DNA from: a virus
Lineage: Duplodnaviria > Heunggongvirae > Uroviricota > Caudoviricetes
DNA: 64,000 nucleotides
Direction: 5' to 3' (one strand)
IMG/VR virus record: IMGVR_UViG_3300013800_000004
Location: 1 to 64,000 of that record
Shown here one piece after another: positions 1-64,000 of the stretch. Each line of letters starts with the position of its first letter. Positions within the stretch are counted from its first letter, which is position 1. The translations under genes and the position numbers were made by a program. The notes under the pieces were generated by a model, which saw only the letters and a list, made by a program, of their open reading frames with translations, searched no databases and was not told where the DNA came from.

Positions 1-422
1 GCCAAATCTGGGAAGACGCAGAGCTCGCGGAGTACATCGAGCGCGGCCTGGACTGGTGGAACATGATGCCCCCCAACACGGGAGGCATGTCCCTGGAACA
101 GTTGATCCAACAGAAGCCCGAGTGGCGCACGGCCATCCTCTGGGAGGCGATCACCCACGCCTGCTTCGCCCTCGCCACCAACTGGGTGGCCGATGAGTTC
201 GACTACTCCATCGGAGGAGTGTCCCTCTCCATCGAGAAGAGCTCGAAGTACGAGAGCCTCAAGCAGAACGCTGAGTCTCAGTTCGACAAGGCCGCAGAAG
301 CCAAAGCCCGGACCGTGAAATGGATGCGCGGCCTCCAAATGCCCAAATACGGCATTGGCGTGCGCTCGGCATTTGGACCTGCCGTGGGAAAATCAGTGCT
401 TTCACCGAGGAATTTCCTCTAG
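1..422 (+). CDS. Hypothetical protein, 5'-truncated at the window edge. The frame is open from nt 3 and ends at the stop at 420-422.
   Basis: The frame of ORF 63..422 stays open back to nt 3 (…QIWEDAELAEYIERGLDWW…). Edge-truncated ORFs are missing from the track. Confidence 0.5.
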   Translation, partial: QIWEDAELAEYIERGLDWWNMMPPNTGGMSLEQLIQQKPEWRTAILWEAITHACFALATNWVADEFDYSIGGVSLSIEKSSKYESLKQNAESQFDKAAEAKARTVKWMRGLQMPKYGIGVRSAFGPAVGKSVLSPRNFL

Positions 423-478
423 GGGCCGTTGCATGGATTGTGGTTTGTGCTAGGATGCTCTCTGAAAGGCGAGTGTCC

Positions 479-1957
479 ATGGCAGACTTCAGTTGCCCCT
501 GTGGCCAAGAGTTCCCTACAGAGCGGTCCCTTCGGTCGCACAAGAAGGGTTGTGACCGAGCAGTCAAGTTGACCCCGGGCGGTCGGATCTGTGTGTGTGG
601 GTCACGTATCCAGACCACCGAGGTGGTGGGTCACAGGCTGGTGTGCTCTGGGCCACCCAACCCGGACAGCATCATCCTGACCCATCCCGACCCCCCTGAC
701 GACGCCACCTGTGTCTGTGGGAAGCGGCACGGTAGTTCCAGGCACCGTGACTATTGCCCTCAATGGTGGGTGTACCAGCGGGGGTTGCCGGTGAAGTGTG
801 AGGGGTGTGGGGTTGGGTTCCAAGACACCAACGGAAAACGGGTCCATGCCCAAGCATGTGACCTGTGGCAGGCATGGCGGGCGGAACGGGACCGGGTTGA
901 GAAAACCTACCCTTGTCCATCCTGTGGGGAGCTCATGCGGGGGCCACAGTTGGGGCTCCACGTCAACTCATGCCCCGGCACGTTCACCAAAGCAGACTGG
1001 GAGGCATGGAGGAACCGTGGATGGCGTGAGCAGCGGGAGGTTGAGTTCGGGCATCTCCCGGACGATGCCGAGGGGAGGTTGTTCGTCACCTGTAAGCTCT
1101 GTGGCCAGCGGTTCCTTCAACTGGCCGAGCATCTTGTCACGGCCCATGGGACAACCGCTGCCAAGTACCGAAAGGCTACGGGTGGTGAGACTGTAGCGGC
1201 CGAGATGGATGAGCGTCGCAAGGCCACGCTCATGGAGCGGTACGGGGTAGACCACCAAAGCAAAGTGGACGGGTTCTATGCGCGGGTGCTGGCCACCATC
1301 ATCGAACGTCATGGGCCTGAGTATGCGGCTGAGTTCACCGTGAGAAGGGCAGAAACCAACACACTTCGTCACGGGGATGCTCACCCCATTCGACTGGATT
1401 GGGTGCAAGCCAAGGTACGTGCGTCCAACCAGGAATCGTTCGGAACGGACTACTACTTCACCTCGGATGCGTTCAAGGCATGGTCGATGGCCAAGTACGG
1501 GACCCCCAACCCGATGGGCAACCGTGACTATGTGTTGGAGTTGTTCAAGAAGATCAGCCCGTCACGCCCCGGCCCCAACAAGTTCGAGCAACGGGTGTGG
1601 GATTTGGCCCCGTCTCTCATCTTCACTGGCAACTGGGTGTGGTGGAGGTACCTTCCCAAGTTCAGGTCACCTAAGCACCCTGACAGGATCGGTGGGCACA
1701 AGAACCCCGACTTCTTGGTCCCCGGCCCGGACCCCGAGCACCCGTACCGGGGCGTCACCAAGGTGGTTGAAGCCTTCGGTGACTACCATCACGGGAAACG
1801 CCGTACAGGACGGTCGCCCTCCGTGAATGCACAGGAGCTCATCGACGCCTACGCAGACATCGGCATCCAGTGCTTGATTCTGTGGGAGTCCGAGGTGAGA
1901 ACCGACCCTGAGGGTGTGCGGGCGCGGCTGGTGGAGTTCTGCGGACCTACTTGGTAG
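479..1957 (+). CDS. Free-standing nuclease with a tandem CxCG…H…C zinc-finger array (about 6 units) and a C-terminal PD-(D/E)xK Vsr/DUF559-like domain; putative homing endonuclease.
   Basis: ATG at 479 with AAAGG 11 nt upstream. Repeated C-x1-2-C-G-x8-10-H-x3-5-C units run from MADFSCPCGQ…. A MucR/Ros-like finger LAEHLVTAHGTTAAKYR is present. The C-terminus HKNPDFLVP…VVEAFGDYHHG…DAYADIGIQCLILWESEV matches the DUF559/Vsr pattern. It is a paralog of 32206..33468. Confidence 0.6.
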   Translation: MADFSCPCGQEFPTERSLRSHKKGCDRAVKLTPGGRICVCGSRIQTTEVVGHRLVCSGPPNPDSIILTHPDPPDDATCVCGKRHGSSRHRDYCPQWWVYQRGLPVKCEGCGVGFQDTNGKRVHAQACDLWQAWRAERDRVEKTYPCPSCGELMRGPQLGLHVNSCPGTFTKADWEAWRNRGWREQREVEFGHLPDDAEGRLFVTCKLCGQRFLQLAEHLVTAHGTTAAKYRKATGGETVAAEMDERRKATLMERYGVDHQSKVDGFYARVLATIIERHGPEYAAEFTVRRAETNTLRHGDAHPIRLDWVQAKVRASNQESFGTDYYFTSDAFKAWSMAKYGTPNPMGNRDYVLELFKKISPSRPGPNKFEQRVWDLAPSLIFTGNWVWWRYLPKFRSPKHPDRIGGHKNPDFLVPGPDPEHPYRGVTKVVEAFGDYHHGKRRTGRSPSVNAQELIDAYADIGIQCLILWESEVRTDPEGVRARLVEFCGPTW

Positions 1958-2417
1958 GTGTCGGGTCTTCGGACACGTACTCCGGGAGGGGGCCCGTCCC
2001 CCACATCATGTACGTGAGACCCTTGTGCTGTTGGATCTCCAGTGTGAACGGGCGGCAGATGTTTTCGCACCCGAACTCGATCCGCAGAGTGTCCCTCCGA
2101 CCGGGGCTACCCTTGTCTCCGAGACGGGAGACGGATACCGAGTCGGGTGCGGCGGCCACGGTCAGAGTGCCGGGACCATCTTCACGATCCCTCTGATAGA
2201 CCCGAACTTTCCCCTGGTGGAGGTTGTTGCCTCCGCAGACGGGGCACAGGAGCACCCCGCCGTCGACCAACACGTTGGGGTTGACCTCCTGGCTCGGCCA
2301 TTTTGCGCGGCACTCTGCGATGTAGTCGTCGTAGGACTGTGAGGGAGGTGGTTGACCGTCATCCTCCTCCGCGAATCCAAACACGATGATGGGGCTCTTG
2401 GGCGTGCTGTCAGCCAT
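1947..2417 (-). CDS. Hypothetical Cys-containing protein (157 aa), shortened from ORF 1947..2588.
   Basis: Start MADSTPKSPIIV… at 2417, preceded by AAAGGA and a GGGCGTAAGGG motif. The upstream extension is R/G/S-rich junk. Contains CPVCGG. Confidence 0.5.
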   Translation of the reverse strand: MADSTPKSPIIVFGFAEEDDGQPPPSQSYDDYIAECRAKWPSQEVNPNVLVDGGVLLCPVCGGNNLHQGKVRVYQRDREDGPGTLTVAAAPDSVSVSRLGDKGSPGRRDTLRIEFGCENICRPFTLEIQQHKGLTYMMWGTGPLPEYVSEDPTPTK

Positions 2418-2434
2418 GTGGTGATCCTTTCCCG

Positions 2435-2450
2435 TACCCTTACGCCCGCC
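2435..2450 (-). promoter_or_regulatory. Class-1 variant GGCGGGCGTAAGGGTAC, 21 nt upstream of the ATG of 1947..2417 (with AAAGGA SD)
   Basis: Motif recurrence, leadered form. Confidence 0.35.
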
Positions 2451-2487
2451 TGTCGGGCATAGGGACTCTCGCCGGTACCATCCTCGG

Positions 2488-2781
2488 ATGCAGGACACCA
2501 TCATTCGCCACCTCGACCACTGGCCTCCGCTCCCTGATGAGGTGGCCGATGCGTTTGAATTTCTGGAGGCGAACGGCCTCTCCGTCACCTTGCTCCGCTT
2601 CCGCCCCGGGGACCTTCACAAGGAGCTTGAGGAGTACGCAGATGACGGCCTCCTTTGGGGGGCGGCCTTTACCCCTCCAGAAGAGGGCGCCCCTCCCCAG
2701 CACTTCACGGTTGTCGGCAGCGGGGACAAGACCCGTTGCGTAGTGCTCCACGGGCCGGAGGCGGGACCCCGGGTGTCCTAG
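2488..2781 (+). CDS. Hypothetical protein (97 aa)
   Basis: ATG ORF with plausible composition, divergent from 1947..2417. Confidence 0.45.
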   Translation: MQDTIIRHLDHWPPLPDEVADAFEFLEANGLSVTLLRFRPGDLHKELEEYADDGLLWGAAFTPPEEGAPPQHFTVVGSGDKTRCVVLHGPEAGPRVS

Positions 2782-3038
2782 CGTGTGGGGTGGGGGTTGT
2801 ACACGTACATCCAGTCCATGCCGTACGAGCCGTAGTCGGCCCCAGCAGACCACCCCAAAGCCTTCAGGGCTTCGTACTCGCCCGTGCTGTTGTCGGTGAG
2901 CCACGACACCGAGTGGGTGGCACCCCCGTTCCACAGGTCCTTGCCCGCCCCGACAGCCTCCAGGAAGTCTGCCAGGGACTCGACGCGAGCACTGGTGCCC
3001 GGCTGAACTTGTGCGAGAAACCTGTCACGGGTGGTCAT
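2778..3038 (-). CDS. Hypothetical protein (86 aa), shortened from ORF 2778..3155.
   Basis: Internal Met MTTRDRFLAQ… lies 8 nt downstream of the next gene's stop at 3046. The longer N-terminus overlaps gene 3046..3528. Confidence 0.4.
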   Translation of the reverse strand: MTTRDRFLAQVQPGTSARVESLADFLEAVGAGKDLWNGGATHSVSWLTDNSTGEYEALKALGWSAGADYGSYGMDWMYVYNPHPTR

Positions 3039-3045
3039 GTTCGTC

Positions 3046-3528
3046 CTACGTTCTGGCCAAGCGGCTAGCCGTGATGTGTCCCCACTTGGCCACGCCGAGT
3101 GAGTCCTTGTTGCTGACGGGGAACTCCTGGGGGAACCGGGTGAATGTGACTCCAATCTCCCCCTCGAACTCTTCCAGAGTCAGGACATCGTCCCACCAGA
3201 TTTGACGGTGCGGCACGACCTTTTCGAGTTCTTCCGGGGTCATGAAGATCTTGAATCCTCCGTCCTTGGTGGTGAACCACACGTTGCAGGTTTGGCCGGG
3301 GAAGACGGCGTCGGCCTCGTGGCACCCCAGGGAGTAGATGGCCACATTCCCACCCTGGTCCAGGATGGCGTTCACCCGGTTTCGGATGGTCTCGTACTTT
3401 GAGGCGCAAGTGCCACACACCCCATGACGTTCCGCCTGTTTTCCGAGACTGTGGTGGGGGAGGGTGACGGTTCGGAATCCTGATCTGTCACTCCTTTGTC
3501 CGCAGCCCTTGCAGGTTCTCTTCACCAT
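3046..3528 (-). CDS. Hypothetical CxxC protein (160 aa)
   Basis: Start MVKRTCKGCGQ… at 3528, directly preceded by GGGGTAATACACAC (class-1 motif). ATGgTGA overlap with the upstream gene's stop. Confidence 0.5.
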   Translation of the reverse strand: MVKRTCKGCGQRSDRSGFRTVTLPHHSLGKQAERHGVCGTCASKYETIRNRVNAILDQGGNVAIYSLGCHEADAVFPGQTCNVWFTTKDGGFKIFMTPEELEKVVPHRQIWWDDVLTLEEFEGEIGVTFTRFPQEFPVSNKDSLGVAKWGHITASRLART

Positions 3529-4034
3529 GTGTGTATTACCCCTATGGGTGGCACCCAGGTACCCAACCACCAATCGGGCTGGTTCCGTTTCCACTTGCCC
3601 AGTCGCACCCCCCGCTTGGTTTGGTAGTACCTCTGGTACGCCATCACCGGGTCGGGGCCTTGGTGTTCCACGGGCATGGCTTGTGCGAACGGGGTCAACC
3701 CACTGTGTGGAAGGTTCGGGACGTTCTCCGCGAGGTCACGGAGGATGGCACTGGTGGCGTGGACCCTCATGTACCGTGCGGCGTACTCCCGGCACAGTTC
3801 CCGGCCCAGTGCTGCAAGCCACAGGTAGTTCTCTCGGGATGCTCTTGCCCACACCGCGCACGGGTGGTTGACGTGTGTGGGGCGGTAGGGGGCGGTCCCT
3901 CCTGTGAGGTGGTGGGCGGTGCAGAGTAGCTGTGCGGACTCCACCACCATCTTCACGACGTGGGCGTCACAGTGCCACTTTGCGGATTGGGAGGGGTTGG
4001 AGTGTAGGACGAAGATGTTCACCCCTATGGCGTC
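3522..4034 (-). CDS. Conserved phage hypothetical protein, Cys/His-rich. The start is uncertain (GTG near 4034 or a further-upstream start in the same open frame).
   Basis: Protein-like segment …NIFVLHSNPSQSAKWHCDAHVVKMVVESAQLLCTAHH…YQRYYQTKRG…. The upstream part of ORF 3522..4418 in this frame is low-complexity R/G/P junk. Confidence 0.45.
   Translation of the reverse strand, partial: DAIGVNIFVLHSNPSQSAKWHCDAHVVKMVVESAQLLCTAHHLTGGTAPYRPTHVNHPCAVWARASRENYLWLAALGRELCREYAARYMRVHATSAILRDLAENVPNLPHSGLTPFAQAMPVEHQGPDPVMAYQRYYQTKRGVRLGKWKRNQPDWWLGTWVPPIGVIHTW
3529..3542 (-). promoter_or_regulatory. Class-1 variant GGGGTAATACACAC abutting the ATG of 3046..3528
   Basis: Motif recurrence. Confidence 0.35.
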
Positions 4035-4418
4035 GTCGGGCGCGTGATGTAGAGGTTCCAGACCGCCTCGTCTGTCCAGAACTCCTGCACCTTCCCCCGC
4101 CCTCCGGGACCGGTGCCCGACGGGTGACGGACCTTGGCCGAGTAGCCCAGGGAGAAGAGCTCCTCTTTGGCAGCGAGGAGGACGAGCTCCTCGCCGGAGC
4201 CCATGTCCAGTTCGTAGGACGTGCTCCAGGGGTTCTTCCCCCCCCACCAACTTGAGCATGAAGGCGTCGACCAGGGTCGAGGCTGCGGCCTGCACCCGGG
4301 CCTTTTCGGCCTCGCGGGCGACCCTCTTGGCCTCCTGCGCGGCCATCTCGGTAGCCTTGTGCTCTGCCAACCACTGTGTGGCGGGGATGCGCGGGGCGGG
4401 CTGGTCGGTCGTCGTCAC
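4025..4418 (-). CDS. Hypothetical protein (about 130 aa) that needs a 1-nt frameshift at a G8 run to be read through. Either a sequencing indel or programmed slippage.
   Basis: GTG start at 4418 with GAGGTA 6 nt upstream. Frame A reads MTTTDQPAP…AFMLKLVGG up to the G8 run (minus strand, about 4238-4245). A shifted frame continues protein-like: GKNPWSTSYELDMGSGEELVLLAAKEELFSLGYSAKVRHPSGTGPGGRGKVQEFWTDEAVWNLYITRPTTP* with TAG at about 4025-4027. Confidence 0.4.
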
Positions 4419-4427
4419 GGTCGTACC

Positions 4428-4799
4428 TCAATGCACAGCGGTGTGGAGGAACCATCCCGGCGGGTCCTTCGGACGGCGCTCGGGGGGAAGTGAAGCCACG
4501 AGCTCGGCCAGTGCGGCGTCGTAGGCGGTGGTGTCGGGGAGGCTCGTGAGGCGGATCACCCGCTCCTTGTAGTCGTAGCCGTTGCGGTCCGAGAGGTGGG
4601 GGATCTCCGATCCTTTGACGTAGATGATCACCCCGTCACGGGCGCTCCCCATGGGGGCGGCGAGCTCTACGACACACCCACACGGACCCTCCTCGGGACG
4701 GTCGTTCTCCTCGTCCCAACCCGTCACCGGGAGCCCTGTGGCGACCCCGGTGGGGTCGTAGAACCCGTAGACGAAACGGACCACGGTGTAGGTGCCCAT
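4428..4799 (-). CDS. Hypothetical protein, paralog family A (YDPTG…PPGWFLHT)
   Basis: ATG at 4799, immediately preceded by GGGCGTAATACAACC. Paralog of 7329..7667. Confidence 0.55.
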   Translation of the reverse strand: MGTYTVVRFVYGFYDPTGVATGLPVTGWDEENDRPEEGPCGCVVELAAPMGSARDGVIIYVKGSEIPHLSDRNGYDYKERVIRLTSLPDTTAYDAALAELVASLPPERRPKDPPGWFLHTAVH

Positions 4800-4816
4800 G
4801 GTTGTATTACGCCCAG
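4800..4816 (-). promoter_or_regulatory. Class-1 motif GGGCGTAATACAACC abutting the ATG of 4428..4799
   Basis: Same motif, inverted partner of the 5063 copy in a divergent intergenic region. Confidence 0.4.
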
Positions 4817-5062
4817 GGCGGGTGTCTCACCCCACGTTCACGAACTTGCCTCTGCACCGGATGCAGTCGTAGTGCTCACCCTCGTACAGCCACGGGAGGG
4901 CGTAGACGTTCTCATCCTCCTTGGTGCCATCCAGGCACTTGTAGCAGCACGGCCCCGCGTCGAGGATGAAGCCCTGACGGTCCGTGGGAGGTTGTGGGTC
5001 GGGTGCCGGTGGTGCCTGTGTGTTGTCGCTCATGTGAAGAGTACGCCCGAGGAACTCCCAAC

Positions 5063-5077
5063 GGGCGTAATACACCC
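5063..5077 (+). promoter_or_regulatory. Class-1 motif GGGCGTAATACACCC directly abutting the ATG (leaderless geometry)
   Basis: One of 13 or more copies of GGGCGTAA(N7)ATG or GGGCGTAA(N20-40 with SD)ATG. Confidence 0.4.
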
Positions 5078-5392
5078 ATGACGATGAAGCGTGCAGGAAC
5101 CAAGCTCCCTGTGGTGTGGATCACCAAGCACGCGCTCACCCGTGGGGAGGGCGTGTACCGGGTCGAGAACGCCGTGCGCCAGTACGGCGACACCATCTAC
5201 GTCGAGCACGGCCACCGCGACAGCTTCTTCCGGGGGAACGAGTGGCACGCCACCGAGGAGGCCGCGAAGGCCCGCGTGCGGACGATGGTGGCATCCCGCC
5301 GGAAGGCCATGGCCATCGCGGACAAGAAGCTCCAGTCCATCCTGGACACCCTCGACACGACCGAGTGGCCGGTGAAGATGAGGCCCCGGTGA
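5078..5392 (+). CDS. Hypothetical protein, paralog family B (LPVVWITKHAL…)
   Basis: ATG at about 5078 (or 5084), directly after GGGCGTAATACACCC. ORF 4994..5392 starts from a GTG inside the motif. Paralog of 7713..8063, and the divergent partner of 4428..4799. Confidence 0.55.
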   Translation: MTMKRAGTKLPVVWITKHALTRGEGVYRVENAVRQYGDTIYVEHGHRDSFFRGNEWHATEEAAKARVRTMVASRRKAMAIADKKLQSILDTLDTTEWPVKMRPR

Positions 5393-5787
5393 GACGCACC
5401 ATCGAAGTCGGGGACGAGGTGGTCTACACCCCGGCGTGGCTCCACTCCACGGGGCAGACCCGAGACGACATCGCCCGCTACCGCGGTGTGGTGAAGACCA
5501 TCGAGGTGGTCGGAGAGCAGGTCCTGGCCCGCGTGGGTAGCTGGACCCTGGACGGGATGCTGGTGACGGAGGACGAGTTGGGGACCCCTTGGGAGCCTCT
5601 CGTCAACATCCTGAACATCGCCCGTCCCATGACCGCCCGCGCCATCGACATCCCTCTCTGGGCGGCTGCCATGATGGCTGGTGGGAAGATCGACCATCAC
5701 ACCCGTGAGGCGATCGACCGAGACCGTGCTCGGATGAAGGAGTTGGACGACAAGATCCTCCTGGAGTACCGGACGGAAAGGAAGTAG
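5389..5787 (+). CDS. Hypothetical protein (132 aa)
   Basis: GTG start overlaps the previous stop (GTGA). The N-terminal 90 aa of ORF 5116..5787 is an R/G-rich out-of-frame overlap with 5078..5392. Confidence 0.5.
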   Translation: MRRTIEVGDEVVYTPAWLHSTGQTRDDIARYRGVVKTIEVVGEQVLARVGSWTLDGMLVTEDELGTPWEPLVNILNIARPMTARAIDIPLWAAAMMAGGKIDHHTREAIDRDRARMKELDDKILLEYRTERK

Positions 5788-5792
5788 CCCCA

Positions 5793-6065
5793 ATGCCCCA
5801 CTACCGAGTGACTCGCCCTGAGGGCTACGGCCCCGGCACCCCTGGGTACACCGACCTGGGTGCCCGCCAAGGGTACTACACCGACGCGGACACCCCCAAC
5901 GCCGCACGGACCGTGATCGACACCCGCCTCCGGGCGGACAAGTGGTCGAGCTACCGGCCCGGCGAGCCCCTCGATGTCCAGCCCTGGGGCCGGGGCACGG
6001 GTGAGCCCGATGGCAAGCCCGACATGTCCCCGCTCGGGTACAACAGGGCGCATGGAATCCCCTGA
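5793..6065 (+). CDS. Hypothetical protein (90 aa)
   Basis: ATG with GGAAAGGAAG upstream. Confidence 0.5.
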   Translation: MPHYRVTRPEGYGPGTPGYTDLGARQGYYTDADTPNAARTVIDTRLRADKWSSYRPGEPLDVQPWGRGTGEPDGKPDMSPLGYNRAHGIP

Positions 6066-6312
6066 CCCGGCACCCGCCCCCCTCACCTACTACTGCGACT
6101 CCATGAGGCACCTGATCTGTACTCCTTATTCTGTCCCTCATTTGCACATCATGGCGCGTAGGTTAGGGATTGGCCGTCACTGGTTCCACAACTCCAAGGA
6201 CCACCTCCACTACGACATCCCCAAGCGCCGGATCGCAGAGATCCAGGCCCGGTGTACCGTGGTGAGCCCCAGGGACATCATCAAGATCATCAAGGGCACG
6301 TTCCCGGCGTAG
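6052..6312 (+). CDS. DUF4031-like small protein (…LHIMARRLGIGRHWFHNSKDHLHYDIPKRRIAEI…)
   Basis: Internal ATG of ORF 5974..6312 overlapping the previous stop. The motif resembles the actinophage DUF4031 family, recalled from memory and not searched. Confidence 0.4.
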   Translation: MESPDPAPAPLTYYCDSMRHLICTPYSVPHLHIMARRLGIGRHWFHNSKDHLHYDIPKRRIAEIQARCTVVSPRDIIKIIKGTFPA

Positions 6313-6321
6313 GGTCCGGTC

Positions 6322-6894
6322 ATGAAGATCACCCAGGTGTTCGAGCCCTACAACCACAACGACATCCAGAGCGAGCGCATCGCCCGACGGTTGGGACTCA
6401 CGTTCCACATCACCCTGGACGGTGACACGGTGGAGAACCGGGGGTACCTGAGCAAGGCTCGTGATGCGACCGACCCGGAGTTGGCGATGTGGGCCAAGCT
6501 GGTCCCACCGCAGTGGGTGCCCAAGGGTCGCGGCTACCTGGGAGACCCGGTCCCGGCGGATCGGGCAGAGATGGACGAGATCGAGCACGCTCTTGTGGTG
6601 CCCGGCCCCATCACCATGAACCCCATGGACTACGCGATGCTCCGCAAGCGGGGTCGCGATCACATGGACTTCTGCACGGACGAGAGCCTGTTGCGGCGTG
6701 GGTTCCAGGGGACGTGGAAGAACGAGTCGCCCGTGTGGGTCTCGCGGTCCATCCCCGTGGGCTACTACTGGCGGGGGGTGTACGAGCACCCGAAGCTCCC
6801 CACCCTCGTAGAGGGAGAGACCCTGAACATCCCGGACGTGGACGAGGCCCTTGTTGCCACCATCACGACGGAGCTTCGTCCGTTCCAGGTGTAG
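6322..6894 (+). CDS. Hypothetical protein (190 aa)
   Basis: ATG preceded by GGCGTAGGGTCCGGTC with no SD, so possibly leaderless. Confidence 0.55.
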   Translation: MKITQVFEPYNHNDIQSERIARRLGLTFHITLDGDTVENRGYLSKARDATDPELAMWAKLVPPQWVPKGRGYLGDPVPADRAEMDEIEHALVVPGPITMNPMDYAMLRKRGRDHMDFCTDESLLRRGFQGTWKNESPVWVSRSIPVGYYWRGVYEHPKLPTLVEGETLNIPDVDEALVATITTELRPFQV

Positions 6895-6900
6895 GTGCAG

Positions 6901-7356
6901 CTACTTGGGAACCGTAGCCCACCATGCGTCGATGCGGGGGCGGACTACGGTCATGAAGTGGTCTCCCTCCGCACGTTGAGCGGCCTCCACCTCTCGGCGC
7001 ATCCGGGCGGACTTCTCCGGGTCGGGCTCGACCTCGTACCCGTAGGTCCCCCCGAACAGTCGCACGGGATTCTCCGTGGGGCTGGCCAGCGCCCAGTGTC
7101 GGAGGGACTGGTACAGATCCTCCCTCCAAGGTCCACCGAGCTTCGAGAGGGTCTCGGAGATGCCGTCGTACACCGCAGTGTCGAAGCAGAGCTCACGGAC
7201 ATCCCCGCCTGTGAGGGCGCCGCTGTTCCACCCAGCACGGATGGCTGCGAGCCTCTGGTCGAGGGTGGCCCCGGGTGCCGCCACACCAAGGAGCATGGTC
7301 CACAGGTAGCTGCGAGCCGTCGCCACGGTCAGCCGCAGTCCGTGTGGAGGATCCAC
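6901..7356 (-). CDS. Hypothetical protein (151 aa; alternative start MLLGV at about 7296)
   Basis: Protein-like composition. Convergent with 6322..6894. Confidence 0.45.
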   Translation of the reverse strand: MDPPHGLRLTVATARSYLWTMLLGVAAPGATLDQRLAAIRAGWNSGALTGGDVRELCFDTAVYDGISETLSKLGGPWREDLYQSLRHWALASPTENPVRLFGGTYGYEVEPDPEKSARMRREVEAAQRAEGDHFMTVVRPRIDAWWATVPK

Positions 7357-7667
7357 TTGGGCGGGGTCTTGGGACGACTCGCCTCGGGGACGTACTCCTC
7401 CAGGAAGTCCTTGAGGGTGGCGACGAAGGGCTCCGTCGGGGGGAGGTCATTGATCGTGAACACCGGGTGGTCGAACTCGTAGCCGTCCCGGTCGTTGAGG
7501 AGACGGACCTCGGACGCCGTGGCGAAGATGAGGGAGCCCGAGTCCCCGCCCATGCACTCGACAGCCTCGACAAGGACATCATCGTACTCGTCGTGGGCGA
7601 GACCGAAGGCCTCGCCCGTCGGGTCGTGGTACCCGAACACCCAGCGAACAGTGAGTGAAACGCTCAT
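7329..7667 (-). CDS. Hypothetical protein, paralog family A (MSVSLTVRWVFGYHDPTG…KWILHTDCG)
   Basis: Internal Met of ORF 7329..8084, directly preceded by GGAGGCGTAATACGCAC. The longer N-terminus overlaps gene 7713..8063 and is junk-like. Confidence 0.55.
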   Translation of the reverse strand: MSVSLTVRWVFGYHDPTGEAFGLAHDEYDDVLVEAVECMGGDSGSLIFATASEVRLLNDRDGYEFDHPVFTINDLPPTEPFVATLKDFLEEYVPEASRPKTPPKWILHTDCG

Positions 7668-7683
7668 GTGCGTATTACGCCTC
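7668..7683 (-). promoter_or_regulatory. Class-1 motif GGAGGCGTAATACGCAC abutting the ATG of 7329..7667
   Basis: Motif recurrence. Confidence 0.4.
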
Positions 7684-7697
7684 CTGTGTGTTGTCTT

Positions 7698-7712
7698 GTG
7701 CGTAAATCCTCC
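7698..7712 (+). promoter_or_regulatory. Class-1 variant GTGCGTAAATCCTCC abutting the ATG of 7713..8063
   Basis: GCGTAA plus 7 nt plus ATG. Confidence 0.35.
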
Positions 7713-8063
7713 ATGACCGACACCAAGCCTGCACCCGTGAAGTCCCAACCCCAAGCCGAACCGACCCTCCCCAAGGTCTGGATCACCAAGTACGCCCTCA
7801 CCACGGGCGTGTACACGGCTGAGAACGTCAGGCTTTGCGGGGGCGAAATCTCCCGGACGATTGCGGTCCCCCAAGACACAACGCTTCACCTTGTGTTCTA
7901 TGTGCACAAGCCCCACTGGCACGAGACGGAGGACGAGGCTCGGGCTCAGGTGCAGAAGATGGTCAACGCGGCGCTGAAGTCCCTCAGGAAGAAGCGGGAC
8001 AAGCTCGACGCCGTGATGGCCAGCGTCCAGGGGCCGGTCCCCACGAAGCCCTGGGGCGCCTAG
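7713..8063 (+). CDS. Hypothetical protein, paralog family B (LPKVWITKYAL…)
   Basis: ATG preceded by GTGCGTAAATCCTCC. ORF 7668 starts from a GTG inside the neighbouring motif. Confidence 0.55.
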   Translation: MTDTKPAPVKSQPQAEPTLPKVWITKYALTTGVYTAENVRLCGGEISRTIAVPQDTTLHLVFYVHKPHWHETEDEARAQVQKMVNAALKSLRKKRDKLDAVMASVQGPVPTKPWGA

Positions 8064-8140
8064 TAGATCCTGTGGGCTTCGCACAGAGGCCCCACGGACC
8101 CCGCAGGCCCACCCTAACCCCTCTATGGGTTGGGGTGGGT

Positions 8141-8992
8141 ATGTCCCTGTCTTGCTCTCGGGTTGCTGCCCGCCATCTCATCCGTGTCGCCGCACGGGAT
8201 GCTTGCCGCGTCACCTTTCGCACCCGTACAGCATCCGTGGACCTCACGGAGCGTGTTCTCGTCGCGGCTGCGGAGGGTGCGTTGATTCCCGATGACGGGA
8301 GTCCCATGCGGACCGCGGGGCTGATGGCACTGCCCCGTAAGCTGGCAGAGTTCGCCAAGGCCGTGAAGCGGTACCCGAACCTGTGGGAGAAGGTCAAGGA
8401 GTTCGTCGGGGTCGATAGCCTCGCGGACATTCCCGGTCGGGTGAAGGAACTGGCGAAAGAGGGCTACGCAGCCCTCAAGAAGGTGTTGGCCAGTGCTTTC
8501 GATGCGTGGCCCCTGAAGCTGTACACTCTGCCAGAGAGTGCTGTCTTCTCGGTCAACAAGCTCCTTGAGAAGCTCATGGCGAGGTTCCCGCAGTTCGGCA
8601 AATGGCTGGAGACCAGCGTGAAGCCCCGCGTGGACCAGTTCGACAAGTGGTTGTCCGAGCACCTCCCGGTGATCAGGAAGGTGTTGATGACGGCCATCTA
8701 CGTCTGGATCTGGTTGAACGTGGTGGAGTTCGAGTGGGACATGAAGGGGCTCCTGGGAGCCGCCACAGGTCAGTTGACTCTCTCGTCCCTTCTGGCGAGT
8801 CTGCCAGGGTCCGCCCTCGGAGCCATGATGAACGGGTTGGGGCTGGGCACATTCACCCTCCTCCCTGCCGCCACGGCGGCGAGGGTGCTATTCTTGATGT
8901 CCAAGCGGTACCTGACCTGGACTGGTAGGGGGTTCACTGTCGAGTGGGAGAAGCTCTCCAGTGATTTCGGGGTAGCCCCTGGGGTGCCCTAA
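8141..8992 (+). CDS. Putative membrane protein (283 aa) with C-terminal hydrophobic segments.
   Basis: ATG at 8141; the upstream part of ORF 7835..8992 is R/G/P junk. TM-like stretches VIRKVLMTAIYVWIWLNVV and LASLPGSALGAMMNGLGLGTFTLLPAA. Confidence 0.5.
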   Translation: MSLSCSRVAARHLIRVAARDACRVTFRTRTASVDLTERVLVAAAEGALIPDDGSPMRTAGLMALPRKLAEFAKAVKRYPNLWEKVKEFVGVDSLADIPGRVKELAKEGYAALKKVLASAFDAWPLKLYTLPESAVFSVNKLLEKLMARFPQFGKWLETSVKPRVDQFDKWLSEHLPVIRKVLMTAIYVWIWLNVVEFEWDMKGLLGAATGQLTLSSLLASLPGSALGAMMNGLGLGTFTLLPAATAARVLFLMSKRYLTWTGRGFTVEWEKLSSDFGVAPGVP

Positions 8993-9016
8993 TCTATCTA
9001 TGGGGTGCCGCCAGTT

Positions 9017-9616
9017 ATGGCATCCATGAGATTTTCGGGCCTTGCCCTCAAGATGGCGTCGACCCGTGTGGCTGACCGCTACCTACGACGGGAGCGCACG
9101 GCTCGCATGCTTTTGTCGTTCGGCGTGCGGGACTTTGAGAAGCTGAACCGTGCGGGCAACCAGTTTGCCGTGGTGTCGGCCTACCGCTCAGAACTTGGCA
9201 AGCACGCCAACAAGGAGCGCAACGGAGCCCTGGTGGGCGACATTCAGCGGATGGGGTACCGGAGGTTCGTCCCGCAGAAGTCGTCGTGGACAGACGCCTC
9301 TGGGACACACCCTGAGGCATCACTCCTGGTCCCCGGGATGTCTTTTGACGATGCCGTGCATCTGATGAAGAAGTACAACCAGGACGCCATCGTGTACAAG
9401 GACCCGTCAGGGACCATCGGGATCTACTCCAAGGATCACACCGCGGTGATGGCTTTCGACGAGGGCAAGGACATCGCAGTGGATGTGTCCCAAGACGAGG
9501 ACTTGTACTCCCGGGGGAGGTCATTCTCGATGGGGCTTCGCTTGGTAGACGACCAAACATTCCGGTGGTCGGGGAAGCCCCTCACACTAGGGGATCTGAT
9601 CGGCCAGATGGCCTGA
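9017..9616 (+). CDS. Hypothetical protein (199 aa)
   Basis: ATG at 9017 (MASMRF…). Upstream CTATGGGGTGCCGCCAGTT. Confidence 0.5.
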   Translation: MASMRFSGLALKMASTRVADRYLRRERTARMLLSFGVRDFEKLNRAGNQFAVVSAYRSELGKHANKERNGALVGDIQRMGYRRFVPQKSSWTDASGTHPEASLLVPGMSFDDAVHLMKKYNQDAIVYKDPSGTIGIYSKDHTAVMAFDEGKDIAVDVSQDEDLYSRGRSFSMGLRLVDDQTFRWSGKPLTLGDLIGQMA

Positions 9617-9620
9617 CCGG

Positions 9621-9851
9621 TCAGTTGGGCGAGCCCTGGCCTTCGGAGGGCTCGCCCGTGACGGGCTTCGCCAGCATTGCCCCAAGAGTGGCAACCCGAA
9701 GCTCCTCGGGGTTGTTGGCTGCGACGGTGGGCCCCTTGGCCTTGAACTGCACCGACAGGTTACGGGACTGAAGGACCGCGCCCCACTTGCCCAACGGGTT
9801 GTTGGTCACGTCCACAGCCACCTTCTTGCACTTTCCACCGCCCTTGCTCAT
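9621..9851 (-). CDS. Small basic hypothetical protein (76 aa, MSKGGGKCKK…)
   Basis: ATG with AGGAGAGAGGA SD and GGTGTAATACAG motif about 20 nt upstream. Confidence 0.45.
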   Translation of the reverse strand: MSKGGGKCKKVAVDVTNNPLGKWGAVLQSRNLSVQFKAKGPTVAANNPEELRVATLGAMLAKPVTGEPSEGQGSPN

Positions 9852-9871
9852 GATGAATCCTCTCTCCTGAT

Positions 9872-9883
9872 CTGTATTACACC
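9872..9883 (-). promoter_or_regulatory. Class-1 variant GGTGTAATACAG, 20 nt upstream of the ATG of 9621..9851 (with SD)
   Basis: Motif recurrence. Confidence 0.35.
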
Positions 9884-10035
9884 AACGGTAGGGCCCCGTC
9901 AACTTCCAAATCCTCGTCACCCTCATCTACGGGCCGAAGGGGTTGGGGGGAGAGCGGGAATGGCGGAAGCTGTTCACGACTACAAGCACCCGAGATGCTC
10001 TCGCGGCTCAACTGACTCAGGGGCAATTTCCAACG

Positions 10036-10088
10036 CCAAGTACGATTTCGGTTGCGCACCCCAACCCGAGTGAGTAAGCTCTCCCTCG
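10036..10088 (+). repeat. Imperfect direct repeat R1 (about 52 nt), 5' flank of the tRNA cluster
   Basis: CCAAGTACGATTTCGGTTGCGCACCCCAACCCGAGTGAGTAAGCTCTCCC. It shares an exact 13-mer and about 65% identity with R2. Confidence 0.35.
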
Positions 10089-10186
10089 CCGTCATGAACC
10101 GCTCGCACCAACATCGACATCAGTATTGATCGCCGGGGGTCTCCACGGAGACCTTCCGGCTGGTCCTGAGTCTGTGTAAGAGTGCC

Positions 10187-10272
10187 GGAGCGTTGTGGGC
10201 GAGTGGGAAGCCCGCTGGCTGTAAACCAGAAGACCCAACAGGTCGGAGAAGGTTCGATTCCTTCACGCTTCA
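10187..10272 (+). tRNA. tRNA-Tyr (anticodon GTA), class II with a long variable arm
   Basis: Acceptor GGAGCGT/ACGCTTC, T-arm GAAGG-TTCGATT-CCTTC, and a canonical anticodon loop CTGTAAA (identical to E. coli Tyr). The D-arm parse is imperfect (one extra nt). Confidence 0.55.
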
Positions 10273-10280
10273 CTGTTTCC

Positions 10281-10366
10281 GCATCGGTGGCCGAATGGCA
10301 AGGCGGCGGGCCGTACACCCGCACCCCTGTAGTGGGGGGACGGTGGTTCGATTCCATCACGATGCA
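10281..10366 (+). tRNA. Class II tRNA-like gene, anticodon apparently GTA, with an atypical loop CCGTACA (C33, C37); possibly a degenerate Tyr copy.
   Basis: Acceptor GCATCGG/ACGATGC (7-66 G·A), D-arm TGGCCGAATGGCAAGGC, anticodon stem GCGGG/CCCGC, long variable stem CCCC…GGGG, T-arm GGTGG-TTCGATT-CCATC. Confidence 0.4.
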
Positions 10367-10379
10367 CTGTTTCATTCAC

Positions 10380-10452
10380 GTTGGGGTTAGCACAGTGGTT
10401 AGTGCGCCGGGCCGTGGCCCCGGATACGCGAGTTCGATCCTCGTACCTCAAC
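10380..10452 (+). tRNA. tRNA-His (anticodon GTG) with encoded G-1 and discriminator C73
   Basis: G-1 then TTGGGGT/ACCTCAA acceptor, D-stem GCAC/GTGC, anticodon stem CCGGG/CCCGG, loop CCGTGGC (C33 unusual), T-arm GCGAG-TTCGATC-CTCGT. Confidence 0.55.
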
Positions 10453-10495
10453 CCCAAGCACCCCGACCCTGAAGAGGGTCGATGAAATCCACCAC

Positions 10496-10547
10496 CAAGT
10501 ACGATTTTCAGATTGGTGGTCCCCAAGGTGCGTAAGAGCCCCCGCTG
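10496..10547 (+). repeat. Imperfect direct repeat R2, 3' flank of the tRNA cluster; it contains a GTGCGTAAG class-1-like core
   Basis: CCAAGTACGATTTTCAGATTGGTGGTCCCCAAGGTGCGTAAGAGCCCCC. Confidence 0.35.
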
Positions 10548-10617
10548 GCACGGTGAGCCGCCCGACCAATCGTAGACGGGAGGCCCCGACCACCACCTGT
10601 AAAAGGAGACTGTCATC

Positions 10618-11355
10618 ATGAGCCTCAAGTTGCACCAGTTGCTTGCCGTCGAGAAGACCATCAAGGCGGACGCCGCCAAGGCCCTCACGGACCTGTACCA
10701 CCGTATCGACAAGGGGAGCCTCCTCTCGGGCATCGCCCGCAGCTACCGCCCCCTCACGGACGACGGGGAGCGCCTCCCCCCGGAGAGCACCCTCCTCCAG
10801 CTTCGCGTGGAGCAGGAGATTCCCCCGGTGCTGGCGACCCTCGTCACCCTCTACGACACGATGCTCCGTAAGGAGCACGCCAACCTCCGGGCGAAGGCCG
10901 ACGTGGTCATCGACGGCACGGTGATCCTCTCCGACGTGCCCGTCTGCGCCCTCCTCTTCCTGGAGAAGCAGACCACGGACCTCAAGGCTTTCATCCAGCG
11001 GCTCCCGACGCTGGACCCGAGCGAGACGTGGGCCCACGACCCCGCCCAGAACTGCTGGGCGACGGCGCCCAACGAGACGGCTCGCACCAAGAAGGTGCCC
11101 GTGGTGCTCACCAGGGCCCAGGCCACGGACAAGCACCCGGCCCAGACGGAGCTCGTCCACGAGGACCGGGTGGTGGGCTACTGGTCCACGACCAAGTTCA
11201 GCGGGGCCATCTCGGCTGAGCGCAAGGCGACCCTCATCGCCCGCATCGGCAAGCTCTCCGCGGCCATCAAGGTCGCCCGCGAGGGCGCCAACGCGGTCCC
11301 CGTCGGGGAGCAGAAGATGGGCGAGGTCATCCTGAACTACCTGTTCGGGGCCTGA
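10618..11355 (+). CDS. Hypothetical protein (245 aa)
   Basis: ATG with AAAAGGAGA SD. Protein-like composition; the antisense ORF 10399..11415 is an R/G/D-rich artefact. Confidence 0.6.
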   Translation: MSLKLHQLLAVEKTIKADAAKALTDLYHRIDKGSLLSGIARSYRPLTDDGERLPPESTLLQLRVEQEIPPVLATLVTLYDTMLRKEHANLRAKADVVIDGTVILSDVPVCALLFLEKQTTDLKAFIQRLPTLDPSETWAHDPAQNCWATAPNETARTKKVPVVLTRAQATDKHPAQTELVHEDRVVGYWSTTKFSGAISAERKATLIARIGKLSAAIKVAREGANAVPVGEQKMGEVILNYLFGA

Positions 11356-11369
11356 ACAACGATTTTCCT

Positions 11370-11393
11370 CCCGTGAGGTGATCACCTCACGGG
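11370..11393. terminator. Perfect 24-bp palindrome CCCGTGAGGTGATCACCTCACGGG downstream of 10618..11355; a terminator hairpin or a dimeric-regulator operator
   Basis: 12 bp plus 12 bp exact palindrome with no U-tract. Confidence 0.35.
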
Positions 11394-11879
11394 TAGGGTC
11401 CAGATGTGACAGCACTGGTGTCTGTGTAAAACCAAGGACGGAAAGCCTAAATTTGCAGGTTCGACTCCTGCCCCTCCCAATCTACGGGAGGGTAGCCGAA
11501 TGTTCGGGTAGCCGAATGGCAGAGGCAAAGTCTCTCCGATCCCATCAGCATCAACACCTCAGATTATCACACAAAGCAACAAGGAGAACCCAAGCCTCAC
11601 ATCAACTGCCATCCCCCGATACTTTGCGAATGCTGGTGCAACTCCAGCCCGCCACTCCAAGCGCATGACCCCGTGAGCGTGAATTTGGAGTGGTGGTGGT
11701 CTAATCGTAAGGCGCGCAGACCTAAGACTGAGGGGGTGGATTCAAATGCCGGTGAGGCAAGGTATAGCTCCGAGACATCAGGTCTTACCAACCTGAACTA
11801 CGAATAGAGGCCCTGGCTTAGGATACAAGCTGGGGCTTCGCCTATTTGGGGGCGGTGAAACCCAGGCATCTGAGCTTGG
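11394..11879 (+). ncRNA. About 490-nt non-coding region with locally lower GC (about 48-55%). It contains a tRNA-like 3' element (T-arm GCAGG-TTCGACT-CCTGC plus a CCCTCCC-A acceptor strand at about 11455-11479) but no complete cloverleaf that I could fold; candidate structured RNA of unknown type.
   Basis: No ORF of 60 aa or more with protein-like composition. Contains a GGTTCGA T-loop consensus and a duplicated GGGTAGCCGAATG. Confidence 0.3.
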
Positions 11880-11906
11880 GTGTTTTGTCTATGCCCTCCG
11901 TGGGGC

Positions 11907-12962
11907 ATGGCACTCTCTGCGTCTCGGGTTGCTTCCAGGTACCTGCTTTCTCGGGAGTGGGGAGACCTTGATAGGCTTTTCGCGTCCTACAACAAGGCCC
12001 TGGCTGAGTTGGGTCTGAACGTCGCGCAAGAGAAATCGAGGGCCCGACCCAACTCCCTCATCCTCAAGCACTACTTCGCCCCGGTGGTGAGCACGGGGAG
12101 GGTACTCGCCGCATGGGCGGTCGAGACCAGGACCATTCCCGATGGGAAAGCCAAGGCCCTGGAGTTGGCGGCGCGGTTGATGGGGCTGGTTCGTATCCCC
12201 TCGGACATCATCCGGTGGTACGAGACCAATCTCCCCAAGCTGGAGTTCCTGCGAGAGACAATCCGTTGGAAGGAGCGTTCGGCTGAACCTTCTGGGGGTC
12301 TGGGGCTCACCACAGTGGGGCCGTTCAAGGTCCACAACACCATCGGGGCCAAAGAGAAGCAACTCAAAGAGATTCAGACCCTGGTGAAAGCTGCCGTGAA
12401 GGCGATCACCCCGGTGATGGACTTCAAGAAGGTTCTCTACGGTGACGTGTTCGTGGTGGGCCAGCTTCGACAGTCCCGCACGGTTGCGTGGTACTCCGTC
12501 CAAGAGGATCAAGTGTACCTCAGGAACCTCGCCAAGAAAGGCATTGACGATCTCGCGAGCCTCATCCATGAACTGGGGCATCGGTACTGGTTCAAGTTCG
12601 CCAGTGCGGGCATGAAGAGGAACATCTCCGGCTTGTTCTACAATCTCGCGTCGGATGTCCGGCGGGTGCCCGTCCCCGTTCTCAAGGCTGGGGACATCCT
12701 CCCGTTGAACCTCAAGGGGGAGCTCGCCCCACGGGTCATTACCAAGGTGACTCCGCTGTACTACGAGCTCGGGGATGGGGTCATGGTCAAGGTCCATGAC
12801 GTGGAAGGCATCCTCAAGCGCAAGGCTGTGGTGGGGAAGCTGTTCCCCTCTGCGTACTCCATGAAGAACGATGAAGAGTTCTTCGCAGAGTGTTTCTCGT
12901 TCTACGTTCTCGGGAAGCTGCCTGCGGGGCTGGTCCCTGAGTTTGAGAAGGCCCTCAAGTGA
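11907..12962 (+). CDS. ImmA/IrrE-like (M78) zinc metallopeptidase-domain protein (352 aa; alternative GTG start at 11880)
   Basis: HEXXH as SLIHELGHRYW plus a downstream NDEEFFAECFSFYVL (E-x-x-A-E third-ligand pattern of ImmA/IrrE). Confidence 0.55.
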   Translation: MALSASRVASRYLLSREWGDLDRLFASYNKALAELGLNVAQEKSRARPNSLILKHYFAPVVSTGRVLAAWAVETRTIPDGKAKALELAARLMGLVRIPSDIIRWYETNLPKLEFLRETIRWKERSAEPSGGLGLTTVGPFKVHNTIGAKEKQLKEIQTLVKAAVKAITPVMDFKKVLYGDVFVVGQLRQSRTVAWYSVQEDQVYLRNLAKKGIDDLASLIHELGHRYWFKFASAGMKRNISGLFYNLASDVRRVPVPVLKAGDILPLNLKGELAPRVITKVTPLYYELGDGVMVKVHDVEGILKRKAVVGKLFPSAYSMKNDEEFFAECFSFYVLGKLPAGLVPEFEKALK

Positions 12963-13813
12963 ACTCCCTTCGCTCTCGCACCATCAGGTTGGCCCACGCC
13001 AATCCAGAACTCCGACCCGTCCTCCTCCCGCTCATCAGGGAGGCGTCACAGCCCAAGGGTGTGATGACGGTTTCGGGCCCGTTCCGCATGTACATCCCAC
13101 CCGGGCTCTCGGGTCTCCAGAGCAGTCTCCAGGACACTCTGGGGACGGTGTGGGCCCTGTACAAGAATGCAGGCCTCTCCCTGGGGTCAGGCCCCATCGC
13201 TGTGGCCCTTGGTGGGAGGGTGGAGTCGCTCTACGACGTGTCCGGGAACTACGTGCTCATGACCACACATCACATCAGGAACCCCAAGAGCACGGTGTTG
13301 ATCCACGAGATGGCCCACTGGTATCACTACAACAAAGTCCCAGGCGGGGTGTCCAATCCCAAGGTGAAGGCCAAGTACCAGTGGGCACTGGCGTCCCTCG
13401 CACCGAGGAAGTCTGGTGTGGTGAAGGGCATGACCTACGAGAAGATCGGGTGGGACAACCCCTACACCAAAGACATCCCATACACCCGGATCTACAAGTT
13501 GGTGTCTGTCACGAAGACTAAGTCCACGGTTGAGCTCCAAAACCCCTCGGAGTTCGACAAGAAGCATCGCATGAACGCCCTCCGCGAGGTGCTCCCGACT
13601 TCCTACTTGGAGCAGTTGCTCAACCCTGGCGGATTGGTGACAGACGCTCATGGTGTGTCACACCTTGAGGGCGGGATTTCCCCCTGGGTGCCTACTGAGT
13701 ACGCCAAGACCAACGAGCGGGAGTGGTTCGCAGAGCTTGTGACCCCCCATGTTCTTCACCCCACGAGCACCGACCCTGAAGTGAGAGCTTGGCTGGACAG
13801 TCTCGCCCCGTGA
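12959..13813 (+). CDS. ImmA/IrrE-like zinc metallopeptidase-domain protein carrying a conserved N-terminal leader MNSLRSRTIRLAHANPELRPVLLPLIREAS
   Basis: GTG start overlapping the previous stop (GTGA). VLIHEMAHWYHY plus NEREWFAELVTPHVL. The N-terminal 30 aa are shared with 24549..25274. Confidence 0.55.
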   Translation: MNSLRSRTIRLAHANPELRPVLLPLIREASQPKGVMTVSGPFRMYIPPGLSGLQSSLQDTLGTVWALYKNAGLSLGSGPIAVALGGRVESLYDVSGNYVLMTTHHIRNPKSTVLIHEMAHWYHYNKVPGGVSNPKVKAKYQWALASLAPRKSGVVKGMTYEKIGWDNPYTKDIPYTRIYKLVSVTKTKSTVELQNPSEFDKKHRMNALREVLPTSYLEQLLNPGGLVTDAHGVSHLEGGISPWVPTEYAKTNEREWFAELVTPHVLHPTSTDPEVRAWLDSLAP

Positions 13814-13917
13814 CTTTGAGCGCCGGGCGACTCCTGTATCATTGGGAAGGGCGCCCGGCACGATCCGGGCGTAACTCCATTCTCACCGCCTCGCCTTCTC
13901 ACCAAGGACATGATCCC

Positions 13918-14631
13918 ATGGTAGACATCAATCGCACCCACATCACCGCCGTTCTCGACCGCTCGGGCTCCATGCGGAACCTTGCCTCGGACACCATCGG
14001 GGGCTTCAACAAGTTCCTCGAAGACCAGAAGGCCGCTCCGGGCGAGGCCACCCTCACCCTGGTCCTGTTCGACGGCGCATACGAGGTGCCGTACAACGCC
14101 GCGAACATCAAGGACATCCCCGAGTTGACCGAGAAGGTCTACTTCGCGCGTGGCATGACGGCGCTCTACGACGCCCTCGGCAAGGCCATCATCGACACGG
14201 GCAAGTCCCTCGCGGCGATCCCCGAGGACGAGCGCCCCGGAACGGTGATCGTCCTGGTGATGACCGACGGTGAGGAGAACGCATCCACCGAGTTCGGGGG
14301 TGAGGAGGGTCGCCAGCGGGTCCAGGCGATGGTCAAGACCCAGACCGACGTGTACAAGTGGTCGTTCGTGTTCATGGGCGCGAACATCGACGCGAAGGCA
14401 GTGGGGGCATCCCTCGGCGTCTCGCTGGATTCCTCGCTCAACTACGCGGCCAGCAAGGTCGGCACCCGTGCCGCCTACGAGGTGATGAGCGCGGGGACCA
14501 AGGGTATCCGCGAGCACGCCCGGACCCGCGGTGCGAAGGGCTCCGTCAAGTTCGTGGAGAACCCCGACGCCGTCATCGGTGGTTCGGACCCCAAGAGCAC
14601 GGACATCTCGGCCACTCCCTCGACCAAGTAG
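13918..14631 (+). CDS. vWA domain protein (238 aa)
   Basis: Internal ATG of ORF 13789 with AAGGA SD. MIDAS-like motif VLDRSGSM…TALYDALG…VIVLVMTDGEEN. Confidence 0.65.
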   Translation: MVDINRTHITAVLDRSGSMRNLASDTIGGFNKFLEDQKAAPGEATLTLVLFDGAYEVPYNAANIKDIPELTEKVYFARGMTALYDALGKAIIDTGKSLAAIPEDERPGTVIVLVMTDGEENASTEFGGEEGRQRVQAMVKTQTDVYKWSFVFMGANIDAKAVGASLGVSLDSSLNYAASKVGTRAAYEVMSAGTKGIREHARTRGAKGSVKFVENPDAVIGGSDPKSTDISATPSTK

Positions 14632-14635
14632 CCAG

Positions 14636-14866
14636 TCAGACCCCTGCCAGCATCTCCAGGTGCGGCTCGCAGAGCACCGTCCCTTTGACAAACACCCGCC
14701 CTGACAGCGGTGTCATGTCCACCCCCCTCGCTGTGTAACGGATCACCTCGCCGGGCTTGCCACAGACCACGCACAGGTCTGTGGCAGCGATGATCCGTGC
14801 CGCGATCCGTGCCGCCATGCCTTTCATGTCCATGACATGCTCCGCGGAGGATAGGACAACCATCAA
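14636..14866 (-). CDS. Small zinc-ribbon-like protein (76 aa). Weakly supported.
   Basis: CVVCGKPGEV…C…H motif. Convergent and tightly packed between the vWA gene and 14885. Confidence 0.3.
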   Translation of the reverse strand: MMVVLSSAEHVMDMKGMAARIAARIIAATDLCVVCGKPGEVIRYTARGVDMTPLSGRVFVKGTVLCEPHLEMLAGV

Positions 14867-14884
14867 GCACTGGTAGGGTCAGGC

Positions 14885-15352
14885 ATGAAGTCGTTCCACG
14901 AAGTTCTGGCCCCGTTGCTGGTGGGGTTTACCGTCACCAAGGTGGAGGAGGGCCAGGGGCGTGAGGGCGACCCGGCGAAGATCACTTGTGTCAAGGGAGA
15001 TGTCACCCGCACGTTCGAGGTGTGGGGTGGCGTCTATGGTCCGTGGGTCTCTCACCTCCAGGAGTCTACGGGCGCCCGCCCTGCGACATGGTTGAGCGTG
15101 GGCCAGATGTTTGACGACATCATCGACTACGTCTCGGACCAGGACTCCCAGGTCACCATCATCTCTGTGGATGACGCGATGACCCGTCGTCTGGGGTTTC
15201 GGTGTGTGGAGACGGGTGTGGAGTGGTGGGTGGGGCTTCTCGCGGTGAAGGGATCCAAGTTCACCAAGAAGTTCTCCACGGTGGAGGGTCGCAACGCCCT
15301 CGCGGTGTGCCTGACCGACTGCGGTGTGGGTCTGGACAGCAACCTCGGGTGA
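14885..15352 (+). CDS. Hypothetical protein (155 aa)
   Basis: ATG preceded by GGTAGGGTCAGGC (TAGGGT -10-like, leaderless geometry). Confidence 0.5.
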   Translation: MKSFHEVLAPLLVGFTVTKVEEGQGREGDPAKITCVKGDVTRTFEVWGGVYGPWVSHLQESTGARPATWLSVGQMFDDIIDYVSDQDSQVTIISVDDAMTRRLGFRCVETGVEWWVGLLAVKGSKFTKKFSTVEGRNALAVCLTDCGVGLDSNLG

Positions 15353-15408
15353 TCGTCCTATCTTGGGGCGTAGAGGAGACATGGCACCCCGTAAAATGCC
15401 GCGAACAT

Positions 15409-15424
15409 GGGGCGTAACACCACC
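15409..15424 (+). promoter_or_regulatory. Class-1 variant GGGGCGTAACACCACC (upstream copy of a tandem pair before the large vWA gene)
   Basis: Motif recurrence. No ATG at +7; AAGGAG follows. Confidence 0.3.
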
Positions 15425-15498
15425 GGCACCAAGGAGTTCATCGAGTTCTTGGAACTGGTTCGTGGTGGGTTGAACTCCAAGGGCTGATCCGTGCCTCC

Positions 15499-15514
15499 TT
15501 GGGCGTAATAAAAG
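15499..15514 (+). promoter_or_regulatory. Class-1 motif TTGGGCGTAATAAAAG, 18 nt upstream of the ATG at 15532 (with AGGAG SD)
   Basis: Motif recurrence. Confidence 0.4.
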
Positions 15515-15531
15515 CAGGAGAAGTCACACCA

Positions 15532-18000
15532 ATGACCCAGATCACCAAGTTTCCCATTCGCAATTTCAAGGGCGTACCCACCAAGTTTTTCCGCTGTGAG
15601 CGGGAGGACCAGACCACCCAAACGGTGGTGGAGGGGCGCAAGCCCAGCCATCATATTTTGTGCGTGGACAGGAGCGGAAGTATGTACGGCACCATCGGGG
15701 ACGTGAAGAGCACCATCGAGAAGCTCCTCACCCTCACCGAGTTCCGCGACCCGTCCCTCCGCATCTCGCTCATCACCTACTCCAGCCAGGGCGACGTGAA
15801 GCTCCACTTCAAGGGCGTCACCGTGGCCGACGTGATGGCGACCGACTCCCCGCAGCTTCGCGAGATCCGCTCGATCCGCGCCACGTCGATGACGTGCATC
15901 TCGCAGGGATTGGCGCTGGCCGAGTCGCTGATCGACGACGCCGACGTGACGTGCATCACGCTGCACACCGACGGGTACGCCAACGACCGCAGCCCGATGG
16001 CGGAGTCCACGGCCATCAAGGCCACGGTCGAGAAGCTCAAGAAGCACCCCGGTGTGTTTGTGAACTGCATCGGCTACGGCGACTGGTGCGACTACAACCT
16101 CCTGAGCTCCATCTCCAACGCCCTCTCGGGCGTGTGCATCCAGGCCCGCGGCATCGCTCAGGTGTACGAGGCCGTGTACAACACCACGAAGCTCCTCGCG
16201 GGCTCTGTGGCCCCGGCCCTGGAGATCCCCCGCGGCAAGGCCAGCTACGCCTTGTTCGTCTCCACCAGCGCCCGCAAGGTGCTCGGGAGCTCGGACAACC
16301 TTCTCGTTCAGGGCCTCGCGGCGACGGACGACAAGACCGCGTACCGCCTGTACGAGATCACGGAGGCCGAGTACACGGCGCTCCATGCCCCGGTGAACGG
16401 TGAGGACGCCCCGACCGAGCCGGTGCTGGCCTACGCTCGCACCCAGATCGCTGAGGGCCGCCTGAACGCGGCCAAGTACGCCCTCGTCCAGACGCGCTGC
16501 CACGACCTCATCGGCGGGCACGCCAAGGCGCTTGTGGCCTCGGACATCGCGGCCTTCGCGGCGGCGACCGAGGAGTACCTGTTCGACCGCAAGGTGTTCA
16601 CGCCCACGACCAACTACGGCCTCGGCACCACGGGTCCGTCGGTCCTGGAGGTGCTCACGTACCTCAACGCGCACACCGAGAACCTCTCGGTGAACCTCCC
16701 GGCCCTCGCCTCGGGCTACCGTCGCCGGGGTGTCAAGCGCATCCCCGGCACCCGCCTCGCGGACGGATCGGTCGAGGAGCCCACGGTCTTCTCCAAGAGC
16801 CGCGAGGGCGACGGCTGGGTCAAGGTCAACGGCTTCGAGCTCAACCGCAACACCGCGACGGCCAACATGCTGCTCTCGCAGCCCCTCGACCTGTTCGCCA
16901 AGGGGTCTACCACCCGCATCGCCAGCGTCGCGGGCGTGTCCCTCGACAACCTCCGCAGCTTCAACAACTACACCATCGTGGGCGACGGGTCGCTCAACGT
17001 CGCCAGCCTCACCCTCCGCACGGCGGACCAGAAGGTGATCGACGGCCTCCGTGCGATGGGCCTCAACGTCTCGCAGCCCAACGTGCGCGCCGACGCCAAG
17101 GCTGGTGAGCCCTTCAACATCATCCTCTCGGGCCTCCCGCTGGTGGACTACGACCTGAACGTCGGCGGCGTGGACATCACCACGGTCCAGAACCTCACGC
17201 GCCTCACGGTGCTGAGCAAGATCCTCAACGGCATGGTGAAGGGTGACGCCTCGGGGTTCACCACCGAACAGGTGGCCGAGCTCAAGGCCCACTACCTCAC
17301 CCCGGCGCTGAACTTCAGCCCGCCGACGACCACCAGCTACGCCAAGCTGGAGGATGCCCTCGCCACGGGCGAAGTGGACACGAAGCTCTCGTTCAAGGTC
17401 AACGTCGGCACCGCGGCCATCACGGGGGCGGACAAGCTCCGGTCGGGCAACGAGTACCTCCAGCGCCGGTTCACCCTCTCCCTTCTCGGCAAGGACGTGG
17501 AGAAGCCCACGCTCGACATGATCACCCTCCCCGACACCGTGTGGGGCGTGAAGAAGCTCACTGCCCGCACCACCCTCGACGCGGTGGACGAGGTCTCCTA
17601 CCCCATCTACGAGGGCATCCTGGGCCTCGGGACGGGCACGGAGCTCAAGGCGCTCCTGACGCTGGTTGGGTGCGTGGACCCGGACCTCTGGATCGCGAGC
17701 CTCAAGGGCGAGAACGCCAAGGCGAGTGTCAAGGACGCCATTCGGTTCGTGGACCTCGCCATCGAGCGCGCCTACAACGTGATCCGCCCGCTGGCCTTCT
17801 ACGTCGGTGCGACCGGGCTGGTCCCTGACACCCTCGCGGCCAAGGCGTACAACGCCGAGGACTTCGCGGCGGCCTACCCTGAGGCGAAGCTCTCCAAGGC
17901 CGAGAAGGAGGAGGGGTCGTTCTTCGTCCTCCCCGACGGCACGGTCCTCAGCGTGTTTGTGAAGGCGGAGCTCTTCAGCACCGCCTCCACCATCGCTTGA
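15532..18000 (+). CDS. Large vWA domain protein (822 aa)
   Basis: ATG with AGGAG SD, downstream of GGGCGTAATAAAAG. N-terminal VDRSGSMYG…ITYSSQG…ITLHTDGYAND is a vWA/MIDAS domain. The antisense ORF 15358..18054 is an artefact. Confidence 0.7.
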   Translation: MTQITKFPIRNFKGVPTKFFRCEREDQTTQTVVEGRKPSHHILCVDRSGSMYGTIGDVKSTIEKLLTLTEFRDPSLRISLITYSSQGDVKLHFKGVTVADVMATDSPQLREIRSIRATSMTCISQGLALAESLIDDADVTCITLHTDGYANDRSPMAESTAIKATVEKLKKHPGVFVNCIGYGDWCDYNLLSSISNALSGVCIQARGIAQVYEAVYNTTKLLAGSVAPALEIPRGKASYALFVSTSARKVLGSSDNLLVQGLAATDDKTAYRLYEITEAEYTALHAPVNGEDAPTEPVLAYARTQIAEGRLNAAKYALVQTRCHDLIGGHAKALVASDIAAFAAATEEYLFDRKVFTPTTNYGLGTTGPSVLEVLTYLNAHTENLSVNLPALASGYRRRGVKRIPGTRLADGSVEEPTVFSKSREGDGWVKVNGFELNRNTATANMLLSQPLDLFAKGSTTRIASVAGVSLDNLRSFNNYTIVGDGSLNVASLTLRTADQKVIDGLRAMGLNVSQPNVRADAKAGEPFNIILSGLPLVDYDLNVGGVDITTVQNLTRLTVLSKILNGMVKGDASGFTTEQVAELKAHYLTPALNFSPPTTTSYAKLEDALATGEVDTKLSFKVNVGTAAITGADKLRSGNEYLQRRFTLSLLGKDVEKPTLDMITLPDTVWGVKKLTARTTLDAVDEVSYPIYEGILGLGTGTELKALLTLVGCVDPDLWIASLKGENAKASVKDAIRFVDLAIERAYNVIRPLAFYVGATGLVPDTLAAKAYNAEDFAAAYPEAKLSKAEKEEGSFFVLPDGTVLSVFVKAELFSTASTIA

Positions 18001-18014
18001 CCCACACACCCCTC

Positions 18015-18056
18015 GCCGGGCCGGTCGGAGTTGTCCGACCGGCCCGGTCCTCATTT
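18015..18056 (+). terminator. Rho-independent-like terminator after the large vWA gene
   Basis: GCCGGGCCGGTCGGA-gttg-TCCGACCGGCCCGG (14-bp stem) followed by TCCTCATTTGG. Confidence 0.5.
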
Positions 18057-18092
18057 GGGGTTCCTGGTCTATCGTTCTCGCAGGGGGAGATC

Positions 18093-18353
18093 ATGAAGAA
18101 GCTCACAACCCCCTTGGAAGACCACAGAATCCCCGAGAACTTTGTGGTCCGGGAGCACGTTCTTGAACTCCTGGCCCCTGAAATCCGAGCCCTCAAGTGT
18201 CGATGGCTCGCTCGCCATGCGGGGGACCACCCCTCATGTGACTGGTTCTCATGGGAGAGGTCATATCCCGCAGCGGTGCTCGCCGCGAGGGTCCACGGAG
18301 CCACTTGTCCGTTCATGGCAAAGATGAAACGGTCTCGGTCTCGGTCTCGGTGA
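18093..18353 (+). CDS. Hypothetical protein (86 aa) ending KMKRSRSRSR
   Basis: ATG with GGGGGAG SD. The C-terminus is encoded by a (GGTCTC)3 repeat. Confidence 0.5.
   Translation: MKKLTTPLEDHRIPENFVVREHVLELLAPEIRALKCRWLARHAGDHPSCDWFSWERSYPAAVLAARVHGATCPFMAKMKRSRSRSR
18333..18352 (+). repeat. (GGTCTC)3 hexanucleotide tandem repeat encoding the RSRSRS C-terminus
   Basis: Direct reading: cggtctcggtctcggtctcggtg. Confidence 0.6.
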
Positions 18354-18384
18354 TGGGGCTATGGCCTAAGGCCGAAGGAGGACT

Positions 18385-18690
18385 ATGGCAACACCCGACC
18401 CTTTGATGCACTGGTTGGATTTGGGGATGAAGCTGCTTTCCCTGTTGATCCTTCCACTTCTTGGTCTCGGTGTGTCCATGTACACCGAGGCATCCGTTAC
18501 TCGTGAGAGGGTCGCACAGATCCAGCAGGAGACACAGCGGAACCGGACCCAACTGGCTTCTGTGGACACTCGCATCAACCAGATTTCTCTGACCGTGCAG
18601 GAAACCAACGGGCATATCCGCGAGCTCCGCACAGTTCTGGACATCATCCGCGGTCAGATTTCCGACCGCCCCTCAGGGTCCCGCCAATGA
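18385..18690 (+). CDS. Membrane-anchored coiled-coil protein (101 aa)
   Basis: AAGGAGGA SD. N-terminal TM LLSLLILPLLGLGV followed by a Q/E/R-rich helix. Confidence 0.5.
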   Translation: MATPDPLMHWLDLGMKLLSLLILPLLGLGVSMYTEASVTRERVAQIQQETQRNRTQLASVDTRINQISLTVQETNGHIRELRTVLDIIRGQISDRPSGSRQ

Positions 18691-19061
18691 CTCACCCTCT
18701 CCTCCGGCCCATCGAACTCGTCGTGGGCTTTGTGGTTTTGCTGTCCGTCGCTTCGGTGCCTGTTCCCAGGAGAGCGAACGTGACACCGCTTTCACCGCTG
18801 CCAGAGGGGTACACAGCAAGGGTCGAGAACCTTCAACAGCAGACGCAGACTCAAGCACAGGAAGTCACCTCCCTCATGGAGGAGACACGTCGGCTGTCCG
18901 AGGCCCTTCGTGTGCAGCAACAAAACGAGGCGGCCCGACCACGTCGCACGACCCGCAGTCCGGGTATTGTGACCCCACATGAACCCACCCGGACGAACCC
19001 CGCCCTTTCGGCAGGTGTTCGGAGACCGGCAAGCCCACCTGTAGGTGGGTCGGGTCTGTAG
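18687..19061 (+). CDS. Membrane-anchored coiled-coil protein (124 aa), architecturally similar to 18385..18690
   Basis: ATGA start/stop overlap. TM LVVGFVVLLSVASV followed by a coiled-coil. Confidence 0.5.
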   Translation: MTHPLLRPIELVVGFVVLLSVASVPVPRRANVTPLSPLPEGYTARVENLQQQTQTQAQEVTSLMEETRRLSEALRVQQQNEAARPRRTTRSPGIVTPHEPTRTNPALSAGVRRPASPPVGGSGL

Positions 19062-19071
19062 GAGAGAGACC

Positions 19072-19365
19072 ATGGAAGCACCCGTCGGTGAAGTGAAGAA
19101 GTTGACTGAGGAAGAGGCCAAGCAGGTCCACGGCCTGCATCGTCAGGCGCAGGACATCGTCCACGCCATCGGTCAGGCAGAGGTCCACAAGGCCAAGCTC
19201 CTGTCCCAACTGGCGGATGTGGAGAAGAAGGCGCATGAGACCATCGACGCCTTCGGAGCTCGACTGGGCATTCCCCAGGGTGCTGCGTGGCATCTCACCT
19301 CGGACGGCACGGTGGTGATGATCGACCCCAAGACCGGCAGGCCCCTCCCCCCCTCCGACCAGTAG
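19072..19365 (+). CDS. Hypothetical helical protein (97 aa)
   Basis: Internal ATG of ORF 19045 with GGAGAGAG SD. Confidence 0.45.
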   Translation: MEAPVGEVKKLTEEEAKQVHGLHRQAQDIVHAIGQAEVHKAKLLSQLADVEKKAHETIDAFGARLGIPQGAAWHLTSDGTVVMIDPKTGRPLPPSDQ

Positions 19366-19394
19366 CTCGCCTATCCCACACCCTCGGGTGTGAG

Positions 19395-19595
19395 ATGCCG
19401 CACCTCCTACCATCGTCAGCATCGTCTTCGGGGGAAAGCCAAGGTCGAGGCCCACCGAGCGCAGTCTATTTCTTGGACGACACGGACATCGACGCCTTCT
19501 TTGACCTACTGGACGACTCCCTCGGTCTGCCCTTGGAAGTTCGCGCGGTGTCCGACGCTATCGTCCGAGTGATGGGGAGTGATGAAGAACGATAA
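19395..19595 (+). CDS. Small acidic hypothetical protein (66 aa)
   Basis: Internal ATG of ORF 19287..19595. The C-terminus overlaps the next gene's start. Confidence 0.35.
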   Translation: MPHLLPSSASSSGESQGRGPPSAVYFLDDTDIDAFFDLLDDSLGLPLEVRAVSDAIVRVMGSDEER

Positions 19596-20013
19596 ACCAA
19601 CCCTGGAGGCGTTCGGGAAGAAGTGGGTCAAGTATATCAAGGAGGAGGCTAAGAAGGACGCCCTGAAGAGCACCTTCATTCCCCGCACCAAGGAGTTCTA
19701 CAACAGCTTCTCCTACGCGGTTGAGGCCAACGGGATGGTGGTGATCTACTCCACTTGGGAGTGGCTGGAGATCATTACTGAGGGCACCCGAGGGAAGTAC
19801 AAAATGGCATGGCTCACCCAGGAGAGGGGGGTGGACGTAGTGCCGTTGGTGCAGAAGGACGGTACAGTTGCCCTGAGACGCACGCCGCTGACCATTGGCA
19901 AGGCGTGGGTCCACCCCAAGATCGCGAAGCACACGTTCATCAACCGTGCGTATGAACGGGCCCTGGGGGAGATCCTTGGTGAGGTAGTAGAGAAGGCCCT
20001 GGACACCAAATGA
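19579..20013 (+). CDS. Hypothetical protein (144 aa)
   Basis: ATG ORF with balanced composition and an overlapping start. Confidence 0.5.
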   Translation: MMKNDKPTLEAFGKKWVKYIKEEAKKDALKSTFIPRTKEFYNSFSYAVEANGMVVIYSTWEWLEIITEGTRGKYKMAWLTQERGVDVVPLVQKDGTVALRRTPLTIGKAWVHPKIAKHTFINRAYERALGEILGEVVEKALDTK

Positions 20014-20669
20014 CGCTAACCGCCAACGGTGAGGTGACCATCATCTGCCTCACGGATACTGTTCACCTTCACGACATTGGGGTGCACCTCACCCGGGGCC
20101 ATCGGGTGAACGTCCCCATGACACAGGCTATGAGGTCTCGGGACCTCTCCGCGGCCAAGCAGGACGGGACGGTGGCCATTCAGACCATTCGGTCGGCAGC
20201 GACCGTGCGGGCCCAGGAGTTCACCTCCTCGGACACCACCCACTCTCGCGCCCCTCGGCACAGCCCCGCCCCAGGGGGCCCCGATGCCCTTGCAGTGGCC
20301 ATCGAGCGCCTCACACAGGAGGTCCAGGGGATGCGTGTGGACATCACCCGTCTCCAGCAACAGCGTCCTGTAGCGCCCCCTGTAGCGCCCCCTGTTGTGG
20401 TGGACATCCTGGCAGAGCTCAAGGAATACGTTCGGACCCTGCCACAGGTTGGCCGCACCGAGTCGGCCCTCGAATCAATGAGGCCAACCCAACAGGTCCA
20501 GGGATTCCCCCCGGCGGTGGTGGCAGTCGAGGAGATGTTCATCCCCTCGAATCTCACAGGTGGGGCCACGGCATCAGACCTCAAGGTGGCGTCGGAGACG
20601 TCCACCAGTCCCCAACTCACGGGCACAGCGGAAGCTCTCAAGGCTGCACGGAAGAAGCGTGGGCGGTAA
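20010..20669 (+). CDS. Hypothetical protein (219 aa) with a PVAPPVAPPVVV repeat
   Basis: ATGA overlap with the upstream gene. Contains an internal 12-nt tandem repeat. Confidence 0.5.
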   Translation: MTLTANGEVTIICLTDTVHLHDIGVHLTRGHRVNVPMTQAMRSRDLSAAKQDGTVAIQTIRSAATVRAQEFTSSDTTHSRAPRHSPAPGGPDALAVAIERLTQEVQGMRVDITRLQQQRPVAPPVAPPVVVDILAELKEYVRTLPQVGRTESALESMRPTQQVQGFPPAVVAVEEMFIPSNLTGGATASDLKVASETSTSPQLTGTAEALKAARKKRGR

Positions 20670-20802
20670 CAAGGTGCCCCGGACCCGACCCCTGACCACA
20701 AGCCACCCGGCTGTGTATGGTAAGGGGTTCCGACCGAAGCCCAGTGTGGGTGCAACCGACTGTGTGCAGACGGACAATCAAGGAAGCAATGGGAGTTCAG
20801 TG

Positions 20803-21810
20803 ATGGCAGAGAAAATCAAGCAGGAACAACTCGGGGTGGGGTTGGACGTGGGCACGGGCAACGTGGTCTCGGCCCGCAAGACGGGCACTGGGGTCGAGAC
20901 TCGCCGGGTGCGTGACGCCTTCCTGGAGCTCCCCCTGGACGCCAAGAAGATGCTCAAGCTGGCCAACGTCTCCTACGTGGAGCGGACAGACGAGCTCCTC
21001 ATCCTCGGGGATGCAGCGATGGACACGGCCAATATCTTCGGCCGGGAGGCGCGACGGCCATTGTCTGCGGGGTTGGTGAGCTCCTCGGACATCGACGCCA
21101 TGGAGATCCTCGCGCTCCTCATCAAGAACGTCCTTGGAGACCCCCAGACTCCTGGGGAGCACTGTTACTTCTCGGTGCCTGCGTCCCCCGTGGACCGTCC
21201 GGGCCAGGACGTGATCTACCACCGCGGGGTGCTGGAGAAGATCGTTCGGGAGTGCGGGTACACCCCGACAGCGGGCAACGAGGCGATGGCCATCATCTAC
21301 GCCGAGACCGCCAAGGAGAACTTCTCGGGCATCGGTCTGAGCTTCGGGGCGGGGATGACCAACGTGGCGCTTGCACAGGGGACCATCGAGGGTCTGTCCT
21401 TCTCGGTGAGCCGTGGGGGTGACTGGATCGACAACGGCGCGGCCAAGTCCATCGGGAGCACGGCGTCCCGCATGTGCGCCATCAAGGAGAAGGGCGTGGA
21501 CCTGAACGCCCCGGTGGGTCGGGACCAGGAGGCCATCACCTTCTACTACCGCAACCTCATCGAGTACGCGATTGACCAGATCGCCATGCAGTTCATGGCG
21601 ATCCAGGGGAAGTTCTCCCTCCCCCGTCCGATCCCGATCATCGTGTCGGGAGGTACGTCCAAGGCGGGCGGGTTCCTCGACCTGTTCAAGGCGGTGTTCG
21701 AGAAGAAGCGCAAGAAGTTCCCCATCGAGGTGAGTGAGATCCGCGCCGCCACGGACCCCCTCAACGCCGTCGCCAACGGCCTGCTCATCCAAGCGATGCA
21801 GGAGGAGTGA
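20803..21810 (+). CDS. Actin-fold ATPase (ParM/MreB/Alp-like), 335 aa
   Basis: Internal ATG of ORF 20560 with GGGAG SD. Phosphate-1 GLDVGTGNVV, phosphate-2 GLSFGAGMTNVAL, adenosine IPIIVSGGTSKAGGFLDLF. The antisense ORF 20797..22116 is an artefact. Confidence 0.65.
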   Translation: MAEKIKQEQLGVGLDVGTGNVVSARKTGTGVETRRVRDAFLELPLDAKKMLKLANVSYVERTDELLILGDAAMDTANIFGREARRPLSAGLVSSSDIDAMEILALLIKNVLGDPQTPGEHCYFSVPASPVDRPGQDVIYHRGVLEKIVRECGYTPTAGNEAMAIIYAETAKENFSGIGLSFGAGMTNVALAQGTIEGLSFSVSRGGDWIDNGAAKSIGSTASRMCAIKEKGVDLNAPVGRDQEAITFYYRNLIEYAIDQIAMQFMAIQGKFSLPRPIPIIVSGGTSKAGGFLDLFKAVFEKKRKKFPIEVSEIRAATDPLNAVANGLLIQAMQEE

Positions 21811-21813
21811 CCG

Positions 21814-22194
21814 ATGACGGCGAAAGTCAAGGCCGACCTGAAAGACAGGCAGGAGATCCGTTTTGGGTCCGTCCCGGAGGCCACTGAGGCCGACGTGGAT
21901 GAGTGGGAGCTTGGGGCCCCCACCACGGAGGATGACAACACCCCCAGTGTCATCCTCGCGAACATGTTGGACACCCCCACCCCCAAGAAGGAACTCCGAG
22001 ACATCTCCGGTCGGGAGCGTGCCCCGACGGTGGTGGACCGACCTCGTCCGGGTGGCGGCACGCTCATCGGTGTGGGGTGTGAAGTATCCAAGGCCAGCCC
22101 CCCCAAGAAGCCCCATGGAAAGTCTGCGAAGATTCTGGTGACAGATGCAGAAGATGGGACTGTGATTCCCCAGTCGTGGAAGGACTACCTGTGA
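21814..22194 (+). CDS. Hypothetical protein (126 aa) immediately downstream of the actin-like gene; possible adaptor partner
   Basis: ATG 4 nt after the stop of 20803..21810. Acidic N-terminus, basic C-terminus. Confidence 0.45.
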   Translation: MTAKVKADLKDRQEIRFGSVPEATEADVDEWELGAPTTEDDNTPSVILANMLDTPTPKKELRDISGRERAPTVVDRPRPGGGTLIGVGCEVSKASPPKKPHGKSAKILVTDAEDGTVIPQSWKDYL

Positions 22195-22580
22195 GCTCAG
22201 ATTTCAAGCCTGAAAACATCAAGAAGATCGCACGAGACAAGGCGATGCAGTGGTACCGGCGCATCGAGGACCGCGTCGCACCCGTGGTGGTGTTCAGCGG
22301 TCTCATCGTCGAGAGCACCGCCAAGTGGGCCTCCCAGAAGCGGAACCAGCACACGACCTATTTCCAGGTCAAGCGGTTCCTGGAGAGCCCGTGCCGGAAC
22401 CTCGCTGGGTTCCTCCGTGCCCGCGAGGTCGAGGCCCTGTCGACCCTCTGGGGACTCTCGTGGGTGAGTCCCGGCTACTCGAACCCCCGAAAGGTCTACC
22501 CGGTCATCTGGGTAGGCAGGACAGCCCCGGACACCGTTGGAGACTCTCTGACGCCCCGCAAAGACTCCCCGACGGAGTGA
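22176..22580 (+). CDS. Hypothetical protein (about 130 aa; GTG at 22176 or 22191)
   Basis: GTG-start ORF overlapping the previous stop. Confidence 0.45.
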   Translation: MEGLPVSSDFKPENIKKIARDKAMQWYRRIEDRVAPVVVFSGLIVESTAKWASQKRNQHTTYFQVKRFLESPCRNLAGFLRAREVEALSTLWGLSWVSPGYSNPRKVYPVIWVGRTAPDTVGDSLTPRKDSPTE

Positions 22581-22638
22581 CAGGGCGGCACCGTCCCTAT
22601 CTCTCCTTTCGCCCCTGATCCATGAAGGACGGTGTGCC

Positions 22639-23757
22639 TTGTACTTCTACCTCACATCTGCCGTCAAAAATCGACTCATCCATGAGCTCCGTGGATACTG
22701 GGCGTCACACCCCAAGTACCAGGATCTCATCGACAACGTGCAGGGGAAGTACAGTTTCTCCCAACGGCCCCAGTACGGCATCATCCTCAAGACTGGGAGT
22801 GCCAATCGGGTGCAGTTGTCCGCGGACAACTTCGTGGGGACGGTGCAGAGCTTCGTCACCCTCGCCAAGATCCCGGGCTATCAGGGCACGTCGGTGGAGT
22901 GGGTGCGTGAGGACTCACTGGCCATCCAGGCCAACGGCGGGAGGTTCCCGACAGAGGCCGGGGTGTACTACTGCGAGATGACCGAGGACGACCAGTTCTA
23001 CGTGGACCCCCTCTTGGACGTTCGGGGGGAGGCTCTCACAATGGTCAATCGGGCGGAGGGGGTGCTCCAGCAGGTCCCCTACCCGGACAGTCTCCGTCTT
23101 GTGGAGCTTCCTGGTGGGGGCCTTGTCTCTCCGGCGAGCTACACCATCGGTGAGGATGGGGTGACGGTGTACTTTCGGGAGGCACTGCCCACTGGAGTAT
23201 CCGTGGTGGCGTACTACCGCTACACCGGGACCAGCACTGGCCCATGGGAAGCTAAGCCCTACACGGGCTACAACAAGGCCATTCCGGGGTGTGTGCTAGC
23301 CTTTGGTCGCCGGGCACAAAAGGGCGACCGCTTCGCGGTGGTGGTCACACCTACCCGTGAGGATGCCTACCTGGAGTACGGCGGCCGGTGGGACTTGAGC
23401 ATCGACATCGACGTGGTGGCGCGCGATGTGAACTCACAGATGGAGATCGCGGACCAGACAGCGATGTTCCTCTGGGCCACTCTCCGTGGCAACCTTGTGG
23501 ACCAAGGACTGGACATCACCGAGGTGAGCATGGGTGGGGAGAGCGAGGAGGTGTACGACGAGAACGGCGACGACTACTTCTACAACTCCACCATCTCCAT
23601 GACCGTCCAGACCGATTGGTTCGCCTTCGTGCCCATCCTCCCGAGAATCCTGACCGTCTCGGAGACAGTGACAGGCCTCCCCCAGGGTCTCACCCTTGCG
23701 GCCTACCGTGACCCGTTCTTCGGGGCCAAGTTCGCCAGCTACGAGACTGTGAGCTAA
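22639..23757 (+). CDS. Hypothetical protein (372 aa), possibly structural
   Basis: TTG start with AAGGACGG SD 8 nt upstream. β-rich composition. Confidence 0.5.
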   Translation: MYFYLTSAVKNRLIHELRGYWASHPKYQDLIDNVQGKYSFSQRPQYGIILKTGSANRVQLSADNFVGTVQSFVTLAKIPGYQGTSVEWVREDSLAIQANGGRFPTEAGVYYCEMTEDDQFYVDPLLDVRGEALTMVNRAEGVLQQVPYPDSLRLVELPGGGLVSPASYTIGEDGVTVYFREALPTGVSVVAYYRYTGTSTGPWEAKPYTGYNKAIPGCVLAFGRRAQKGDRFAVVVTPTREDAYLEYGGRWDLSIDIDVVARDVNSQMEIADQTAMFLWATLRGNLVDQGLDITEVSMGGESEEVYDENGDDYFYNSTISMTVQTDWFAFVPILPRILTVSETVTGLPQGLTLAAYRDPFFGAKFASYETVS

Positions 23758-23758
23758 C

Positions 23759-24196
23759 ATGCCCACGTACCGATTCCAGTGTGAGAAGTGCGGTCTGAAC
23801 TTCACCGCCCAACGGGCTGTGGACACCACCTCCACCAAGTGTGACTGTGGAGAGGTGGCCCCTCGGGTACTCCCCCATGGCGTGAACGTCACCGTGTCAG
23901 GCGGGAACGTGGACACCCGCACGGAGTCCGTCGGGATCTCGGCCATCGACTACGGGTTTGACCGTGCTGTGGGGGAGTCCGCCAAGAAGAACTGGAATGG
24001 CATCCGAAGTCGCCAGCGAGACAAGCTCGATGTGGTTCGGGCGAACGGGGTGACGGGGTGGGATCTGACCAGGAGACCGGACGGCACCTACGGGGTGATG
24101 AGCCCCGAACAGCGTGCTGCCAGTGAGCGGTCCCGTGCGTTCCACTTCAAGATGGTGGATCACGGACGGGCGATCACCGGGAAGAAGCCGGGCTAG
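23759..24196 (+). CDS. FmdB-type zinc-ribbon protein (145 aa)
   Basis: MPTYRFQCEKCGLNF…KCDCG, the CxxC…CxxC FmdB regulatory zinc-ribbon signature. Confidence 0.5.
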   Translation: MPTYRFQCEKCGLNFTAQRAVDTTSTKCDCGEVAPRVLPHGVNVTVSGGNVDTRTESVGISAIDYGFDRAVGESAKKNWNGIRSRQRDKLDVVRANGVTGWDLTRRPDGTYGVMSPEQRAASERSRAFHFKMVDHGRAITGKKPG

Positions 24197-24510
24197 TCCC
24201 AGCGGTTGGACTCGGGGCTGTTGTCCGGGTCGGGGTAGCCCCGGCTCGTCCCGAACTGCTCCCGCCACTTGTCCTGCGACTCCATGAGGATGGAGTAGTT
24301 GTAGCCGTGGCCGGGGCGCTCCTCGACGGAGACGAACCACTCGGGCTTCCCGGCGCTGATGCCCACCTCCACCTTGGAGATCTTGCAGAGACCTCCCTGG
24401 AAGTCGTCCGCGCCGTGGGACATGTACAGAGACGTGCCCACGTACACCTCATCCCCGACCTTGGGGCGGGGGGTGGTGGGGAGCTTGGTGTCTGGGTCGG
24501 TGGGGGCCAT
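24193..24510 (-). CDS. Hypothetical protein (106 aa)
   Basis: Internal Met MAPTDPDTKLP… of ORF 24193..24666, directly preceded by GGGCGTAACCCAAGC. Confidence 0.5.
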   Translation of the reverse strand: MAPTDPDTKLPTTPRPKVGDEVYVGTSLYMSHGADDFQGGLCKISKVEVGISAGKPEWFVSVEERPGHGYNYSILMESQDKWREQFGTSRGYPDPDNSPESNRWD

Positions 24511-24528
24511 GCTTGGGTTACGCCCAGG
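24511..24528 (-). promoter_or_regulatory. Class-1 variant CCTGGGCGTAACCCAAGC abutting the ATG of 24193..24510
   Basis: GGGCGTAA plus 7 nt plus ATG. Confidence 0.4.
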
Positions 24529-24548
24529 CATGTGTATGTAGGTGGGGT

Positions 24549-24549
24549 T
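24549..24549 (-). other. This 1-nt entry is a placeholder, not a feature; ignore it (see CDS 24549..25274).
   Basis: Not a feature. Confidence 0.
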
Positions 24550-25274
24550 CAGCGGTCGCTCTTGCGAACAGCGCCTCGGGAGGGGCCTGCGGCTACCCAG
24601 GCCACCCACTTGGCGAGAAGCTCCGGGGTCACCTTGGAGATGAGCTCGGCCTTGAACATCTTCCACTTCTCGTCGTACATGACAAACTCGTTCAAGAGCA
24701 CGTCACGGGTGCCCACGGAGATGGCCCGTGTCGGGGCGCTATCGAGGCCCCTCGCCGCGAAGAAATCACCGGCCTTGCCAGAACGCTTCCCCATCGGGGC
24801 GAGGCCCATGCTCTGGATCTGTGCGATGAGCTTCTCGCGGGTGTCGGAGACCCTCTCTGCCGGACCCTTTCGGGCCGTCCCCGACACCGCCGGGGGGTTC
24901 TTCAGCAGGTCTTTGATAACGTCCATGTGACGCATCACGTCGTCGATGCCGTTGGCACGAGCGAGGTCGGGTGCCCTCTCCAGCAGGGCTTCCAGGAACG
25001 CCTTGGCGTCCATGAGGGTGGGGTTCTTGGTGGTGACTGCTTGACCCGTGGGGGTGAACGTCACCGCGTACCCAGACCCCGTGAGGTTCTTGTAGATCGA
25101 CCACGGCCCACTGACCAGGGCGCTGACGGTCTTGGTCTCCCCTCCGTACAGCTTGAGGTCGATGTTCTGCTTCACCAGGGAAAGGCTGGCGGTCCTGAGT
25201 AGAGGAAGGAGATGGGGGCGGAGATCCGGGTTGGCGTGTGCCAGACGAATGAGGCGTGACCGGAGGGGGTTCAT
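24549..25274 (-). CDS. Hypothetical protein (241 aa) with a conserved N-terminal leader MNPLRSRLIRLAHANPDLRPHLLPLLRTAS
   Basis: Internal ATG of ORF 24549..25325 (that ORF starts from a GTG inside the upstream motif). Upstream CTATGGGCCCGCGAAGTTC. The leader is shared with 12959..13813. Confidence 0.55.
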   Translation of the reverse strand: MNPLRSRLIRLAHANPDLRPHLLPLLRTASLSLVKQNIDLKLYGGETKTVSALVSGPWSIYKNLTGSGYAVTFTPTGQAVTTKNPTLMDAKAFLEALLERAPDLARANGIDDVMRHMDVIKDLLKNPPAVSGTARKGPAERVSDTREKLIAQIQSMGLAPMGKRSGKAGDFFAARGLDSAPTRAISVGTRDVLLNEFVMYDEKWKMFKAELISKVTPELLAKWVAWVAAGPSRGAVRKSDR

Positions 25275-25312
25275 GAACTTCGCGGGCCCATAGACGAAAT
25301 ACCACCCCCGCC

Positions 25313-25326
25313 GGGCGTAATACACC
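25313..25326 (+). promoter_or_regulatory. Class-1 motif GGGCGTAATACACC, about 36 nt upstream of the SPFH gene ATG (with AAGGAG SD)
   Basis: Motif recurrence. Confidence 0.4.
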
Positions 25327-25361
25327 TACGGCGGTGAGTCCGCCAAGGAGTTCGACCAACG

Positions 25362-26270
25362 ATGTCCCGTTTCAGTACCAAGTTCCTGTTCCTCATGGGA
25401 GTCCTCGCCAGCACCATCGCCTGCACCACGGTGGAGCCCGGTCAGGTCGGGATCGAGATCCGCTTCGGCCAGATCCAGGGGGGCGTCCTTCCTCCGGGCA
25501 TGTACGGCACGGTTATCTCCGGGGTGAAGACCCTGTCCACCCAGACCCAGACCTACACCATGGCGGGCGCGGGCACCGAAGGAGCCGGTGATGGCAGCGT
25601 GAACGTGCTGGCTCGCGATCAGCTTCCCGTGAAGCTCGACGTGTCGGTCATGTTCCACCTCAATGGTGATCGGGCCATCTCCGTCTTCCGTTCCTTCGGG
25701 GAGCGGTACGATAACAACATCGTCCACCCCCTCGTCCGCACGGCGGTCCGCGACGCTGCCAGCGAGTTCACCGCCGTGGACCTCATCGACCGCCGTGCGG
25801 AGCTTCAGGCTCGCATGACCACCCTGGTCCGGGGCACGCTGGCTTCAACCCTCCAGGGCCGTCGGGTGAACGCGGATGCTGTGGTCGTGGACAACATCCT
25901 CATCCGCAACATTGATCTTCCCCAGAGTATCGACGAGGCCATCGCCAACGTCCAGCGCCAGCGGCAGATGACGGCGGCGAGCACCCAGGCGAACCTCACG
26001 GCCCAGCAGGAAGCCGCGCGTGCCCTCACTGTCGCCAACGGCGAAGCCGCCGCCCTCATCGCCCGTACCCGCGCCGACGCCGAGATGCTCACGATCCGTA
26101 CGACGGCCCAGGCGAACGCCAACCGTGCCTTGTCGGCCTCCCTCACCCCGGAGTTCCTTCAGTACGAGCGCATCCAGGCCACCCGTGCGGTCCTGGGGTC
26201 GAACGGCACCCGGACGGTGTTTCTCCCGGCGGGGATGTCCCCCAACATGCTGATGAGCGCCCCCCAGTGA
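25362..26270 (+). CDS. SPFH/band-7 (prohibitin/HflK-C-like) domain lipoprotein (302 aa)
   Basis: AAGGAG SD downstream of GGGCGTAATACACC. Lipoprotein signal MSRFSTKFLFLMGVLASTIAC. SPFH core EPGQVGIEIRFGQI…LPVKLDVSVMFHL… with a C-terminal coiled-coil. Confidence 0.6.
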   Translation: MSRFSTKFLFLMGVLASTIACTTVEPGQVGIEIRFGQIQGGVLPPGMYGTVISGVKTLSTQTQTYTMAGAGTEGAGDGSVNVLARDQLPVKLDVSVMFHLNGDRAISVFRSFGERYDNNIVHPLVRTAVRDAASEFTAVDLIDRRAELQARMTTLVRGTLASTLQGRRVNADAVVVDNILIRNIDLPQSIDEAIANVQRQRQMTAASTQANLTAQQEAARALTVANGEAAALIARTRADAEMLTIRTTAQANANRALSASLTPEFLQYERIQATRAVLGSNGTRTVFLPAGMSPNMLMSAPQ

Positions 26271-26659
26271 CGCCGACGCAGAAGATCAAGTGGTTGGTGC
26301 TCAGCGCCCTCGCGGGCTACGCCAAGACCGCCCCCCCTCCGTACCCGTGCGCGAACGTGGACGAGCTCTACGCCGCCGTGGAGCGGGATGGCAACCTCTG
26401 CGACGAGCTTCGGGACGCGATCTCCTTGGTGAGAAACTCGGGCGAGGAGACCGGGCTCGGCGTGGCCTACCGCCATAGCTACGATTCCCGCGCGGTCGCC
26501 AAGCAACTGCCCGACGGGTCTTGGGTCGGGTGGTCGTACTGGCACGGCGGTGGCAAGCATGGAGATCCCAGCTCGATCCCCTGGATGGGGGACGCCTACG
26601 ACGTGACCTCTCACGAGGAGACCCGGGTGGTGCGGGTCTTCAACAAGACCCCCCAGTGA
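26267..26659 (+). CDS. Hypothetical protein (130 aa)
   Basis: GTG start overlapping the SPFH gene stop. Followed by a strong 20-bp hairpin terminator. Confidence 0.5.
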   Translation: MTPTQKIKWLVLSALAGYAKTAPPPYPCANVDELYAAVERDGNLCDELRDAISLVRNSGEETGLGVAYRHSYDSRAVAKQLPDGSWVGWSYWHGGGKHGDPSSIPWMGDAYDVTSHEETRVVRVFNKTPQ

Positions 26660-26669
26660 TCTGAGCGCA

Positions 26670-26733
26670 CCAAACACGAAGGCCCCTGACCCCTGAAGGT
26701 CAGGGGCCTTCGTGTTTGGGCTCAGGCGTTTTC
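26670..26733 (+). terminator. Strong hairpin terminator after 26267..26659
   Basis: CCAAACACGAAGGCCCCTGACC-cctgaa-GGTCAGGGGCCTTCGTGTTTGG (22-bp perfect stem) followed by …GCGTTTTCC. Confidence 0.6.
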
Positions 26734-26852
26734 CCGCGGTTCCATACCTATACAGTGACCCTGTTGTGACGCCCCGCCTCTTGTGAGCTTTTCACACCAA
26801 GGAACACCCCTTGGTGTTCCCGTGAGCTACGGGGTATCACACGGAGTCCCTC

Positions 26853-29800
26853 ATGCCCAGAGACATCACAGGTGGATACGCGCCCCCCGGCGTGTACACG
26901 CAGACCTTCTTCGGTGCACCTCCAACGGTGCCCGGGGTTCCCCCCCTGGTCCCCCTTTACATCGGGACGGGGTCGGAGATCCTGGTCCAGACCAACCTCC
27001 CGGTGGTCCGTGGGAGTTCGTCGTCCGTCGATCAGCAGATCGTCAACGAGGACGAGACGGGGCGCGCGGTGACCAACATCGCCCCCTCGGGTCTTGTCAC
27101 CCTGGGGGCCTTTGACGGCACCTTCAACCGTTTCCAGGTCAGGAACTTCCCCCTGGTCAACGGGGACGGGTCGGGGACGACCGCGGTGGACACCTCGGCG
27201 GTGTCTGTCACCCTCAACGGCGACCCTGTGGTGGTCCTTGGGATTGACGGTGCCAAGGGCATCGTTGAAATCTCGGAGTACCCGACGGCGACAGATGTCG
27301 TGCTGGTCACCTACTACTTCGACCGCACGGACACCCTGGTGACGGACACTGTGTCCGCACAGGTGACGCCAACGGCTGCGATCCTCAACGGCCGCACCGG
27401 TCAGAACTTCACCTTCACGTCGGGCACCAACCAGTTCATGCTCTCGGTGGACGGCCTCCCCGAGGTGACAGTCACCCTCCCCATCTCGACGGTGACGGGC
27501 GCGGTGGTGGTTGCGACCATCAACGGGACGGCGGGCATCGGGTCGCTGGTGGCAAGCACCTTTGTGGACAACCTCGGTCAGACCTGTGTGCGCCTCACGG
27601 CAGACAAGTCCATCGTGGTCGGTGCGGGCTCCGCCAACGATGTGATCGGGTTCGTGGCCAACGATGCCACCTCGCGGAACGCCACGTTCGTGGTGTTCAA
27701 CCACCCCATCGTGAACGGCAGCGGCGGTGGTGTTACCACCACCAACCCGCTGGACGTGCGGGTGCTGGTGGACTCCGTCCAGGTGACCCCGACGGCGGTC
27801 AACGGTCGTACAGGATCGGTCACTCTCCCGTTTGCGCCCAAGCGCGGGAGCGTGGTGACGATCCAGTACTACTTCAACTCCTGGCAGGACACGTTCGACT
27901 ACCTTGCCAACACGGGCGTCACGGCGATCACCCGGGCGGGCATCACGGCGACATCGAACGGGGCGGGCCTGTTCATCCAGGGTGCGGACTACATCCTCAA
28001 GAACGACACCATCGTGTGGGGCACCTCGGTGCTCGTGAACACGGGGCTGCACACGGAGGGTTCGACTGCCTTCGGTAGCACCCAGGTGACGGCGAGCTTG
28101 GTGGACAACCAAGCGTTCATGGCGGAGTGTTCCCGGGTGCTCACCACCTCGGGCACGATCACCACGGAGTCCAAGACTCAGTTCCAGCTTCCGTTCCAGC
28201 CCACAACGGGCAACGGTCGGAACTCCCCCTTGGGCACGACCAACTACCTCACTGTGTCCAACGGCCGCATGGACCTCCCGACGGACCAGCCCGACCTTGT
28301 GGTGGCCTACTGGGGATTCGGCGTCCAGGATGCCTACCAGCGCGGCCCCGTCACGGTGACCAAGGTGGACAGCGCCACCAGCACGATCACCCTGGCTGGG
28401 GATGTGCCCGTGGGCGCGACGGTGTACGCGACCTTCTACTACAACACCCTGACGGACCAAGCGTTCATCGGGTCGTCCCGTGGGTACACCCTCACCTGTG
28501 CGGCATCAGGCACCTCGGGTGCGGGTACGTACACGATCACGGACGGGTTGAACCTCCCGGTCTATGGCGTGACCTTCCTGGGCAAGGGAGCAGCCCTGAA
28601 CACCATCGAGGTGATGTTCCCGAGTGGTTCGGAGTTCGTCTCCGATGCCCGGCTGGAGAACGGGGCCCCCACCCTGGAGACGGTGACCGTCCAGTTTGCG
28701 TCCACAGACGAGACTCCGGCCAAGTTCACCGTTCCGGGCGCGAGCCCGTACAACACAGTGTCGGGCCAGTCCTCGAACCTTCGGGTGACCATCGACGCCG
28801 TCGCTGGCACCACGGGCGCGGCGGGTGGCATCAACCTCACGGCCCCCACGGGTTCGAGCCGGGGTGGTGCATTCGCATCCATGCTGGGTGACGAGGCCCC
28901 CTACACGGCGGCTTCCGGTGAGGTCACCTTCCCCATCACGGCGGGGGTGGACGACACCGTCTCGGTCCTCGTGGACGGGGTGTCCATCACGGCAACCGCC
29001 GCAGCGGGTGGGGCTCAGGACCTCACGGCTTTCCGTGATGCCATCAACACCGCGGTGCTGGCCACCGACCCGTACCTCACCGGGGCAGGCAGCTTCCCCA
29101 GTGGTTACACGGTCGTGGCGAGCGAGTACGACCGCCTCAACCTCCACTACACGGGGTCGGTCGGGGGTGCTTCGGGCAACCAAGTTCTCACCTTCACCCC
29201 CGCGGCGTACACGACCGTGGCCCTCTTGGCCACCGAGATCAACACCCAGCTTGCCACCATCAATGGCCTGGGCGGCCTCGGCGCCTCGGTGACCTGTGCC
29301 GCCACGGCAGACAGCAAGCTCCGGTTCACCATGGCCCTCGCCCTGGCGATGAGCACCCTCACCGCGGTGGGCCTCCCGACGGCGGGTGACACGGTCACCC
29401 TCAACGGCAAGGTGTACACGTTCACGTCGCCCCTTGGAGGCGCAGACGGAGACGTCCTCATCGGTCTGTCGGCCAGCGCGTGCCTCGACAACCTCATCGC
29501 TGCGATCACCCTGGGTGCAGGCTCGGGTGTGACATACGCGGCTGCGACCACACTCCACCCGACGATCACCGCGGAGGCCGGTCCTGGCGACACCCTGCGG
29601 GCATACGCCAAGAGCCGGGGCTCGGCGGGCAACCTCCTCACCACGGCGGCATCCATCACTGGCCCCTCGGTGTGGGGATGGACGGGTCTCACCCTCGCGG
29701 GTGGTGACGACGCAGGGTTCCTGGAGTTCATCAACGATGCCACCCCGGCGCGGGACTTCGCGATCATCGCGGGCATCGACGCGGGTGCTGCAACCCTGGG

Positions 29801-32129
29801 TGTCCAGACCAAGCTGGTCAACGGCCCCATCGCCAGCGTGTACACGGTCACGGCGGCATCGGGACGCAAGCCCTACGACCGCCTCGCCCTCCGCAACCGG
29901 GTGTTCCCTGGCAGCGGCAGCGTAGCCCCGTGGAGCGCCCTGTCTCAGATGGGAATCCAGTCCCAGGGTGGCAACGGTGCCGCTCTTGCGGGTCTGCCCT
30001 CGGGCCTCCTCGGTGAGGGTTCCTGGGGTGGTGGGGTCTACTCCCCGACTCTCCTTGGTTCGGTGGGCTGGAGTGGTGGGCAGGCGACCGGCTACGTAGA
30101 CGCACGGGACGGTCAGCCCAACGTGGTGTTCTACGACGGGTCGGGCACCGAGGCAGCCAACAACGTCCTCAAGCTCACCCTGAACGGGTCGCTGGTGACG
30201 GTGGTGTTCTCCGCCACCGACGTGGGCAAGGACACGGCCCTCGGCCCTGCATCTGTGTCCGGGTCGGTCCTTGGGGTCATCAACGCGGCGCTCCCCTCGG
30301 GTGTGGTCGCTGCCCAGGAGGGCGCATCCATCCGGTTCTACGCGACGGGCACCGAGTACTTCTCGGAGTCGGCCCAGTTCATCGTGGGTGACGGCTCGGC
30401 TAACGAGACCCTGGGTCTCACCTCGGGTGACGTGGCAGCAGCCACCCCGATCACGGCCAAGCAACTGGCTTCGACCCTGACGAGCCACATCGCCACGGGG
30501 GACTTCGCGGCGTGGATGTTCCTCCCGTCCACCTCGTCCGCGGGCTACTTCTCGGCCAAGGCTCTCGCCACCACGGTGACCGGAGCCACGGGCGATGAGT
30601 ACCTGTCTCTCCAGAGCAAGACCCTCGGGACTGCGTCGAGCTTCTTGTTCGCCAACGCCACCACCAACGACGCCCTCCGCACGAGGTCGGGTCTGGGTGT
30701 GGTTTCGGGTGATGGTAGCTCGGGGGAGCCCGCACTCAACGGGTTCTTCGTCACCTCGTCGGATCCCACCAGCGGATCGGGCAGCGCGGACACCTCGGTG
30801 TTCAACGCGGGGGTCGGTCAAGACGGGTTCGTGGGTCAGACCTACGTGGACGACGTGACGGGTCTGACCTTCACGGTCCTCCCCCGTGCGGGCGGGCTGT
30901 CGTACCCCACGGGTGCAACGTCCACCCTGTCGTTCCGGGTGTCCACCAACTTCGTGACGGATGCCAACATCCCCACGCTGGCCATCCCCGGTCTGGAGCT
31001 CGTGGTGGCCAACACCGTGGGTGTCCCGGTGGGGGACACGGCCCTGGTGGAGACCTTCAAGCGCGGAGGGTCGGAGCCCAACATCGGGGAGGTGTACTAC
31101 GTCTCGTACAACTACCTGAAGACGGACTTCTCCCCCAAGCTGTTCTCCCGTCTCTCGGACGTGGTGAACGAGTATGGGCCGGTGTCCCCGGACAATCCCC
31201 TGTCCCTCGCCGCGTACTTCGCGTTCCTCAACGGTTCGTCGGTCATCGGGTGCCAGCAGGTGCCCAAGACCCCGGGCCTGTCCACGGCGTCCGAAGCCGC
31301 ATACACGGCAGCCATCGACCTGTCCTCGGGGCCGTCGCTCCCTGGCTTTGTGTCCCCCGCAGTCCTGGTGGTCCTCACCCCGGCCACGGAGAACCTCGCC
31401 AAGTACATGACGATCCACTGCGACGTGCAGAGCTCGATTCGCTACAAGGCGGAGCGCACGGCGATCTTCGGGTTCGGTTCGGGCACCCGCACCGATCAAG
31501 CCCTCGCCATCGCGGCAGTGGCGGGAGACACCAGGGTCCGGTTCGTGTACCCTGACATCGCATCCGTGTCCCTCACCGACGTACTGGGCGTCACCCGGAC
31601 CTACTTGGTGGACGGTCGGTACCCGGCGGCAGCAGTCGCCGCGGCCACCACGGCGTCCACCATCGACCCGGCCACCCCGTGGGAGTCGCGTCAGATCGTC
31701 GGGTTCACGGCCCTCAACCGCCGCCTCGACGCGGTCACGGCCAACCAACTGGCAGTGGGCGGTATCACGGTGCTGGAGAACCGGCCCCCGTTCATCCGCA
31801 TCCGCCACGGCGTCACCTCGGACGTGACCAACATCCTCACCAAGACCCCGACCGTGATCCAGATCGCGGACGAGATCCAGAAGAGGGTGCGGGCAGTCTG
31901 CTCCCCGTTCATCGGGGCCAAGTTCCTCCCGCAGATTCTCGGCCAGATCGAAGGCCGCCTGTCGGAGATGTTCAAGCAGGCCGTCGCAGAACAGATCATC
32001 ACCACGTTCACCGGCATCACCGTGAACGTGGACCCGACGGACCCGACGGCGGTCATCGTGGAGGCGTACTACCAGCCCGTCTGGCCGCTCCTCTACGTGC
32101 AGATTTCGCTCCGCGTCAGCGCACAGTAG
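26853..32129 (+). CDS. Giant (1758 aa) T/G/S/V-rich structural protein, possibly a tail sheath with large insertions
   Basis: ATG with GGAG upstream. N-terminal …GGYAPPGVYTQTFF resembles the sheath PGVY motif. C-terminus …ITVNVDPTDPTAVIVEAYYQPVWPLLYVQISLRV. It lies directly upstream of the tube, chaperone and tape-measure genes. The antisense ORFs 26748..28460 and 28506..32318 are artefacts. Confidence 0.6.
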   Translation: MPRDITGGYAPPGVYTQTFFGAPPTVPGVPPLVPLYIGTGSEILVQTNLPVVRGSSSSVDQQIVNEDETGRAVTNIAPSGLVTLGAFDGTFNRFQVRNFPLVNGDGSGTTAVDTSAVSVTLNGDPVVVLGIDGAKGIVEISEYPTATDVVLVTYYFDRTDTLVTDTVSAQVTPTAAILNGRTGQNFTFTSGTNQFMLSVDGLPEVTVTLPISTVTGAVVVATINGTAGIGSLVASTFVDNLGQTCVRLTADKSIVVGAGSANDVIGFVANDATSRNATFVVFNHPIVNGSGGGVTTTNPLDVRVLVDSVQVTPTAVNGRTGSVTLPFAPKRGSVVTIQYYFNSWQDTFDYLANTGVTAITRAGITATSNGAGLFIQGADYILKNDTIVWGTSVLVNTGLHTEGSTAFGSTQVTASLVDNQAFMAECSRVLTTSGTITTESKTQFQLPFQPTTGNGRNSPLGTTNYLTVSNGRMDLPTDQPDLVVAYWGFGVQDAYQRGPVTVTKVDSATSTITLAGDVPVGATVYATFYYNTLTDQAFIGSSRGYTLTCAASGTSGAGTYTITDGLNLPVYGVTFLGKGAALNTIEVMFPSGSEFVSDARLENGAPTLETVTVQFASTDETPAKFTVPGASPYNTVSGQSSNLRVTIDAVAGTTGAAGGINLTAPTGSSRGGAFASMLGDEAPYTAASGEVTFPITAGVDDTVSVLVDGVSITATAAAGGAQDLTAFRDAINTAVLATDPYLTGAGSFPSGYTVVASEYDRLNLHYTGSVGGASGNQVLTFTPAAYTTVALLATEINTQLATINGLGGLGASVTCAATADSKLRFTMALALAMSTLTAVGLPTAGDTVTLNGKVYTFTSPLGGADGDVLIGLSASACLDNLIAAITLGAGSGVTYAAATTLHPTITAEAGPGDTLRAYAKSRGSAGNLLTTAASITGPSVWGWTGLTLAGGDDAGFLEFINDATPARDFAIIAGIDAGAATLGVQTKLVNGPIASVYTVTAASGRKPYDRLALRNRVFPGSGSVAPWSALSQMGIQSQGGNGAALAGLPSGLLGEGSWGGGVYSPTLLGSVGWSGGQATGYVDARDGQPNVVFYDGSGTEAANNVLKLTLNGSLVTVVFSATDVGKDTALGPASVSGSVLGVINAALPSGVVAAQEGASIRFYATGTEYFSESAQFIVGDGSANETLGLTSGDVAAATPITAKQLASTLTSHIATGDFAAWMFLPSTSSAGYFSAKALATTVTGATGDEYLSLQSKTLGTASSFLFANATTNDALRTRSGLGVVSGDGSSGEPALNGFFVTSSDPTSGSGSADTSVFNAGVGQDGFVGQTYVDDVTGLTFTVLPRAGGLSYPTGATSTLSFRVSTNFVTDANIPTLAIPGLELVVANTVGVPVGDTALVETFKRGGSEPNIGEVYYVSYNYLKTDFSPKLFSRLSDVVNEYGPVSPDNPLSLAAYFAFLNGSSVIGCQQVPKTPGLSTASEAAYTAAIDLSSGPSLPGFVSPAVLVVLTPATENLAKYMTIHCDVQSSIRYKAERTAIFGFGSGTRTDQALAIAAVAGDTRVRFVYPDIASVSLTDVLGVTRTYLVDGRYPAAAVAAATTASTIDPATPWESRQIVGFTALNRRLDAVTANQLAVGGITVLENRPPFIRIRHGVTSDVTNILTKTPTVIQIADEIQKRVRAVCSPFIGAKFLPQILGQIEGRLSEMFKQAVAEQIITTFTGITVNVDPTDPTAVIVEAYYQPVWPLLYVQISLRVSAQ

Positions 32130-32205
32130 TGAAATCACTGGGGTTTCTGGTAACCCAGAGCTCCAGTTGACAGGGTGAGTGGGTTCATGGTAAGGTTCTA
32201 CTACC

Positions 32206-33468
32206 ATGAACCCACCCGACCCGCTCACCTGTCCCGTCTGCACCCAATCCTTCAACACCCCCAAAGGGCTCCCAAACCACTTCCGGCATCGTCGGGATGC
32301 AGGGGACGCTCTGCACATCGCCTACGAGACCGCACAGGAGAACGCCCGGTGGGAGCACCTCACGGAGGGTGCCGACTATGTGCGGTGTCTGGAGTGTGGG
32401 CATCGTACGGTCACCCTCGCCCGCCACCTCAAAGGTGAGCACGGCATCACGGCGGACCAGTACCGGGTGAAGCATGGGACGCACACCCCTATTCGCTGCG
32501 ACGCCCTCAAGGCCAAGCGTGGGGCAGCCATCTCGGCGCGACCCATCACCAAGGGTGAGGTGAAACAGGTGTCGTGCCCGACGTGTGGAGGTACATGGGA
32601 GGGGTCAAAGTACCTTGGGGCAGTCCACGACCTTCGATGCCCTGTGTGCCGCGAACGGGAGTGGGAGGGGAAGTCGGAGCCCCAAGACTTCGTGACGTGC
32701 CGGGTGTGTGGCCACCGGGCCGAGAACCTCACGTCCCACATCACCAAGGACCACCCACACCTTCTGGGCACTTACCGCAATGCCTACCCCGGGGCAGAGT
32801 TGGTTGCTCTGTGTAGCCCTGTGAGGGACAAAATGGCGACCCGTGGGGTGCCCCGGTCGTTTGCATTCAAGCTCAGGGTCTCACAGGGGAAACTGGCATC
32901 TGGGTTCCGGCACTCAGCACGCTCCCGTGCGATGATGTCCACGTCTCAGAAGGCAGTGGGGCGTACGGTGCTGTTGAGCATGTCAGTGCTTGGTGGTTTT
33001 CGTCTCATGAACGGGAAAATCTCAGTCGGCAAGGCGATGTCAGGTTTGGGGAGGTGCCGTGAGGTGATCCGCCGAGAGTGCATCCGTCACGGGCTCGCGT
33101 ACCACAACTGCCTCGTGTCCCAGGACAGGTTCTTAGGCATTCTGTCTAGGATTCTCGGGTGTGAACCTCACCGGGAGTGGTCGTCAGACATGTTCGTGAA
33201 CCCGCGGTCAGGCAGGCGGTTCAAGTTCGACGGGTACTGGGAGTCACACAACCTCTTGGTGGAGTTCCAGGGTTACCAGCACAGGGTGTACCCCAACAGG
33301 TTCCACCACACGGAGGAAGACTTCATCGACGCCCAGTGGCGAGATGATGAGAAACGTCGTCAGGTAGCAGTAGGGACCCACCGCTACCTGGAGGTCCACG
33401 ACCATGAGCCCTGGGGGGACGAGACGTACCTCCGTGAACGTCTTCGTGCCCTTGGTCTCCCTGTCTGA
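32206..33468 (+). CDS. Free-standing nuclease with multiple C2H2/C2HC zinc fingers and a C-terminal PD-(D/E)xK Vsr/DUF559-like domain; paralog of 479..1957
   Basis: Fingers LTCPVCTQSFNTPKGLPNHFRH, VRCLECGHRTVTLARHLKGEHG (MucR/Ros-like), VSCPTCGG…, VTCRVCGHRAENLTSHITKDH. C-terminus RFKFDGYWESHNLLVEFQGYQH…DAQWRDDEKRRQVAVGTHRYLEV. Confidence 0.6.
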   Translation: MNPPDPLTCPVCTQSFNTPKGLPNHFRHRRDAGDALHIAYETAQENARWEHLTEGADYVRCLECGHRTVTLARHLKGEHGITADQYRVKHGTHTPIRCDALKAKRGAAISARPITKGEVKQVSCPTCGGTWEGSKYLGAVHDLRCPVCREREWEGKSEPQDFVTCRVCGHRAENLTSHITKDHPHLLGTYRNAYPGAELVALCSPVRDKMATRGVPRSFAFKLRVSQGKLASGFRHSARSRAMMSTSQKAVGRTVLLSMSVLGGFRLMNGKISVGKAMSGLGRCREVIRRECIRHGLAYHNCLVSQDRFLGILSRILGCEPHREWSSDMFVNPRSGRRFKFDGYWESHNLLVEFQGYQHRVYPNRFHHTEEDFIDAQWRDDEKRRQVAVGTHRYLEVHDHEPWGDETYLRERLRALGLPV

Positions 33469-33567
33469 CCCACCCCCGGTTCCCCTCCTATACTCCAGGC
33501 ATGGACAACAGCACCGCGTCCTTGCGGGTGCGGCGGTAGCAACCCTATCGGCCCGGAGAAGTAGACC

Positions 33568-34407
33568 ATGCCCAACCAAGACCGCAGCCCCGCCAACGGT
33601 TCGCAAGGATCCAGCTACTTGTACGACTACGGAACCACTCCGAACACCCGCACCGCGGTGTCTCAGAAGGTCCGTATTCTCGCGCCGGTCTTTGGTGCGA
33701 CGACCCCGGCCCTCTACCAGATGGGTGTGGTGAGCTCGTTCAACCCGACCAGCAGCCGCACGGTGGAAGAGATCCGAGGCATTGGCTACGGCGACATGAT
33801 CGCGGAGCTCGTGCCCAGCATCACCGGGGCGACCACGGCGAGCATCGAGCGTGCACTTCTGTACCTCTCGAACCTCTGCCAAGCCTTGGGCTACGCGGGT
33901 GGTGTGGATGGCCCGGTGCGTTCCCTCGCGCACCACCGCTGGCCGTTCGACATCGAGATGCAGCTGGTGTTCTCGTCCCTCGCGGACATGGACCTGGGTG
34001 TCGCCAACAAGGGCACCAGCGCACCGACAGGTGCGGCGAGCACGGGCTTCGGACAGGGCGTCCGTCCCGTCCGCTACCCGAACCTCGCCACGGGACAGCC
34101 CACCACGGGCCCATACCCAGGCACAGGGACACTGGGTCACAGTGCCATCATCACCATGTACGAGGCTTGCTGGCTGACCTCCTGGGGTGTCTCGGGTTAC
34201 TCCAAGGATTCGGGCCAGATCATGGAGACCGGCGAGTGCATGGTGTCCGACGTTCACGACTTCGCCAGCACCTACGGCGAGTTCCTGCCTGGAGGTAACG
34301 ATCCAAGTGCTGGACAACTCGGATCAATCCGGTACGGTGCTGCTTCGCGCTACAGCACGGGTGACAGCCTCACCTCGGGTGGCTCATCCCCGGGCGTCAC
34401 GATCTGA
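33568..34407 (+). CDS. Putative tail tube protein, assigned from position only (279 aa)
   Basis: ATG with GGAG SD. It lies between the sheath-like gene and the chaperone-like genes. No motif-level support. Confidence 0.45.
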   Translation: MPNQDRSPANGSQGSSYLYDYGTTPNTRTAVSQKVRILAPVFGATTPALYQMGVVSSFNPTSSRTVEEIRGIGYGDMIAELVPSITGATTASIERALLYLSNLCQALGYAGGVDGPVRSLAHHRWPFDIEMQLVFSSLADMDLGVANKGTSAPTGAASTGFGQGVRPVRYPNLATGQPTTGPYPGTGTLGHSAIITMYEACWLTSWGVSGYSKDSGQIMETGECMVSDVHDFASTYGEFLPGGNDPSAGQLGSIRYGAASRYSTGDSLTSGGSSPGVTI

Positions 34408-34416
34408 AATCAAGAC

Positions 34417-34450
34417 GGGCTCATAGGGTGTTGAAGCACCCTACGAGCCC
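34417..34450 (+). terminator. Hairpin after the putative tube gene
   Basis: GGGCTCATAGGGTG-ttgaag-CACCCTACGAGCCC (14-bp stem, 1 mismatch). Confidence 0.4.
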
Positions 34451-34479
34451 TAAGCACTCAACCTGGACAAGAGGTCAAG

Positions 34480-35250
34480 ATGCCTGCCCACCCTACCCCA
34501 CTTGGGGGTCTCTACATCATCCGTCTGTCAGACACCCACTACTATGGTGGGCGATCCACCAACTGCCCTCTCCGGTGGAAAACCCACCTTCGTGACCTGA
34601 GGGCTGGCACCCACGACAACAGCCGGATGCAGGCGGTGTTCAACATCCATGGCCGGTTCGAGCCTACTGTGACTGTTCCTTGGACTGAGGGGCTGGACCT
34701 TCGGGCGGTGGAACAGCAGTGGTTGGACGAGAACTTCCGCAAACCGGGCTGTGTGAATCAGGTCTGTACGTCTGACGGAGGCGGCGGAAAATGGTCCGAC
34801 GAGCAAAAGGTGAAACGCCGTTCTTTTCTGGATTCGCACCCAGATGTGCTGGACAAAGCCCGAGAGGTGTTGAGGAAACACCACGCCCAAGCGGTTGCGG
34901 AGTCCAAGGTGGTCAGGCAACGCCCTGGTGGCTACACCAAGATCATCGAACTGAACCGGGCACGGGCTGGTGTCCCGCAGAAGCCTGAGCATGTAGCCCG
35001 GCGTGCAGAGTCCAACCGCGGACGCAAGAACACCGCTGAGACCGTCCAACGGATGTCTGAGTCGGCCAAGGTCCGCGCCCAAGCACACCCGACGGTTCAC
35101 GGCGTGGGCACCCGGGAGCTCATCTCGTCACAGCAGCGTGGCCGGGTGTGGGTCCACAATGCGACTATCAACCGTCGAGTGTGGCCCCACGAGGCTCAGG
35201 AGCTCATGTCTCAAGGCTGGGAGCCCAACAGGTTGCCCAACCGTGTCTGA
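34480..35250 (+). CDS. GIY-YIG homing endonuclease (256 aa)
   Basis: GLYIIRL…YYGGRSTN…RWKTH…NSRMQAVFNIHG, the canonical GIY-YIG/R/H/N signature. Free-standing between tail genes. Confidence 0.7.
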   Translation: MPAHPTPLGGLYIIRLSDTHYYGGRSTNCPLRWKTHLRDLRAGTHDNSRMQAVFNIHGRFEPTVTVPWTEGLDLRAVEQQWLDENFRKPGCVNQVCTSDGGGGKWSDEQKVKRRSFLDSHPDVLDKAREVLRKHHAQAVAESKVVRQRPGGYTKIIELNRARAGVPQKPEHVARRAESNRGRKNTAETVQRMSESAKVRAQAHPTVHGVGTRELISSQQRGRVWVHNATINRRVWPHEAQELMSQGWEPNRLPNRV

Positions 35251-35332
35251 TCCAAGTTCCCCCCTGAGCGGTACGGTGAGGGCGAGAGGGGGGTGACTTC
35301 TCTCGCCCTCGTCACATTCGGAGATCACCAAC

Positions 35333-36481
35333 TTGGCACTCTCACTCAAAGACCTCCAAGCAGTCATGGCCCCACTCACGGAGATTGGGAAGGGGGAGTC
35401 CACCTTCGACGTGGATGGCCTTACCATCACCATTCGCACGCTCACTCCAGAGGAGGAAATCTCTATCCAGAGGTACGCCCGTGGAGCCCTTACGGAGGGG
35501 GATGCCAACGACCAGATCAACGCCCTGGACTACCTGGATCGGTTCCGGTCGGCGTGTCTGGGGCACGCCATCATGCAGATTGGTGGCTTGGACTTCCGGG
35601 GGGTGGCCACGGTGGAGACGGGCGAGACCCTCCCGTCTGGAGTAACCGTGAAGGTCAAGAAGCACGAAGCCATCATGCAGGTGATTGGGACTTGGTCCCG
35701 ACCCATGGTGGTGGCAGTGTTCAACCGGTTCACCTCTCTCATGGAGCGCATTGAGTCGAACGTCGAGAAGAGCCTGAAGTACGACGACGATCACATCGAG
35801 GCCGAGATTGCCCGGTTGGAGGAGAAGCTCGCAGAGCTCAAGGCCACCAAGGGCAAGCAGGACTCTGGGACTCATGATCCTCGCAAGGACGCCATCGAGG
35901 TGGCCTCAGGTCGCCCCACCAAGCCCAGGGAGGAACCCGCGACGGAGCCTGACACAACTCCGGTGACATGGGAGACCGCCCGGGTGAATCGCACCTCGGA
36001 CGAGTCCCCCCTGTCTGTCGACGTGGCCGAGGGGGTACCCAAGGCCCTCGATGAGGGCGTGTCGGTGGTCCCGGTGGCAGCACAGCCCATGGTGGAGAAC
36101 CCCCCCGCGGAGGCCCCTGCGGCTCCGCAGCGTCGGTCTCCTGTGTTCGGGGAGCGCCCTCCCGTGCGGAACGTCCCCAAGGCGGAAGAGCCCTTTGACC
36201 CTCTGCAAGATGTGGCATCGTCACTGGTGGACACCAGCGACCCTGAGGTGATCGAAGCGGAGAACCGCCGCCTCATGGCGGAGCGCGCCAAGCGAATCCC
36301 TCCCCATCAGTCGGCCCGCGAGGTGGCTCAGTCCATCGAGCAGGCTGGCACCCGTGATGGGCTGCCCGTGTTCAGGATGCCGACGGAGAACCTCAACTCG
36401 GAGACCACACCGCGTGTGGTTCGGCAGCCTCCGCCGGTCACGCGGAGCAACACCAACCCCAACTTTCGCCCCGCCAAGTGA
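35333..36481 (+). CDS. Tail assembly chaperone-like protein (382 aa)
   Basis: Located just upstream of the tape-measure gene. Its N-terminal domain KDLQAVMAPLTEIGKGESTFDVDGLTITIRTL is homologous to the N-terminus of the next gene. Confidence 0.5.
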   Translation: MALSLKDLQAVMAPLTEIGKGESTFDVDGLTITIRTLTPEEEISIQRYARGALTEGDANDQINALDYLDRFRSACLGHAIMQIGGLDFRGVATVETGETLPSGVTVKVKKHEAIMQVIGTWSRPMVVAVFNRFTSLMERIESNVEKSLKYDDDHIEAEIARLEEKLAELKATKGKQDSGTHDPRKDAIEVASGRPTKPREEPATEPDTTPVTWETARVNRTSDESPLSVDVAEGVPKALDEGVSVVPVAAQPMVENPPAEAPAAPQRRSPVFGERPPVRNVPKAEEPFDPLQDVASSLVDTSDPEVIEAENRRLMAERAKRIPPHQSAREVAQSIEQAGTRDGLPVFRMPTENLNSETTPRVVRQPPPVTRSNTNPNFRPAK

Positions 36482-36484
36482 CGT

Positions 36485-37669
36485 GTGGACCGGCCCGACC
36501 GCACAGAGATGTACAAGGATCTCACGGAGCTCATCGCTCCGGGGTTCCTGTCCACGTCCATTGATGTAGACGGGCACCGCTACGGCCTTCGGTCGTTGTC
36601 GCAGAACGACCTTCTGTTTCTCCACAAGTACGTCCGAGACGACGACCCTGCGTGGCGTGTCCATCTTGTAGCGCACAGCGTGTGGATGGCCGACGGTGTG
36701 CCTCTTCTTGAGGAGTCCACCCTCGCACACAGAGTGGTGTACGACCACCTGTGCCGGGCTTCACGGGTGGTGTTTCGCGAGATGCTTGGCACTGTGTACG
36801 GGTTCTTCTCCCGGATGCGAGAGGCCAACAACTACCTGGAGTCGTACTTGTACGAGGATGACTCTCGTAGGGCGTGGCGGGGTGTTGGGAAGGGTGGCTA
36901 CCCCCTCTCTGTGAAGTCCGCTATCCCTGGTGTGGAGAAGTTGGGACTCAACCCGTTGCAATCGGCGTGGGTTTCATGGAACCAGATGGAGGACACCCGG
37001 GACGAGCAAGAGTACATCTGGTCAAACACCAAGGTGTTGGTGTCCCTTCAGTCGCACAAGGGCTACGAGAGCCTGTCCAACAAGGACCGCCAGCGGGCAG
37101 AGACCGAGGACGGGCGTCGGGCGAGCGTTCAGGACAAGGCGTGGCGCAGGTTCTGGTACGGCGAACGCCCCGAGGACAACACCAAGAACGCCCCCTCGGG
37201 CGAGGGTGTGCAGAAGGCCCGGACCACGGACGAGCTCGAAGACGAGATGCGTCGCTGGATTCGTGGTGAGCAAGACTGGCACGACTCGGTCGTGGAAGCC
37301 TACAAGAATCGCATCCGTGAGGAGCAGGACGACCGGGAGCGCCAGAAGGCCGAGATCATGGCTGAACTCCGGGCCCAGCGCGAGGCCGATGAGCAGAACC
37401 TCGGGATGCCCACCCCCAAGCTCCGTCCCATCACCCCTGAGGAGTTGGCCGAGATGCGCGGGTCTCTTGGGCCACGGTCGGGTGCTAAGTTCATCACCGA
37501 GGCAGACCCCGTTTCTCGGACTTTCAACCGCTACTTGAGACCAGCCGTGCAACCTGGAAACCTCAGCGTGGATTCGTCAGGCAACATCGTCGAGCAGCCC
37601 CCTGCCGTAGGGGGGCAGCCCTCCCTCGCGGACCGTGTGGCCAACCGCCGAGTGGTCCTCGAAAGGTAA
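36485..37669 (+). CDS. Tail assembly chaperone-like paralog (394 aa; alternative ATG at about 36509)
   Basis: N-terminus …KDLTELIAPGFLSTSIDVDGHRYGLRSL matches 35333..36481. Acidic, helical C-terminus. Confidence 0.5.
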   Translation: MDRPDRTEMYKDLTELIAPGFLSTSIDVDGHRYGLRSLSQNDLLFLHKYVRDDDPAWRVHLVAHSVWMADGVPLLEESTLAHRVVYDHLCRASRVVFREMLGTVYGFFSRMREANNYLESYLYEDDSRRAWRGVGKGGYPLSVKSAIPGVEKLGLNPLQSAWVSWNQMEDTRDEQEYIWSNTKVLVSLQSHKGYESLSNKDRQRAETEDGRRASVQDKAWRRFWYGERPEDNTKNAPSGEGVQKARTTDELEDEMRRWIRGEQDWHDSVVEAYKNRIREEQDDRERQKAEIMAELRAQREADEQNLGMPTPKLRPITPEELAEMRGSLGPRSGAKFITEADPVSRTFNRYLRPAVQPGNLSVDSSGNIVEQPPAVGGQPSLADRVANRRVVLER

Positions 37670-37678
37670 CGGATCCCC

Positions 37679-40600
37679 GTGACATTCAGAGCCAAAGCGG
37701 ATTTCTCAGACATCCTCAAGCAGGCCGAAGCTGTTGGGAAGCAGTCTGGCGATCTGTTCTCCAAGGCGATGTCCAGTTCCCTTGGTGGCAAGGACTTCTT
37801 CAAGGCCCAGTTTGCCAAGTTTAGCGCCTTCCAGAAGAAGATCGACGAGGACCGTAAGAAGTTCCTTGCGGATCAGGCCTCGATCACCAAGCGTCAGCAC
37901 ATCCTGGAACTCGCCAACTCTGGAAAGCTCCAGGAGCATCGGGAAAAGGCCGAGATTGAGCTTGACAAGCTCCGAACCAAGTTCGCCAGGGCCGTAGAGG
38001 CGCGTGACCAGAAGGAGATCGACAGCCTCAAAGAGCAGCGCAAGGCCCATGAGGACATTCTCGCTGTTGTCAAGGAGTACAGCAGTGACAAAGACAAGTT
38101 CACCAAAGACCTGAAGCAAGCGACCAAGGACTTTGACGACACCGTCGCGTCCCTGAAGGACGCGACGGGCAAAATCAAGCTGTTGTCAGGCGTCGGCGGG
38201 GCCATTGCGTCTGCTCTTGACATCGGGTTCGAGAAGGCTGGTGACAAGCTCACTGACGTTGCAGAGAAGATGGGTGACATCTTCACCAACGGGATTGATG
38301 TCACCGACCTCACCAAGAAGCTGAGTGTTGGCCTCGGTAGGGGTCTCTCTCAAGCAGGGAAATCTATTTCTGCCACAGGGGGCAAGGGCGCGCAGGCTAT
38401 GGGCGCCCTCCTCGGCAGCGTCGGGATGTTGGTCGGAGCTCTGGGTGCCCTCGTCGGGGCATTCATTGGATTTGACAAGAAGGTCAAGGAGTTCAACAAG
38501 GGCGTCATTCAGACTCACGGTGCTCTGTCCCTGATGCGGCTGGGTGCAGGCAACTTGAACGATGGCCTGAACATCCTAAGAAACACAGTCACAAACCTTT
38601 CCAGCAACTTTGGGGTTTCAGAAGACGACGCCAAGACCCTGTTTGATGCCCTGGACAAGGGTGGCATCACCCTCACGAGCATGACACAAGGGACCAGTAC
38701 CGCGAGCGCAGCCTCAGATAGGCTGTCCGCGTCTCTCCGGGATGTCTACTCGGTGGCAAACGTGACAGGCGTTAGCTTGTCCGACTACACGGACAACTTG
38801 ACGAACTACGTCAATGACCTTGCGATGTCCACACAGACGGTGAATGACAGTTTTGCGTCCATTGCAAGCATGGCCAGCCAGAGCGCATTTGGAACCCGAC
38901 GGTTTTACTCGATGGTGGTTCAGGCCACGCAAGGTCAGACATCGTTGAACACCCGGCTGGAGGACACGGGAGACCTTCTACTGCGCATGTCCAAGATCAT
39001 GGGGCAGAAGAAAGCCACAGAGGCTGTGGGAGGGGCCAAGCTGTCCGATAAATCCACTCAGGATTTGACCAAGATGGTCATCCAGTCTCGTGGGGGGATG
39101 CGCCGCGTCATTGAGCAAGAAGCCCGCGCGACATCCGGCAACCTAGCCCGTCAAGCGTATGGCAGGGGTCAAGGTGTCGCGGCAGGGGGCGCAAGATCCG
39201 CCGTGGGTCGAGCTCTGACAGCAGCCCATTTGAGCACTGATATTGCTACTGCATTGGAGCAAGCTGGCATCTCTGGGGATAGCACGGCTCTGATCAATAC
39301 CATCAAAAGGATGAACCCGGAGGCTCAGGCGGACGCGATCACCGCGATGACCAACAGCACCGACCGTGGTGTGCAGGACACAGGTCGGAGGTTGCAGGAG
39401 GTGGTCACAAACATTCGTGGGATGACAGGGGGTATTGGGGCACAGACGGAGGCAATGGCCAATTTTGGCCCCCGCGGGTCGATCATGGCTGTCATGGCAT
39501 CTACCAACGGGGTCTTGGGGAACCTCATGCAGCAGAATGGGGAGATCAGCGAGAGCAACCTGATGGCGTTGGAAAACGTGTCTGGGTACAGCCGTGAGCA
39601 ACTTGCTTCAATGAGATCTCTCCTGAGAAACTCCAACGCAACTTGGCGTACCATGACCCGTATCCAGAGTACAACCAGTAACCAGACGGATGAAGAGGCC
39701 ATTGCCTCCGCTAGGACCAATGGGGCCATTGTCAGAAACGGTAGGATCGTCCAAGCCAGCGTTGATTCCATGGGGCACTTGATTGAGGGTGCTCAACTGA
39801 CATCTGCCCGTGACATGATCGCCAACGAAAACACGGCCCTAGATGCCACGGGGGAGGCCGCTCGTACAGCAATGGACGTGGCACAGGACACGATGGACGC
39901 TACGGTTTCCGTCGCGGACATCCTGGAGAACAAGGTCGCTCGCCTGATGCAGAGTCTGTATGAGGTGATTGAAGGTCCAATCCAGTCCGCCCTGTCATGG
40001 ATTATGGACAAGATGGGTGTCCCGGGTGGTGGGGATGCCCTCCGTCGCACGAGGGAGACAACACGGGCTATTGACGAGCGGATTGCACGTATCACAGACG
40101 CAAAGAAGATGACGGCATCGGGTATTGCAAGGCAGCGGGGCATCCTCTCACGGGCTGATTCAACAGAGGAACAGAAGGTTGCGGCAAGGGTTGAGATCAA
40201 GCGTCTTCAGACAGAAGCTGAAGGTCGCCGTGACAGCGTCCGAATCCAAGCTCTGACTGAAGCCCGTGAGCGTGTGCGTAGCGGAAACACCTACGACACA
40301 AGGGCGGCAGTTCCAGAACACCTCAGAGGACAGGCTGGTGGGGTGGAAGCTCAACTGTCTCCAGAGGTCGCCGTGGCCCGCATCATTCGCCGTGCGACAG
40401 GGACGGCAGCACCCACAGGCGCGACGCCCGCTGCGCCCACGACTCCAGGCACAGCTGCCGCAACCACGACCCCAGCCACGACCCCAGGCACGGCTGCACC
40501 CGCTGCGACGGTCCCGCCGCCTCCGCCGCCCCCGGCCCATGTGGAAGCCGCAACGGCACCCGTGGCGGAACGTCTGGACGACGCACAGACACAGGCACAG

Positions 40601-41128
40601 CAGCAACACGAGCGGACTCGCCGTGAGACACGACAGCGGGACCAGCGTCAGAACGTGTTCAACGAGAAGCTCATCAAGGGGAAAGAGCTCGGTGATGGTC
40701 TGGCCATGTCAAAGCTCCCAGACGCCATCGCGGAGGCGGACGCCAAGATGCGCCTCACGGAGGCCCTGTTCAAGAGCGGCAAGACCGCCGCGGATGTCAC
40801 CCGTATCTTGTCGGGGCAGAACCTCACCGCGGCGGACAGCACCCCTGAAACCGCTGGGCTTATTGGCGCCCGTACGTTCCGTGCCGCTGGGGTCAATGAC
40901 TTCATCTCACAGGACCGTGGTGGACGTACCATCATCACCCCAATCAACCGGGCCGACCAAGTGATGGGGATGAAGCCCGGGGGTCCGGTGGCGAACGCAG
41001 GTTCCCGCGGTGGGGGTGGCAACGTGAACATCTCCATCAACGGCGGTGACGAGCGCCGGGTGTTCGACGTGGTACGTCGGGCCATTCAGCAAGCTGGCAT
41101 CACCCCCAACCGCGTACCAGGGGGCTAA
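37679..41128 (+). CDS. Tape measure protein (1149 aa)
   Basis: GTG start with GAAAGG SD. Long helical Q/A/K/E-rich sequence, an internal P/T/A-rich linker, and a glycine-rich C-terminus. It sits between the chaperone-like genes and the minor tail genes. Confidence 0.7.
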   Translation: MTFRAKADFSDILKQAEAVGKQSGDLFSKAMSSSLGGKDFFKAQFAKFSAFQKKIDEDRKKFLADQASITKRQHILELANSGKLQEHREKAEIELDKLRTKFARAVEARDQKEIDSLKEQRKAHEDILAVVKEYSSDKDKFTKDLKQATKDFDDTVASLKDATGKIKLLSGVGGAIASALDIGFEKAGDKLTDVAEKMGDIFTNGIDVTDLTKKLSVGLGRGLSQAGKSISATGGKGAQAMGALLGSVGMLVGALGALVGAFIGFDKKVKEFNKGVIQTHGALSLMRLGAGNLNDGLNILRNTVTNLSSNFGVSEDDAKTLFDALDKGGITLTSMTQGTSTASAASDRLSASLRDVYSVANVTGVSLSDYTDNLTNYVNDLAMSTQTVNDSFASIASMASQSAFGTRRFYSMVVQATQGQTSLNTRLEDTGDLLLRMSKIMGQKKATEAVGGAKLSDKSTQDLTKMVIQSRGGMRRVIEQEARATSGNLARQAYGRGQGVAAGGARSAVGRALTAAHLSTDIATALEQAGISGDSTALINTIKRMNPEAQADAITAMTNSTDRGVQDTGRRLQEVVTNIRGMTGGIGAQTEAMANFGPRGSIMAVMASTNGVLGNLMQQNGEISESNLMALENVSGYSREQLASMRSLLRNSNATWRTMTRIQSTTSNQTDEEAIASARTNGAIVRNGRIVQASVDSMGHLIEGAQLTSARDMIANENTALDATGEAARTAMDVAQDTMDATVSVADILENKVARLMQSLYEVIEGPIQSALSWIMDKMGVPGGGDALRRTRETTRAIDERIARITDAKKMTASGIARQRGILSRADSTEEQKVAARVEIKRLQTEAEGRRDSVRIQALTEARERVRSGNTYDTRAAVPEHLRGQAGGVEAQLSPEVAVARIIRRATGTAAPTGATPAAPTTPGTAAATTTPATTPGTAAPAATVPPPPPPPAHVEAATAPVAERLDDAQTQAQQQHERTRRETRQRDQRQNVFNEKLIKGKELGDGLAMSKLPDAIAEADAKMRLTEALFKSGKTAADVTRILSGQNLTAADSTPETAGLIGARTFRAAGVNDFISQDRGGRTIITPINRADQVMGMKPGGPVANAGSRGGGGNVNISINGGDERRVFDVVRRAIQQAGITPNRVPGG

Positions 41129-42091
41129 ATGGCTGGCCAGTACATCATCCCGTCAGCGTTCGAGTCACCGTTTGACGAGTTCGACGGCAGCGGCAAGCGT
41201 CCTGTCGTGTTCGACATCATTGGCCCGAACCGGCGGGACTCCCTCTTGCCGCCCGACCTGAAACTGGTGCTGCACGTCAACCCCACCTCCATGGGGTTCA
41301 CCTACGCCAAGACCATCTCCAGGCAACAGACCCTTGCGGGGTGGGTGGAGTACCACTGGGGCAGCAACCCCACGGAGATCACCTTCAACATGGCGACGGG
41401 TGGTTTCGTGCGGTTGTACTCGGGGTTGTCCAACATCACTGGCCCCACCCCGTCCAACGACTTGATCCTCCCGGCGAGCGCCCGAGCCCGAGACGTGAGG
41501 GGCACCCGGCGAGACACCATCGCGTACGACAAGTACCTGGACATGTTGTCGCTGTTCCACAACAACGGGGCCATCTACGACTCCAAGGGTGCCATCGCAT
41601 TCCAGGGTCAAGTCCTCATCTCCTACGATGGGGGTTCATGGTGGGGCTGGTTCACGACCTTCTCCGTGGAGGAGACGGCTGAGAAGCCGTATCAGTTCGC
41701 CCTCACGGCGAACTTCACCGTGGAACGGGAGGTTCATCGGACCAAGAGCGTGTACATCCCGAGGGACATGACACGGGGACCGACGGCCCCCGCCCCCGCA
41801 GAGACACCTCGGCCTATCGGGGATGAAGATGGCACCGACGATATTCCCGATGACATTGCAGGGCCCTCCCCGACCGCAAACACGGCAATCCCGAGGCCGC
41901 CCCGTCGGGGTGGAGGGAGCGGGGGTGGGACAAGGCCCACACGGACCAGCACTGGCGCCACGGTTACCACAGCGCCCCCCGCGCAAGGTCAGCTTGCTCC
42001 GGCACCCGCTCCGGCACCCGCTCCGGCACCTAGTGGGGCTTCCGTTGGCGGTGGGTGGTACGAAGCTCCAGGGCGCGGCCCCTTGAGGTGA
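41129..42091 (+). CDS. Minor tail protein (distal tail/baseplate-like, 320 aa) with a (PA)6 repeat
   Basis: ATG immediately after the tape-measure stop. Confidence 0.55.
   Translation: MAGQYIIPSAFESPFDEFDGSGKRPVVFDIIGPNRRDSLLPPDLKLVLHVNPTSMGFTYAKTISRQQTLAGWVEYHWGSNPTEITFNMATGGFVRLYSGLSNITGPTPSNDLILPASARARDVRGTRRDTIAYDKYLDMLSLFHNNGAIYDSKGAIAFQGQVLISYDGGSWWGWFTTFSVEETAEKPYQFALTANFTVEREVHRTKSVYIPRDMTRGPTAPAPAETPRPIGDEDGTDDIPDDIAGPSPTANTAIPRPPRRGGGSGGGTRPTRTSTGATVTTAPPAQGQLAPAPAPAPAPAPSGASVGGGWYEAPGRGPLR
41996..42031 (+). repeat. (GCTCCGGCACCC)3 tandem repeat encoding (AP)6 inside the minor tail gene
   Basis: Direct reading. Confidence 0.6.
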
Positions 42092-42136
42092 ACACAGGTC
42101 GTGATGCCAGATGGCACTATAGTCTTCAGGTAATGA

Positions 42137-43372
42137 ATGACCAAGCCACTCCAAGCACCGGCTCAGTTTGTCGGGGTCCCTGACCCCCCCAACTTCTTCC
42201 GGTTCATCGACGTACAAGAGGGCATCCCGCTGGACGGGTCGAACTCCGACCTCCGGTCGTATTCGCCCTTCGTCATTCGGGTGCTACTGCCCTCCATCCT
42301 TGGTGGTGACAGCAACGCCCTGTTGCAGACCCAACAGAGCATCAACCGGGCGCCTGCTACGGGCACGGTGCGGAACGACAACCGGGACGCCGTGGCGTAC
42401 TCTGCGGCACAATCTGGTTCCCAGGGCGACCCCTCGGGTGCTGGCTCGTACAAGAACCTGTTGAGCTTGGGCAGTGCCCTCCCAGGCCTGACGGCGGCAT
42501 CACAGGTCACCCTGGACGAAGCCTACAACCAAGCCCTGTTCAACCAAGTATACGGGCCAGCGGTCCGCGCTGCAACGCGCCCGCCCTCGACCACTGGGAA
42601 CAACGTGGTCACCCCAGCATTGTCCAACGACATCTCGGCCCTGTCCCTTGCGGTGCAGTTGAAGCAGCTGAGCAGCATCCCGCCGTTGCTCATGCTCATC
42701 AATCCGGCTTCGATGCAGACGACCTACACCAAGGTCGCACAGCACCAAAGTCGCAATCGCAACGGGTACATCTACGAGGCCTGGGGTGAGGAGATGCCCA
42801 AGATCTCATTCACCTTCAAGATCGGAGCGTACACCGCAGGGCTGGCCAACCCAACACAGAAGGGGTCTGTTGTGTCGGGGGTCCAGCGGGCGAGCCGCAA
42901 CGACAGCGCCGCGTACCAGCAACTCCAGAACATGCTGGCCTTGTACCAAGGAGGCACGTACCTCCAGGACACCATCACGAAGTCCAGGGCGTTCCCGATG
43001 GTGGGGAACTTGGCCATTGAGTACGACCAGATGGTGTACGTCGGGCACATGGAGAGCTTCAACTTCACCGACGACGAGACACACCCCCATGGCGGATTGG
43101 AGATCGCCATTGAGTTCGTCGCGAACAAGGTGTTCGACGTGGCCGAGGCTCCCGGTACCATCCTCCCAATGGAGAACCCCGCTCTACCACAGGACCGCAA
43201 CCGAGGGGCACTCTCTCGCTCGGGCACTGGAAACAGGGTGTCGTTCTTCAGTGTTCCAGGTATCGGCGGAACCAACCCCGCAGCACAAACTGCCAACCGA
43301 GCTTGGCAGAGTGTCGCACAGCCCAGCCCACAGCCCGGACAGACTTCGGGTGTGTTCCTCACCCGAAGGTGA
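42137..43372 (+). CDS. Minor tail protein (411 aa)
   Basis: ATG with AGGTAA upstream. In the structural gene order. Confidence 0.55.
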   Translation: MTKPLQAPAQFVGVPDPPNFFRFIDVQEGIPLDGSNSDLRSYSPFVIRVLLPSILGGDSNALLQTQQSINRAPATGTVRNDNRDAVAYSAAQSGSQGDPSGAGSYKNLLSLGSALPGLTAASQVTLDEAYNQALFNQVYGPAVRAATRPPSTTGNNVVTPALSNDISALSLAVQLKQLSSIPPLLMLINPASMQTTYTKVAQHQSRNRNGYIYEAWGEEMPKISFTFKIGAYTAGLANPTQKGSVVSGVQRASRNDSAAYQQLQNMLALYQGGTYLQDTITKSRAFPMVGNLAIEYDQMVYVGHMESFNFTDDETHPHGGLEIAIEFVANKVFDVAEAPGTILPMENPALPQDRNRGALSRSGTGNRVSFFSVPGIGGTNPAAQTANRAWQSVAQPSPQPGQTSGVFLTRR

Positions 43373-43403
43373 TCGACCATGTCCATCCAGAACAGGCCCT
43401 AGC

Positions 43404-44240
43404 CTATGCGGCTACCAGGGTGCCTTCGGTAGATCGTGCCAGGGCCGCAAGTCGTTCCGCTTTCTTTCGCCGCTTGGTTTCGATGATCTTCTGTCGCTTT
43501 TCGGGTGTGCATGGCCGACCCTTGAGCGCGGCAGCTATCCGGTCACGCTGCTCCACGGTAAAAGTCCGGCCTTTCCCCTTGGATGACAGTTTGTCCCTGG
43601 TTTCCTGACTGACAGGTGGCCTAGAACGGGCCGACATGGACATTTTTTCACGGGATTCTTGGGATGGGTGTTTCCCACACAGCTTCGCTCTGTGTTCCGG
43701 GGACAACTCCCTGCCCATCAGGGCTTTCGATTTTCGAGCTCGTGTTTCATCTGACTCAGGCGGTCGTCTAAGACCAGCGGCAGATATTTTGGCCCTGTGT
43801 TCCGGCGTGTGTTTTCGACCTGTGTGCGAGGCCAGGAGCTTGGCTGCGTGTTCCGGTGACAGGCGTTTCCCTTTGTGGGACGCAGCGATCTTCGCCCGAT
43901 GCTCAGGGGTCAGTTTCATGCCCGGTGTACCACCCAGCCCACCTTCTGTGATGTTGTACCCGTTAGGCGCTCGGGTCACCAGAAAGTTGATCCAGTGAAT
44001 TTCCTTGGCACTCAACTCATCCGCCGACGATGCCGTGTCGATGACCCGCACAGTAAAATTGGTCACGCCGTATTTCCCCATTGAACGGCTCAAAGCCCAT
44101 GGCTCTTTTCCAGCGCAGTTCACATGCTCTGACCACCTGAGCCCCACCCCACGGGTGGTCTGCCCAACGTACTGTTTCCCGTTGATTGTGCATGTGATGA
44201 CGTAGACCTCCCCGTAGGGCTTGGGCTCCGCGGGGGTCAC
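43404..44240 (-). CDS. GIY-YIG homing endonuclease with tandem NUMOD3-like SPEHRAK repeats (278 aa)
   Basis: YGEVYVITCTINGKQYVGQT…RWSEH…NGYNITEGG plus about 7 repeats of (L/H)(S/T)PEHRAK(I/L). On the opposite strand to the surrounding tail genes. Confidence 0.7.
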   Translation of the reverse strand: MTPAEPKPYGEVYVITCTINGKQYVGQTTRGVGLRWSEHVNCAGKEPWALSRSMGKYGVTNFTVRVIDTASSADELSAKEIHWINFLVTRAPNGYNITEGGLGGTPGMKLTPEHRAKIAASHKGKRLSPEHAAKLLASHTGRKHTPEHRAKISAAGLRRPPESDETRARKSKALMGRELSPEHRAKLCGKHPSQESREKMSMSARSRPPVSQETRDKLSSKGKGRTFTVEQRDRIAAALKGRPCTPEKRQKIIETKRRKKAERLAALARSTEGTLVAA

Positions 44241-44392
44241 TTCCCCGCCTCCGTCCGTTGGGTCTTCAGCATCGCGGCGACCACGAGGTCCCGGATGATC
44301 GCAGAGGTTGTGGAGCGTCGTCGGGCGGCTTCCTCACGAACCCAAGCCGAGACATCATCCGGGAGGTAGACCTTGGTGTGTTTGGTTTCCAT
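44237..44392 (-). CDS. Ribbon-helix-helix (Arc/MetJ/CopG-like) DNA-binding protein, about 51 aa (below the ORF-track cutoff)
   Basis: METKHTKVYLPDDVSAWVREEAARRRSTTSAIIRDLVVAAMLKTQRTEAGK*. Its stop overlaps the GTG start of the GIY-YIG gene. Palindromes lie immediately upstream. Confidence 0.45.
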   Translation of the reverse strand: METKHTKVYLPDDVSAWVREEAARRRSTTSAIIRDLVVAAMLKTQRTEAGK

Positions 44393-44398
44393 GTCAGA

Positions 44399-44417
44399 CA
44401 GTACCCATCCGGTACTG
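44399..44417. promoter_or_regulatory. Inverted repeat CAGTACC-catcc-GGTACTG immediately upstream of the RHH gene start; putative operator
   Basis: 7-bp perfect inverted repeat with a 5-nt spacer, 6 nt from the RHH ATG. Half-sites TACC/GGTA. Confidence 0.35.
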
Positions 44418-44420
44418 GGC

Positions 44421-44441
44421 CGGTATCAACAATCTACCGGA
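44421..44441. promoter_or_regulatory. Second inverted repeat CCGGTA-tcaacaatc-TACCGG in the same intergenic region
   Basis: 6-bp perfect inverted repeat sharing the GGTA/TACC half-sites. Confidence 0.3.
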
Positions 44442-44494
44442 TTACCTCCAGCCGCCCTAGACCGCCTATCTCACCAGAGGGGTAAGGTCCATCA

Positions 44495-47400
44495 ATGTCC
44501 ATCCAGAACAGGCCGTATGCGGGTACGTGGCAGGCGAATCGGCGTGTTTGCGTGCAGTGGACGCCCGACTTCCAAGTCTATGTGAATGGGGATACAGGAT
44601 TGCCTGGGTGTCCTACTTGCCACCATAACATCGACCTCCAGGAGTTCATCAACAGCATCTCTGTGGATTTCGGGGTGGAGCCTGGAGCGTCCAACTGCTC
44701 CATCGGGATGTCCATCCCGAGGCACTACGGGGATTCCATCTTCAGGGATGGCAACACCCTCCTTCGTCCGGGGTTGGAGGTCCACGTTTACTTCCGTGGG
44801 TACTTCCCCATGAAGGGGATGTCCACACCCAACTCCAGGCCTGTCGCTGGGATTGATCTCGGGGACATCCCGCAGTACCCCTACTACCCCGTATTCCACG
44901 GCGTGGTCACGTCGGTTACCCACGAGTATTCCTCGGGGTTCTTCACCGCCAACATGACCTGTAACGGGATGCTGCACTTCTGGGAGCACATGAAGCTCTC
45001 AGGGGCGGGCGGTGGTTCACACTTTGGCGCTCGCCCTGCCAACAGTGGTATTCAGACCACCCTCACGGGCCACCCGATGACGGGCAAGACCCCGTACGGG
45101 ATCATCTACTCCTTGTACAGGGACACGGCGGGCGCAGCGGATGGTGTGGGTTTCGCCTTGCAGTCCCGCACGAACCTCAATGCAGTCAACAGCACGACCC
45201 GCGACCCGCTGTACGCTCTGACGCTCCGGTACTGGGAGCAACGGTTCCGTGGGAAGATCTACGGCCTGCGTATGCACGGCGCATCCGGCCAGATGTTCAC
45301 CTCGTCGCAGCAAGCGTACCTCTCCCTGTATGGGCGGAGTTCCACATCGTTCGCAGGGTTCCGCGGCACCGGGAGCGTGAGCCCAAGCGGGGGCTTCCCA
45401 AATGACGACATCTACGCTCAAGACCCAGTGTTTCTCCTGGGCCTCAATGCCAGGACGGCAGACGGTCGGATCTCTCGTCAGGCTGACACTGCACTCTTGG
45501 CCGCCGAGAACGAGGGGAGAAACTCTCACAGCCTTGACGTGTCCGCGCTCCAGGCGTTCCCCACGGACATCGGCTCGTATGGACAGGTGAACCTCTGGGA
45601 GAGCACCTACGAGTCCAAGATGGACATTGCCACGGCGGTGACCAACGTCTGCGGCTACGAGTTCTACCAGGACGCTGACGGGGACTTGGTGTTCAAGCCC
45701 CCGATGTACAACCTGGACACGAGCTCCTCGCGGGTCTATCGCATTGAGCCCGAGGACATCGTCTCGATCAACTTCTCTGAGAATGAGCCCGCAGCCACCT
45801 ACTGTCTCGTGAAGGGCGGGGCGTTTCAGAACATGCGCGGGGTGGTGGACGAGTCCGAGTGGGGGTGCCGGTCCCAGTACATTGACTACAAGTTGGTGGC
45901 TCAGTTTGGTTGGATTGAGACATCGGTCGAGAGCACCTACTACACCAACGCCCGCTCTGCGTTCTACTTTGCGATCAACCACCTGGACCGCATCAATGCG
46001 GGGACAAACGGGGCGACGGTCACGATCCCAATGCGCCCCGAGATCCGTCCTGGATACCCGGTGTACATCCCCCACATCGACTGCTTTTACTACGTCACAC
46101 AGGTTGCCCATGCGTTCAACCTTGGGAGCGAGTGCACGACCACGCTCACCCTCACAGCGCGTCGGCGCAAGTTCTTGGCACCTGGGAGCAATGCGAACAC
46201 CAACGTCGCACTAGACCAGGACTTGTCGGCTATCAACCTTGCGAACACCGATGGGCCTGTTCGCCCCCTTCAGGAGATCGACAACAGCGGGTCACCAAGG
46301 TTGGTGGGATTCCCCAACGTGGTGATGGCCATCGACCCCACGCGCATCAACCCGATGTTCCAATCTCTCGGGTTCCAGGCCGTCGAGAACGAGCTCACCA
46401 GGGAGTCCCGCCGCGGAGGCGATCACACCCAAAGTAGAGCTCGCCAACGGACGTTCGCGATCCAACTCGTTCAGGCTTTGGTCGACATGAGGCGGATCAC
46501 TCCGGTCAACCAGCCCACGACGGGGCCACTGCAACCCCCCTCCAATGGCGGGAACACAGTTACCCTGAACGAGTCCCAGGTGTACACCGTAGCGGGGTTC
46601 CCTGGGGCGGGGGCGAACGGTCTTGGGGTGACGCTCGCGGACATCATCCGTGCCCTCGGGGACTACATCACCACTCGGAGAACCATCAGGGATGCCCTGA
46701 CCCTGTTGAACAGGGAGGAAATCCAGGCACAGAACGAACTCAACCGCCTTCTTGGTCGCAATGCTGCGGCTCAACGGGATGTGAACGGGACAGGGACCAC
46801 CCCGGTCTCGGAGGATGACATCACCAGGGCTAGGGAAACCCTCAGGACTCGGCGGGAGAGGACCGCGGCTCTCCGTGCGAACTTTGACTCAGCCCCCCCG
46901 GATGCAACCCGTGAGCAGTTGGTGAGTCAGTACAACACCATTGCAGCCGCGGTGAATACTGTTCAGGGGGACGGTCGCCAACGAAGCCGTCTGCACATTG
47001 CCGAGACCGGGGGGAGGGATGCTGCCCAGGCCAACAACGTCATCCTCATGTCATACCTCATGGGGCAGTATCGGGTGGGCGGGAGCAACACGGGGGACAC
47101 CCGCACGGACCCCTCTGGGATGATCAACGAGTCGGCCAATCTTCTCCAGATGCTGTCTGACCGCAAGGCGTCCTTGTCCCTCACCACACCGGGGTACTAC
47201 CGATACTACTCGGCGTCCCACCCCAACCCCGACATGCAGGGGTACCTCCCCGTGAATCTCACCGAGAGTGGTGGCAGCGAGTCTACTGCTGCTTCCGCAC
47301 CCGTCAATATCGTGAGGCGTTCCAATAGGGAAATTGACCGGGCTGGAGGATTTCTTCCGATGGCCAACCAAGGGGCCGTGGATAGAGTGAACACCCGGAT

Positions 47401-49690
47401 GTCTCTCTCCCAGGCAGCAGCCTACTTGGTTCAGGCTTGGAACCGGGTTATCCGTGAACCCCCCGCATCCAGAGAGATCATCGAAATCCTCCTGGCGCAA
47501 TGGTCGCACGAGACGGGCAGTGGGAGGAGCATGATGAACAATAACTTTGGGGGGTTGAAGTATGGCGGAGGTGGGTTTGGCACAACCTACAACACGCATG
47601 AAACCAGGAATGGGGTGCGTGTGGCAACAACAGACATGTTTCAGGCATATACAACACCTGAGAGGGGCGCGGCCCACTACGTCCAATTTGTGACAGACCA
47701 CCGCCACGTTGCATCTGTCGTGCAGTATCTCCAGCGTCCTGGAGACGCAATGGCTTTTGCCCGGGAGATGAGTCGGGTGGGTTACTTCACAAGTAGCCCG
47801 GATGTCTATGGCGCGGACTTGCAGGGTCGCCTGAATGGCATCCGTAGGGCCGGGGTGCTGAACAACTTGCCGTCTATTGCAGGCCCCTCGGACCCAGCAT
47901 CCGCCCCTCGGGCACCTCGCACGTCCGAGACAGCAACCACCACCCCAGCGTCGAGCTACAACACCGTGGTGGTCCGCGCTGCGGCCATTGACAGCAACAT
48001 CCCCGAGGAACGTCGTGGGAGCTACGTCAGGATTGATCCGAACCACACCCCTGCCAAGGGGCTGAAGGTTCGGGTGATGGAGCAGCGGGCGCCCATGGTC
48101 ATTCCTACGAACCTCATCTACTCGATGACGTTTGAGGCCCGTGGGCAGGTGCGATCCACGCCAGTGTCTGTCCCCACCCACCATGCAGCCCCCACGGGTG
48201 AGATGGTGTCGTTCATCAACTCCTGTCGGAACCCCCGAGCCAACGACCCCTTCATCCGCTCCCTCTCCAGTGCGTTTGCGGACAGGGTGGGGGATGCAGG
48301 ACTCTCCGCAGGGAGGACCACACCCGAACAGGTTCGGGCACTCATCGCTCTCGCCGTCAATGGGATCGAGAACCTCCGCACCTCTGAGGGTCTCATCCAA
48401 GGGACGCCTGTTGCCGTTGCCACGTCACCGGCAACAGGCGCACCTACGCAGGGAGAAGTTGAGTCGTTCCTGGCACTCACGGGGACATCAACACCAGCGC
48501 CTCGACCGGCGTCAGGGGGGCCTGAAGTGCCATTGGTGACTCCCATCTACAACATCACCAACGGTGTGCCCAACGATTTTGACCCGTCGGGAACCCCGTC
48601 GGTCCGTGGGTCAGAGGTTGCCCGCTCAGTCCTTACTGCAAAAGCCCGCGCTCTCGTGGTGGACGTGACCCAGGCGAACTCCACCAACCTCAATCGTGCT
48701 CTTGCGATCTACAATCGGGCTCGCCCGCGCAACCAGAGGACTTTGAGTGCGGCAGACGCCGCAGAGGCTCAGGAGTACATTGCTCCTTGGATTGAGTCGC
48801 TCACGGCTCTGTTTAGGGGCCAGCCTCCAGGGCAGCGTGGAATCTTCGTCCAAAGGTCAGACGTGCGGATCGTGGAGAGCTCAGACCATGAGGAGTTCTC
48901 TCCTGTGTTCCCGGTGTCCGACGAACGAGGATTTGAGCACTACGGCTCGTTCCAGTACGGGCGAGGGTTGTCCATCGAACCCGGTGGCAACTACGAGCGC
49001 CTCATGGCCAGCGACCCGCTGCGGTATCTCACGGACGCCCAGCGGGAGCGAATCCTCCGCACCCTCAACCAAGGGGGCGATGCAGGCCGCACGGCGGGTA
49101 CGACGGCATTCAACGAGGCCGCCACCGCCTTGGCTAGCTCCCAGGAGCCCGAGGTCCAAAGCTGGATCCAGTACATGGAGAACGAACAGCCCAATGGCGA
49201 CCGGACGACCATGATTGCCAACGGCTTGCGCAACTACCTGATGTCAAACCGGGATGCTGTCACCAAGATCCCGGTGAACAACGCGGCTTACCGCCTCGCG
49301 GACCTCACTCCGATGGGTCAGCCGGACACCTGTGCTTGCAGGGGTGCTGAGTCCGATCTGCTGCTGGCCGCGTACATGGCGGGGTCTTCAGGAATGACTC
49401 AGATCGTTTCCACGGAGGAGGAGGCCCAGGATTGGGTCAGTTCCCAGATGGTCCAGGCATCCGTGGCATGGGCTGATACGCAGTCCAAGATGCGTGGCAT
49501 GGCGATGGAGCAAGGTCGGCGTTCACTCTTGGACTCGGTTCAGGGGTGGGGAACCGTAGTCAACGACTTCCGGTCGGCCAACCGCAGTCAGGGGGCACAG
49601 GGGCAAGCGGCCGGGGACCGGGCTGGGGCTCTGGGTCAGAACGTCGAGACCTTGTTCACGTCTCCGACCATCCCTCCCCGCGGCCAGTAA
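44495..49690 (+). CDS. Giant tail-associated protein (1731 aa) with a FlgJ-like glucosaminidase (peptidoglycan hydrolase) domain
   Basis: …LAQWSHETGSGRSMMNNNFGGLKYGGGGFGTTYNTHETRNG… at about nt 47490-47700 matches the glucosaminidase motif. Downstream of the tape-measure and minor tail genes. The antisense ORFs 45017..46111 and 47051..48400 are artefacts. Confidence 0.7.
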   Translation: MSIQNRPYAGTWQANRRVCVQWTPDFQVYVNGDTGLPGCPTCHHNIDLQEFINSISVDFGVEPGASNCSIGMSIPRHYGDSIFRDGNTLLRPGLEVHVYFRGYFPMKGMSTPNSRPVAGIDLGDIPQYPYYPVFHGVVTSVTHEYSSGFFTANMTCNGMLHFWEHMKLSGAGGGSHFGARPANSGIQTTLTGHPMTGKTPYGIIYSLYRDTAGAADGVGFALQSRTNLNAVNSTTRDPLYALTLRYWEQRFRGKIYGLRMHGASGQMFTSSQQAYLSLYGRSSTSFAGFRGTGSVSPSGGFPNDDIYAQDPVFLLGLNARTADGRISRQADTALLAAENEGRNSHSLDVSALQAFPTDIGSYGQVNLWESTYESKMDIATAVTNVCGYEFYQDADGDLVFKPPMYNLDTSSSRVYRIEPEDIVSINFSENEPAATYCLVKGGAFQNMRGVVDESEWGCRSQYIDYKLVAQFGWIETSVESTYYTNARSAFYFAINHLDRINAGTNGATVTIPMRPEIRPGYPVYIPHIDCFYYVTQVAHAFNLGSECTTTLTLTARRRKFLAPGSNANTNVALDQDLSAINLANTDGPVRPLQEIDNSGSPRLVGFPNVVMAIDPTRINPMFQSLGFQAVENELTRESRRGGDHTQSRARQRTFAIQLVQALVDMRRITPVNQPTTGPLQPPSNGGNTVTLNESQVYTVAGFPGAGANGLGVTLADIIRALGDYITTRRTIRDALTLLNREEIQAQNELNRLLGRNAAAQRDVNGTGTTPVSEDDITRARETLRTRRERTAALRANFDSAPPDATREQLVSQYNTIAAAVNTVQGDGRQRSRLHIAETGGRDAAQANNVILMSYLMGQYRVGGSNTGDTRTDPSGMINESANLLQMLSDRKASLSLTTPGYYRYYSASHPNPDMQGYLPVNLTESGGSESTAASAPVNIVRRSNREIDRAGGFLPMANQGAVDRVNTRMSLSQAAAYLVQAWNRVIREPPASREIIEILLAQWSHETGSGRSMMNNNFGGLKYGGGGFGTTYNTHETRNGVRVATTDMFQAYTTPERGAAHYVQFVTDHRHVASVVQYLQRPGDAMAFAREMSRVGYFTSSPDVYGADLQGRLNGIRRAGVLNNLPSIAGPSDPASAPRAPRTSETATTTPASSYNTVVVRAAAIDSNIPEERRGSYVRIDPNHTPAKGLKVRVMEQRAPMVIPTNLIYSMTFEARGQVRSTPVSVPTHHAAPTGEMVSFINSCRNPRANDPFIRSLSSAFADRVGDAGLSAGRTTPEQVRALIALAVNGIENLRTSEGLIQGTPVAVATSPATGAPTQGEVESFLALTGTSTPAPRPASGGPEVPLVTPIYNITNGVPNDFDPSGTPSVRGSEVARSVLTAKARALVVDVTQANSTNLNRALAIYNRARPRNQRTLSAADAAEAQEYIAPWIESLTALFRGQPPGQRGIFVQRSDVRIVESSDHEEFSPVFPVSDERGFEHYGSFQYGRGLSIEPGGNYERLMASDPLRYLTDAQRERILRTLNQGGDAGRTAGTTAFNEAATALASSQEPEVQSWIQYMENEQPNGDRTTMIANGLRNYLMSNRDAVTKIPVNNAAYRLADLTPMGQPDTCACRGAESDLLLAAYMAGSSGMTQIVSTEEEAQDWVSSQMVQASVAWADTQSKMRGMAMEQGRRSLLDSVQGWGTVVNDFRSANRSQGAQGQAAGDRAGALGQNVETLFTSPTIPPRGQ

Positions 49691-49691
49691 C

Positions 49692-50282
49692 TCAACCCCC
49701 CATGGGACGAGGAAGTACCCATGGGGCGCAGTCCTCGTGGGCGAATCCCACGTTTCCTCCACACCACACCCCTGGTTTACGTGACCCCCCGAACGGGTAG
49801 ATGGGGGTCTCACAGAACGGACACCGCGTGAGTGATATGGACACCTGGACCTCTTCGGGGGACAGTCGCGTGTCCTTGGTGAGGCACAGGTACTTGGCGT
49901 AGGTGGCGGTAATGTACGGGGGGTCGAACAGTGGACTGTTGGGGAAGGGCACCATGCTGTTCGACGTGAGCGGCAACCCTATCCGGGGGTCCACCTCGAA
50001 CAACTGGTATGACAGTTTCCGAGCCATGGTGTGGTAAGTCTGCCAGATCACGGTGTCGGGGTCCTGGTTTGACTCCGTGAGGACCTTCACGGCCATGCGC
50101 TCCTTGATTTTGACCGTGCCCCCGTCCGCTTTGATGACGGAGAGCCCGAACAAGTAGTCCGTGCTGAGGGGCACGGGCAGTGCCACCACATCCACCCTCA
50201 GGGGCAGGATGTCCGCTGGTTCCAGGTCACCCAGCACGACCCCCCGGATGAGGTCTGGGTCGGGGTCACGCGGTAAGGGCAT
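49692..50282 (-). CDS. Hypothetical Cys-rich protein (about 196 aa; start uncertain)
   Basis: MPLPRDPDPD… internal Met of ORF 49692..50414. CPFCETPIYPF…C…HEDC. It overlaps the HNH gene end by about 17 nt. Confidence 0.4.
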   Translation of the reverse strand: MPLPRDPDPDLIRGVVLGDLEPADILPLRVDVVALPVPLSTDYLFGLSVIKADGGTVKIKERMAVKVLTESNQDPDTVIWQTYHTMARKLSYQLFEVDPRIGLPLTSNSMVPFPNSPLFDPPYITATYAKYLCLTKDTRLSPEEVQVSISLTRCPFCETPIYPFGGSRKPGVWCGGNVGFAHEDCAPWVLPRPMGG

Positions 50283-50724
50283 GGGCGATCCAGGTGATGT
50301 CGAGGCCCCAACCGCTCTTGGAGCGTTCTCGCCATGTGTGGAAGGCGCTCTGGAGGTGAGCCTCGACCTGAGCGGGCGTCCAACCGTTGACCTTGCCAAG
50401 GTGCTTCCGGGCACGGGCCTCGTTGCCCATGCGGACCGCCAGACCGAAGTGCTTCACCTCGTGGCAAGGGGGGCAGAGCGCGATAAGGCCCGTGAGGGTC
50501 TGGACGTGGCGGGTGTCGTCGAATGACCAAATCTCGTGTGCCTCGACGGGATGCTTGTGTCCTACACCCCCGCAGATCTCGCACTTGTGTCCCGCCGCCG
50601 CGTAGGTAGCCCTGCGGACCTTGTCCCAGTCCTTCGGGCGAAGCTCGGAACGCAGGTTGAAGCCCCACTGTGGTTGGGGCACAAGCTCCACGGTGAGCTT
50701 GGGGGGTGGCGGCGTAGAGTCCAT
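50266..50724 (-). CDS. HNH endonuclease-like protein (152 aa)
   Basis: CEICGGVGHKHPVEAHEIW…CPPCHEVKH (CxxC…H…H…CxxCH). ATG preceded by GAGCGTAAGGTGCTTAC. Confidence 0.55.
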   Translation of the reverse strand: MDSTPPPPKLTVELVPQPQWGFNLRSELRPKDWDKVRRATYAAAGHKCEICGGVGHKHPVEAHEIWSFDDTRHVQTLTGLIALCPPCHEVKHFGLAVRMGNEARARKHLGKVNGWTPAQVEAHLQSAFHTWRERSKSGWGLDITWIAHALTA

Positions 50725-50741
50725 GTAAGCACCTTACGCTC
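50725..50741 (-). promoter_or_regulatory. Class-1 variant GAGCGTAAGGTGCTTAC abutting the ATG of the HNH gene
   Basis: GCGTAA plus 9 nt plus ATG. Confidence 0.3.
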
Positions 50742-50785
50742 CAGCGCCTAACTGTCCTATCCCCCTGGGAGATAGCGGAGAGCTC

Positions 50786-53700
50786 ATGCCCACGGACCTC
50801 AACATTCTCAAGAAGGCTTTTCAGAACGCCGCCTCGACGTCCGAGGCCACCAAGGCATGGGATGAGCCCTTCACGCGCCGGGAGTCCACCCACGCTGAAC
50901 AAGTGCTCCCCGCCCCCACCCTCCCGTCTGACGTAGGTGGCTGGGTTGCGTCCAGTGGCACTCCCTACGTGACGGTCGAGAGCGTTGGAGGTAGCACCTA
51001 CCTCACCCAACAGGGGGGCGCAGCACCGACTCGGACGTACTACGAGACCCGTCCGGGTCGGTCGGGGTTCAACGATGTGGACTTCGTGCCCTACAACTGG
51101 GGCACAAATCGTTTCGGGAACAAGGGCGGGGCTCTCCTTGGCCACCCCATTTCATGGGAGGTGGTCGGTCCCACGGGGAAGTCTCCGTACACTCACTGGC
51201 AGTGGTCGGTGAACACCGCCACGAACACCCTCACTCTCGAAGCCGGGGTGTTGAGCCAACTCTTCACGACTGTGCCCCCCCACGTTGCCCCGGCAACTAT
51301 CCCTACTGTGGCAGATGCGTATGGGCTGTCTGCCCTGCCCAACGGTGGGCTCTACGTGCTGGTGGAGATTTCCGGGAGCGAGGCCAGCAACCTGTTGCTG
51401 GCCCCTGCCAACGCTCTCACCCCCACGGACCCTCGCACGTCACAGTTCGAGCTATTTCGAGTGGCGGCACTTCCGGTGGGCCAGGATCTTGTGCTGGAGA
51501 GTTCCAAGCCCCTGACGGACTACTTCACCGCAGTGGGGGTCAACGACAAGATCAAGTCGATCACCCTGATTCAACCCAAGGTGACCCGTCTCGCGTCCAT
51601 TCCGCTGTCTCTCAATGGGACTACACAACAGAACCAAGTGTTCGTGTTCCTCCCCCCGGAGCGTGCGGCAAACTCGGAGTACATGCCCCCGTACAACGGC
51701 TCGGGGTTGTGCCCCGACTGGACGGTGAACGGCAACTTCGACATCACTGGGACCATCCCTACAGGCAGCCCCACCGACTACGGGACGCCCAACCTGTTGC
51801 CGGTGCCACAGCCATTGGCCACGAACCTCGCGGGCACGCTCTCTGTGGCCCCGACCTTCGCCAACCAATGGGAGGTCTTGGTCACCTACAGCGGGACGTT
51901 CACGGCGGGTCAGATCGTCCGCGTCCACACGGTCACACAGGACTCCATCACAGCTGACCAAGTGGGGCAGTGTCTCGGGTGGTTCGAGATCCAGAACGTC
52001 GCAGGGGCCGCGCCATCCACCCTCACCCTCGCACGGGTGCCTGAGGTCAACTCCCTCACAGGGGAGGTCTTCTACGGATACGGGCCAGTGGGTGTGGTGG
52101 CGGACAAGATCCGCGTAGACCTGTACGACAACGTGGGGACGATCTTTACGGACCCCGTACTGAACACCTCCAAGGTGGTTGCGGCACGGTTGGACCACCT
52201 CATCGACCCCAAGGTGATTGACACATCGTTTCGGTCGGGGGCGACGTCCAATCCACCAGGGCCCGCGGTGTTCAACACGGTCTCGGGGAGCAATCCAGGG
52301 AACCTCACAGACCTTGGTTTCCGGGTGGTGCTCTTCCCGGCCAAGGATCTCGGGGGCGCCACCATCGGGCCGGACTTTGACAACCCCATCACGGGCAACA
52401 CCGTGGTGCTGAATCCAGCCCTCCCCCCGTCGGGTCAGTTCATCGAGGTGGACTACTCGGCAGGAGTGCTCTACCTGTCTCACCCCCCCGTTCCGGGTGT
52501 GGGGTGTGCGGTTGCTCCCAATGGGATCATCGCAGACCCCACGGCCAATCCAAGGAACGAGGTGGTTCTGTACGCCGCGTGTGTGCCCTACTCTCGGGAA
52601 CCCTCTCAACGGGGCACTGGCGCACAGGTCAGGACCACTCGGGTGGGGGGCGAGTTTGGTACCCACGACGCCGTGGACGTGTACGGCGAGAGGCTGGTCT
52701 GCACCCCAGACCCCAGCACGTACGGACCGCTGAGGACATCGCTTCTTCTCACCCCCCTCAGCGTCCGCCCTCCGCCGTCGGGATGGTTCCAGCTTGGTGA
52801 AGTCACGACGGGCACCAAGCCCCAGTTTGTGAGCCTGAGTGGCCCGAACTACTACGGCTGGTTCGACCGCGCGATTGACTCCTTGTATGGCATCGGGGAG
52901 CTCGCCCCGTACGTGATCACCGAGCAAACCCGTGTGGTGTTTCCCAAGGGCCCGACCCCCAGGAGTGCATCTGACTCGGATGGAGCGCGTGGGGGCTCCA
53001 AGAGAACTCCATTCCTGAACTTCCGAGGCACCCGCACCACGGTGGCACCGGACGGTTCAGTGGTCATCTCCCCCGTCGCCACCCTTGACGACGCCTATCG
53101 GGCGAATGACCCCACGACCCCCGGAATCGGACGGATCATCACGGTGGACGGTGGGGCCATTGAGGCACAGCCCGACGCCACCGCGGGCGGTGACGTCTTC
53201 AACGCAAGTTTTCGGGTCAACACGAAGGGCACGACTCCTGGAAACCAAGTAGGATTTGACTTCCTCGGGGATGACCCCGCGGCGGGCAGTGACTCCTATG
53301 CGGGGTTCATCGACCGTAGGGCGTTCACCCCCGCCACAGCCGCCACCACCCTCACATCGAACTTCTCCTGTGACGTGGCTGCGGGTGTGGTGAGCCTCAA
53401 CCCCCTGGGTGCGGATTGGTTCTGGGAACCCACAGGCTACAAGAAGACTCTGCTCTCGTTCCTCCTGGACCTGATTGAGATCGAGGGTGTGACCTACGTG
53501 GTCGCCGGGTTCTCCGGGGCAACAGGGCACGACATCACCATCCTCAACCTGGACGGGACCGTCCCCACGGTCGCCTACGGGTCGGGTTTGTACACCGGGG
53601 CAACAGCCACGGTGTACAGGGTCAAGTTCTTCACCAGCCGCGGTGACACTGGCACACCAGCCCTGAACTTCAACTCCTGGTTCTCAGGTCAAGCGAGGAG

Positions 53701-55183
53701 TGAGACCCCCCTTGAACAACCCTTCGGGGCTCTGAACCTGTACGCAGGGAGCGCAACCGCGATCTCTCCAGGGGACGGTGGCGGGAGTATCTCGTCGCTG
53801 TCATTCTGGGCACGGTACAACCTCCTTGGGTCGGAGCTCACCGTCTCGACTGCCTACCTCGACACGTTCGGGAGGTTGGTCTCTTCCCTCAACCCTGTGT
53901 ACATGACAGGCGGGGCCCTCACCGACTACGTGCACCGGGGGGACTTCGTTTCCAGGGCTTTCAAGGACTCACTGGCCCCGACACTTCCAACCTTCGGGCA
54001 CATCGTCGAGGACTACACCTACAACGGCTACCGCTACGACTTCCTGTCGCTCATGGCCCTTGTCCCCGGGGGTGCAACCTACGTGGGGACGGCGACGGCC
54101 AACATCGCCACCCAGGGTGAAGTCACGGTGGCACTGGCGTACAGCCTCATCCCGTACGGCGCATCCATCGTCGATGTGGTCTCCGTCAACGGAGACCTGA
54201 CCAAGAACGGGCTGTTCCTGGTGTACTCCACGGATGGTGCGGCCCACATCTACCTCCGTGGGTTGAACGACACCCTCCCTGTCGGGCTCGCCCCGGGGGA
54301 CAGCATCACGTTCCGGCTCTACGCCTACGAGTCTCCAGGTCGGCATTCCACGGGCAAGTACCTGAACTCTGGCGCGTCCCCTGCCACGCAGACCAGCACG
54401 CACACACTCGGCGTTGGGTTGGACGTGGATTCCGTGGGCCTTGTGTTTGCGGGCCCGGATCGTGTGGCTGGGGGGGCAGACCGCCACGCCTACCGTGTGA
54501 CCACAGCGGTCTCGGGAGGTGCCGTGACGCCCTCCAACCAGGAGGTCGCATCCCTGGATGTGGGGGGGTACCACAAGTCCAAGGACTACCTCTACAACTC
54601 CTCAACTTCAATCACAAAGGCCATCAACCCGCTGACGTTCCATGGGTGGAACGCCAGTGGTGTTGCGGTGTGGGCCTTTGCCTCTGCACCCTTGTCTCAA
54701 TGGCAAGCGACGGGGCACCTCCACACCCTGTATGTCCCGTTGGTGTTGCCGCGTTCGAGTGCCCGTCTCAACTCGGGGGGCACTCGAACTCATCGGACGA
54801 GGCTTTCAACGGTCGTCATCATGGGGGAGTTCTTCAACAGCGGCGGCGCCCCTGGGGACCTCGCATACGTTGTCATCCACAAGGTGCAAAACACCCCAGG
54901 GACGCCGCCCACTAGGTCGGACACCCTGCTGTTCTTGGCGCAGCCCCCGGGCCCGTTCGTCTGGGCCACTACCAGCGTCCTCCCCGTGGTGGCAGGCGGA
55001 GACACCTACTACATCAACGTGGCATCTGACGTTGCGGGGGCTGCGGTGTACATCGACGACACCGAAGACTACTCCTACTACGTTGAGATCGTATCCAACA
55101 ACGGCGGCGGAGGTGTTGCTTTCCACGACATCGTGTACGGTGTTCAAATGGTATACGACGACCCCGGCCCCCGCAACTTCTGA
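50786..55183 (+). CDS. Giant structural protein (1465 aa), probably tail fiber or baseplate
   Basis: GGAGAG SD. β-rich T/G/S/V/A composition. The antisense ORF 51452..52927 is an artefact. Confidence 0.65.
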   Translation: MPTDLNILKKAFQNAASTSEATKAWDEPFTRRESTHAEQVLPAPTLPSDVGGWVASSGTPYVTVESVGGSTYLTQQGGAAPTRTYYETRPGRSGFNDVDFVPYNWGTNRFGNKGGALLGHPISWEVVGPTGKSPYTHWQWSVNTATNTLTLEAGVLSQLFTTVPPHVAPATIPTVADAYGLSALPNGGLYVLVEISGSEASNLLLAPANALTPTDPRTSQFELFRVAALPVGQDLVLESSKPLTDYFTAVGVNDKIKSITLIQPKVTRLASIPLSLNGTTQQNQVFVFLPPERAANSEYMPPYNGSGLCPDWTVNGNFDITGTIPTGSPTDYGTPNLLPVPQPLATNLAGTLSVAPTFANQWEVLVTYSGTFTAGQIVRVHTVTQDSITADQVGQCLGWFEIQNVAGAAPSTLTLARVPEVNSLTGEVFYGYGPVGVVADKIRVDLYDNVGTIFTDPVLNTSKVVAARLDHLIDPKVIDTSFRSGATSNPPGPAVFNTVSGSNPGNLTDLGFRVVLFPAKDLGGATIGPDFDNPITGNTVVLNPALPPSGQFIEVDYSAGVLYLSHPPVPGVGCAVAPNGIIADPTANPRNEVVLYAACVPYSREPSQRGTGAQVRTTRVGGEFGTHDAVDVYGERLVCTPDPSTYGPLRTSLLLTPLSVRPPPSGWFQLGEVTTGTKPQFVSLSGPNYYGWFDRAIDSLYGIGELAPYVITEQTRVVFPKGPTPRSASDSDGARGGSKRTPFLNFRGTRTTVAPDGSVVISPVATLDDAYRANDPTTPGIGRIITVDGGAIEAQPDATAGGDVFNASFRVNTKGTTPGNQVGFDFLGDDPAAGSDSYAGFIDRRAFTPATAATTLTSNFSCDVAAGVVSLNPLGADWFWEPTGYKKTLLSFLLDLIEIEGVTYVVAGFSGATGHDITILNLDGTVPTVAYGSGLYTGATATVYRVKFFTSRGDTGTPALNFNSWFSGQARSETPLEQPFGALNLYAGSATAISPGDGGGSISSLSFWARYNLLGSELTVSTAYLDTFGRLVSSLNPVYMTGGALTDYVHRGDFVSRAFKDSLAPTLPTFGHIVEDYTYNGYRYDFLSLMALVPGGATYVGTATANIATQGEVTVALAYSLIPYGASIVDVVSVNGDLTKNGLFLVYSTDGAAHIYLRGLNDTLPVGLAPGDSITFRLYAYESPGRHSTGKYLNSGASPATQTSTHTLGVGLDVDSVGLVFAGPDRVAGGADRHAYRVTTAVSGGAVTPSNQEVASLDVGGYHKSKDYLYNSSTSITKAINPLTFHGWNASGVAVWAFASAPLSQWQATGHLHTLYVPLVLPRSSARLNSGGTRTHRTRLSTVVIMGEFFNSGGAPGDLAYVVIHKVQNTPGTPPTRSDTLLFLAQPPGPFVWATTSVLPVVAGGDTYYINVASDVAGAAVYIDDTEDYSYYVEIVSNNGGGGVAFHDIVYGVQMVYDDPGPRNF

Positions 55184-55191
55184 GGCATCCC

Positions 55192-55659
55192 GTGAATCCC
55201 CTTGACTTCCTGTACTCCTGGCAGTCCCTGTTTCTCGCCGTGGTCATCTCGACCATGACTCAGAGCTTCAAGTGCTTGGTGGAGGGCCTCATTGAGAGGT
55301 ACTCCGGGGGGAGCGGCTCTGCCAAGCGCAAGGCATCCCTCGCCAATACCACCCTCCTCCCACTGTTCCCGCTGCTTCTTGGTGGGCTTATCGGCCGATT
55401 TCTCTCCATCCGTCCCGAGTATCTTGTTCGGTATGTCAATGACAATCACGCCAGCACGGCGGTCTATGCCATGTGGGGCGCGTCCGTCGGGCAGTTCTCC
55501 GACTATCTGTACCAGAGGGCCAAGAGGATCATGGCGTTTGGCCCGGCGGCCTCGGCGCCTACAGAAAACCCTTCCCCCAATCCTGTGCCCGCTGTGGAAG
55601 TTCCCGCTCAAGAGAAGACACCGCACGCTGCGGACTCGACCTCTCCTACCGTAGAGTAA
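55192..55659 (+). CDS. Small membrane protein with two TM segments (holin-like); assignment is speculative
   Basis: GTG start. Hydrophobic stretches LFLAVVISTMTQSF and TTLLPLFPLLLGGLIGRFL. Confidence 0.4.
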   Translation: MNPLDFLYSWQSLFLAVVISTMTQSFKCLVEGLIERYSGGSGSAKRKASLANTTLLPLFPLLLGGLIGRFLSIRPEYLVRYVNDNHASTAVYAMWGASVGQFSDYLYQRAKRIMAFGPAASAPTENPSPNPVPAVEVPAQEKTPHAADSTSPTVE

Positions 55660-55665
55660 CCCCAG

Positions 55666-56454
55666 ATGAGAATTTACGCGGACGTGAATCGACTCCCCGA
55701 CAACCCGGCTGCGGAAGTGGCATCGGTGATCCTTCAGGTGGCCCCGAGCCCTCCCGTGGGGACACGCACGCCCGCCAACGGGAAGTTCGTGGTGGACATC
55801 CCCGACGGGGTGTTCCCGCCATCGGTGAGCACGGCTTCCCGTCTCATCAACCCCATTGGCGACATCGTGGGGAGCATCTACCAGGGGCTGCTGCGGGCGT
55901 TTCCGGGTTACTCGAACGTGATCTACAACCAACTCCTCACGTCCGCAGACATCGACCTTCTGGACTCCTCTGCCACTTTCCCGCACGACCCAGGGCCGCC
56001 GGTACGCACCTGGGCGTCTCGGTTTCAGACGGGCACACCGTTGGGTCCGACCAAGGGTGTGGCTCCGGGGTCTGTGGCTGTCCTGGCTGAGAACCCCTAC
56101 ACCACACCACCGCGCCCAGGCGTGCTCATCACCAAGAACATTGACATCTCAGCCCTCACGGGGGGGCTTGGGGCCAAGAGTTTCGTGGTGTACTGGAAGG
56201 TGTACGAGATGGATGTCACGCACGACGTGATGGACCACAGCACCGGGGCGAACACCCCCACCATCAAGAACTTGGTGGAGGTGGACCAGGACGTGGTGGA
56301 CGTATTCATCTCTGTGAACAACGGCGGGGGGTATACCCCCGTAACCCGTCTATCCCCCACCGTAACGTGTGACCCTGGCACGGATGTTCGACTGGCGTTC
56401 GTGAATCACAACAGCCACAAGGTCTACCTCACCGCTTATGCAGTGATGTTCTGA
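55666..56454 (+). CDS. Hypothetical structural protein (262 aa)
   Basis: ATG ORF between two giant structural genes. Confidence 0.5.
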   Translation: MRIYADVNRLPDNPAAEVASVILQVAPSPPVGTRTPANGKFVVDIPDGVFPPSVSTASRLINPIGDIVGSIYQGLLRAFPGYSNVIYNQLLTSADIDLLDSSATFPHDPGPPVRTWASRFQTGTPLGPTKGVAPGSVAVLAENPYTTPPRPGVLITKNIDISALTGGLGAKSFVVYWKVYEMDVTHDVMDHSTGANTPTIKNLVEVDQDVVDVFISVNNGGGYTPVTRLSPTVTCDPGTDVRLAFVNHNSHKVYLTAYAVMF

Positions 56455-56466
56455 AAGGTCCGCCCC

Positions 56467-59400
56467 ATGCCTGAGTATTTCGGTCCTGGTGTCTCCCGAG
56501 CGTTGTCCGCCCTCGCACAGCAGTTCACCACTGTTGTCTGGCAGGCGGACCGCCCACCGCTGGACAGTGAGCTCAACCTCATGTCTCAAGTGGACACGGA
56601 GAGCCTCGCCCAGATGGTGCGCTCGCAGGTTCACTCGGGGTTCTTCCTCGACCCCACCCGTTGCGACGCGGATTTCCAGACCAACCCGCTGAATGTCAAT
56701 CAGTTCATCCTGGCTCCCCCCGCCGTGGTGGAGTGGGTCACGGAGGTGTCTCCCACCCTTTATGCCGCGGTGAACGGTTGGGTTCTCCCCATCGCGGGGG
56801 CTTTCATGTCCGAGGGTGGAGGTGGAGACGACCCGGCCAACCGGGTACGACTGTTCCCGCCTCCGACGACGGACTCCCGGACGGACTTCGTGTTCCTGGA
56901 GGTGTGGCAGGCCCTGGTGTCTGCCAACCCCTCCGCGGTGAACAAGCCCAGTGCGAGCGAGGTCTACAAGTACGGGAACACTCAGTACGGGGGCACAAAC
57001 CTCACGGACGAGATCGAAGACCCCGCCGTGGGGTTTGAGACTACCAAGAGGGTCCAGCTTCAGTACCGGTTCCGGGTGGTGGGCAGTGGTGACGGCGGTG
57101 GCGTCTCCGTGGACCTCGTCAACTACCCCGACGGCCTCACCGACCCGAACGTCCTGGGTCAGGGCACTTCGGCGGCACCTGTGGGTGGCTTGACGTTCTC
57201 CAACATGCGGAGCGAGCTCAACGACCCGTCCCTGTGGCGCGCGGGCGACGGCAACCCTGCCAACGCCCTTGGGACGGTGGATGGGTTCGTGTACGCCATC
57301 CCGGTATGTGCGGTGTTCCGCCGCAACACCGCCGCCTTCACGGCACTCGCTGCGGGCGGCAACCCCAACCAGAACGGCGGGACGGAGAGGACTCCCAGCA
57401 CTCATGGTCTGGCGGACCCCCAGACGGGCGCGCGGCTGCTCGCACAGGCGAGCTTGTCTGCCGACCTGAATGAGACGCTCACCGGGTACGTGAAGCTCAA
57501 CAACTACTCGACCTCTGGGTTGGACGACCCCAACCTGTTCCCGGTGGGTGTCCTTCGCCGGTACTTGGTGATTGGCGAGGGGCTTGACCAGGAGATTATC
57601 TCCATCAACCCGAACACCGATCCGGGCGGTCTGGGCCTTGACTCTGTGTTTATCGAGGCGGGTGTGGGCCGCGGGCGTGGTGGGACCATGGCCAAGTTCC
57701 ACGTTCGCGCCACCCCCGTCTCGCTGTACAGCGTGCGGGCCGACGGCCTCTACGCCGACCAAGTAGCCCCGACGGACATTCTGGACATGCGCCGGTCCAT
57801 CAACTTCGGGGACTGGGACTACAACCGGCTTCTCCAGAAGGGTGTCGCAGCCCTCGTCCAGAACAACCTCCGCACGGCCTTCAAGCAGGCGGGCACTGGC
57901 GGGGACACTGTGGGGGTGACCACCACGGAGGTGTCGTTCTTCCAGCAACCCACCTCAGGTATCCACCTCAACCATGTGGCTGAGGTGGACGGGACCGATG
58001 GAATCCGCACGGTGTGGAGCGACAGCGCCGCCGTGCAGAGTGACGTCACCGTCGTCCTGGACAACGAAGCCGCCTTGGACGCCAACAACTACACGGCTAC
58101 GACGTTCGATGCGGCCATCGGTTCATCCTGGACGATGGGTGCAGGGTTCACGCCCAACGGGTTCTTGAACTTCACTGGCACCCAGGGGTGGTGCAACGGC
58201 TCCGTCGTGTTCGTGAACATCGGCGGCAAAACTGGCACCGAGGGGGCTCGCAGGGGAATCCTGAACGGGCAGCGTGCGGTTCGCTTCATCGCCCCCTACG
58301 AGGCATGGAAGCCCGGTGACAGCGATCTTGAGTCGCATCACCCCTGGCAGCTTCGGTTTATCGGCGGCAAGAGTGGGAACTCCGACTCGGGTTCAACGCC
58401 TGAGTCGAACGGTTACCGTGCCGGGTTCATGACCACCCCCAACGGGATGGTGGGCAGTCCCCTCGCCCCGGACCCTGAGCACCCTGGGCCGATGTTCCCG
58501 GTGGCAAGCACCAACTTCGAGCGGCCCTTCATCGTGCTGGGTGGAGTTCTCAACCCGGTGCTTCGCTACACCGGGGTGCCCGCCACTCCTGCCAATCTCG
58601 CCCCGGATTCGCTTACGAGGGCCGAGGTGAACATCGCGGGAATCGACTGGGATACCCTGGTGGAGAGCACACTCCCCCTTGGCCGGGATGGAAAGACCCT
58701 GCGTGACTACCTGACCAATGATGGCCAGGACTTCACGGGAATGTCGTCCAAGCTGTACTTGGTGATCTACGGTGACGCCGCCAGCCGAGATAACAACGGG
58801 GCATTCCAGGTCATCGGTGCAGGCACCGCCATGCGGAAGTCGCTGCTTGGTGGCCCGTTCACGCAGAACGTGTCGCTGGTCGCCACGCACTTGGTGGTGC
58901 GGCCACTGTCCAAGGACTACGACGGATTCACGAACACGGGCAACAACGTCACCATTGAGTTCCGTTCCCAGGAAATCAACGCTGAGGATGACAACGGGAG
59001 TGACAACGCCCCCCACGGCCTCGCCGTGGTGTTCACCGACCTTGCGGGGTCAGCTGATCTCCCCTGGGGGCAAGTATCACTCCCGCTGGAGACTTCGGGC
59101 TCGCCCGCGCGGCTCATCCCAGTGGCATCCAAGGCCACCCTGACTATGGACCTGCTGTGGTCCCCGAGCCATGGGGCCAGCCATCGGGTTCCTGATCAGG
59201 TGTTCCGTTTCGGGGTTGAGAACCCCCCGGCGGTGCTCTGCCGCTCTCCGGTGTCTGTCATCGACCCGGTGTTTGTCACGGACACTGCGTACCCCGACGG
59301 GGACGTGGTGTACCCCGCAACCCAGGTCCAACTCTGGAACCGGCTCCCCTCCAATGGACTTGGAGCCCCGTATGCGGACGCATACGGGGGTGTCGTGGTG

Positions 59401-61893
59401 GGCAACACAGAGCAGGACCGAGAGACTGAACTGTTCCTGGACCCTGGTTCCAAGACGGTGGTGTTCCGACCGTTTACCCTGAAGTCGGCCATTCTCAAGC
59501 AGTTCGACGAGACGGCACCCAACCCTGGCCCCACTCTTGTGGGATCATCCGTCTACCCGGTGTTTGTCCCCTTCCCCAAGGACGGGAACAACTTGTTCAC
59601 TGCGGGGCTCACGGGCGGTTACGCGGTGCCCCCGGAGTTCATGCCTCGCTTCGGGCGTCAGGACATCCCGTACCACATCTCCACGGGAGTCTCAGACCCG
59701 CTGTACCCGGGCATCAACCACCTCTTCGCGGACGGGTCCGACGCGACCGGGTCGGTGTTCTACATTGTGGGTGGGGTGGACAACGCGGGACCGGGCAACT
59801 CGGTCAAGTCCATTCTGTTCGACACGACCATCACCTACGGCATGAACGGGTCGGTGACCACCCCCTCGAACGTGGCCTATGGTGCCCGCAAGATGAGCGA
59901 TGACGCGGTGGTGTCGTCCGACCTCGGGGTAGGACTCCGTGGCGTCGAGCTTCCCCCGTATCTCGGGATCGCGCGGCTGTACGGCGTGTACGAGCGCGCG
60001 GACTTCGTCGCCCACACGGATGCGTCCAACGTCGGTGCGTTCCAGAACACCAACCGCACCCAGTCCATTGTGGGGGTGGGGGGCCGTCCGCCGGTCAACC
60101 TCCTTCGCACGGACGCGACCAAGCAGACTCTGTTCATCCGCCAAGGTGGGGCCAACGACTACACGAATCAGAGCGATTCTCACACCTACGTGGTCCCAAG
60201 CGATGCCATCGACATCACCCGGATTCCGGGGTACGGGTGGGGGCAGGAGTTCCAGGACTTCGACTACGTGGTGGAGTGTGTGGTCTTCGGGTTCTCCGAG
60301 GGGTTCATCAACAAGAACAACTACGTGCTCGCTCGGCGGCACAGCGGCAAAGCGACGCTGGTGTCAGATAGCTCGTCCCTGGAGCTCACCGATGTGAGCA
60401 TGATCCTTCCGGCACCGGCACCCACCTCGGTGAGCCCCTACGAGGTGTACAACCGCACGGTGTACCAGGGCGACCCGTACATGACCCGCGGGGGGGCATC
60501 GGCACAGCCTGCGGATTACGCTGCCCGATACGGGCAGATCCCTCAGGTGAACGCAGCCCAACTGAGCACCTCCATCAACCAGACGGGGGTGGCCACCCCG
60601 AACCCCCGCGCCCTTGAGGTGCTGGCAACGATGGACTTCTACACGACTCTTGGGACGGGCAAGATGGGGGGCCCCATGGCTCCAGACACCTTGCTTGACT
60701 GTGGGTTCACGGCTCCAAACGCCACGGGGTCTCGCATCCCGTCGTCGATCTTCGACCTCCCGTGGCGCATTGTGCCCCGTGCGTTCACGGCTGGGCAGAA
60801 CGATGACGTCCCGCACGCTTCGGCGTCCATCCAGATCCTGAGCTACGCCACGGCGTACGCCAACTCCATGACCGTGACGATCCGTGGTGTGGTGCTCACC
60901 CCGGACGGTGGGGCAGTGACCAACGCCGACTACGCAACCATCGTCGCCGCGGAAATCAACGACCCAAACAAGTTCCTCACCCCATACGTCTACGCAACGG
61001 CCAATGGCAACGTGGTCACTCTGGTGGCTCGCGAGCCCGGCGCCGCTGGGAACAACCTCACGGTGTCCCTTGCGTTCACGACCACGTTCACTGGAAACAT
61101 GGCCACCACCGCAAATGTGCGGAGCGGAAACTCCCTCCCCCGCACCATGGTGAACTTCTCGGGTGGGGTGGACGTGCCGGTCAACGGCGGGAACGGTGAC
61201 TCCACCGTGTCCCTCACGGGCATGTCTGAGCGGCTGCCCTTGGGCATCCTGGTGTCGGACTCGGATCTCATCGCGGAGAACATCCTTGGGGACGGGGCCA
61301 CCTCCCTCCGGTCATACCAAGGTGGCCTCCGGTCGGTCTACCAGGACGTCCCCCTTACCAGCAACGGGTTCGAGTACAGCCGGTTCCTGGGGGAGCCCGG
61401 CACCGAGCTCTTGATGACCGACGGGTCAATCCTTCAGTACGTCCCGTACAACCCGCCCACTACTCCAGGCGGCACCAGGGCGTTCCGCCTCTACCGTGGT
61501 GGTGGCGCGACGTTTGTTCTGTCGGGGACCGCGCCCGGCGGCCCTGTCACCTGGGCGGGGGACTCGTTCTCGGCGTCCGTCCAGCCGGTGCTCAAGGGTG
61601 CCGTGCTGGCATGCAAGGCCATCCTGGTTCGGAACTACCACGAGAAGGCTTTCGGCACTGTGCGCTCGCAGGGTGACGAGATTCAGATGGTGGTACTCAC
61701 CCAGGCCCTTTATGGGACGACCACGACCACGGCGGACGGGCTCACCCTCAGGGGGCTCATCTCCCCCACGGGCTACGGAGAGGGCTACGCGGCGGCAGAC
61801 CGCTACCGCATCCCGGGTCTCCCGATGGACCGGGGCCGCACCCGCACCACGCGGGATCCTGCAACCCCCCCCGCCCCGTACTACACGCCGTGA
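56467..61893 (+). CDS. Giant structural protein (1808 aa), probably tail fiber or baseplate
   Basis: ATG ORF with β-rich composition, followed by a complex hairpin. Confidence 0.65.
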   Translation: MPEYFGPGVSRALSALAQQFTTVVWQADRPPLDSELNLMSQVDTESLAQMVRSQVHSGFFLDPTRCDADFQTNPLNVNQFILAPPAVVEWVTEVSPTLYAAVNGWVLPIAGAFMSEGGGGDDPANRVRLFPPPTTDSRTDFVFLEVWQALVSANPSAVNKPSASEVYKYGNTQYGGTNLTDEIEDPAVGFETTKRVQLQYRFRVVGSGDGGGVSVDLVNYPDGLTDPNVLGQGTSAAPVGGLTFSNMRSELNDPSLWRAGDGNPANALGTVDGFVYAIPVCAVFRRNTAAFTALAAGGNPNQNGGTERTPSTHGLADPQTGARLLAQASLSADLNETLTGYVKLNNYSTSGLDDPNLFPVGVLRRYLVIGEGLDQEIISINPNTDPGGLGLDSVFIEAGVGRGRGGTMAKFHVRATPVSLYSVRADGLYADQVAPTDILDMRRSINFGDWDYNRLLQKGVAALVQNNLRTAFKQAGTGGDTVGVTTTEVSFFQQPTSGIHLNHVAEVDGTDGIRTVWSDSAAVQSDVTVVLDNEAALDANNYTATTFDAAIGSSWTMGAGFTPNGFLNFTGTQGWCNGSVVFVNIGGKTGTEGARRGILNGQRAVRFIAPYEAWKPGDSDLESHHPWQLRFIGGKSGNSDSGSTPESNGYRAGFMTTPNGMVGSPLAPDPEHPGPMFPVASTNFERPFIVLGGVLNPVLRYTGVPATPANLAPDSLTRAEVNIAGIDWDTLVESTLPLGRDGKTLRDYLTNDGQDFTGMSSKLYLVIYGDAASRDNNGAFQVIGAGTAMRKSLLGGPFTQNVSLVATHLVVRPLSKDYDGFTNTGNNVTIEFRSQEINAEDDNGSDNAPHGLAVVFTDLAGSADLPWGQVSLPLETSGSPARLIPVASKATLTMDLLWSPSHGASHRVPDQVFRFGVENPPAVLCRSPVSVIDPVFVTDTAYPDGDVVYPATQVQLWNRLPSNGLGAPYADAYGGVVVGNTEQDRETELFLDPGSKTVVFRPFTLKSAILKQFDETAPNPGPTLVGSSVYPVFVPFPKDGNNLFTAGLTGGYAVPPEFMPRFGRQDIPYHISTGVSDPLYPGINHLFADGSDATGSVFYIVGGVDNAGPGNSVKSILFDTTITYGMNGSVTTPSNVAYGARKMSDDAVVSSDLGVGLRGVELPPYLGIARLYGVYERADFVAHTDASNVGAFQNTNRTQSIVGVGGRPPVNLLRTDATKQTLFIRQGGANDYTNQSDSHTYVVPSDAIDITRIPGYGWGQEFQDFDYVVECVVFGFSEGFINKNNYVLARRHSGKATLVSDSSSLELTDVSMILPAPAPTSVSPYEVYNRTVYQGDPYMTRGGASAQPADYAARYGQIPQVNAAQLSTSINQTGVATPNPRALEVLATMDFYTTLGTGKMGGPMAPDTLLDCGFTAPNATGSRIPSSIFDLPWRIVPRAFTAGQNDDVPHASASIQILSYATAYANSMTVTIRGVVLTPDGGAVTNADYATIVAAEINDPNKFLTPYVYATANGNVVTLVAREPGAAGNNLTVSLAFTTTFTGNMATTANVRSGNSLPRTMVNFSGGVDVPVNGGNGDSTVSLTGMSERLPLGILVSDSDLIAENILGDGATSLRSYQGGLRSVYQDVPLTSNGFEYSRFLGEPGTELLMTDGSILQYVPYNPPTTPGGTRAFRLYRGGGATFVLSGTAPGGPVTWAGDSFSASVQPVLKGAVLACKAILVRNYHEKAFGTVRSQGDEIQMVVLTQALYGTTTTTADGLTLRGLISPTGYGEGYAAADRYRIPGLPMDRGRTRTTRDPATPPAPYYTP

Positions 61894-61904
61894 ACCACAG
61901 GGAC

Positions 61905-61967
61905 GACCCAGAGGGCGAGCGCCGGGCTGACCAGGACAAGGCAGTCCTGGGGCTCGCCCTCTGGGTC
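61905..61967 (+). terminator. Complex hairpin after the 1808-aa gene
   Basis: GACCCAGAGGGCGAGC…GCTCGCCCTCTGGGTC 16-bp stem enclosing a nested CCAGGA…TCCTGG stem. Confidence 0.4.
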
Positions 61968-62013
61968 GCAGTTCTGATTGCCTACTGGTTCGGGTGGCTC
62001 TAGCGGTGACATC

Positions 62014-62030
62014 CGGGCGTAACGTCGGAC
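62014..62030 (+). promoter_or_regulatory. Class-1 variant CGGGCGTAACGTCGGAC abutting the ATG of the SNF2 helicase gene
   Basis: GGGCGTAA plus 8 nt plus ATG. Confidence 0.35.
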
Positions 62031-64000
62031 ATGTCAGAATCCGACGACGAGATTGTCGCATCTCTCAGTGAGGGCCCCGCCGACATCAGCCCCACACACG
62101 CGAAACTCCTGAAGATCCGGGAGCGCAAGGATCTCGAAGCCCGCCCCTCTTCGTACATGAGGGAGTCCTTTACGGGGTTCGATGGAGTTGAACGCCCGCT
62201 CAAGCTCAGGTACTACCAAGTTCAGGGAGTGATGCACCTCCTGGCATGTACCCGTTTCCTTCTTGGGGACGACACGGGCTTGGGGAAGTGTGTCAAATTT
62301 GACACACTGGTCCAGACAGGCCGGGGACTGTTCCAACTTGGTGAGCTCGGGCCGTGGCAGACCATGGCCCCGGACACGTTCGCCCCCATGACTACGTCCA
62401 CGGAGGTGTGGACCGGGTGGGAATGGGCCACCGTCAAACGATTCTACTTCGGGGGGGTGAAGCCGACGCGAACGATCACCACGAGACGGGGGTACGAGAT
62501 CACTGGGACGTATGTCCATCCCCTGTGGTCGCGTCGGGTGGATGGGACTGAGGGATTTGTTCAGACGAGTGGCCTCAGGTTGGGAGATTTTCTGTCGTTG
62601 GACAGAAGCCCCTCACTCTTCCCCGAAGAGGAACCGACGCTCCCAGTCTTGGAGCAATGTGACACCCATCAGAACACCATCCACTACACGCTGCCCGCCA
62701 CGCTCTCTCCAAACCTCTCGGCATTCTTGGCCTACGTGGTGGCCGAGGGTAACAGGGCTCGGGGTGCTGTAAGCATCACTCAGGACAAGAACCTCAACCC
62801 CGAGACTCACGATCACATCCGGCAATTGGCCGAAACCCTGTTCGGGTGGGATGGGAACCACAGTTGTGCCAACCGTGATACGCGGATCATCATCTCCAGT
62901 GTGCTCATCAAGTCCTACCTGGAGGGTCTAGGGGTGGCCCCTGTGCTGTCGGCACAGAAGTCCGTGCCTTGGCCCATTTTCCGTGGCACCAGAGAGTCTG
63001 TGGCTGCGTTCCTCCGGGCCTTCTTCGACAGTGAGGGTTCGGTCGGTCAGGGCGTCGTGGAGGTGTCCAGCGCGTCTGAGCAACTGCTTCGGGAGGTGCA
63101 GGTTCTCCTGCTCAGGTTCGGGGTCGTTTGCACCCGCAGCCCGAAGAAGGTCAAGGGCTACGACCAGACCTACTGGCGTCTGGCCCTGTGTGGGGACGAC
63201 CTCAGGGCGTTCAAGGAACACATTGGGTTCCTGACCCCACGTAAGCAGCAAGCCCTGGACGATGCTGCATCCAAGGAGTCCAACACCAACCTGGACGTGG
63301 TACCTCACGCACGGGAGGTGGTGGAGGCTCTTCGGGCGGACATCCTGAAGGCCGTGTCTTTGCGTGGCCCCAACGGGGAACGTAAGGGGTCAGGGCTCAA
63401 GCGATTTGGGGTGTCCTTCGAGAAGACCCTGAACAACATTCGCAACGCAGGCAGGAACCCCACCTACAACTTCCTCGTGAAGTTGGGTGCCATTGCCGAG
63501 TTCGTAGGGGCGGACAAGGGCCCGGCCTACCGGGCTGTGTGTGACCTCGTCCACAACCACTTCTTCTACGACCCCATCGTGTCTATCACGGAGGGGGAAG
63601 AGCCTGTCATGGACATCGAGGTGGACCATCCCCGTCACAGTTTCGTGGCGGGCGGGTTCGTGAACCACAACACGCTCATGACCATTTCGGCGTTGACGTA
63701 CCTCTGGGAGCGCAACCCGGACCAGAAGGTCATTATCCTCACGTCCAAATCCGCAGTGGAGCAGTGGGCAGGGGAGTTCCGCAAGTTCACCAAGGGGATC
63801 ACCACGTTCGTGGCTCGGGGGTCTCCCGCACAGCGCCGGAAGGTCCGCGAGAAGTTCCTCGCCGCCACGGGCCCCTCGGTGTTGGTGATGGGGTACCGGA
63901 CGGCGGTCCAGGACTTTAGCGAGATCCAGGGCGAAGAGGGGTACGTGCTGGTGACCGATGAGGCGGCAGCCTACAAGAACCACCAGACGCAGGTCCACCA
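62031..64000 (+). CDS. SNF2-family helicase/ATPase, 3'-truncated at the window edge, interrupted by an intein in the P-loop. Absent from the ORF track.
   Basis: I translated the frame manually with no stops from 62031 to 64000. N-extein …LRYYQVQGVMHLLACTRFLLGDDTGLGK | intein | TLMTISALTYLWERNPDQKVIILTSKSAVEQWAGEFRKF… reconstitutes SNF2 motif I (GLGKT). ATG preceded by GGGCGTAACGTCGGAC. Confidence 0.6.
   Translation, partial: MSESDDEIVASLSEGPADISPTHAKLLKIRERKDLEARPSSYMRESFTGFDGVERPLKLRYYQVQGVMHLLACTRFLLGDDTGLGKCVKFDTLVQTGRGLFQLGELGPWQTMAPDTFAPMTTSTEVWTGWEWATVKRFYFGGVKPTRTITTRRGYEITGTYVHPLWSRRVDGTEGFVQTSGLRLGDFLSLDRSPSLFPEEEPTLPVLEQCDTHQNTIHYTLPATLSPNLSAFLAYVVAEGNRARGAVSITQDKNLNPETHDHIRQLAETLFGWDGNHSCANRDTRIIISSVLIKSYLEGLGVAPVLSAQKSVPWPIFRGTRESVAAFLRAFFDSEGSVGQGVVEVSSASEQLLREVQVLLLRFGVVCTRSPKKVKGYDQTYWRLALCGDDLRAFKEHIGFLTPRKQQALDDAASKESNTNLDVVPHAREVVEALRADILKAVSLRGPNGERKGSGLKRFGVSFEKTLNNIRNAGRNPTYNFLVKLGAIAEFVGADKGPAYRAVCDLVHNHFFYDPIVSITEGEEPVMDIEVDHPRHSFVAGGFVNHNTLMTISALTYLWERNPDQKVIILTSKSAVEQWAGEFRKFTKGITTFVARGSPAQRRKVREKFLAATGPSVLVMGYRTAVQDFSEIQGEEGYVLVTDEAAAYKNHQTQVH
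62289..63671 (+). mobile_element. Intein (461 aa) with a LAGLIDADG (dodecapeptide) homing-endonuclease domain, inserted between K and T of the helicase Walker A motif
   Basis: Starts CVKFDTLV (block A). TGTYVHPLW (block B). Two LAGLIDADG-like motifs, FLAYVVAEGN and FLRAFFDSEGS. Ends …GGFVNHN followed by Thr (+1). Confidence 0.6.

Follow-up and report, generated by a model that had tools for sequence, protein, structure and literature searches.

In the stretch of uncultivated jumbo phage DNA analysed here (the window, 64,000 nucleotides), two genes, ORF1 and ORF2, are probably unrelated, free-standing selfish genes of the homing-endonuclease type. In homing endonucleases, catalytic cores are known to be combined with a variety of DNA-binding modules, and we know of no long tandem zinc-finger array described among these modules. 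The nuclease is probably a member of the known Vsr-like (EDxHD/Hef) homing family, and what is new is the long array of zinc fingers; a literature search returned no description of a phage architecture in which zinc fingers (MucR) are joined to a Vsr-like or homing endonuclease. The fusion of a zinc-finger array to a Vsr/DUF559-type restriction-fold nuclease, proposed for both proteins in an initial annotation of the DNA, was borne out by predicted models, by fold searches and, for ORF1, by a profile-profile bridge. From these data we infer DNA binding by the fingers, cleavage, target sites and homing.

Both genes are real open reading frames in the ORF list, which also contains all of the peptide strings quoted in that annotation. 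ORF1 (479..1957, plus strand) is a free-standing gene of 492 aa that encodes a zinc-finger array, DUF7487 repeats and a Vsr-like (EDxHD/Hef-type) nuclease; its open frame runs from 320 to 1957, and the ATG at 479 agrees with the starts of its homologues (n=74). The array (494..1183, plus strand) comprises five C2HC fingers (at aa 6, 38, 78, 107, and 146) and one Ros/MucR-like C2H2 finger (aa 205-222) whose helix extends to about aa 235. Finger number varies across the relatives (0, 2, 4, 6, or 7). Among PDB structures, the ORF1-family profile matches C2H2 arrays, both natural and designed (2.4e-6 to 1.6e-4), and the AlphaFold model (mean pLDDT 85.8) matches Ros (2jsp) in Foldseek with a probability of 0.80. 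After the array, a ~25-aa unit, "T...RYGV", recurs about five times (1196..1558, plus strand); these repeats are all-helical in the model and correspond to Pfam DUF7487 (E 4e-10, 40.4 bits, above the cut-off of 27). This domain is matched by 67 of 73 ORF1-family members (best 1.5e-86), and no mention of it was found in the literature search.

ORF2 (32206..33468, plus strand), likewise free-standing, encodes 420 aa with four zinc modules, a helical middle and a second type of Vsr-fold nuclease. It has 104 homologues, matches 112 clusters at E<=1e-30 among 1.84 billion representative proteins, and its predicted model has a mean pLDDT of 91. The zinc modules (32230..32754, plus strand) are a C2H2 finger (aa 9-28), a Ros/MucR-like finger (61-79), a C4 ribbon (124-148) and a second Ros/MucR-like finger (165-183), with ligands at least 90% conserved in the homologue alignment. 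The family profile matches Ros (2jsp) in the PDB at 2.3e-9, and Foldseek relates the model to CTCF finger arrays at an E-value of ~1e-3. According to the secondary structure of the model, a helical middle region follows (32803..33159, plus strand); its length varies among homologues. Some homologues are named "MucR family transcriptional regulator" or "predicted transcriptional regulator" in public records.

The Cys/His units had been described as five to six in tandem over some 300 aa in both proteins. This count holds for ORF1, with six (aa 6, 38, 78, 107, 146, and 205), but not for ORF2, with four (aa 9, 61, 124, and 165), and the spans are shorter, at ~235 and ~185 residues. Neither count was reached in any of 2000 residue shuffles (regex; means ~0.5, maximum 3), and in alignments the zinc ligand residues are kept in homologues of 35-66% identity. 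MucR/Ros-like fingers had also been proposed for both: ORF2 passes ROS_MUCR (PF05443; aa 56-107, 5e-13, 49.5 bits with the cut-off at 25.4), whereas ORF1 stays below the same Pfam cut-off (18.9 bits, E 0.0017); 12 ORF1-family members match this domain at E<=0.01. DSSP assigns beta-beta-alpha elements in both models. Judged by sequence and model, the modules of the two proteins qualify as classical beta-beta-alpha zinc-finger arrays, with zinc binding predicted.

In the predicted models the catalytic domains of both proteins adopt the Vsr endonuclease fold. That of ORF1 (1571..1948, plus strand) has invariant E370, D411 (in NPDF), E431, G434, H438 (in GDxxH) and W469-E470, and its best structural match is I-Bth0305I (PDB 3r3p), with weak Foldseek E-values for ORF1 of 0.1-0.7. 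Sequence comparison with the PDB placed Vsr best for this domain at a non-significant E of 1.1-1.5 and did not find 3r3p. The profile-profile bridge runs through an endonuclease borne on a split intein in relatives, whose nuclease matches the ORF1 nuclease profile in hhalign (96%, E 4e-9) and which itself passes Pfam DUF559. Furthermore, ORF1 aa 240-488 matches Kuttervirus phage genes that bear the annotation "homing endonuclease", aa 242-484 matches Hef-like genes of Ackermannviridae in tblastn (23-28% identity, E 1e-4 to 1e-15), and the DUF7487 region matches the Hef-like F-LimVIII. As regards the catalytic part, the suggestion that the proteins fall outside any described homing endonuclease family is not upheld, since Vsr-like (EDxHD) homing endonucleases have been described and the C-terminal half of ORF1 matches the Hef-like genes.

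The ORF2 nuclease domain (33163..33459, plus strand) has conserved E324, D342, E353, G356, H359, D380 and K383, and Foldseek relates it to Vsr (1vsr, probability 0.99, with a weak E of 0.02 and TM 0.48; 1cw0, probability 0.90). It matched nothing in Pfam or in the PDB by sequence, and hhalign gave no significant sequence link to the ORF1 nuclease or to DUF559. The Pfam DUF559/Vsr matches anticipated in the initial annotation (PF04480/PF03852) did not appear for full-length ORF1 and ORF2 or for 18 isolated nuclease domains per family, even at E<=1, and Pfam, NCBIfam and PDB sequence searches yielded nothing significant for either nuclease domain; support came instead from the fold searches and the single bridge for ORF1. 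PHROGs gave weak matches to "homing endonuclease" or "HNH endonuclease" families (E 6e-5 to 1e-3). Where PHROG and phage matches are labelled "HNH endonuclease", as some are, we treat this as loose annotation, as the HNH motif is absent. Megablast of both gene regions against 50,697 phage records returned nothing, and therefore no close cultured relative is present there; a search with the exact ORF1 sequence matched no contig.

Across 70 homologues of ORF1 and 102 of ORF2, the candidate catalytic residues either do not vary or are conserved to at least 90%. Both domains contain an ordered E...D...H...acidic set, namely E370, D411, H438 and D/E456 in ORF1 (the last in 54 of 70 homologues) and E324, D342, H359 and D380 in ORF2; their putative equivalence to the EDxHD motif was judged by order, spacing and a "PDF...GxFWH...WE" resemblance to Vsr. 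One segment common in the ORF1 family, "FDHE" (aa 448-451), is replaced by "SVNA" in ORF1 and P0001 and partly in P0002, and this replacement could affect activity if one of the "FDHE" residues is catalytic. Its loss after the catalytic histidine would fit a reading of the genes, mainly of ORF1, as decaying or domesticated remnants that no longer cut, as would the fact that homing genes normally pass through a phase of degeneration in their cycle, of which one case (L007, described below) was seen. We regard this as very unlikely: E370, D411, E431, H438 and W469-E470 are intact, ORF1 is full length, and the segment is probably not essential because further ORF1-family clades that are intact (P0007, P0008, and P0013) differ there too.

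The initial annotation treated the two genes as paralogous copies, which the comparisons contradict beyond the MucR finger. BLASTP aligns the two proteins in the MucR-finger region alone (E 4e-7), and hhalign finds their nuclease profiles unrelated (probability 2%). By sequence, ORF1 and ORF2 differ both in the subfamily of their nuclease and in their middle module.

The distribution of both genes is sporadic and their context mobile, as in the EDxHD family, in agreement with the earlier view of them as free-standing mobile genes. Relatives differ at the ORF2 site, where the gene may be complete, truncated to its fingers or absent: L042 has an empty site with a 169-bp spacer, compared with 1414 bp in the window, and L007 retains the 251-aa finger half. 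Among the 34 loci with enough upstream sequence, an ORF2-like gene is absent from the 2-7 kb of upstream sequence covered in 23 and lies at another position in 8. Between the window and L006 the flanks are ~100% identical and the interior of ORF2 is 52-97% identical, so that ORF2 divergence is out of step with that of its flanks; the helical middle is the most divergent part between these near-identical genomes (52% identity at 32868..33067). A further reading would make the proteins transcription regulators of the Ros/MucR family whose C-terminal domain is not an active nuclease, in keeping with the ROS_MUCR Pfam match, the regulator names on homologues and the zinc-finger half kept alone in L007. 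It is highly improbable, given that the MucR match spans just 35-50 residues, that Vsr-type C-terminal folds with conserved acidic and histidine residues persist across 70-100 homologues, and that the genes are distributed as mobile genes are.

The start of ORF2 is covered by a perfect 13-bp hairpin (32179..32215, plus strand), whose 3' arm holds the start codon (ATG 32206..32208) and whose loop contains AAGG. Its predicted RNA fold reaches -34.2 kcal/mol (z -5.1), a stability equalled by none of 200 shuffles, and the hairpin recurs with compensatory changes in L006, in L007 and at the empty site of L042. Sequestration of the start codon would probably hold translation down. Similar hairpins upstream of endonuclease genes were reported by Dassa 2009 (PMC2677866). 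A candidate hairpin over the ORF1 start codon was no better than shuffles (z -1.4), and scans for sigma-70 promoters and terminators around both genes were uninformative.

ORF1 lies just downstream of a conserved gene whose 3' end occupies 3..422 (plus strand). Pfam and PHROGs did not settle the identity of this gene, the sole lead being a 30%-identical homologue that carries the label "head-tail connector" in Tunturiibacter phage Tunturi_5. An ORF1-family gene occurs just 3' of it in ~30 of 65 relatives and is absent there in ~33; two loci carry tandem copies, and in L005 the ORF1 homologue is ~5 kb away from the conserved gene. For ORF1, the lack of downstream synteny among the relatives prevented a clean empty site from being delimited at the nucleotide level. 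In some relatives the conserved gene itself is broken by a split intein carrying a MucR-finger/DUF559 nuclease gene, and the presence of a MucR-finger plus Vsr-type architecture inside a split intein is an unambiguous homing context. Neither gene is syntenic in all relatives, and both proteins have zinc-finger and nuclease fold support, the structure predictions having yielded Vsr-like nuclease folds and beta-beta-alpha elements in each.

That around half of the relatives, although widely diverged, have an ORF1-type gene at one position could also be explained by vertical inheritance of an old gene with frequent loss. Together with the well-conserved catalytic residues and the fact that Vsr itself nicks in repair (Taylor 2011, PMC3239194), it lends some weight to the possibility that the nucleases serve the phage rather than themselves, with fingers that target sites for host-DNA degradation or nicking, for exclusion of competitors, or for a repair or processing nickase. 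We consider this unlikely: a needed gene would not be expected to be patchily present, to have truncated and empty alleles or to undergo allele replacement between genomes that are nearly identical, the same architecture is found within a split intein of relatives, and marker exclusion is a known by-product of homing endonucleases. Under the preferred interpretation, homing by selfish genes, the N-terminal zinc modules and helical repeat region of each protein would recognise a DNA site that is long and asymmetric, through the C2HC fingers, the Ros/MucR-type finger and the DUF7487 repeats in ORF1 and through the zinc modules and helical middle region in ORF2. During co-infection, a related phage genome without the gene would then be cleaved by the Vsr-fold nuclease at the C-terminus, and recombinational repair off the gene-bearing genome would copy the gene, along with some flank, into the empty site.

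Dassa et al. 2009 (PMC2677866) described Vsr-like homing endonucleases as "fractured gene" endonucleases, and Taylor et al. 2011 (PMC3239194) named them EDxHD, with the phage Hef endonucleases included; the composite motif of I-Bth0305I consists of E170, D196, N208, H213 and D222. ORF1 and ORF2 resemble these enzymes in their C-terminal Vsr-fold nuclease with an ordered candidate set of E...D...H...acidic residues, in a multidomain organization with N-terminal DNA-binding modules and helical repeats, in their free-standing or split-intein phage contexts, and, for ORF2, in a hairpin over the endonuclease gene start. Described members, however, carry NUMOD-type helical motifs, and a zinc-finger array is unreported among them. 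Hef-like endonucleases of T4-like phages and Ackermannviridae, including F-LimVIII of LIMEstone1 and that of Mutine, are similar to ORF1 over its DUF7487 repeats and nuclease and stand free between structural genes, the Salmonella phage Mutine copy lying between tail tube and tail sheath genes; the match does not extend to the zinc-finger half of ORF1, and identity is low, with modest E-values.

Ros/MucR regulators (PDB 2jsp) have the finger type found once in ORF1 and twice in ORF2, but they are small, single-finger proteins, whereas here the finger is one of several modules and is fused to a nuclease. The comparison with a natural zinc-finger nuclease stands as an analogy: as in engineered ZFNs (C2H2 array plus FokI), a tandem zinc-finger array is joined to a restriction-fold nuclease, but the fingers are of C2HC and Ros/MucR type with one C4 ribbon, their spacing is irregular (29-59 residues), further repeats of DNA-binding type are added, and the nuclease is Vsr-type rather than FokI-type; modular reading at 3 bp per finger is hypothetical for these proteins. 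R2 non-LTR retrotransposon proteins, which are natural products of mobile elements, likewise combine an N-terminal zinc finger/Myb region with a C-terminal PD-(D/E)xK-type restriction-like endonuclease and appear among the weak Foldseek matches for both models (probability 0.08-0.63); unlike ORF1 and ORF2, they are eukaryotic reverse-transcriptase proteins of ~1000 aa.

If the fingers set specificity, these genes would offer natural examples of finger number and type evolving with target sites, the small Vsr-type cleavage domains might be useful for engineered nucleases, and the public MucR-family regulator annotations would be corrected. Use of the I-Bth0305I domain in engineered nucleases was already suggested by Taylor et al. 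2011 (PMC3239194). A broader proposal, which we hold to be rather unlikely, is that these phage proteins are a large pool of natural, modular zinc-finger nucleases, in which the length and specificity of the target would follow, in a readable and recombinable way, from how many fingers there are (0 to 7 in the ORF1 family) and which, compact Vsr-type domains provide new cleavage modules, the ORF2-type nuclease represents a separate uncatalogued homing-endonuclease lineage, and tandem, eukaryote-like zinc-finger arrays are an ordinary DNA-recognition device of jumbo phages.

In uncultivated jumbo phages, selfish nuclease genes of several classes appear to have settled densely in the structural-gene regions. 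The window also holds two GIY-YIG homing-type genes, one of which is missing from near-identical contigs. Next to ORF2, the 1758-aa neighbour described as sheath-like has one weak Pfam match (Phage_sheath_1C, E 0.0017), while the label "tube" given to the 279-aa gene found no support, its cultured-phage homologue being annotated simply as "virion structural protein". GC3 values of ORF1 (0.71), ORF2 (0.75) and a GIY-YIG gene (0.71) lie at the low end of the window range.

Two genes of the window, ORF1 (479..1957, + strand, 492 aa) and ORF2 (32206..33468, + strand, 420 aa), are best read as free-standing homing-endonuclease-type genes, and this is probably what they are; a zinc-finger array together with helical repeats would recognize the site, and a Vsr-fold domain would cut it. 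Cleavage, targets, and homing are predicted for both. ORF1 starts at the ATG at 479, in agreement with its homologues, within a frame open from 320 to 1957, and all peptide strings quoted in the initial annotation were found in the two translations. ORF1 contains six Cys/His units, namely five C2HC units of the form CxC or CxxC ... H-x3-C (aa 6, 38, 78, 107, and 146) and one C2H2 unit at aa 205 (CKLCGQRFLQLAEHLVTAH), while ORF2 contains four zinc units, comprising a C2H2 finger (aa 9), two Ros/MucR-type fingers (aa 61 and 165), and a C4 ribbon (aa 124). These counts were matched by none of 2000 shuffles. The tandem arrays proposed initially are thus real in both proteins, with four units in ORF2 rather than five or six. 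Conservation of the zinc ligands is 90% or more across the ORF2 family, and ORF1 homologues (35-66% identity) keep the ligands and vary in the residues between them. Pfam ROS_MUCR was matched above threshold by ORF2 (5e-13) and below it by ORF1; the ORF2-family profile matched the Ros structure 2jsp (2.3e-9), and the ORF1-family profile matched designed and natural C2H2 arrays (Aart, 2.4e-6; CTCF, 1.6e-4). Both AlphaFold models are confident (mean pLDDT 85.8 for ORF1 and 91.0 for ORF2) and place beta-beta-alpha elements at the finger positions. The ORF1 family is modular in its N-terminal composition, with zero (n=19), two (n=39), four (n=4), six (n=3), or seven (n=8) fingers in its members; the first finger of the seven-finger array of relatives is lost in ORF1.

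The middle region of ORF1 (aa 240-360), which is all-helical and in which a 'T...RYGV' unit of ~25 residues recurs about five times, matches Pfam DUF7487 (4e-10), as do 67 of 73 family members (best 1.5e-86). That of ORF2 (aa 200-318) is also helical, is distinct from the ORF1 middle, and differs in length from homologue to homologue. Searches of Pfam, NCBIfam, and PDB sequences with the full proteins and 18 isolated domains per family yielded no significant match for either C-terminal domain, and the DUF559/Vsr Pfam matches anticipated in the initial annotation were therefore absent; the best result for the ORF1 nuclease was Vsr entries at E 1.1-1.5. In Foldseek searches, the top two structures for ORF1 were 3hrl and 3r3p, with weak E-values, and ORF2 matched 1vsr (probability 0.99, E 0.02, TM 0.48) and 1cw0 (probability 0.90), followed by RAP-domain proteins and R2 endonucleases, which have Vsr-like PD-(D/E)xK folds. 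Invariant or nearly so among 70 ORF1-family sequences are E370, N409-P-D411-F, V-E431-x-F-G434-D-F/Y-W/H-H438, and L-x-x-W469-E470, which presumably parallel the 'PDF ... GCFWH ... VWE' of E. coli Vsr. The ORF2 family conserves E324, D342, E353, G356, H359, D380, and K383, and the conserved residues of both families appear to agree with a Vsr-fold assignment. One caveat to the homing-endonuclease reading is that significance at the sequence level is weak; another is that the ORF1 clade has 'SVNA' in place of 'FDHE' at aa 448-451, a segment that also varies in other intact clades. It is quite improbable that the two genes are decayed or inactive.

The two nucleases are of different kinds. By hhalign, the ORF1 nuclease profile aligns to the nuclease of a split-intein-borne endonuclease of relatives (96%, E 4e-9), which itself exceeds the Pfam DUF559 cut-off (25.7 vs 20.6 bits); this sequence-level bridge to DUF559 exists for ORF1 only, the ORF2 nuclease being unrelated to the same DUF559-type nuclease (probability 1.8%). 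Between ORF1 and ORF2, the nuclease profiles likewise show no relation by sequence (2%), and BLASTP of the whole proteins aligned the MucR-finger region alone; the two genes therefore share a common architecture yet are not the paralogous copies they had been taken for. In the best-supported assignment, ORF1 would sit with the EDxHD/Hef lineage at fold and profile level, and ORF2 would be a separate Vsr-fold nuclease lacking a sequence-level family assignment.

Three features are already known: the catalytic family, a free-standing life style, and a hairpin at the start site. Vsr-like endonuclease genes were found by Dassa et al. 2009 (PMC2677866) between split-intein halves ('fractured genes'), in introns, and free-standing, and 15 of 16 endonuclease ORFs had a hairpin upstream. 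The structure of I-Bth0305I was solved by Taylor et al. 2011 (PMC3239194), who named the EDxHD family, reported N-terminal repeats of NUMOD type, and included the phage Hef enzymes; cleavage of nrdB by the Hef of phage U5 was reported by Edgell et al. 2010 (PMC2988022). The earlier impression that no described HEG family was involved thus does not extend to the catalytic family. In tblastn searches of phage genomes, aa 240-488 of ORF1 matched the 485-kb uncultured phage LR745208.1 (1e-15), further matches were Kuttervirus genes annotated 'homing endonuclease', and the DUF7487 part matched F-LimVIII of Dickeya phage LIMEstone1, classed as 'Hef-like' in the LIMEstone1 paper (PMC3296691). In Salmonella phage Mutine, the ORF1 homologue is flanked by the genes for the tail tube and the tail sheath.

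ORF1 comes after the stop of a conserved gene (3..422, + strand), of which the window contains the last 139 codons and whose homologue in the 309-kb Tunturiibacter phage Tunturi_5 (30% identical) is annotated 'head-tail connector'. Among 65 viral contigs with this upstream gene (52-83% identity), about 30 carry an ORF1-family gene (25-43% identical to ORF1) within ~1.5 kb downstream, including tandem copies at two loci (L070 and L103), and about 33 have none at the site. In contig L044 unrelated genes follow the conserved gene, in L005 ~5 kb separates it from the ORF1 homologue, and in Tunturi_5 the ORF1 and ORF2 sites are both unoccupied. Lack of synteny in the downstream region meant that no nucleotide-level empty site for ORF1 could be defined among relatives. 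A further caveat to the homing-endonuclease reading is that ORF1-type genes at one site across deep divergence could represent an old association with frequent loss. In five relatives (L004, 6989..9330; L097; L100; L102; L105), the conserved gene, uninterrupted in the window, is broken after '...NWVADEF', where a split intein bears a free-standing gene whose 297-aa product combines one MucR-type finger and a DUF559 nuclease (motif 'EVDGCYWHSCPQCG'). Dassa et al. 2009 (PMC2677866) described this arrangement, and the finger plus Vsr-type design is thereby also found in an unambiguous homing context. L103 and L104 have intein pieces and lack the 297-aa endonuclease gene, and the conserved gene of L004 starts with an additional intein-like C-terminal piece.

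At the ORF2 site, the identical protein (100%) occurs in the same place on three other contigs. Among 37 viral contigs encoding the downstream 279-aa gene, an ORF2-type gene lies immediately upstream of it in three (L006, L007, L014) and elsewhere within the 2-7 kb of upstream sequence in eight; 23 have none there, and three are too short to score. In L042 (~74% nucleotide identity), the spacer is 169 bp vs 1414 bp in the window (32118..33531), with 192 bp from the end of the large upstream ORF to the downstream gene. In alignments of the junctions, the insert corresponds almost exactly to the ORF2 ORF. L007 has lost 676 bp encoding the nuclease half; its 251-aa finger-only ORF (6232..6987; 77% identity to the zinc-finger half of ORF2) could have arisen by simple decay or encode a DNA-binding protein that has been kept. 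Between the window and L006, identity is ~100% over 5 kb upstream and from 33668 on, and 52-97% within ORF2. A homing-endonuclease gene is expected to show such states, with full, truncated, and empty alleles and with replacement of alleles, and it is unlikely that ORF1 and ORF2 are instead nucleases serving the phage.

A strong, perfect 13-bp hairpin (32179..32215) lies downstream of the 1758-aa gene and is common to occupied and empty sites (~6852..6895 in L042); base changes in it are compensatory (window CAUGG/CCAUG vs L042 CGUAG/CUACG), and the surrounding region has folding energies of -34 to -41 kcal/mol (z -5 to -6). The 3' arm of the hairpin contains the ORF2 ATG in occupied sites, where it would sequester the start codon as in other reported phage endonuclease genes, and ACG in L042; in the empty site it may be a terminator, an RNA stability element, or an endonuclease target.

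A search of 1.84 billion representative proteins with the ORF2-family profile returned 112 clusters at E<=1e-30 and 672 at E<=1e-10, among them relatives of full length, nuclease domains on their own, and larger fusion proteins. Source names, if any, were 'MucR family transcriptional regulator', 'predicted transcriptional regulator', or 'hypothetical protein'; that ORF1 and ORF2 are in fact MucR-type regulators is very improbable. Zinc-finger arrays are not reported in PMC2677866, PMC3239194, or PMC2988022, and a literature search found no description of such an array with a Vsr-like homing endonuclease. Apparently new are the fusion of the nuclease to long C2HC and Ros/MucR arrays that differ in finger number among relatives, the ORF2-type nuclease lineage, and the abundance of these genes in jumbo-phage metagenomes, where their annotation is misleading or missing. 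The 'natural ZFN' label is fair as an analogy of architecture and nothing beyond it.

None of 50,697 phage records is related to the window (62.7% G+C) at the nucleotide level, and its structural genes have protein-level relatives on IMG/VR contigs of 200-600 kb, in LR745208.1, and, distantly, in Tunturi_5; we therefore assign it, from these comparisons, to an uncultivated jumbo phage. Replacement of ~7 kb (3047..10000) by ~0.6 kb in the 85%-identical L004 (12784..13363) shows that the genome is mosaic beyond ORF1 on its downstream side. The 'sheath' label of the 1758-aa protein (26853..32129, + strand) is tentative, its basis being a weak C-terminal Phage_sheath_1C match (E 0.0017), with no match in PHROG; in Tunturi_5, the annotation 'DNA ejection protein' is given to the gene just before the homologue of the 279-aa gene. 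Two short patches of the 1758-aa gene, 29068..29267 (86.5%) and 30068..30267 (95.5%), diverge from L006 within 5 kb of ~100% identity. Directly after the 279-aa gene stop, a 14-bp G+C-rich hairpin (34417..34450), set in a region (34405..34500) with a folding energy of -34.3 kcal/mol and a z-score of -3.5, lies upstream of the first of two GIY-YIG genes in the window. This homing-endonuclease-type gene (34480..35250, + strand, 256 aa), between the 279-aa and 382-aa genes, is present in L002 and absent from the near-identical L001 and L006 (~180 bp instead of ~990 bp), and related copies occupy the position in L008, L009, and L013. The second (43404..44240, - strand, 278 aa) contains a long stretch of 'LSPEHRAK' repeats resembling NUMOD3; it was called in L001 too, with a Pfam GIY-YIG match.

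Follow-up and report, generated by a model that had tools for sequence, protein, structure and literature searches.

A GCGTAA motif as the probable −10-only promoter core of a huge-phage clade

T4-type late promoters carry a single TATAAATA at −10, which is read by the host core RNA polymerase together with phage gp55 and gp33. Promoters of the sigma-28 type (FliA/SigD/WhiG) have the form TAAA-N15-GCCGATAA, and ECF sigma promoters combine a GGAAC at −35 with a CGT at −10, extended to CGTATA for sigma-W of B. subtilis. Leaderless mRNAs are known from Actinobacteria, Deinococcus-Thermus and phages, such as the lambda cI transcript from PRM; the housekeeping sigma usually recognizes TANNNT as their signal. 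In Actinobacteria and Deinococcus-Thermus, among other phyla, promoters without a −35 element and abundant leaderless mRNAs are normal. Phage AR9 uses early promoters of the form AAATATATATTAT-N6-G and late promoters of the form AACA-N6-TA/G, and phiKZ uses a late TATG (PMC5312081). In a literature comparison, the 5' UTRs of AR9 were found to measure 26-491 nt, and phiKZ yielded no leaderless transcript.

The DNA analysed here, a window of 64,000 nt, is a piece of an uncultured huge phage, whose sole database relative is the 485-kb genome LR745208. The word GGGCGTAA, followed by T or C, stands at a fixed distance before about 18 genes of this phage and its relatives. On the two strands of the window it has nine exact copies against 0.92 expected, a number reached in 0 of 100 shuffles, and GGCGTAATA, with five copies against 0.03 expected, is the most over-represented 9-mer. 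Using a 14-nt matrix, 12 matches were obtained at 12.5 bits or more, the score that defines a strong site, compared with a null mean of 1.0 and a null maximum of 2. A sequence-only reading had counted 13 gene starts after G(G/C)GCGTAA; motif-type sites do precede them, but the literal count is nine, since this form adds none beyond GGGCGTAA. The other starts follow one- or two-mismatch variants, namely AGGCGTAA at 7667 (−), GTGCGTAA at 7713 (+), AGGGGTAA at 3528 (−), GAGCGTAA at 50724 (−) and TGGTGTAA at 9851 (−). The four exact copies of a 10-mer that it reported were recovered, as GGGCGTAATA at 5063 (+), 25313 (+), 4814 (−) and 15501 (+).

Information is limited to about 12 bp, cGGGCGTAAyAC, at −16 to −5 of the predicted start, or −5 to +7 around the G of GTA. 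No −35 element was found in the aligned sites, because every column from −45 to −6 relative to that G holds at most 0.4 bit. The motif amounts to about 13 bits, which is too little for it alone to specify sites in a 400-kb genome. It is asymmetric, a single site having no dyad, and no match to it was found among Rfam families. Canonical sigma-70 promoters show no excess over expectation within the window.

All 12 strong sites lie just upstream of a same-strand gene, at most about 45 nt from a gene start or remnant ORF; coding sequence makes up about 94% of the window. In an annotation-free test of G[CGT]GTAA-N-ATG, the GTA-to-ATG distance peaks at 8 nt (six sites), with one site at 9 nt, two at 10 and almost none elsewhere between 0 and 24. 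Ten genes are of the leaderless type, with ATG 8-10 nt past GTA, and no Shine-Dalgarno sequence was found upstream of these short-spacing genes. The eight leaderless cases proposed earlier are borne out, the spacing being 8 nt at 4799 (−), 5078 (+), 7667 (−), 7713 (+), 3528 (−) and 24510 (−), 9 nt at 62031 (+) and 10 nt at 50724 (−); two more starts at 8 nt, 5033 (−) and 15381 (+), had not been listed.

The best matrix score, 20.3, belongs to GGGCGTAATAC at 4804..4814 (−), before ATG 4799. The motif of ATG 3528, AGGGGTAATAC at 3533..3543 (−), sits inside the final codons of the upstream gene, and ATG 24510 follows GGGCGTAACCC at 24515..24525 (−). At the longer spacings, GGGCGTAACGT at 62015..62025 (+) precedes ATG 62031 of a SNF2/helicase- and terminase-like protein, and GAGCGTAAGGT at 50731..50741 (−) would leave a 2-nt leader before ATG 50724. 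Ahead of the gene for a vWA-domain protein there are three tandem copies, the first of which, GGGCGTAGAGG at 15366..15376 (+), precedes only a short ORF at ATG 15381. The second, GGGCGTAACAC at 15410..15420 (+), scores 16.6 and lies within the remnant of a gene still intact in the related phage L008; the sequence-only reading was right to list this copy, although it serves no clear gene. Two weaker copies, the degenerate CGGCGTAGGGT at 6305..6315 (+) and the tentative, GTAAGGT-flavoured AGGGGTAAGGT at 44478..44488 (+), each stand 10 nt before an ATG, at 6322 and at 44495 (a 1731-aa protein), respectively; their scores, like that of the copy at 10528, fall inside the null range.

Inverted copies stand back to back at two divergent gene pairs, as had been noted earlier. 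One pair, 5033 (−) and 5078 (+), has GGGCGTACTCT at 5038..5048 (−) and GGGCGTAATAC at 5063..5073 (+), and the other, 7667 (−) and 7713 (+), has AGGCGTAATAC at 7672..7682 (−) and GTGCGTAAATC at 7698..7708 (+). Both are built alike, with CAT, 8 nt, motif, 14-15 nt, motif, 8 nt and ATG, so that these intergenic regions of 44-45 nt are essentially two inverted motif copies; no further promoter-like signal was found in them.

Six further genes are of a leadered type, with leaders of 15-75 nt and a Shine-Dalgarno sequence that starts at the predicted +1 or just past it. Four of them, 2417 (−), 9851 (−), 15532 (+) and 25362 (+), had been recognized before, and 13918 (+) and the weak 10618 (+) are additions. 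For GGGCGTAAGGG at 2437..2447 (−), the sole site whose TAA also ends an upstream ORF (2440-2934), the predicted +1 is G 2432, followed by a 15-nt leader with AAGGA and ATG 2417. For TGGTGTAATAC at 9874..9884 (−), ATG 9851 comes after an 18-nt leader starting at CAGGAG, and for GGGCGTAACTC at 13867..13877 (+), ATG 13918 comes after a 36-nt leader with AAGGA. The start at ATG 13918 is also the one called in relatives. The third tandem copy, GGGCGTAATAA at 15501..15511 (+), would place +1 at the A of AGGAG, giving a 16-nt leader before ATG 15532 of the vWA-domain protein. With GGGCGTAATAC at 25313..25323 (+), the predicted +1 is A 25328, and the 34-nt leader before ATG 25362 (Band_7 protein) has a 5' hairpin and AAGGAG. 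The weak and tentative GTGCGTAAGAG at 10528..10538 (+) has a putative 75-nt leader with AAGGAG before ATG 10618 (DUF7873 gene). This last copy lies downstream of a tRNA cluster. Leadered sites included, 11 of the 17 main sites have an A 11 nt beyond the G of GTA, typically preceded by C or T (leadered examples 15516, 25328 and L008 2959), as would be expected of a transcription start.

The motif and its geometry are kept in relatives while the flanks diverge. Matches exceed expectation in L008 (4 vs 0), L004 (5 vs 0.4) and L002 (3 vs 0.1). When ten phages are compared ahead of their vWA orthologues, whose leaders vary in length between 15 and 55 nt, the motif is the only block that has stayed nearly invariant. 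In LR745208, the orthologue of 5078 (+), near 71678 on the minus strand, has GGGCGTAAC at the identical 8-nt spacing, and that of 62031 (+) has GGTGTAAGG 10 nt before ATG. L002 and L004 have a strong GGGCGTAACAC in front of their orthologues of 6322 (+), at 9 nt from ATG. In L008, both motif and spacing of 24510 (−) are identical (14714, minus strand), and the motif of the Band_7 protein gene is conserved at 15781. In L004 and L009, the motif stands with equal geometry before the pyrimidine-dimer-glycosylase gene, and strain-specific inserted genes bring their own copy, for example at 4330 in L006, with ATG at 4342. The consensus drifts among these phages, from GGGCGTAAy to GTGTAAg in LR745208, where G[CGT]GTAA-N-ATG is commonest at spacings of 8 and 9 nt, with 24 and 23 sites vs a background of about 8.

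These data suggest that cGGGCGTAA(T/C)AC is probably the −10-only promoter core of a huge-phage clade, at which the core RNA polymerase of the host would act with a non-housekeeping factor, yielding leaderless mRNAs. The sequence-only reading had likewise proposed a −10-like element of leaderless transcripts, belonging to a phage-specific promoter class, and had named a regulator site as the alternative. Orientation, fixed distance to ATG, a predicted +1 purine after a pyrimidine, absence of Shine-Dalgarno sequences at short spacing, conservation and the lack of a sigma-70 excess argue for the promoter reading; all sequence-level tests that were run agree with promoter function. In a sigma-70-family frame, CGTAAy would occupy −12 to −7 and GGG −15 to −13, with transcription starting 11 nt downstream of GTA's G, usually at an A after a pyrimidine. 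At about ten genes of the window, +1 would be the A of ATG or lie 1-2 nt ahead of it, so that the mRNA would be leaderless and need no Shine-Dalgarno sequence; at the six further genes the leader with its Shine-Dalgarno sequence would follow +1. The specificity factor may be a sigma-like protein encoded by the phage, or it may be an alternative sigma of the host.

As in T4 late promoters, which the use of a single −10 element would resemble, one 8-12-bp element near −10 without a −35 precedes many phage genes, and the host core enzyme is presumed. The window consensus is G+C-rich, GGGCGTAA, unlike TATAAATA. It stands before small genes of early appearance and also before genes that look structural or late, a leaderless form is expected for many of the mRNAs that it would give, and no gp55-like protein was found in the window or in the screen of LR745208. 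With sigma-28 promoters the motif shares an 8-bp extended −10 that has C-12 and G-11, finishes in TAA and stops about 7 nt short of the start, but it lacks the TAAA at −35 and has GCGTAA instead of CCGATAA. The CGT at −12 to −10 recalls ECF sigma promoters, whereas no conserved AAC-containing −35 accompanies it at any spacing. Like leaderless genes of Actinobacteria, Deinococcus-Thermus and lambda cI, the short-spacing genes lack a Shine-Dalgarno sequence and have their −10 hexamer between −12 and −7 from the A of the start codon ATG. As had been remarked, TANNNT does not describe the motif, since G replaces A-11 and position −7 is variable rather than a conserved T; this makes it unlike any group-1 sigma element.

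The fixed motif-AUG distance and the genes without Shine-Dalgarno sequences could also reflect a signal in RNA, either a processing site that yields leaderless mRNAs, for which their endonucleolytic generation reported for MazF in E. coli is a precedent, or a 5'-UTR translation signal that replaces Shine-Dalgarno. This is highly improbable, given that in six genes a normal Shine-Dalgarno sequence and ATG follow the motif at 15-75 nt, that the motif-ATG distance differs among orthologues, that no Rfam family matches and that the divergent pairs would require promoters within opposite coding sequences; the stretch near the 16S rRNA 3' end that the motif resembles is, we assume, of the same sense and not complementary. 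It is somewhat easier to imagine, though still very unlikely, that the motif is an operator over the −10 region, bound by a phage repressor or activator and not RNA polymerase's own element. Mycobacteriophage stoperators are likewise short, conserved words that face one way with respect to genes. Small DNA-binding proteins (RHH_1, ROS/MucR-like, Zn-ribbon) are encoded in the window, and copies are inverted at divergent pairs. A distance fixed to the single nucleotide, both to ATG and to the predicted +1 purine, however, fits a core element instead, and neither the dyad-less site nor the divergent regions, empty of any other promoter-like signal, suit an operator.

The remaining alternatives concern the enzyme. 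The 64-kb window yielded no gene for a sigma-like protein or an RNA polymerase. In the complete LR745208, the DFDGD and GEME signatures of RNA polymerase are absent, phmmer gave no match to E. coli RpoB, RpoC or T7 RNA polymerase, and a Pfam search of eight of the largest non-structural proteins gave no polymerase domain, a screen of signatures, seeds and large proteins that a divergent polymerase or gp55-like factor could escape. The only match in this screen is a Sigma70_r4-only protein, which would not account for −10 recognition. These results, together with the sigma-28-type bipartite promoters of LR745208 and a motif content of about 13 bits, far below that of single-subunit polymerase promoters, render an undetected phage polymerase, single-subunit or divergent multisubunit like those of phiKZ and AR9, an unlikely reader of the motif. 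In its favour, a −35 element is missing, AR9 and PBS1 encode distant homologues of the vWA protein, and the virion-polymerase promoters of AR9 and phiKZ are alike in geometry, with an element, 6 nt and then the start (PMC5312081). Those phages also share very large genomes and an over-represented motif right upstream of the start, but their promoters are AT-rich and read by phage multisubunit polymerases, and many window genes, unlike theirs, are of the leaderless type. Slightly more probable, though still unlikely, is that the motif represents a normal housekeeping promoter of the host, with a primary sigma that favours an atypical −10; the phage would simply copy such promoters, and nothing would then be phage-specific. 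Host core RNA polymerase is likely because LR745208 lacks phage polymerase signatures, the hexamer at −12 to −7 has sigma-70-family geometry, and Actinobacteria and Deinococcus-Thermus offer the precedent. Against this, G at −11 clashes with an A-11 that is, to our knowledge, universally conserved in group-1 sigma elements, and the drift of the consensus is commoner for a co-evolving phage factor. The few near-perfect TTGACA-N16-TATA(C/G/A)T sites before genes of LR745208, one of them with TATAGT-N6-ATG, suggest a canonical housekeeping sigma in the host, though such sites are not enriched overall (33 vs 24.7).

LR745208 also has about 40 sigma-28-consensus promoters, a type with no site in the window, and in that genome they form a class separate from, and coexisting with, the GCGTAA-type motif. 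Taken with the missing polymerase signatures, these promoter types point to a host core enzyme and a canonical host housekeeping sigma, which would leave the GCGTAA sites to a separate factor. We infer that this −10-only promoter class is phage-specific and that, through it, many genes of these huge phages may be expressed from leaderless mRNAs.

The word GGGCGTAA occurs nine times in the window against 0.92 copies expected, and the top over-represented 9-mer is GGCGTAATA. Using a 14-nt matrix derived from 16 sites of the motif cGGGCGTAAyAC, here called the GCGTAA class, 12 matches were found in the window at a cut-off of at least 12.5 bits against a null mean of 1.0. All 12 lie in short non-coding stretches or at gene ends, each oriented toward a gene start. 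An annotation-free search for G[CGT]GTAA followed by ATG returned GTA-to-ATG gaps of 8 nt in six cases, 9 nt in one and 10 nt in two, with almost no other gaps in the window. The sequence-only reading had placed G(G/C)GCGTAA before at least 13 gene starts; its gene-start coordinates proved correct on re-checking of each site, but the literal string is present at nine sites only, the remainder being close variants. Additional gene starts preceded by the motif were identified at 5033 (-), 15381 (+) and 13918 (+), together with weaker candidates at 6322 (+), 10618 (+) and 44495 (+).

When 30 non-identical sites, taken from the window and from close relatives, are aligned on the motif, the information is limited to about 12 positions, cGGGCGTAAyAC, with about 13 bits. 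Each column from -45 to -6, counted from the G of GTA, holds at most 0.4 bit, and thus there is no -35 element. Two geometries are found: short-spacing genes, whose ATG lies 8-10 nt after GTA, and leadered genes, with a 15-75-nt leader and a Shine-Dalgarno sequence. When the A of ATG in the short-spacing genes is taken as +1, the motif spans -16 to -5, with CGTAAy exactly at -12 to -7, the frame of the sigma-70-family -10 hexamer, and GGG occupying the extended -10. All sites have G at -11, and any of the four bases may stand at -7. The base 11 nt past the G of GTA, the predicted +1, is A in 11 of the 17 main sites and mostly preceded by C or T, including the leadered positions 15516 and 25328; A is also found at the predicted +1 of sites in relatives. 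In leadered genes the Shine-Dalgarno sequence starts at the predicted +1 or just past it, and the predicted transcript of the gene for a vWA protein (ATG at 15532, +) begins AGGAGAAG. The back-to-back inverted copies described earlier for divergent genes were confirmed at two pairs, whose 44-45-nt intergenic regions read CAT, 8 nt, motif, 14-15 nt, motif, 8 nt, ATG; since these regions are made of two motif copies, they leave no room for another promoter signal. A stop-codon artefact, in which TAA would be the stop of an upstream gene with a coupled ATG, was rejected: a long frame is closed in this way at one window site (2447, -) and at nine of the 61 sites in LR745208, the complete 485-kb genome of an uncultured relative. 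The motif is probably a core promoter element that sets the start of transcription at the predicted +1.

The Shine-Dalgarno core is absent from all ten short-spacing genes, as had been noted for eight of them, and all ten start with ATG; motif-less genes typically carry GGAG or AAGGAG 5-10 nt before the start. Given their -10-like geometry and a purine at +1, the short-spacing genes are predicted to yield leaderless mRNAs, and the proposal of a leaderless-type promoter is supported as far as sequence analysis allows.

Relatives were represented by three IMG/VR loci with a vWA protein about 71% identical, by seven loci around an actin-like gene, ranging from the same strain down to 73% identity, and by the whole LR745208 genome. 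Among the closer relatives, matrix matches numbered four against a null of 0 in L008, five against 0.4 in L004 and three against 0.1 in L002. Upstream of the vWA orthologue of ten phages, GG.GTAA is the sole nearly invariant block, set in flanks that differ and followed by leaders of 15-55 nt. The leaderless geometry recurs at orthologues of window genes, namely at L008 14714 (window 24510), at L002 4803 and L004 2548 (window 6322), at LR745208 71678, which reads GGGCGTAAC-N7-ATG (window 5078 and 7713), and at LR745208 300562 (window 62031). The start codon is kept between L008 14714 and window 24510, L002 4803 and window 6322, and LR745208 71678 and window 5078. A glycosylase gene carries the motif in L004 and L009 and has lost it in the window, where the gene is coupled to the one upstream. 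Small genes inserted just 5' of the vWA gene set near-identical strains apart (L005 3757-4732 and L006 3319-4717 against window 15353-15531). Each of these strain-specific genes has its own GGCGTAA copy, as at L006 4330 (ATG at 4342), and the inserts thus appear to be promoter-plus-gene cassettes; at window 15353-15531 a gene remnant persists with three motif copies in tandem. LR745208 shows a drifted consensus, (a/g)G(C/T/G)GTAA(c/g), with the spacing peak kept, 24 sites lying at 8 nt and 23 at 9 nt against a background of about 8.

The hairpin CGCCGGGCCGGTCGGAGTTGTCCGACCGGCCCGG, rich in G+C, and a T-rich tract after it come directly 3' of the vWA gene (18013-18050, +). Missed by a simple terminator scan, they likely form an intrinsic terminator and would close a unit made up of the putative promoter at 15501, the vWA gene and the terminator. 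The sequence CAAGGAGTTC, an extended Shine-Dalgarno context, has five copies in the window against 0.34 expected, and those at 15430-15445 and 25345-25360 sit in the leaders after the motifs at 15410 and 25313.

About 94% of the window is coding, and its G+C content is about 62%. Small genes on both strands cluster from about 1.9 to 10 kb, and a structural module on the + strand (about 26 to 62 kb) encodes several proteins of 1100-1800 aa. It also includes a 1758-aa tail-sheath-like protein (26853-32129, +), in which the sheath C-terminal domain is found at residues 1667-1749 only; its length in relatives ranges from 1648 to 2082 aa. The sheath gene has no copy of the motif. Another conserved element, CGGTTCC-N4-CTATAC(A/G), stands about 110 nt before its ATG (about 26735-26852) and is common to the window, L008, L009 and L002, followed by a leader hairpin, cacaccaaggaacaccccttggtgt. 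This element may be a second, perhaps late, promoter class, or an opposite-strand promoter. Homing-endonuclease-type genes (GIY-YIG, LAGLIDADG, HNH and NUMOD3) are numerous, at 32206-33468, 43404-44240 (-) and elsewhere in the window; together with an intein-splicing signal, they suggest that mobile elements have invaded heavily.

A megablast search of 20 kb of the window against the phage collection gave no match, and the only protein-level relatives in that collection are LR745208.1 (485 kb, 55% G+C) and, distantly, LR756511.1, both uncultured huge phages. An actin-fold protein (20836-21807, +), which matches Pfam Volactin with E = 1e-75, has counterparts of 70-94% identity on more than 100 metagenomic contigs reaching 473 kb, and this places the window in a widespread huge-phage clade. 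Identity is 94% for the actin-like proteins of contigs of 370-413 kb (P0004, P0012). By similarity, this product is an unusually conserved actin homologue of the clade. Matches to its gene in metagenome-assembled genomes are labelled Legionellales, Thermoplasmatales and Betaproteobacteria; these bins are mutually inconsistent and carry no host information. A tRNA cluster (10187-10456, +) consists of one tRNA-His(GTG) and two 87-nt tRNA-Tyr(GTA) with a long variable arm. Class II tRNA-Tyr of 87 nt is of the bacterial type, so a bacterial host is favoured. Volactin is a haloarchaeal actin family, and this match, the sole pointer to archaea, does not outweigh the tRNA genes. The match and the leaderless genes had prompted consideration of a haloarchaeal virus with TATA/BRE promoters, which is rejected on the class II tRNA-Tyr and the lack of any A/T-rich signal from -22 to -32.

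The motif was compared with bacterial and phage promoter classes. A sigma-70 promoter would share the hexamer frame, but the -10 elements of that class (TATAAT/TANNNT) have A at -11 and T at -7. The motif hexamer is CGTAAy, and its G at -11 and variable -7 exclude a group-1-type -10; moreover, no TTGACA-like -35 lies 16-18 bp 5' of it in the 30-site alignment. A sigma-70 consensus scan returned one site in window positions 1-20000 against 2.6 expected, and six against 4.2 in the whole window. The CG at -12/-11 recalls the -10 elements of sigma-28 and ECF sigmas, but the matching -35 elements are absent. For sigma-28/FliA (TAAA -35, N15, GCCGATAA) there is no A/T-rich -35, and the window has no CTAAA...CCGATAGG site; for an ECF sigma the CGT is present but the conserved AAC-containing -35, 16-17 bp 5' of it, is absent. 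Sigma-54 promoters, with GG at -24 and GC at -12 (TGGCAC-N5-TTGC), are matched by GC at -13/-12 but not by a conserved GG near -24. The likeness of GTAATACG to TAATACGACTCACTATA prompted the idea of a T7-like promoter, which would be long (17-23 bp), nearly invariant and start-spanning; it is rejected on geometry, on information content (roughly 13 bits over about 12 informative positions) and on the lack of a T7-like polymerase in LR745208. A known RNA family was also dismissed, the Rfam matches in the window being the three tRNAs only. As in T4 late promoters, a single element near -10 without a -35 stands before many phage genes; the consensus differs from the T4-late TATAAATA, and no sigma-like protein that could stand for the gp55/gp33-type factor was found in the window.

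Neither a sigma factor nor an RNA polymerase could be recognised in the 64-kb window by Pfam and PHROGs searches. DFDGD and GEME signatures are lacking from the complete LR745208 genome, as are phmmer matches to E. coli RpoB, RpoC and RpoD and to T7 RNA polymerase; its closest candidate is a 201-aa protein with a Sigma70_r4 domain only (419691-420296, -). A promoter of a T7-like or phiKZ/AR9-like phage polymerase would call for such an enzyme, and none was detected in LR745208 or in the 64-kb window. The same genome carries about 40 copies of TTCaCTAAAAAGT-N11-cGTGCCGATAGGGT 5' of a Shine-Dalgarno sequence and ATG, for example at 1629, 12971, 15318 and 349755. Judged by its consensus, this is a textbook sigma-28/FliA-type promoter class (TAAA-N15-GCCGATAA); no FliA-like sigma was detected in LR745208, and no site of this class occurs in the window. 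A few TTGACA-N16-TATAnT sites that are nearly perfect are also present in LR745208, one with TATAGT-N6-ATG, with no overall enrichment. These features point to a host multisubunit polymerase with several sigma specificities, including a canonical host housekeeping sigma, and for that reason the GCGTAA class would be a separate specificity. Its factor would be phage-encoded or a host alternative sigma. A more speculative model, which is unlikely as a whole, is that the phages of a globally distributed clade, 350-485 kb in size, encode an unrecognised sigma-like factor or reprogram host RNA polymerase in another way. The enzyme would thereby be steered to a -10-only, G+C-rich element of 11 bp that has G at -11, so that leaderless mRNAs would make up a regulon, perhaps in combination with a bias towards leaderless translation imposed by the phage. 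Under this model the motif would represent a new promoter-recognition class beside a sigma-28-like class in the same phages.

Promoters specific to phages, promoters with a -10 element only and leaderless mRNAs are each established; Actinobacteria, Deinococcus-Thermus and some phage genes provide well-known cases of leaderless mRNAs from a -10 element at -12 to -7. Functionally, the closest analogue of the motif is the late promoter of T4, in which host core enzyme and a phage factor together read a lone -10 element. Genomically, the closest analogues are promoter words over-represented in the jumbo phages AR9 and phiKZ, which are AT-rich and depend on phage polymerases, whereas the window motif is G+C-rich and no phage polymerase was found in the window or LR745208. 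AR9 5' UTRs measure 26-491 nt, and no leaderless transcript is reported for phiKZ (PMC5312081, PMC8244752). No earlier description of the consensus was found in the limited literature searched, which included huge-phage promoters and leaderless transcripts, AR9 and phiKZ being the nearest cases. The analysis supports a putative clade-specific, -10-only promoter class generating leaderless mRNAs, and current concepts are not overturned.

To our knowledge, almost nothing has been established about how transcription is organised in uncultured huge phages. The motif provides a testable promoter consensus with single-nucleotide start predictions for a widespread clade that is marked by an actin-like protein on more than 100 contigs. 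It divides the genome into transcription units, and it corrects gene starts, because leaderless genes without a Shine-Dalgarno sequence are easily mis-called. As far as we know, every housekeeping sigma needs A at -11, and the motif raises the question of which factor reads a -10 element with G there. Together with the sigma-28-type class of LR745208, it suggests several sigma-like programmes run by these phages on the host polymerase.

Follow-up and report, generated by a model that had tools for sequence, protein, structure and literature searches.

Most genes of huge phages are without known function, and a 64,000-nucleotide stretch of one record of the class Caudoviricetes (IMG/VR record IMGVR_UViG_3300013800_000004, positions 1 to 64,000; hereafter the window) presents a particular puzzle among them. 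Two genes of the window encode proteins that open with nearly the same 30 amino acid residues, and we asked what kind of element this leader is and what it may do for the proteins that carry it.

Two copies of one leader on unrelated proteins

The first gene (gene A, 12959..13813, plus strand) is the second gene of an operon, and its GTG start codon at 12959 overlaps the TGA stop codon of the preceding gene (GTGA). The translation opens (M)NSLRSRTIRLAHANPELRPVLLPLIREAS, and the leader, which we call tag 1, occupies the first 30 codons (12959..13048, plus strand) with its core LRSRTIRLAHANPELRPVLLPLI at 12968-13036. It is followed by a metallopeptidase-like body with the zinc-binding-type motif HExxH (HEMAH, residues 116-120) and a C-terminal EWFAE region in common with the upstream paralog. 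This paralog (11907..12962, plus strand; the first gene of the operon) has its HExxH as HELGH, lacks tag 1 and opens with a second kind of leader, tag 2 (MALSASRVASRYLLSRE); its relationship to gene A is seen in the C-terminal E(E/R)(F/W)FAE region (E 7e-5), and its product gives a weak match to ATLF. The preliminary description of this DNA had labelled gene A an ImmA-like protease. We could not confirm the label: only HExxH and EWFAE are visible, and no significant profile match was obtained (no Pfam match at E<=0.1, and no PHROGs, NCBIfam or PDB sequence match). Gene A thus has the motif expected of ImmA/IrrE (Peptidase_M78) but gave no match to the family profile, and HExxH is generic to many zincin families.

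The second gene (gene B, 24549..25274, minus strand) joins tag 1 to an alpha/beta body with no assigned function. Its leader MNPLRSRLIRLAHANPDLRPHLLPLLRTAS is read only from the minus strand, from the ATG at 25274, a strand that the preliminary description had left unstated, and the plus-strand translation is meaningless; the tag again spans 30 codons (25185..25274, minus strand), with its core LRSRLIRLAHANPDLRPHLLPLL at 25197-25265. This ATG, and not the GTG at 25325, is the true start, because all 23 of the 23 family members open with M-x-x-LRS. Within the family tag 1 is always kept and is followed by variable inserts, and in six of the 23 members an insert of about 60-115 amino acid residues separates the tag from the body. 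The AF2 model of gene B (pLDDT 84.7) has a well-folded alpha/beta body, and in it the tag forms helices 4-14 and 16-28. Comparison of this fold gave no informative match, neither the protein nor the motif profile matched a Pfam, PHROGs, NCBIfam or PDB family, and tblastn with the gene B protein gave no match in phages.

Past the start codon, 23 of 29 leader residues are identical between genes A and B, in line with the identity of about 80% over 30 residues given in the preliminary description, and the motif HMM scored the two copies at 46.3 bits (gene A) and 45.1 bits (gene B) in the six-frame translation of the window. Because the third-ranked match scored only -3.8 bits, the window contains exactly two copies of tag 1, far beyond chance. 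The claimed divergence of the underlying DNA was also borne out, with 67% identity over the 90 nt and different codons for 15 of the 23 identical residues. The remainders of the proteins are unrelated: BLASTP and profile-profile alignment were confident only over the first ~17-28 residues, and the possibility that the leader begins a longer shared domain fails on alignment, where confidence collapses after residue ~28.

Sequence, position and conservation of tag 1

The leader is a copy of a previously undescribed autonomous peptide module. When further carriers were sought, a profile of the motif matched 2,489 protein clusters at E<=1e-3 in an index-free HMMER search; a word-indexed search with a 42-aa leader alignment matched one protein. 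A degenerate DNA pattern of the motif was used to scan the species genomes and in one of two IMG/VR scans. The two scans of IMG/VR gave 47 and 116 motif stretches on contigs of up to 497 kb, and among the species genomes (185,579) the motif was found on eight MAG contigs and in none of the isolate genomes. It was not found in plasmids, and only one of 50,697 GenBank phage records contained it. This record, LR745208.1, is a complete but unannotated 485-kb genome of an uncultured phage, with 11 dispersed copies; it is co-linear with the window, and although the bodies of A and B are missing from it, the genes surrounding them are co-linear. In the fetched parts of ten genomes there were at least 3-15 copies per genome. 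As judged from these matches, tag 1 belongs specifically to one clade of huge, uncultured phages of 100-500 kb, which are called phages after their IMG/VR and GenBank labels. A 14-kb part of the window had no megablast match in phages. A literature search for the motif strings or LR745208 found nothing, and a broader one, on huge-phage targeting motifs, gave no useful information.

The tag comprises about 26 residues with a 23-residue core, L-R-x-x-L-I-R-L-A-H-x-N-P-E-L-R-x-x-L-L-P-L-L, in which a second Pro is conserved besides the Asn-Pro. AF2 predicts two short basic amphipathic helices (pLDDT 62-83, net charge +3/+4) broken at the conserved Asn-Pro; this is a prediction of the tag without a partner, with only moderate confidence in the helices and no confident placement against the body. 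Such a loosely placed helix-break-helix is consistent with folding upon binding. The tag 1 profile matched no PDB chain.

Among 212 unique instances, about 74% are N-terminal, mostly right at the N-terminus and flexibly tethered, 16% are internal and up to 10% are C-terminal, and some carriers hold 2-5 copies joined by linkers in which 38% of the residues are charged. The 136 N-terminal carriers fall into at least 96 unrelated body families, and tag 1 has been gained, lost and re-spaced inside ortholog families; for example, the orthologs P0176-P0178 of gene A have the tag, and its homologs P0179 and P0180 keep the body and have lost it. The preliminary description had proposed a targeting, packaging or processing signal, such as a capsid-targeting propeptide that a prohead protease cuts off or an injection/secretion signal. 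The gains, losses and re-spacing are the behavior of a transferable signal. The propeptide is not supported, because the internal, C-terminal and multiple copies do not fit a strictly N-terminal element and because no conserved residue follows the motif: conservation is weak at positions 27-30 (K/R, K/E, A, A) and absent further on, and there is no conserved cleavage site of the prohead-protease type (e.g. L/I-x-E) behind the tag, Glu at position 28 occurring in 67 of 309 copies (~22%). A Sec/Tat or membrane-targeting signal would account for the frequent N-terminal place and the positive charge; however, the longest charge-free run is 7 residues, where at least 10-12 would be needed, neither a twin-arginine consensus (RRxFLK) nor an AxA site is present, and the tag also occurs at internal and C-terminal places, so that the composition excludes a secretion signal and we consider any reading of this kind very improbable.

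The conservation lies in the peptide. Over 198 unique DNA instances (37-76% GC) the information at codon positions 1, 2 and 3 was 1.03, 1.58 and 0.25 bits, respectively, and codon identity at identical residues with 4-6-fold degeneracy was 26%; third positions are therefore nearly uninformative, indicating selection on the peptide. Together with the codon differences in the window, this agrees with the earlier proposal of selection on the peptide and no recent duplication. We give almost no credence to a non-functional origin, in which the leader would be a remnant of recent duplication, an in-frame mobile DNA element of the kind of the Rickettsia palindromic elements, or the opening part of a longer domain. 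Nothing but the initial similarity speaks in its favor, and the third-position and degenerate-codon values, the 15 recoded residues and the collapse of alignment past the tag all oppose it, and a mobile element of the Rickettsia type was rejected because the DNA is less conserved than the peptide. The 11 copies in LR745208.1 give the same picture within one genome: their protein sequences are 76% identical, and only 41% of same-residue positions have a common codon. Seven of these copies have Ala at position 17 (PALRP), compared with ~3% globally, and by this comparison a lineage-specific variant of the tag is under selection despite scrambled codons.

Cargo, gene neighbourhood and the upstream element

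The carriers are mostly single-domain proteins with a median length of ~170 aa, and none matched MuF or portal. Their recognisable domains are ART-PolyVal (four cases), Zeta toxin, RelA/SpoT, pentapeptide and WGR. ART, metallopeptidase and RelA/SpoT domains are hallmarks of effectors transferred with DNA (PMC5512222), and, judged by their domain matches, the carriers with such domains resemble effectors of host takeover or conflict. Most of the tagged proteins are small and turn over fast. Arrays of tagged genes are accompanied by genes for a sigma factor, kinase, SOD, ferritin, RNA ligase, PLD and chaperonin, with AAA genes also nearby. The 93 array neighbours examined included no capsid or shell family, neither the window nor the surroundings of the arrays showed a recognisable virion gene, and capsid, portal and terminase genes in particular were not recognised in the window. 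That the arrays neighbour accessory genes and not head genes is a further point against a prohead-protease propeptide.

A sequence TCTATG-N12-14-ATG fronts every tagged gene or operon of the window (4 matches against 0.22 expected) and is common to the tag 1 genes and the three tag 2 genes. It lies at 11888..11909 (plus strand, N13) before the operon of 11907-12962 and gene A, and at 25272..25294 (minus strand, N14, with CTATG at 25289-25293) before gene B. The other two matches, at 8122-8143 and 8997-9019, precede tag 2 genes starting at 8141 (MSLSCSRVAARHLIRVA; element and gene, 8122..8992, plus strand) and 9017 (…MASTRVADRYLRRER; element and gene, 8997..9616, plus strand). Tag 2 is N-terminal on its three window genes, with the pattern S-x-S-R-V-A-x-R-Y/H-L, and is kept in the orthologs of the 8141 gene in L121 and L075; P0179 bears tag 2 at the place of the tag 1 of gene A. 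In LR745208.1, CTAT[CAG] is found at -18/-19 before 6 of 10 tagged genes, compared with 4.3% of all candidate genes; the pentamer alone showed no genome-wide enrichment over control pentamers, and its significance is limited to the concentration at tagged genes and the fixed position. The sequence pattern is that of a promoter- or leader-like element, and the tagged genes appear, from these upstream sequences, to be co-regulated.

Cargo and co-regulation bear on the idea that tag 1 is a degron or quality-control tag, by which a phage or host unfoldase, protease or chaperone would destroy or hold early toxic effectors at a defined time. Toxin-like carriers (Zeta toxin, ART, RelA/SpoT and the metallopeptidase-like protein), the apparent co-regulation, the AAA and chaperonin genes near the arrays and the ability of degrons to function at either terminus would all suit it. 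Known degrons are, however, far shorter and less conserved than the 23-residue core, and a degron does not readily account for copies that are internal or in tandem, which makes the idea improbable.

Proposed docking to a common partner, and comparison with known systems

The reading that we prefer, with a probability of about 0.6, is that tag 1 is a portable docking tag that brings unrelated accessory proteins to one common partner. The tag would fold upon binding one conserved receptor surface, a polymorphic set of cargo would be gathered at one place and one time, and the multi-copy proteins would act as multivalent adaptors. We infer both the common receptor and its location, and the receptor is probably phage-encoded. 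The multi-copy proteins are not an essential scaffold, because the complete genome LR745208.1, with 11 single-copy carriers, has none.

The multi-copy proteins could also be read as evidence that the tags bind each other, in which case these proteins would nucleate a condensate or meshwork and a separate receptor would be unneeded. Many proteins are tagged at both ends or two to five times, with the highly charged linkers described above, and the core has ~10 hydrophobic residues among its 23, more than would suit a free peptide. On the other hand, LR745208.1 does without such proteins, and the AF2 model of P0002, a protein with three copies, shows no confident bundle (pLDDT 52, pTM 0.22; a weak result from a 2-sequence alignment); we regard self-association as quite unlikely. 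Alternatively, the partner might be a universal host protein (e.g. RNA polymerase, the ribosome, a chaperone or a cytoskeletal protein) to which the effectors are brought. A core that is near-invariant at 37-76% GC, and thus in very different hosts, fits a universal target, but only one phage clade has the tag, the selected PALRP variant suits a partner co-evolving with the phage, and the tag neither resembles known hub-binding motifs nor matches a PDB chain. This alternative has as low a probability as a degron.

For the partner of the docking tag, two genes of the window were considered and rejected as receptor: that for SPFH/Band_7 (25362-26270), which is absent from LR745208.1 in spite of its 11 tags, and that for DUF7873 (10618-11355, GC3 0.97), which is likewise absent from that genome and has relatives on other contigs. 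A volactin-like actin is still a candidate partner, since LR745208.1 has it at 78% identity, but its co-occurrence with the tag is no more than clade membership. Across 16 contigs and the window, the signal that the tags of one genome evolve together is small (0.398 vs 0.352) and is confounded by shared codon and GC bias.

As for where the docking tag would lead, capsid targeting is the leading candidate on just two grounds, the analogy to T4 and the effector-like domains of the carriers. The cargo would be packaged in the procapsid interior and then injected along with the DNA, a destination that we propose tentatively and with more doubt than confidence. The apparent second leader, together with the promoter in common, gives a hint of a sorting code as opposed to a single signal. 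We also considered a wider scheme, which we think unlikely: huge phages might run a code of address labels, in which swappable tag 1 and tag 2 classes under a common TCTATG-type promoter sort effectors to distinct phage-built destinations. These could be, for example, the capsid interior on the one hand and, on the other, a compartment or cytoskeletal structure inside the cell; one candidate for such a structure would be the volactin-like actin, which is highly conserved and encoded in the same gene block, and multi-tag disordered proteins would be adaptors. We know of no described counterpart of such a protein-sorting code in a bacterial virus. Whatever its destination, tag 1 is a sequence-only handle to pull a class of accessory proteins from metagenomes (about 2,500 clusters already), and a testable handle on the receptor and hence on the destination of the carriers. 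Should it prove to be a signal for packaging or sorting, its 26 residues would be a ready means of bringing foreign proteins into large capsids or into phage compartments.

Several known systems share features with tag 1. Encapsulin cargo-loading peptides are short, occur at either terminus, are sometimes repeated in disordered regions and bind inside an HK97-fold shell. Tag 1 is similar in its occurrence at either terminus, its repetition in disordered regions and its diverse cargo, but there is no sequence resemblance, and the tagged genes are dispersed over 485 kb with no adjoining shell gene recognised. The C-terminal coat-binding helix-turn-helix of P22-type scaffolds is a basic element of ~25-30 residues that binds to the inside of the capsid and has served to load foreign cargo; for tag 1, AF2 predicts a helix-break-helix with moderate confidence. 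The P22 element is, however, a single C-terminal copy on one scaffold gene in the head module, whereas tag 1 is found on dozens of unrelated proteins, mostly at the N-terminus and outside any recognisable head module. The MIX motifs of T6SS and the N-terminal packing signals of PVC/eCIS are conserved N-terminal markers on polymorphic effectors with unrelated C-terminal domains; the machines and the sequences are different, and no contractile injection machine was identified in these genomes.

The capsid-targeting sequence (CTS) of the T4 internal proteins IPII and IPIII was reportedly described by Mullaney and Black in 1996. It is a short N-terminal peptide that is shared by these otherwise unrelated proteins and transferable to foreign proteins (PMC9958956). 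Both its carriers and Alt, an ART enzyme, are packaged into the head and injected (PMC9958956, PMC5512222). Tag 1 is likewise a short peptide on unrelated proteins (two in the window, 11 in LR745208.1). The CTS is, however, ~10 aa long, occurs only at the N-terminus and is cut off by the gp21 protease, while tag 1 has a 23-residue core without sequence similarity to it or a conserved cleavage site and also occurs in C-terminal, internal and tandem positions, and packaging of its carriers is a candidate function. Finally, the effector domains of polyvalent proteins have been proposed to enter the host along with the DNA (Iyer et al. 2017, PMC5512222), and ART-PolyVal, metallopeptidase-like and RelA/SpoT domains also occur on tag 1 carriers. 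In polyvalent proteins the domains are covalently joined in a single giant chain, in many cases together with MuF or portal, whereas the tagged domains are separate small proteins with a common tag, which suggests that the polyvalent-protein strategy of joint effector delivery is achievable non-covalently.

The leader common to genes A and B

Gene A (12959-13813, plus strand) starts with a GTG codon that overlaps the TGA stop codon of the upstream gene (GTGA), and the N-terminus of its translation is (M)NSLRSRTIRLAHANPELRPVLLPLIREAS. Gene B (24549-25274) starts with the ATG at 25274 on the minus strand, which the preliminary description did not state, and the N-terminus of its translation is MNPLRSRLIRLAHANPDLRPHLLPLLRTAS. 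The two leaders are identical at 23 of 29 residues, with 67% identity of the DNA and different codons at 15 of the 23 identical residues. Exactly two copies (46.3 and 45.1 bits; next-best score, -3.8 bits) were found by the motif HMM in the six-frame translation of the window, confirming the similarity noticed in the preliminary description. BLASTP and a profile-profile alignment of the A and B ortholog families are both confident over the first ~17-28 residues only, so the leader does not belong to a larger domain that the two proteins have in common. The upstream neighbour of gene A is an untagged paralog; both proteins have the HExxH motif and align over a C-terminal region with E(E/R)(F/W)FAE. 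The label 'ImmA-like' previously given to gene A was not supported.

In 309 instances of this ~26-residue module (tag 1), the conserved core occupies positions 4-26 (L R s k L I R L A H a N P E L R p h L L P L L) and is followed by a weak K/R-K/E-A-A tail, with no conservation farther on. An AF2 model built on the 23-member gene B family folded the leader into helices at 4-14 and 16-28 with moderate confidence, followed by a low-confidence junction and a well-folded body, although the relative placement of leader and body is uncertain because the overall pTM was 0.47. Tag 1 has a net charge of +3 to +4 and no uncharged run longer than seven residues, so it cannot be a Sec/Tat signal or a membrane anchor.

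Among 198 unique DNA instances (37-76% GC), codon positions 1, 2 and 3 of the core had mean information of 1.03, 1.58 and 0.25 bits, respectively, and identical residues with 4-6-fold degeneracy used the same codon in only 26% of the comparisons. These codon data exclude a recent duplication, gene conversion or a mobile DNA element; as judged from the sequences, selection is acting on the peptide. The 136 N-terminal carriers comprise 96 unrelated body families. Tag 1 is at the extreme N-terminus in all 23 members of the gene B family, six of which have ~60-115 extra residues between tag and body. The same ~90-aa extra domain (…DVDVAKKFGRKTVFARFHGTVTLYVVRDDG…) lies there in four gene B orthologs (P0152, P0154, P0160 and P0172), and different inserts lie at that junction in P0156 and P0162. 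Close orthologs of gene A (75-83% identity) carry tag 1, and P0179 (57-61% identity) and the distant P0180 have the HExxH body but not the tag. The codon data, the 96 body families and the gain and loss among orthologs bear out the earlier proposal of a selected, transferable peptide signal.

Among 212 unique DNA-derived instances, ~74% had a Met, or a probable alternative start codon, shortly before the motif and were counted as N-terminal; 16% were internal and up to 10% C-terminal. Many of the 150 top-scoring proteins had two to five copies, often one per end, with linkers of a median of 165 residues (38% charged), and tandem arrays of tagged genes were frequent. The complete 485-kb genome LR745208.1, an 'uncultured phage' related to the window, has exactly 11 copies spread over 15-433 kb, 10 of them N-terminal, and the fetched parts of ten other genomes have 3-15 copies each. 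We also noted that at least seven different proteins of this clade contain the short motif AGCEKLPEG(G/P)MRDNCEKK, which in three cases immediately follows tag 1, and that EEGK…MSPED…NKDKYxDKFK recurs in multi-tag proteins. These two elements were noted in P0005, P0010, P0014 and P0107 and in L005, L037/L065 and L071; neither is in the window.

Distribution of tag 1 and relatives of the window

A 32-column profile of tag 1, compared without a word index with 1.84 billion cluster representatives, matched 2,489 proteins at E<=1e-3, 172 of them reaching E<=1e-10, so that the proposed search for more carriers was very successful. On IMG/VR viral contigs, protein patterns found 47 loci (contigs up to 497 kb) and a degenerate DNA pattern found 116 stretches, several per contig; the same DNA pattern found eight stretches in 185,579 species genomes, all from metagenome-assembled bins. 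Among 50,697 GenBank phage records only LR745208.1 has tag 1, and none of 72,556 plasmid records does. No family or chain in Pfam, NCBIfam, PHROGs or PDB sequences spans the motif, and a literature search with motif strings found nothing; the module appears to be undescribed.

The GC content of the window is 62.7%, none of the GenBank phages matches its DNA closely, and the majority of its proteins belong to no known family. The recognisable ones include a volactin-like actin homolog (20560-21810, plus strand; Pfam Volactin, 1.3e-75), two VWA proteins, an SPFH protein, a MucR-like regulator and an SNF2-family helicase (62031-63998, plus strand), whose gene, split by an intein that has a LAGLIDADG endonuclease domain, continues past the window end. 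Homing-endonuclease-like genes are scattered through the region (plus strand; 320-1957, DUF7487 with a PHROG homing-endonuclease match, and 34480-35250, GIY-YIG), and DUF7487 recurs beside tagged-gene arrays of other contigs. Among several ORFs of 1100-1800 aa, a co-linear run at 26853-61893 (plus strand; 1758, 1149, 1731, 1465 and 1808 aa) has almost no family matches, apart from a glucosaminidase domain in the 1731-aa protein; all are conserved in LR745208.1 except the 1465-aa ORF (50786-55183).

An ortholog of gene B lies in the same gene order on a 413-kb groundwater contig, and 15.5-64 kb of the window is co-linear with 345-298 kb of LR745208.1; by this gene order, the element belongs to a clade of uncultured huge phages. 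No capsid, portal or terminase gene was identified, so the designation 'phage' is taken from the IMG/VR and GenBank labels. LR745208.1 lacks the bodies of A and B although it conserves the flanking genes. Gene B forms a cassette (24549-26659) with the SPFH/Band_7 gene (25362-26270), divergently transcribed 88 bp away, and a 130-aa gene; the groundwater relative has this cassette too, whereas LR745208.1 lacks it in a region that is otherwise co-linear.

An upstream element and a second leader

In LR745208.1, CTAT[CAG] is found at -18/-19 from the ATG in 6 of the 10 N-terminally tagged genes, compared with 4.3% of 587 candidate genes, and across 135 tagged genes from many contigs it peaks sharply at -18; the pentamer alone is not enriched genome-wide. 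In the window there are four occurrences of TCTATG-N12-14-ATG (0.22 expected; four reached in 0 of 100 shuffles), and the spacer tends to be rich in GC and partly self-complementary. The sites end on the start codons of the genes at 8141 (8122-8143, plus strand) and 9017 (8997-9019, plus strand), of the operon with gene A (11888-11909, plus strand; true start of the first gene, 11907) and of gene B (25272-25294, minus strand).

Each of the four sites precedes a gene or operon encoding a protein with tag 1 or with a second leader (tag 2), S-x-S-R-V-A-x-R-Y/H-L. Tag 2 has three matches in the window (0.1 expected), all N-terminal, on three first genes without tag 1 (8141-8992, 9017-9616 and 11907-12962, plus strand) that encode otherwise different proteins. 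P0179, the gene A ortholog lacking tag 1, starts …PSPSRVVSRHLLSS, a tag-2-type peptide in its place, and related sequences are kept in orthologs of the other genes. The common upstream element, together with tag 2 on P0179 and the three window genes, hints that the leaders may be alternative and exchangeable under common regulation.

Proposed partner and destination of the tagged proteins

The best-supported reading, with a probability of roughly 0.6, is that tag 1 is a portable tag by which its carriers dock onto one shared receptor, probably encoded by the phage. The SPFH and DUF7873 proteins were excluded as partners because both are absent from LR745208.1. For the DUF7873 protein (10618-11355, plus strand; 313 bits to Pfam), searches of PDB, PHROGs and NCBIfam gave no match, and IMG/VR has only 10 relatives (36-46% identity); its extreme GC3 of 0.97 suggests very high expression. 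The volactin-like actin is highly conserved in the clade (50-86% identity on 120 viral stretches; 78% in LR745208.1), with a distant copy (33%) in the 595-kb phage LR756511.1. It is a conceivable candidate for the partner, its co-occurrence with tag 1 showing no more than shared ancestry.

The copies in LR745208.1 have a common lineage-specific variant, TLRSKLIRLAHeNPALRP, with Ala at position 17 in 7 of 11 copies versus ~3% globally, and share 76% protein identity and 41% codon identity at identical residues. The maintenance of this variant despite scrambled codons suggests that the interface with a partner evolves along with the phage; the within-genome effect over 16 contigs and the window was small and confounded by codon bias. 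Tag 1 might instead bind other copies of itself, and AF2 modelling of a three-copy protein, which gave no confident bundle, is weak evidence against such self-association. Action as a degron and binding to a host hub are the other rivals to the docking tag.

The N-terminal propeptide cut by a prohead protease, suggested in the preliminary description, was not supported: no conserved cleavage site lies behind tag 1 in the 309 instances, the copies include C-terminal, internal and tandem ones, and no head gene is among 93 neighbours of tagged-gene arrays, which include genes for a sigma factor, kinase, SOD, ferritin, RNA ligase, PLD, chaperonin and the like. The capsid interior is nevertheless the leading, if doubtful, destination of the tagged proteins. 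The main argument for packaging in virions is indirect, from effector-type domains and a parallel with T4. Known domains are rare among the carriers; those found are ART-PolyVal (four proteins), Zeta toxin, RelA/SpoT, pentapeptide repeats, WGR, DUF2958, DUF5710 and kinase-like AAA_33. Of these, ART and RelA/SpoT, like metallopeptidase, serve as hubs in 'polyvalent proteins', a class of effectors believed to be delivered to the host along with the DNA, with T4 Alt as the packaged prototype (PMC5512222). The internal proteins of T4 also have a common N-terminal capsid-targeting sequence (PMC9958956).
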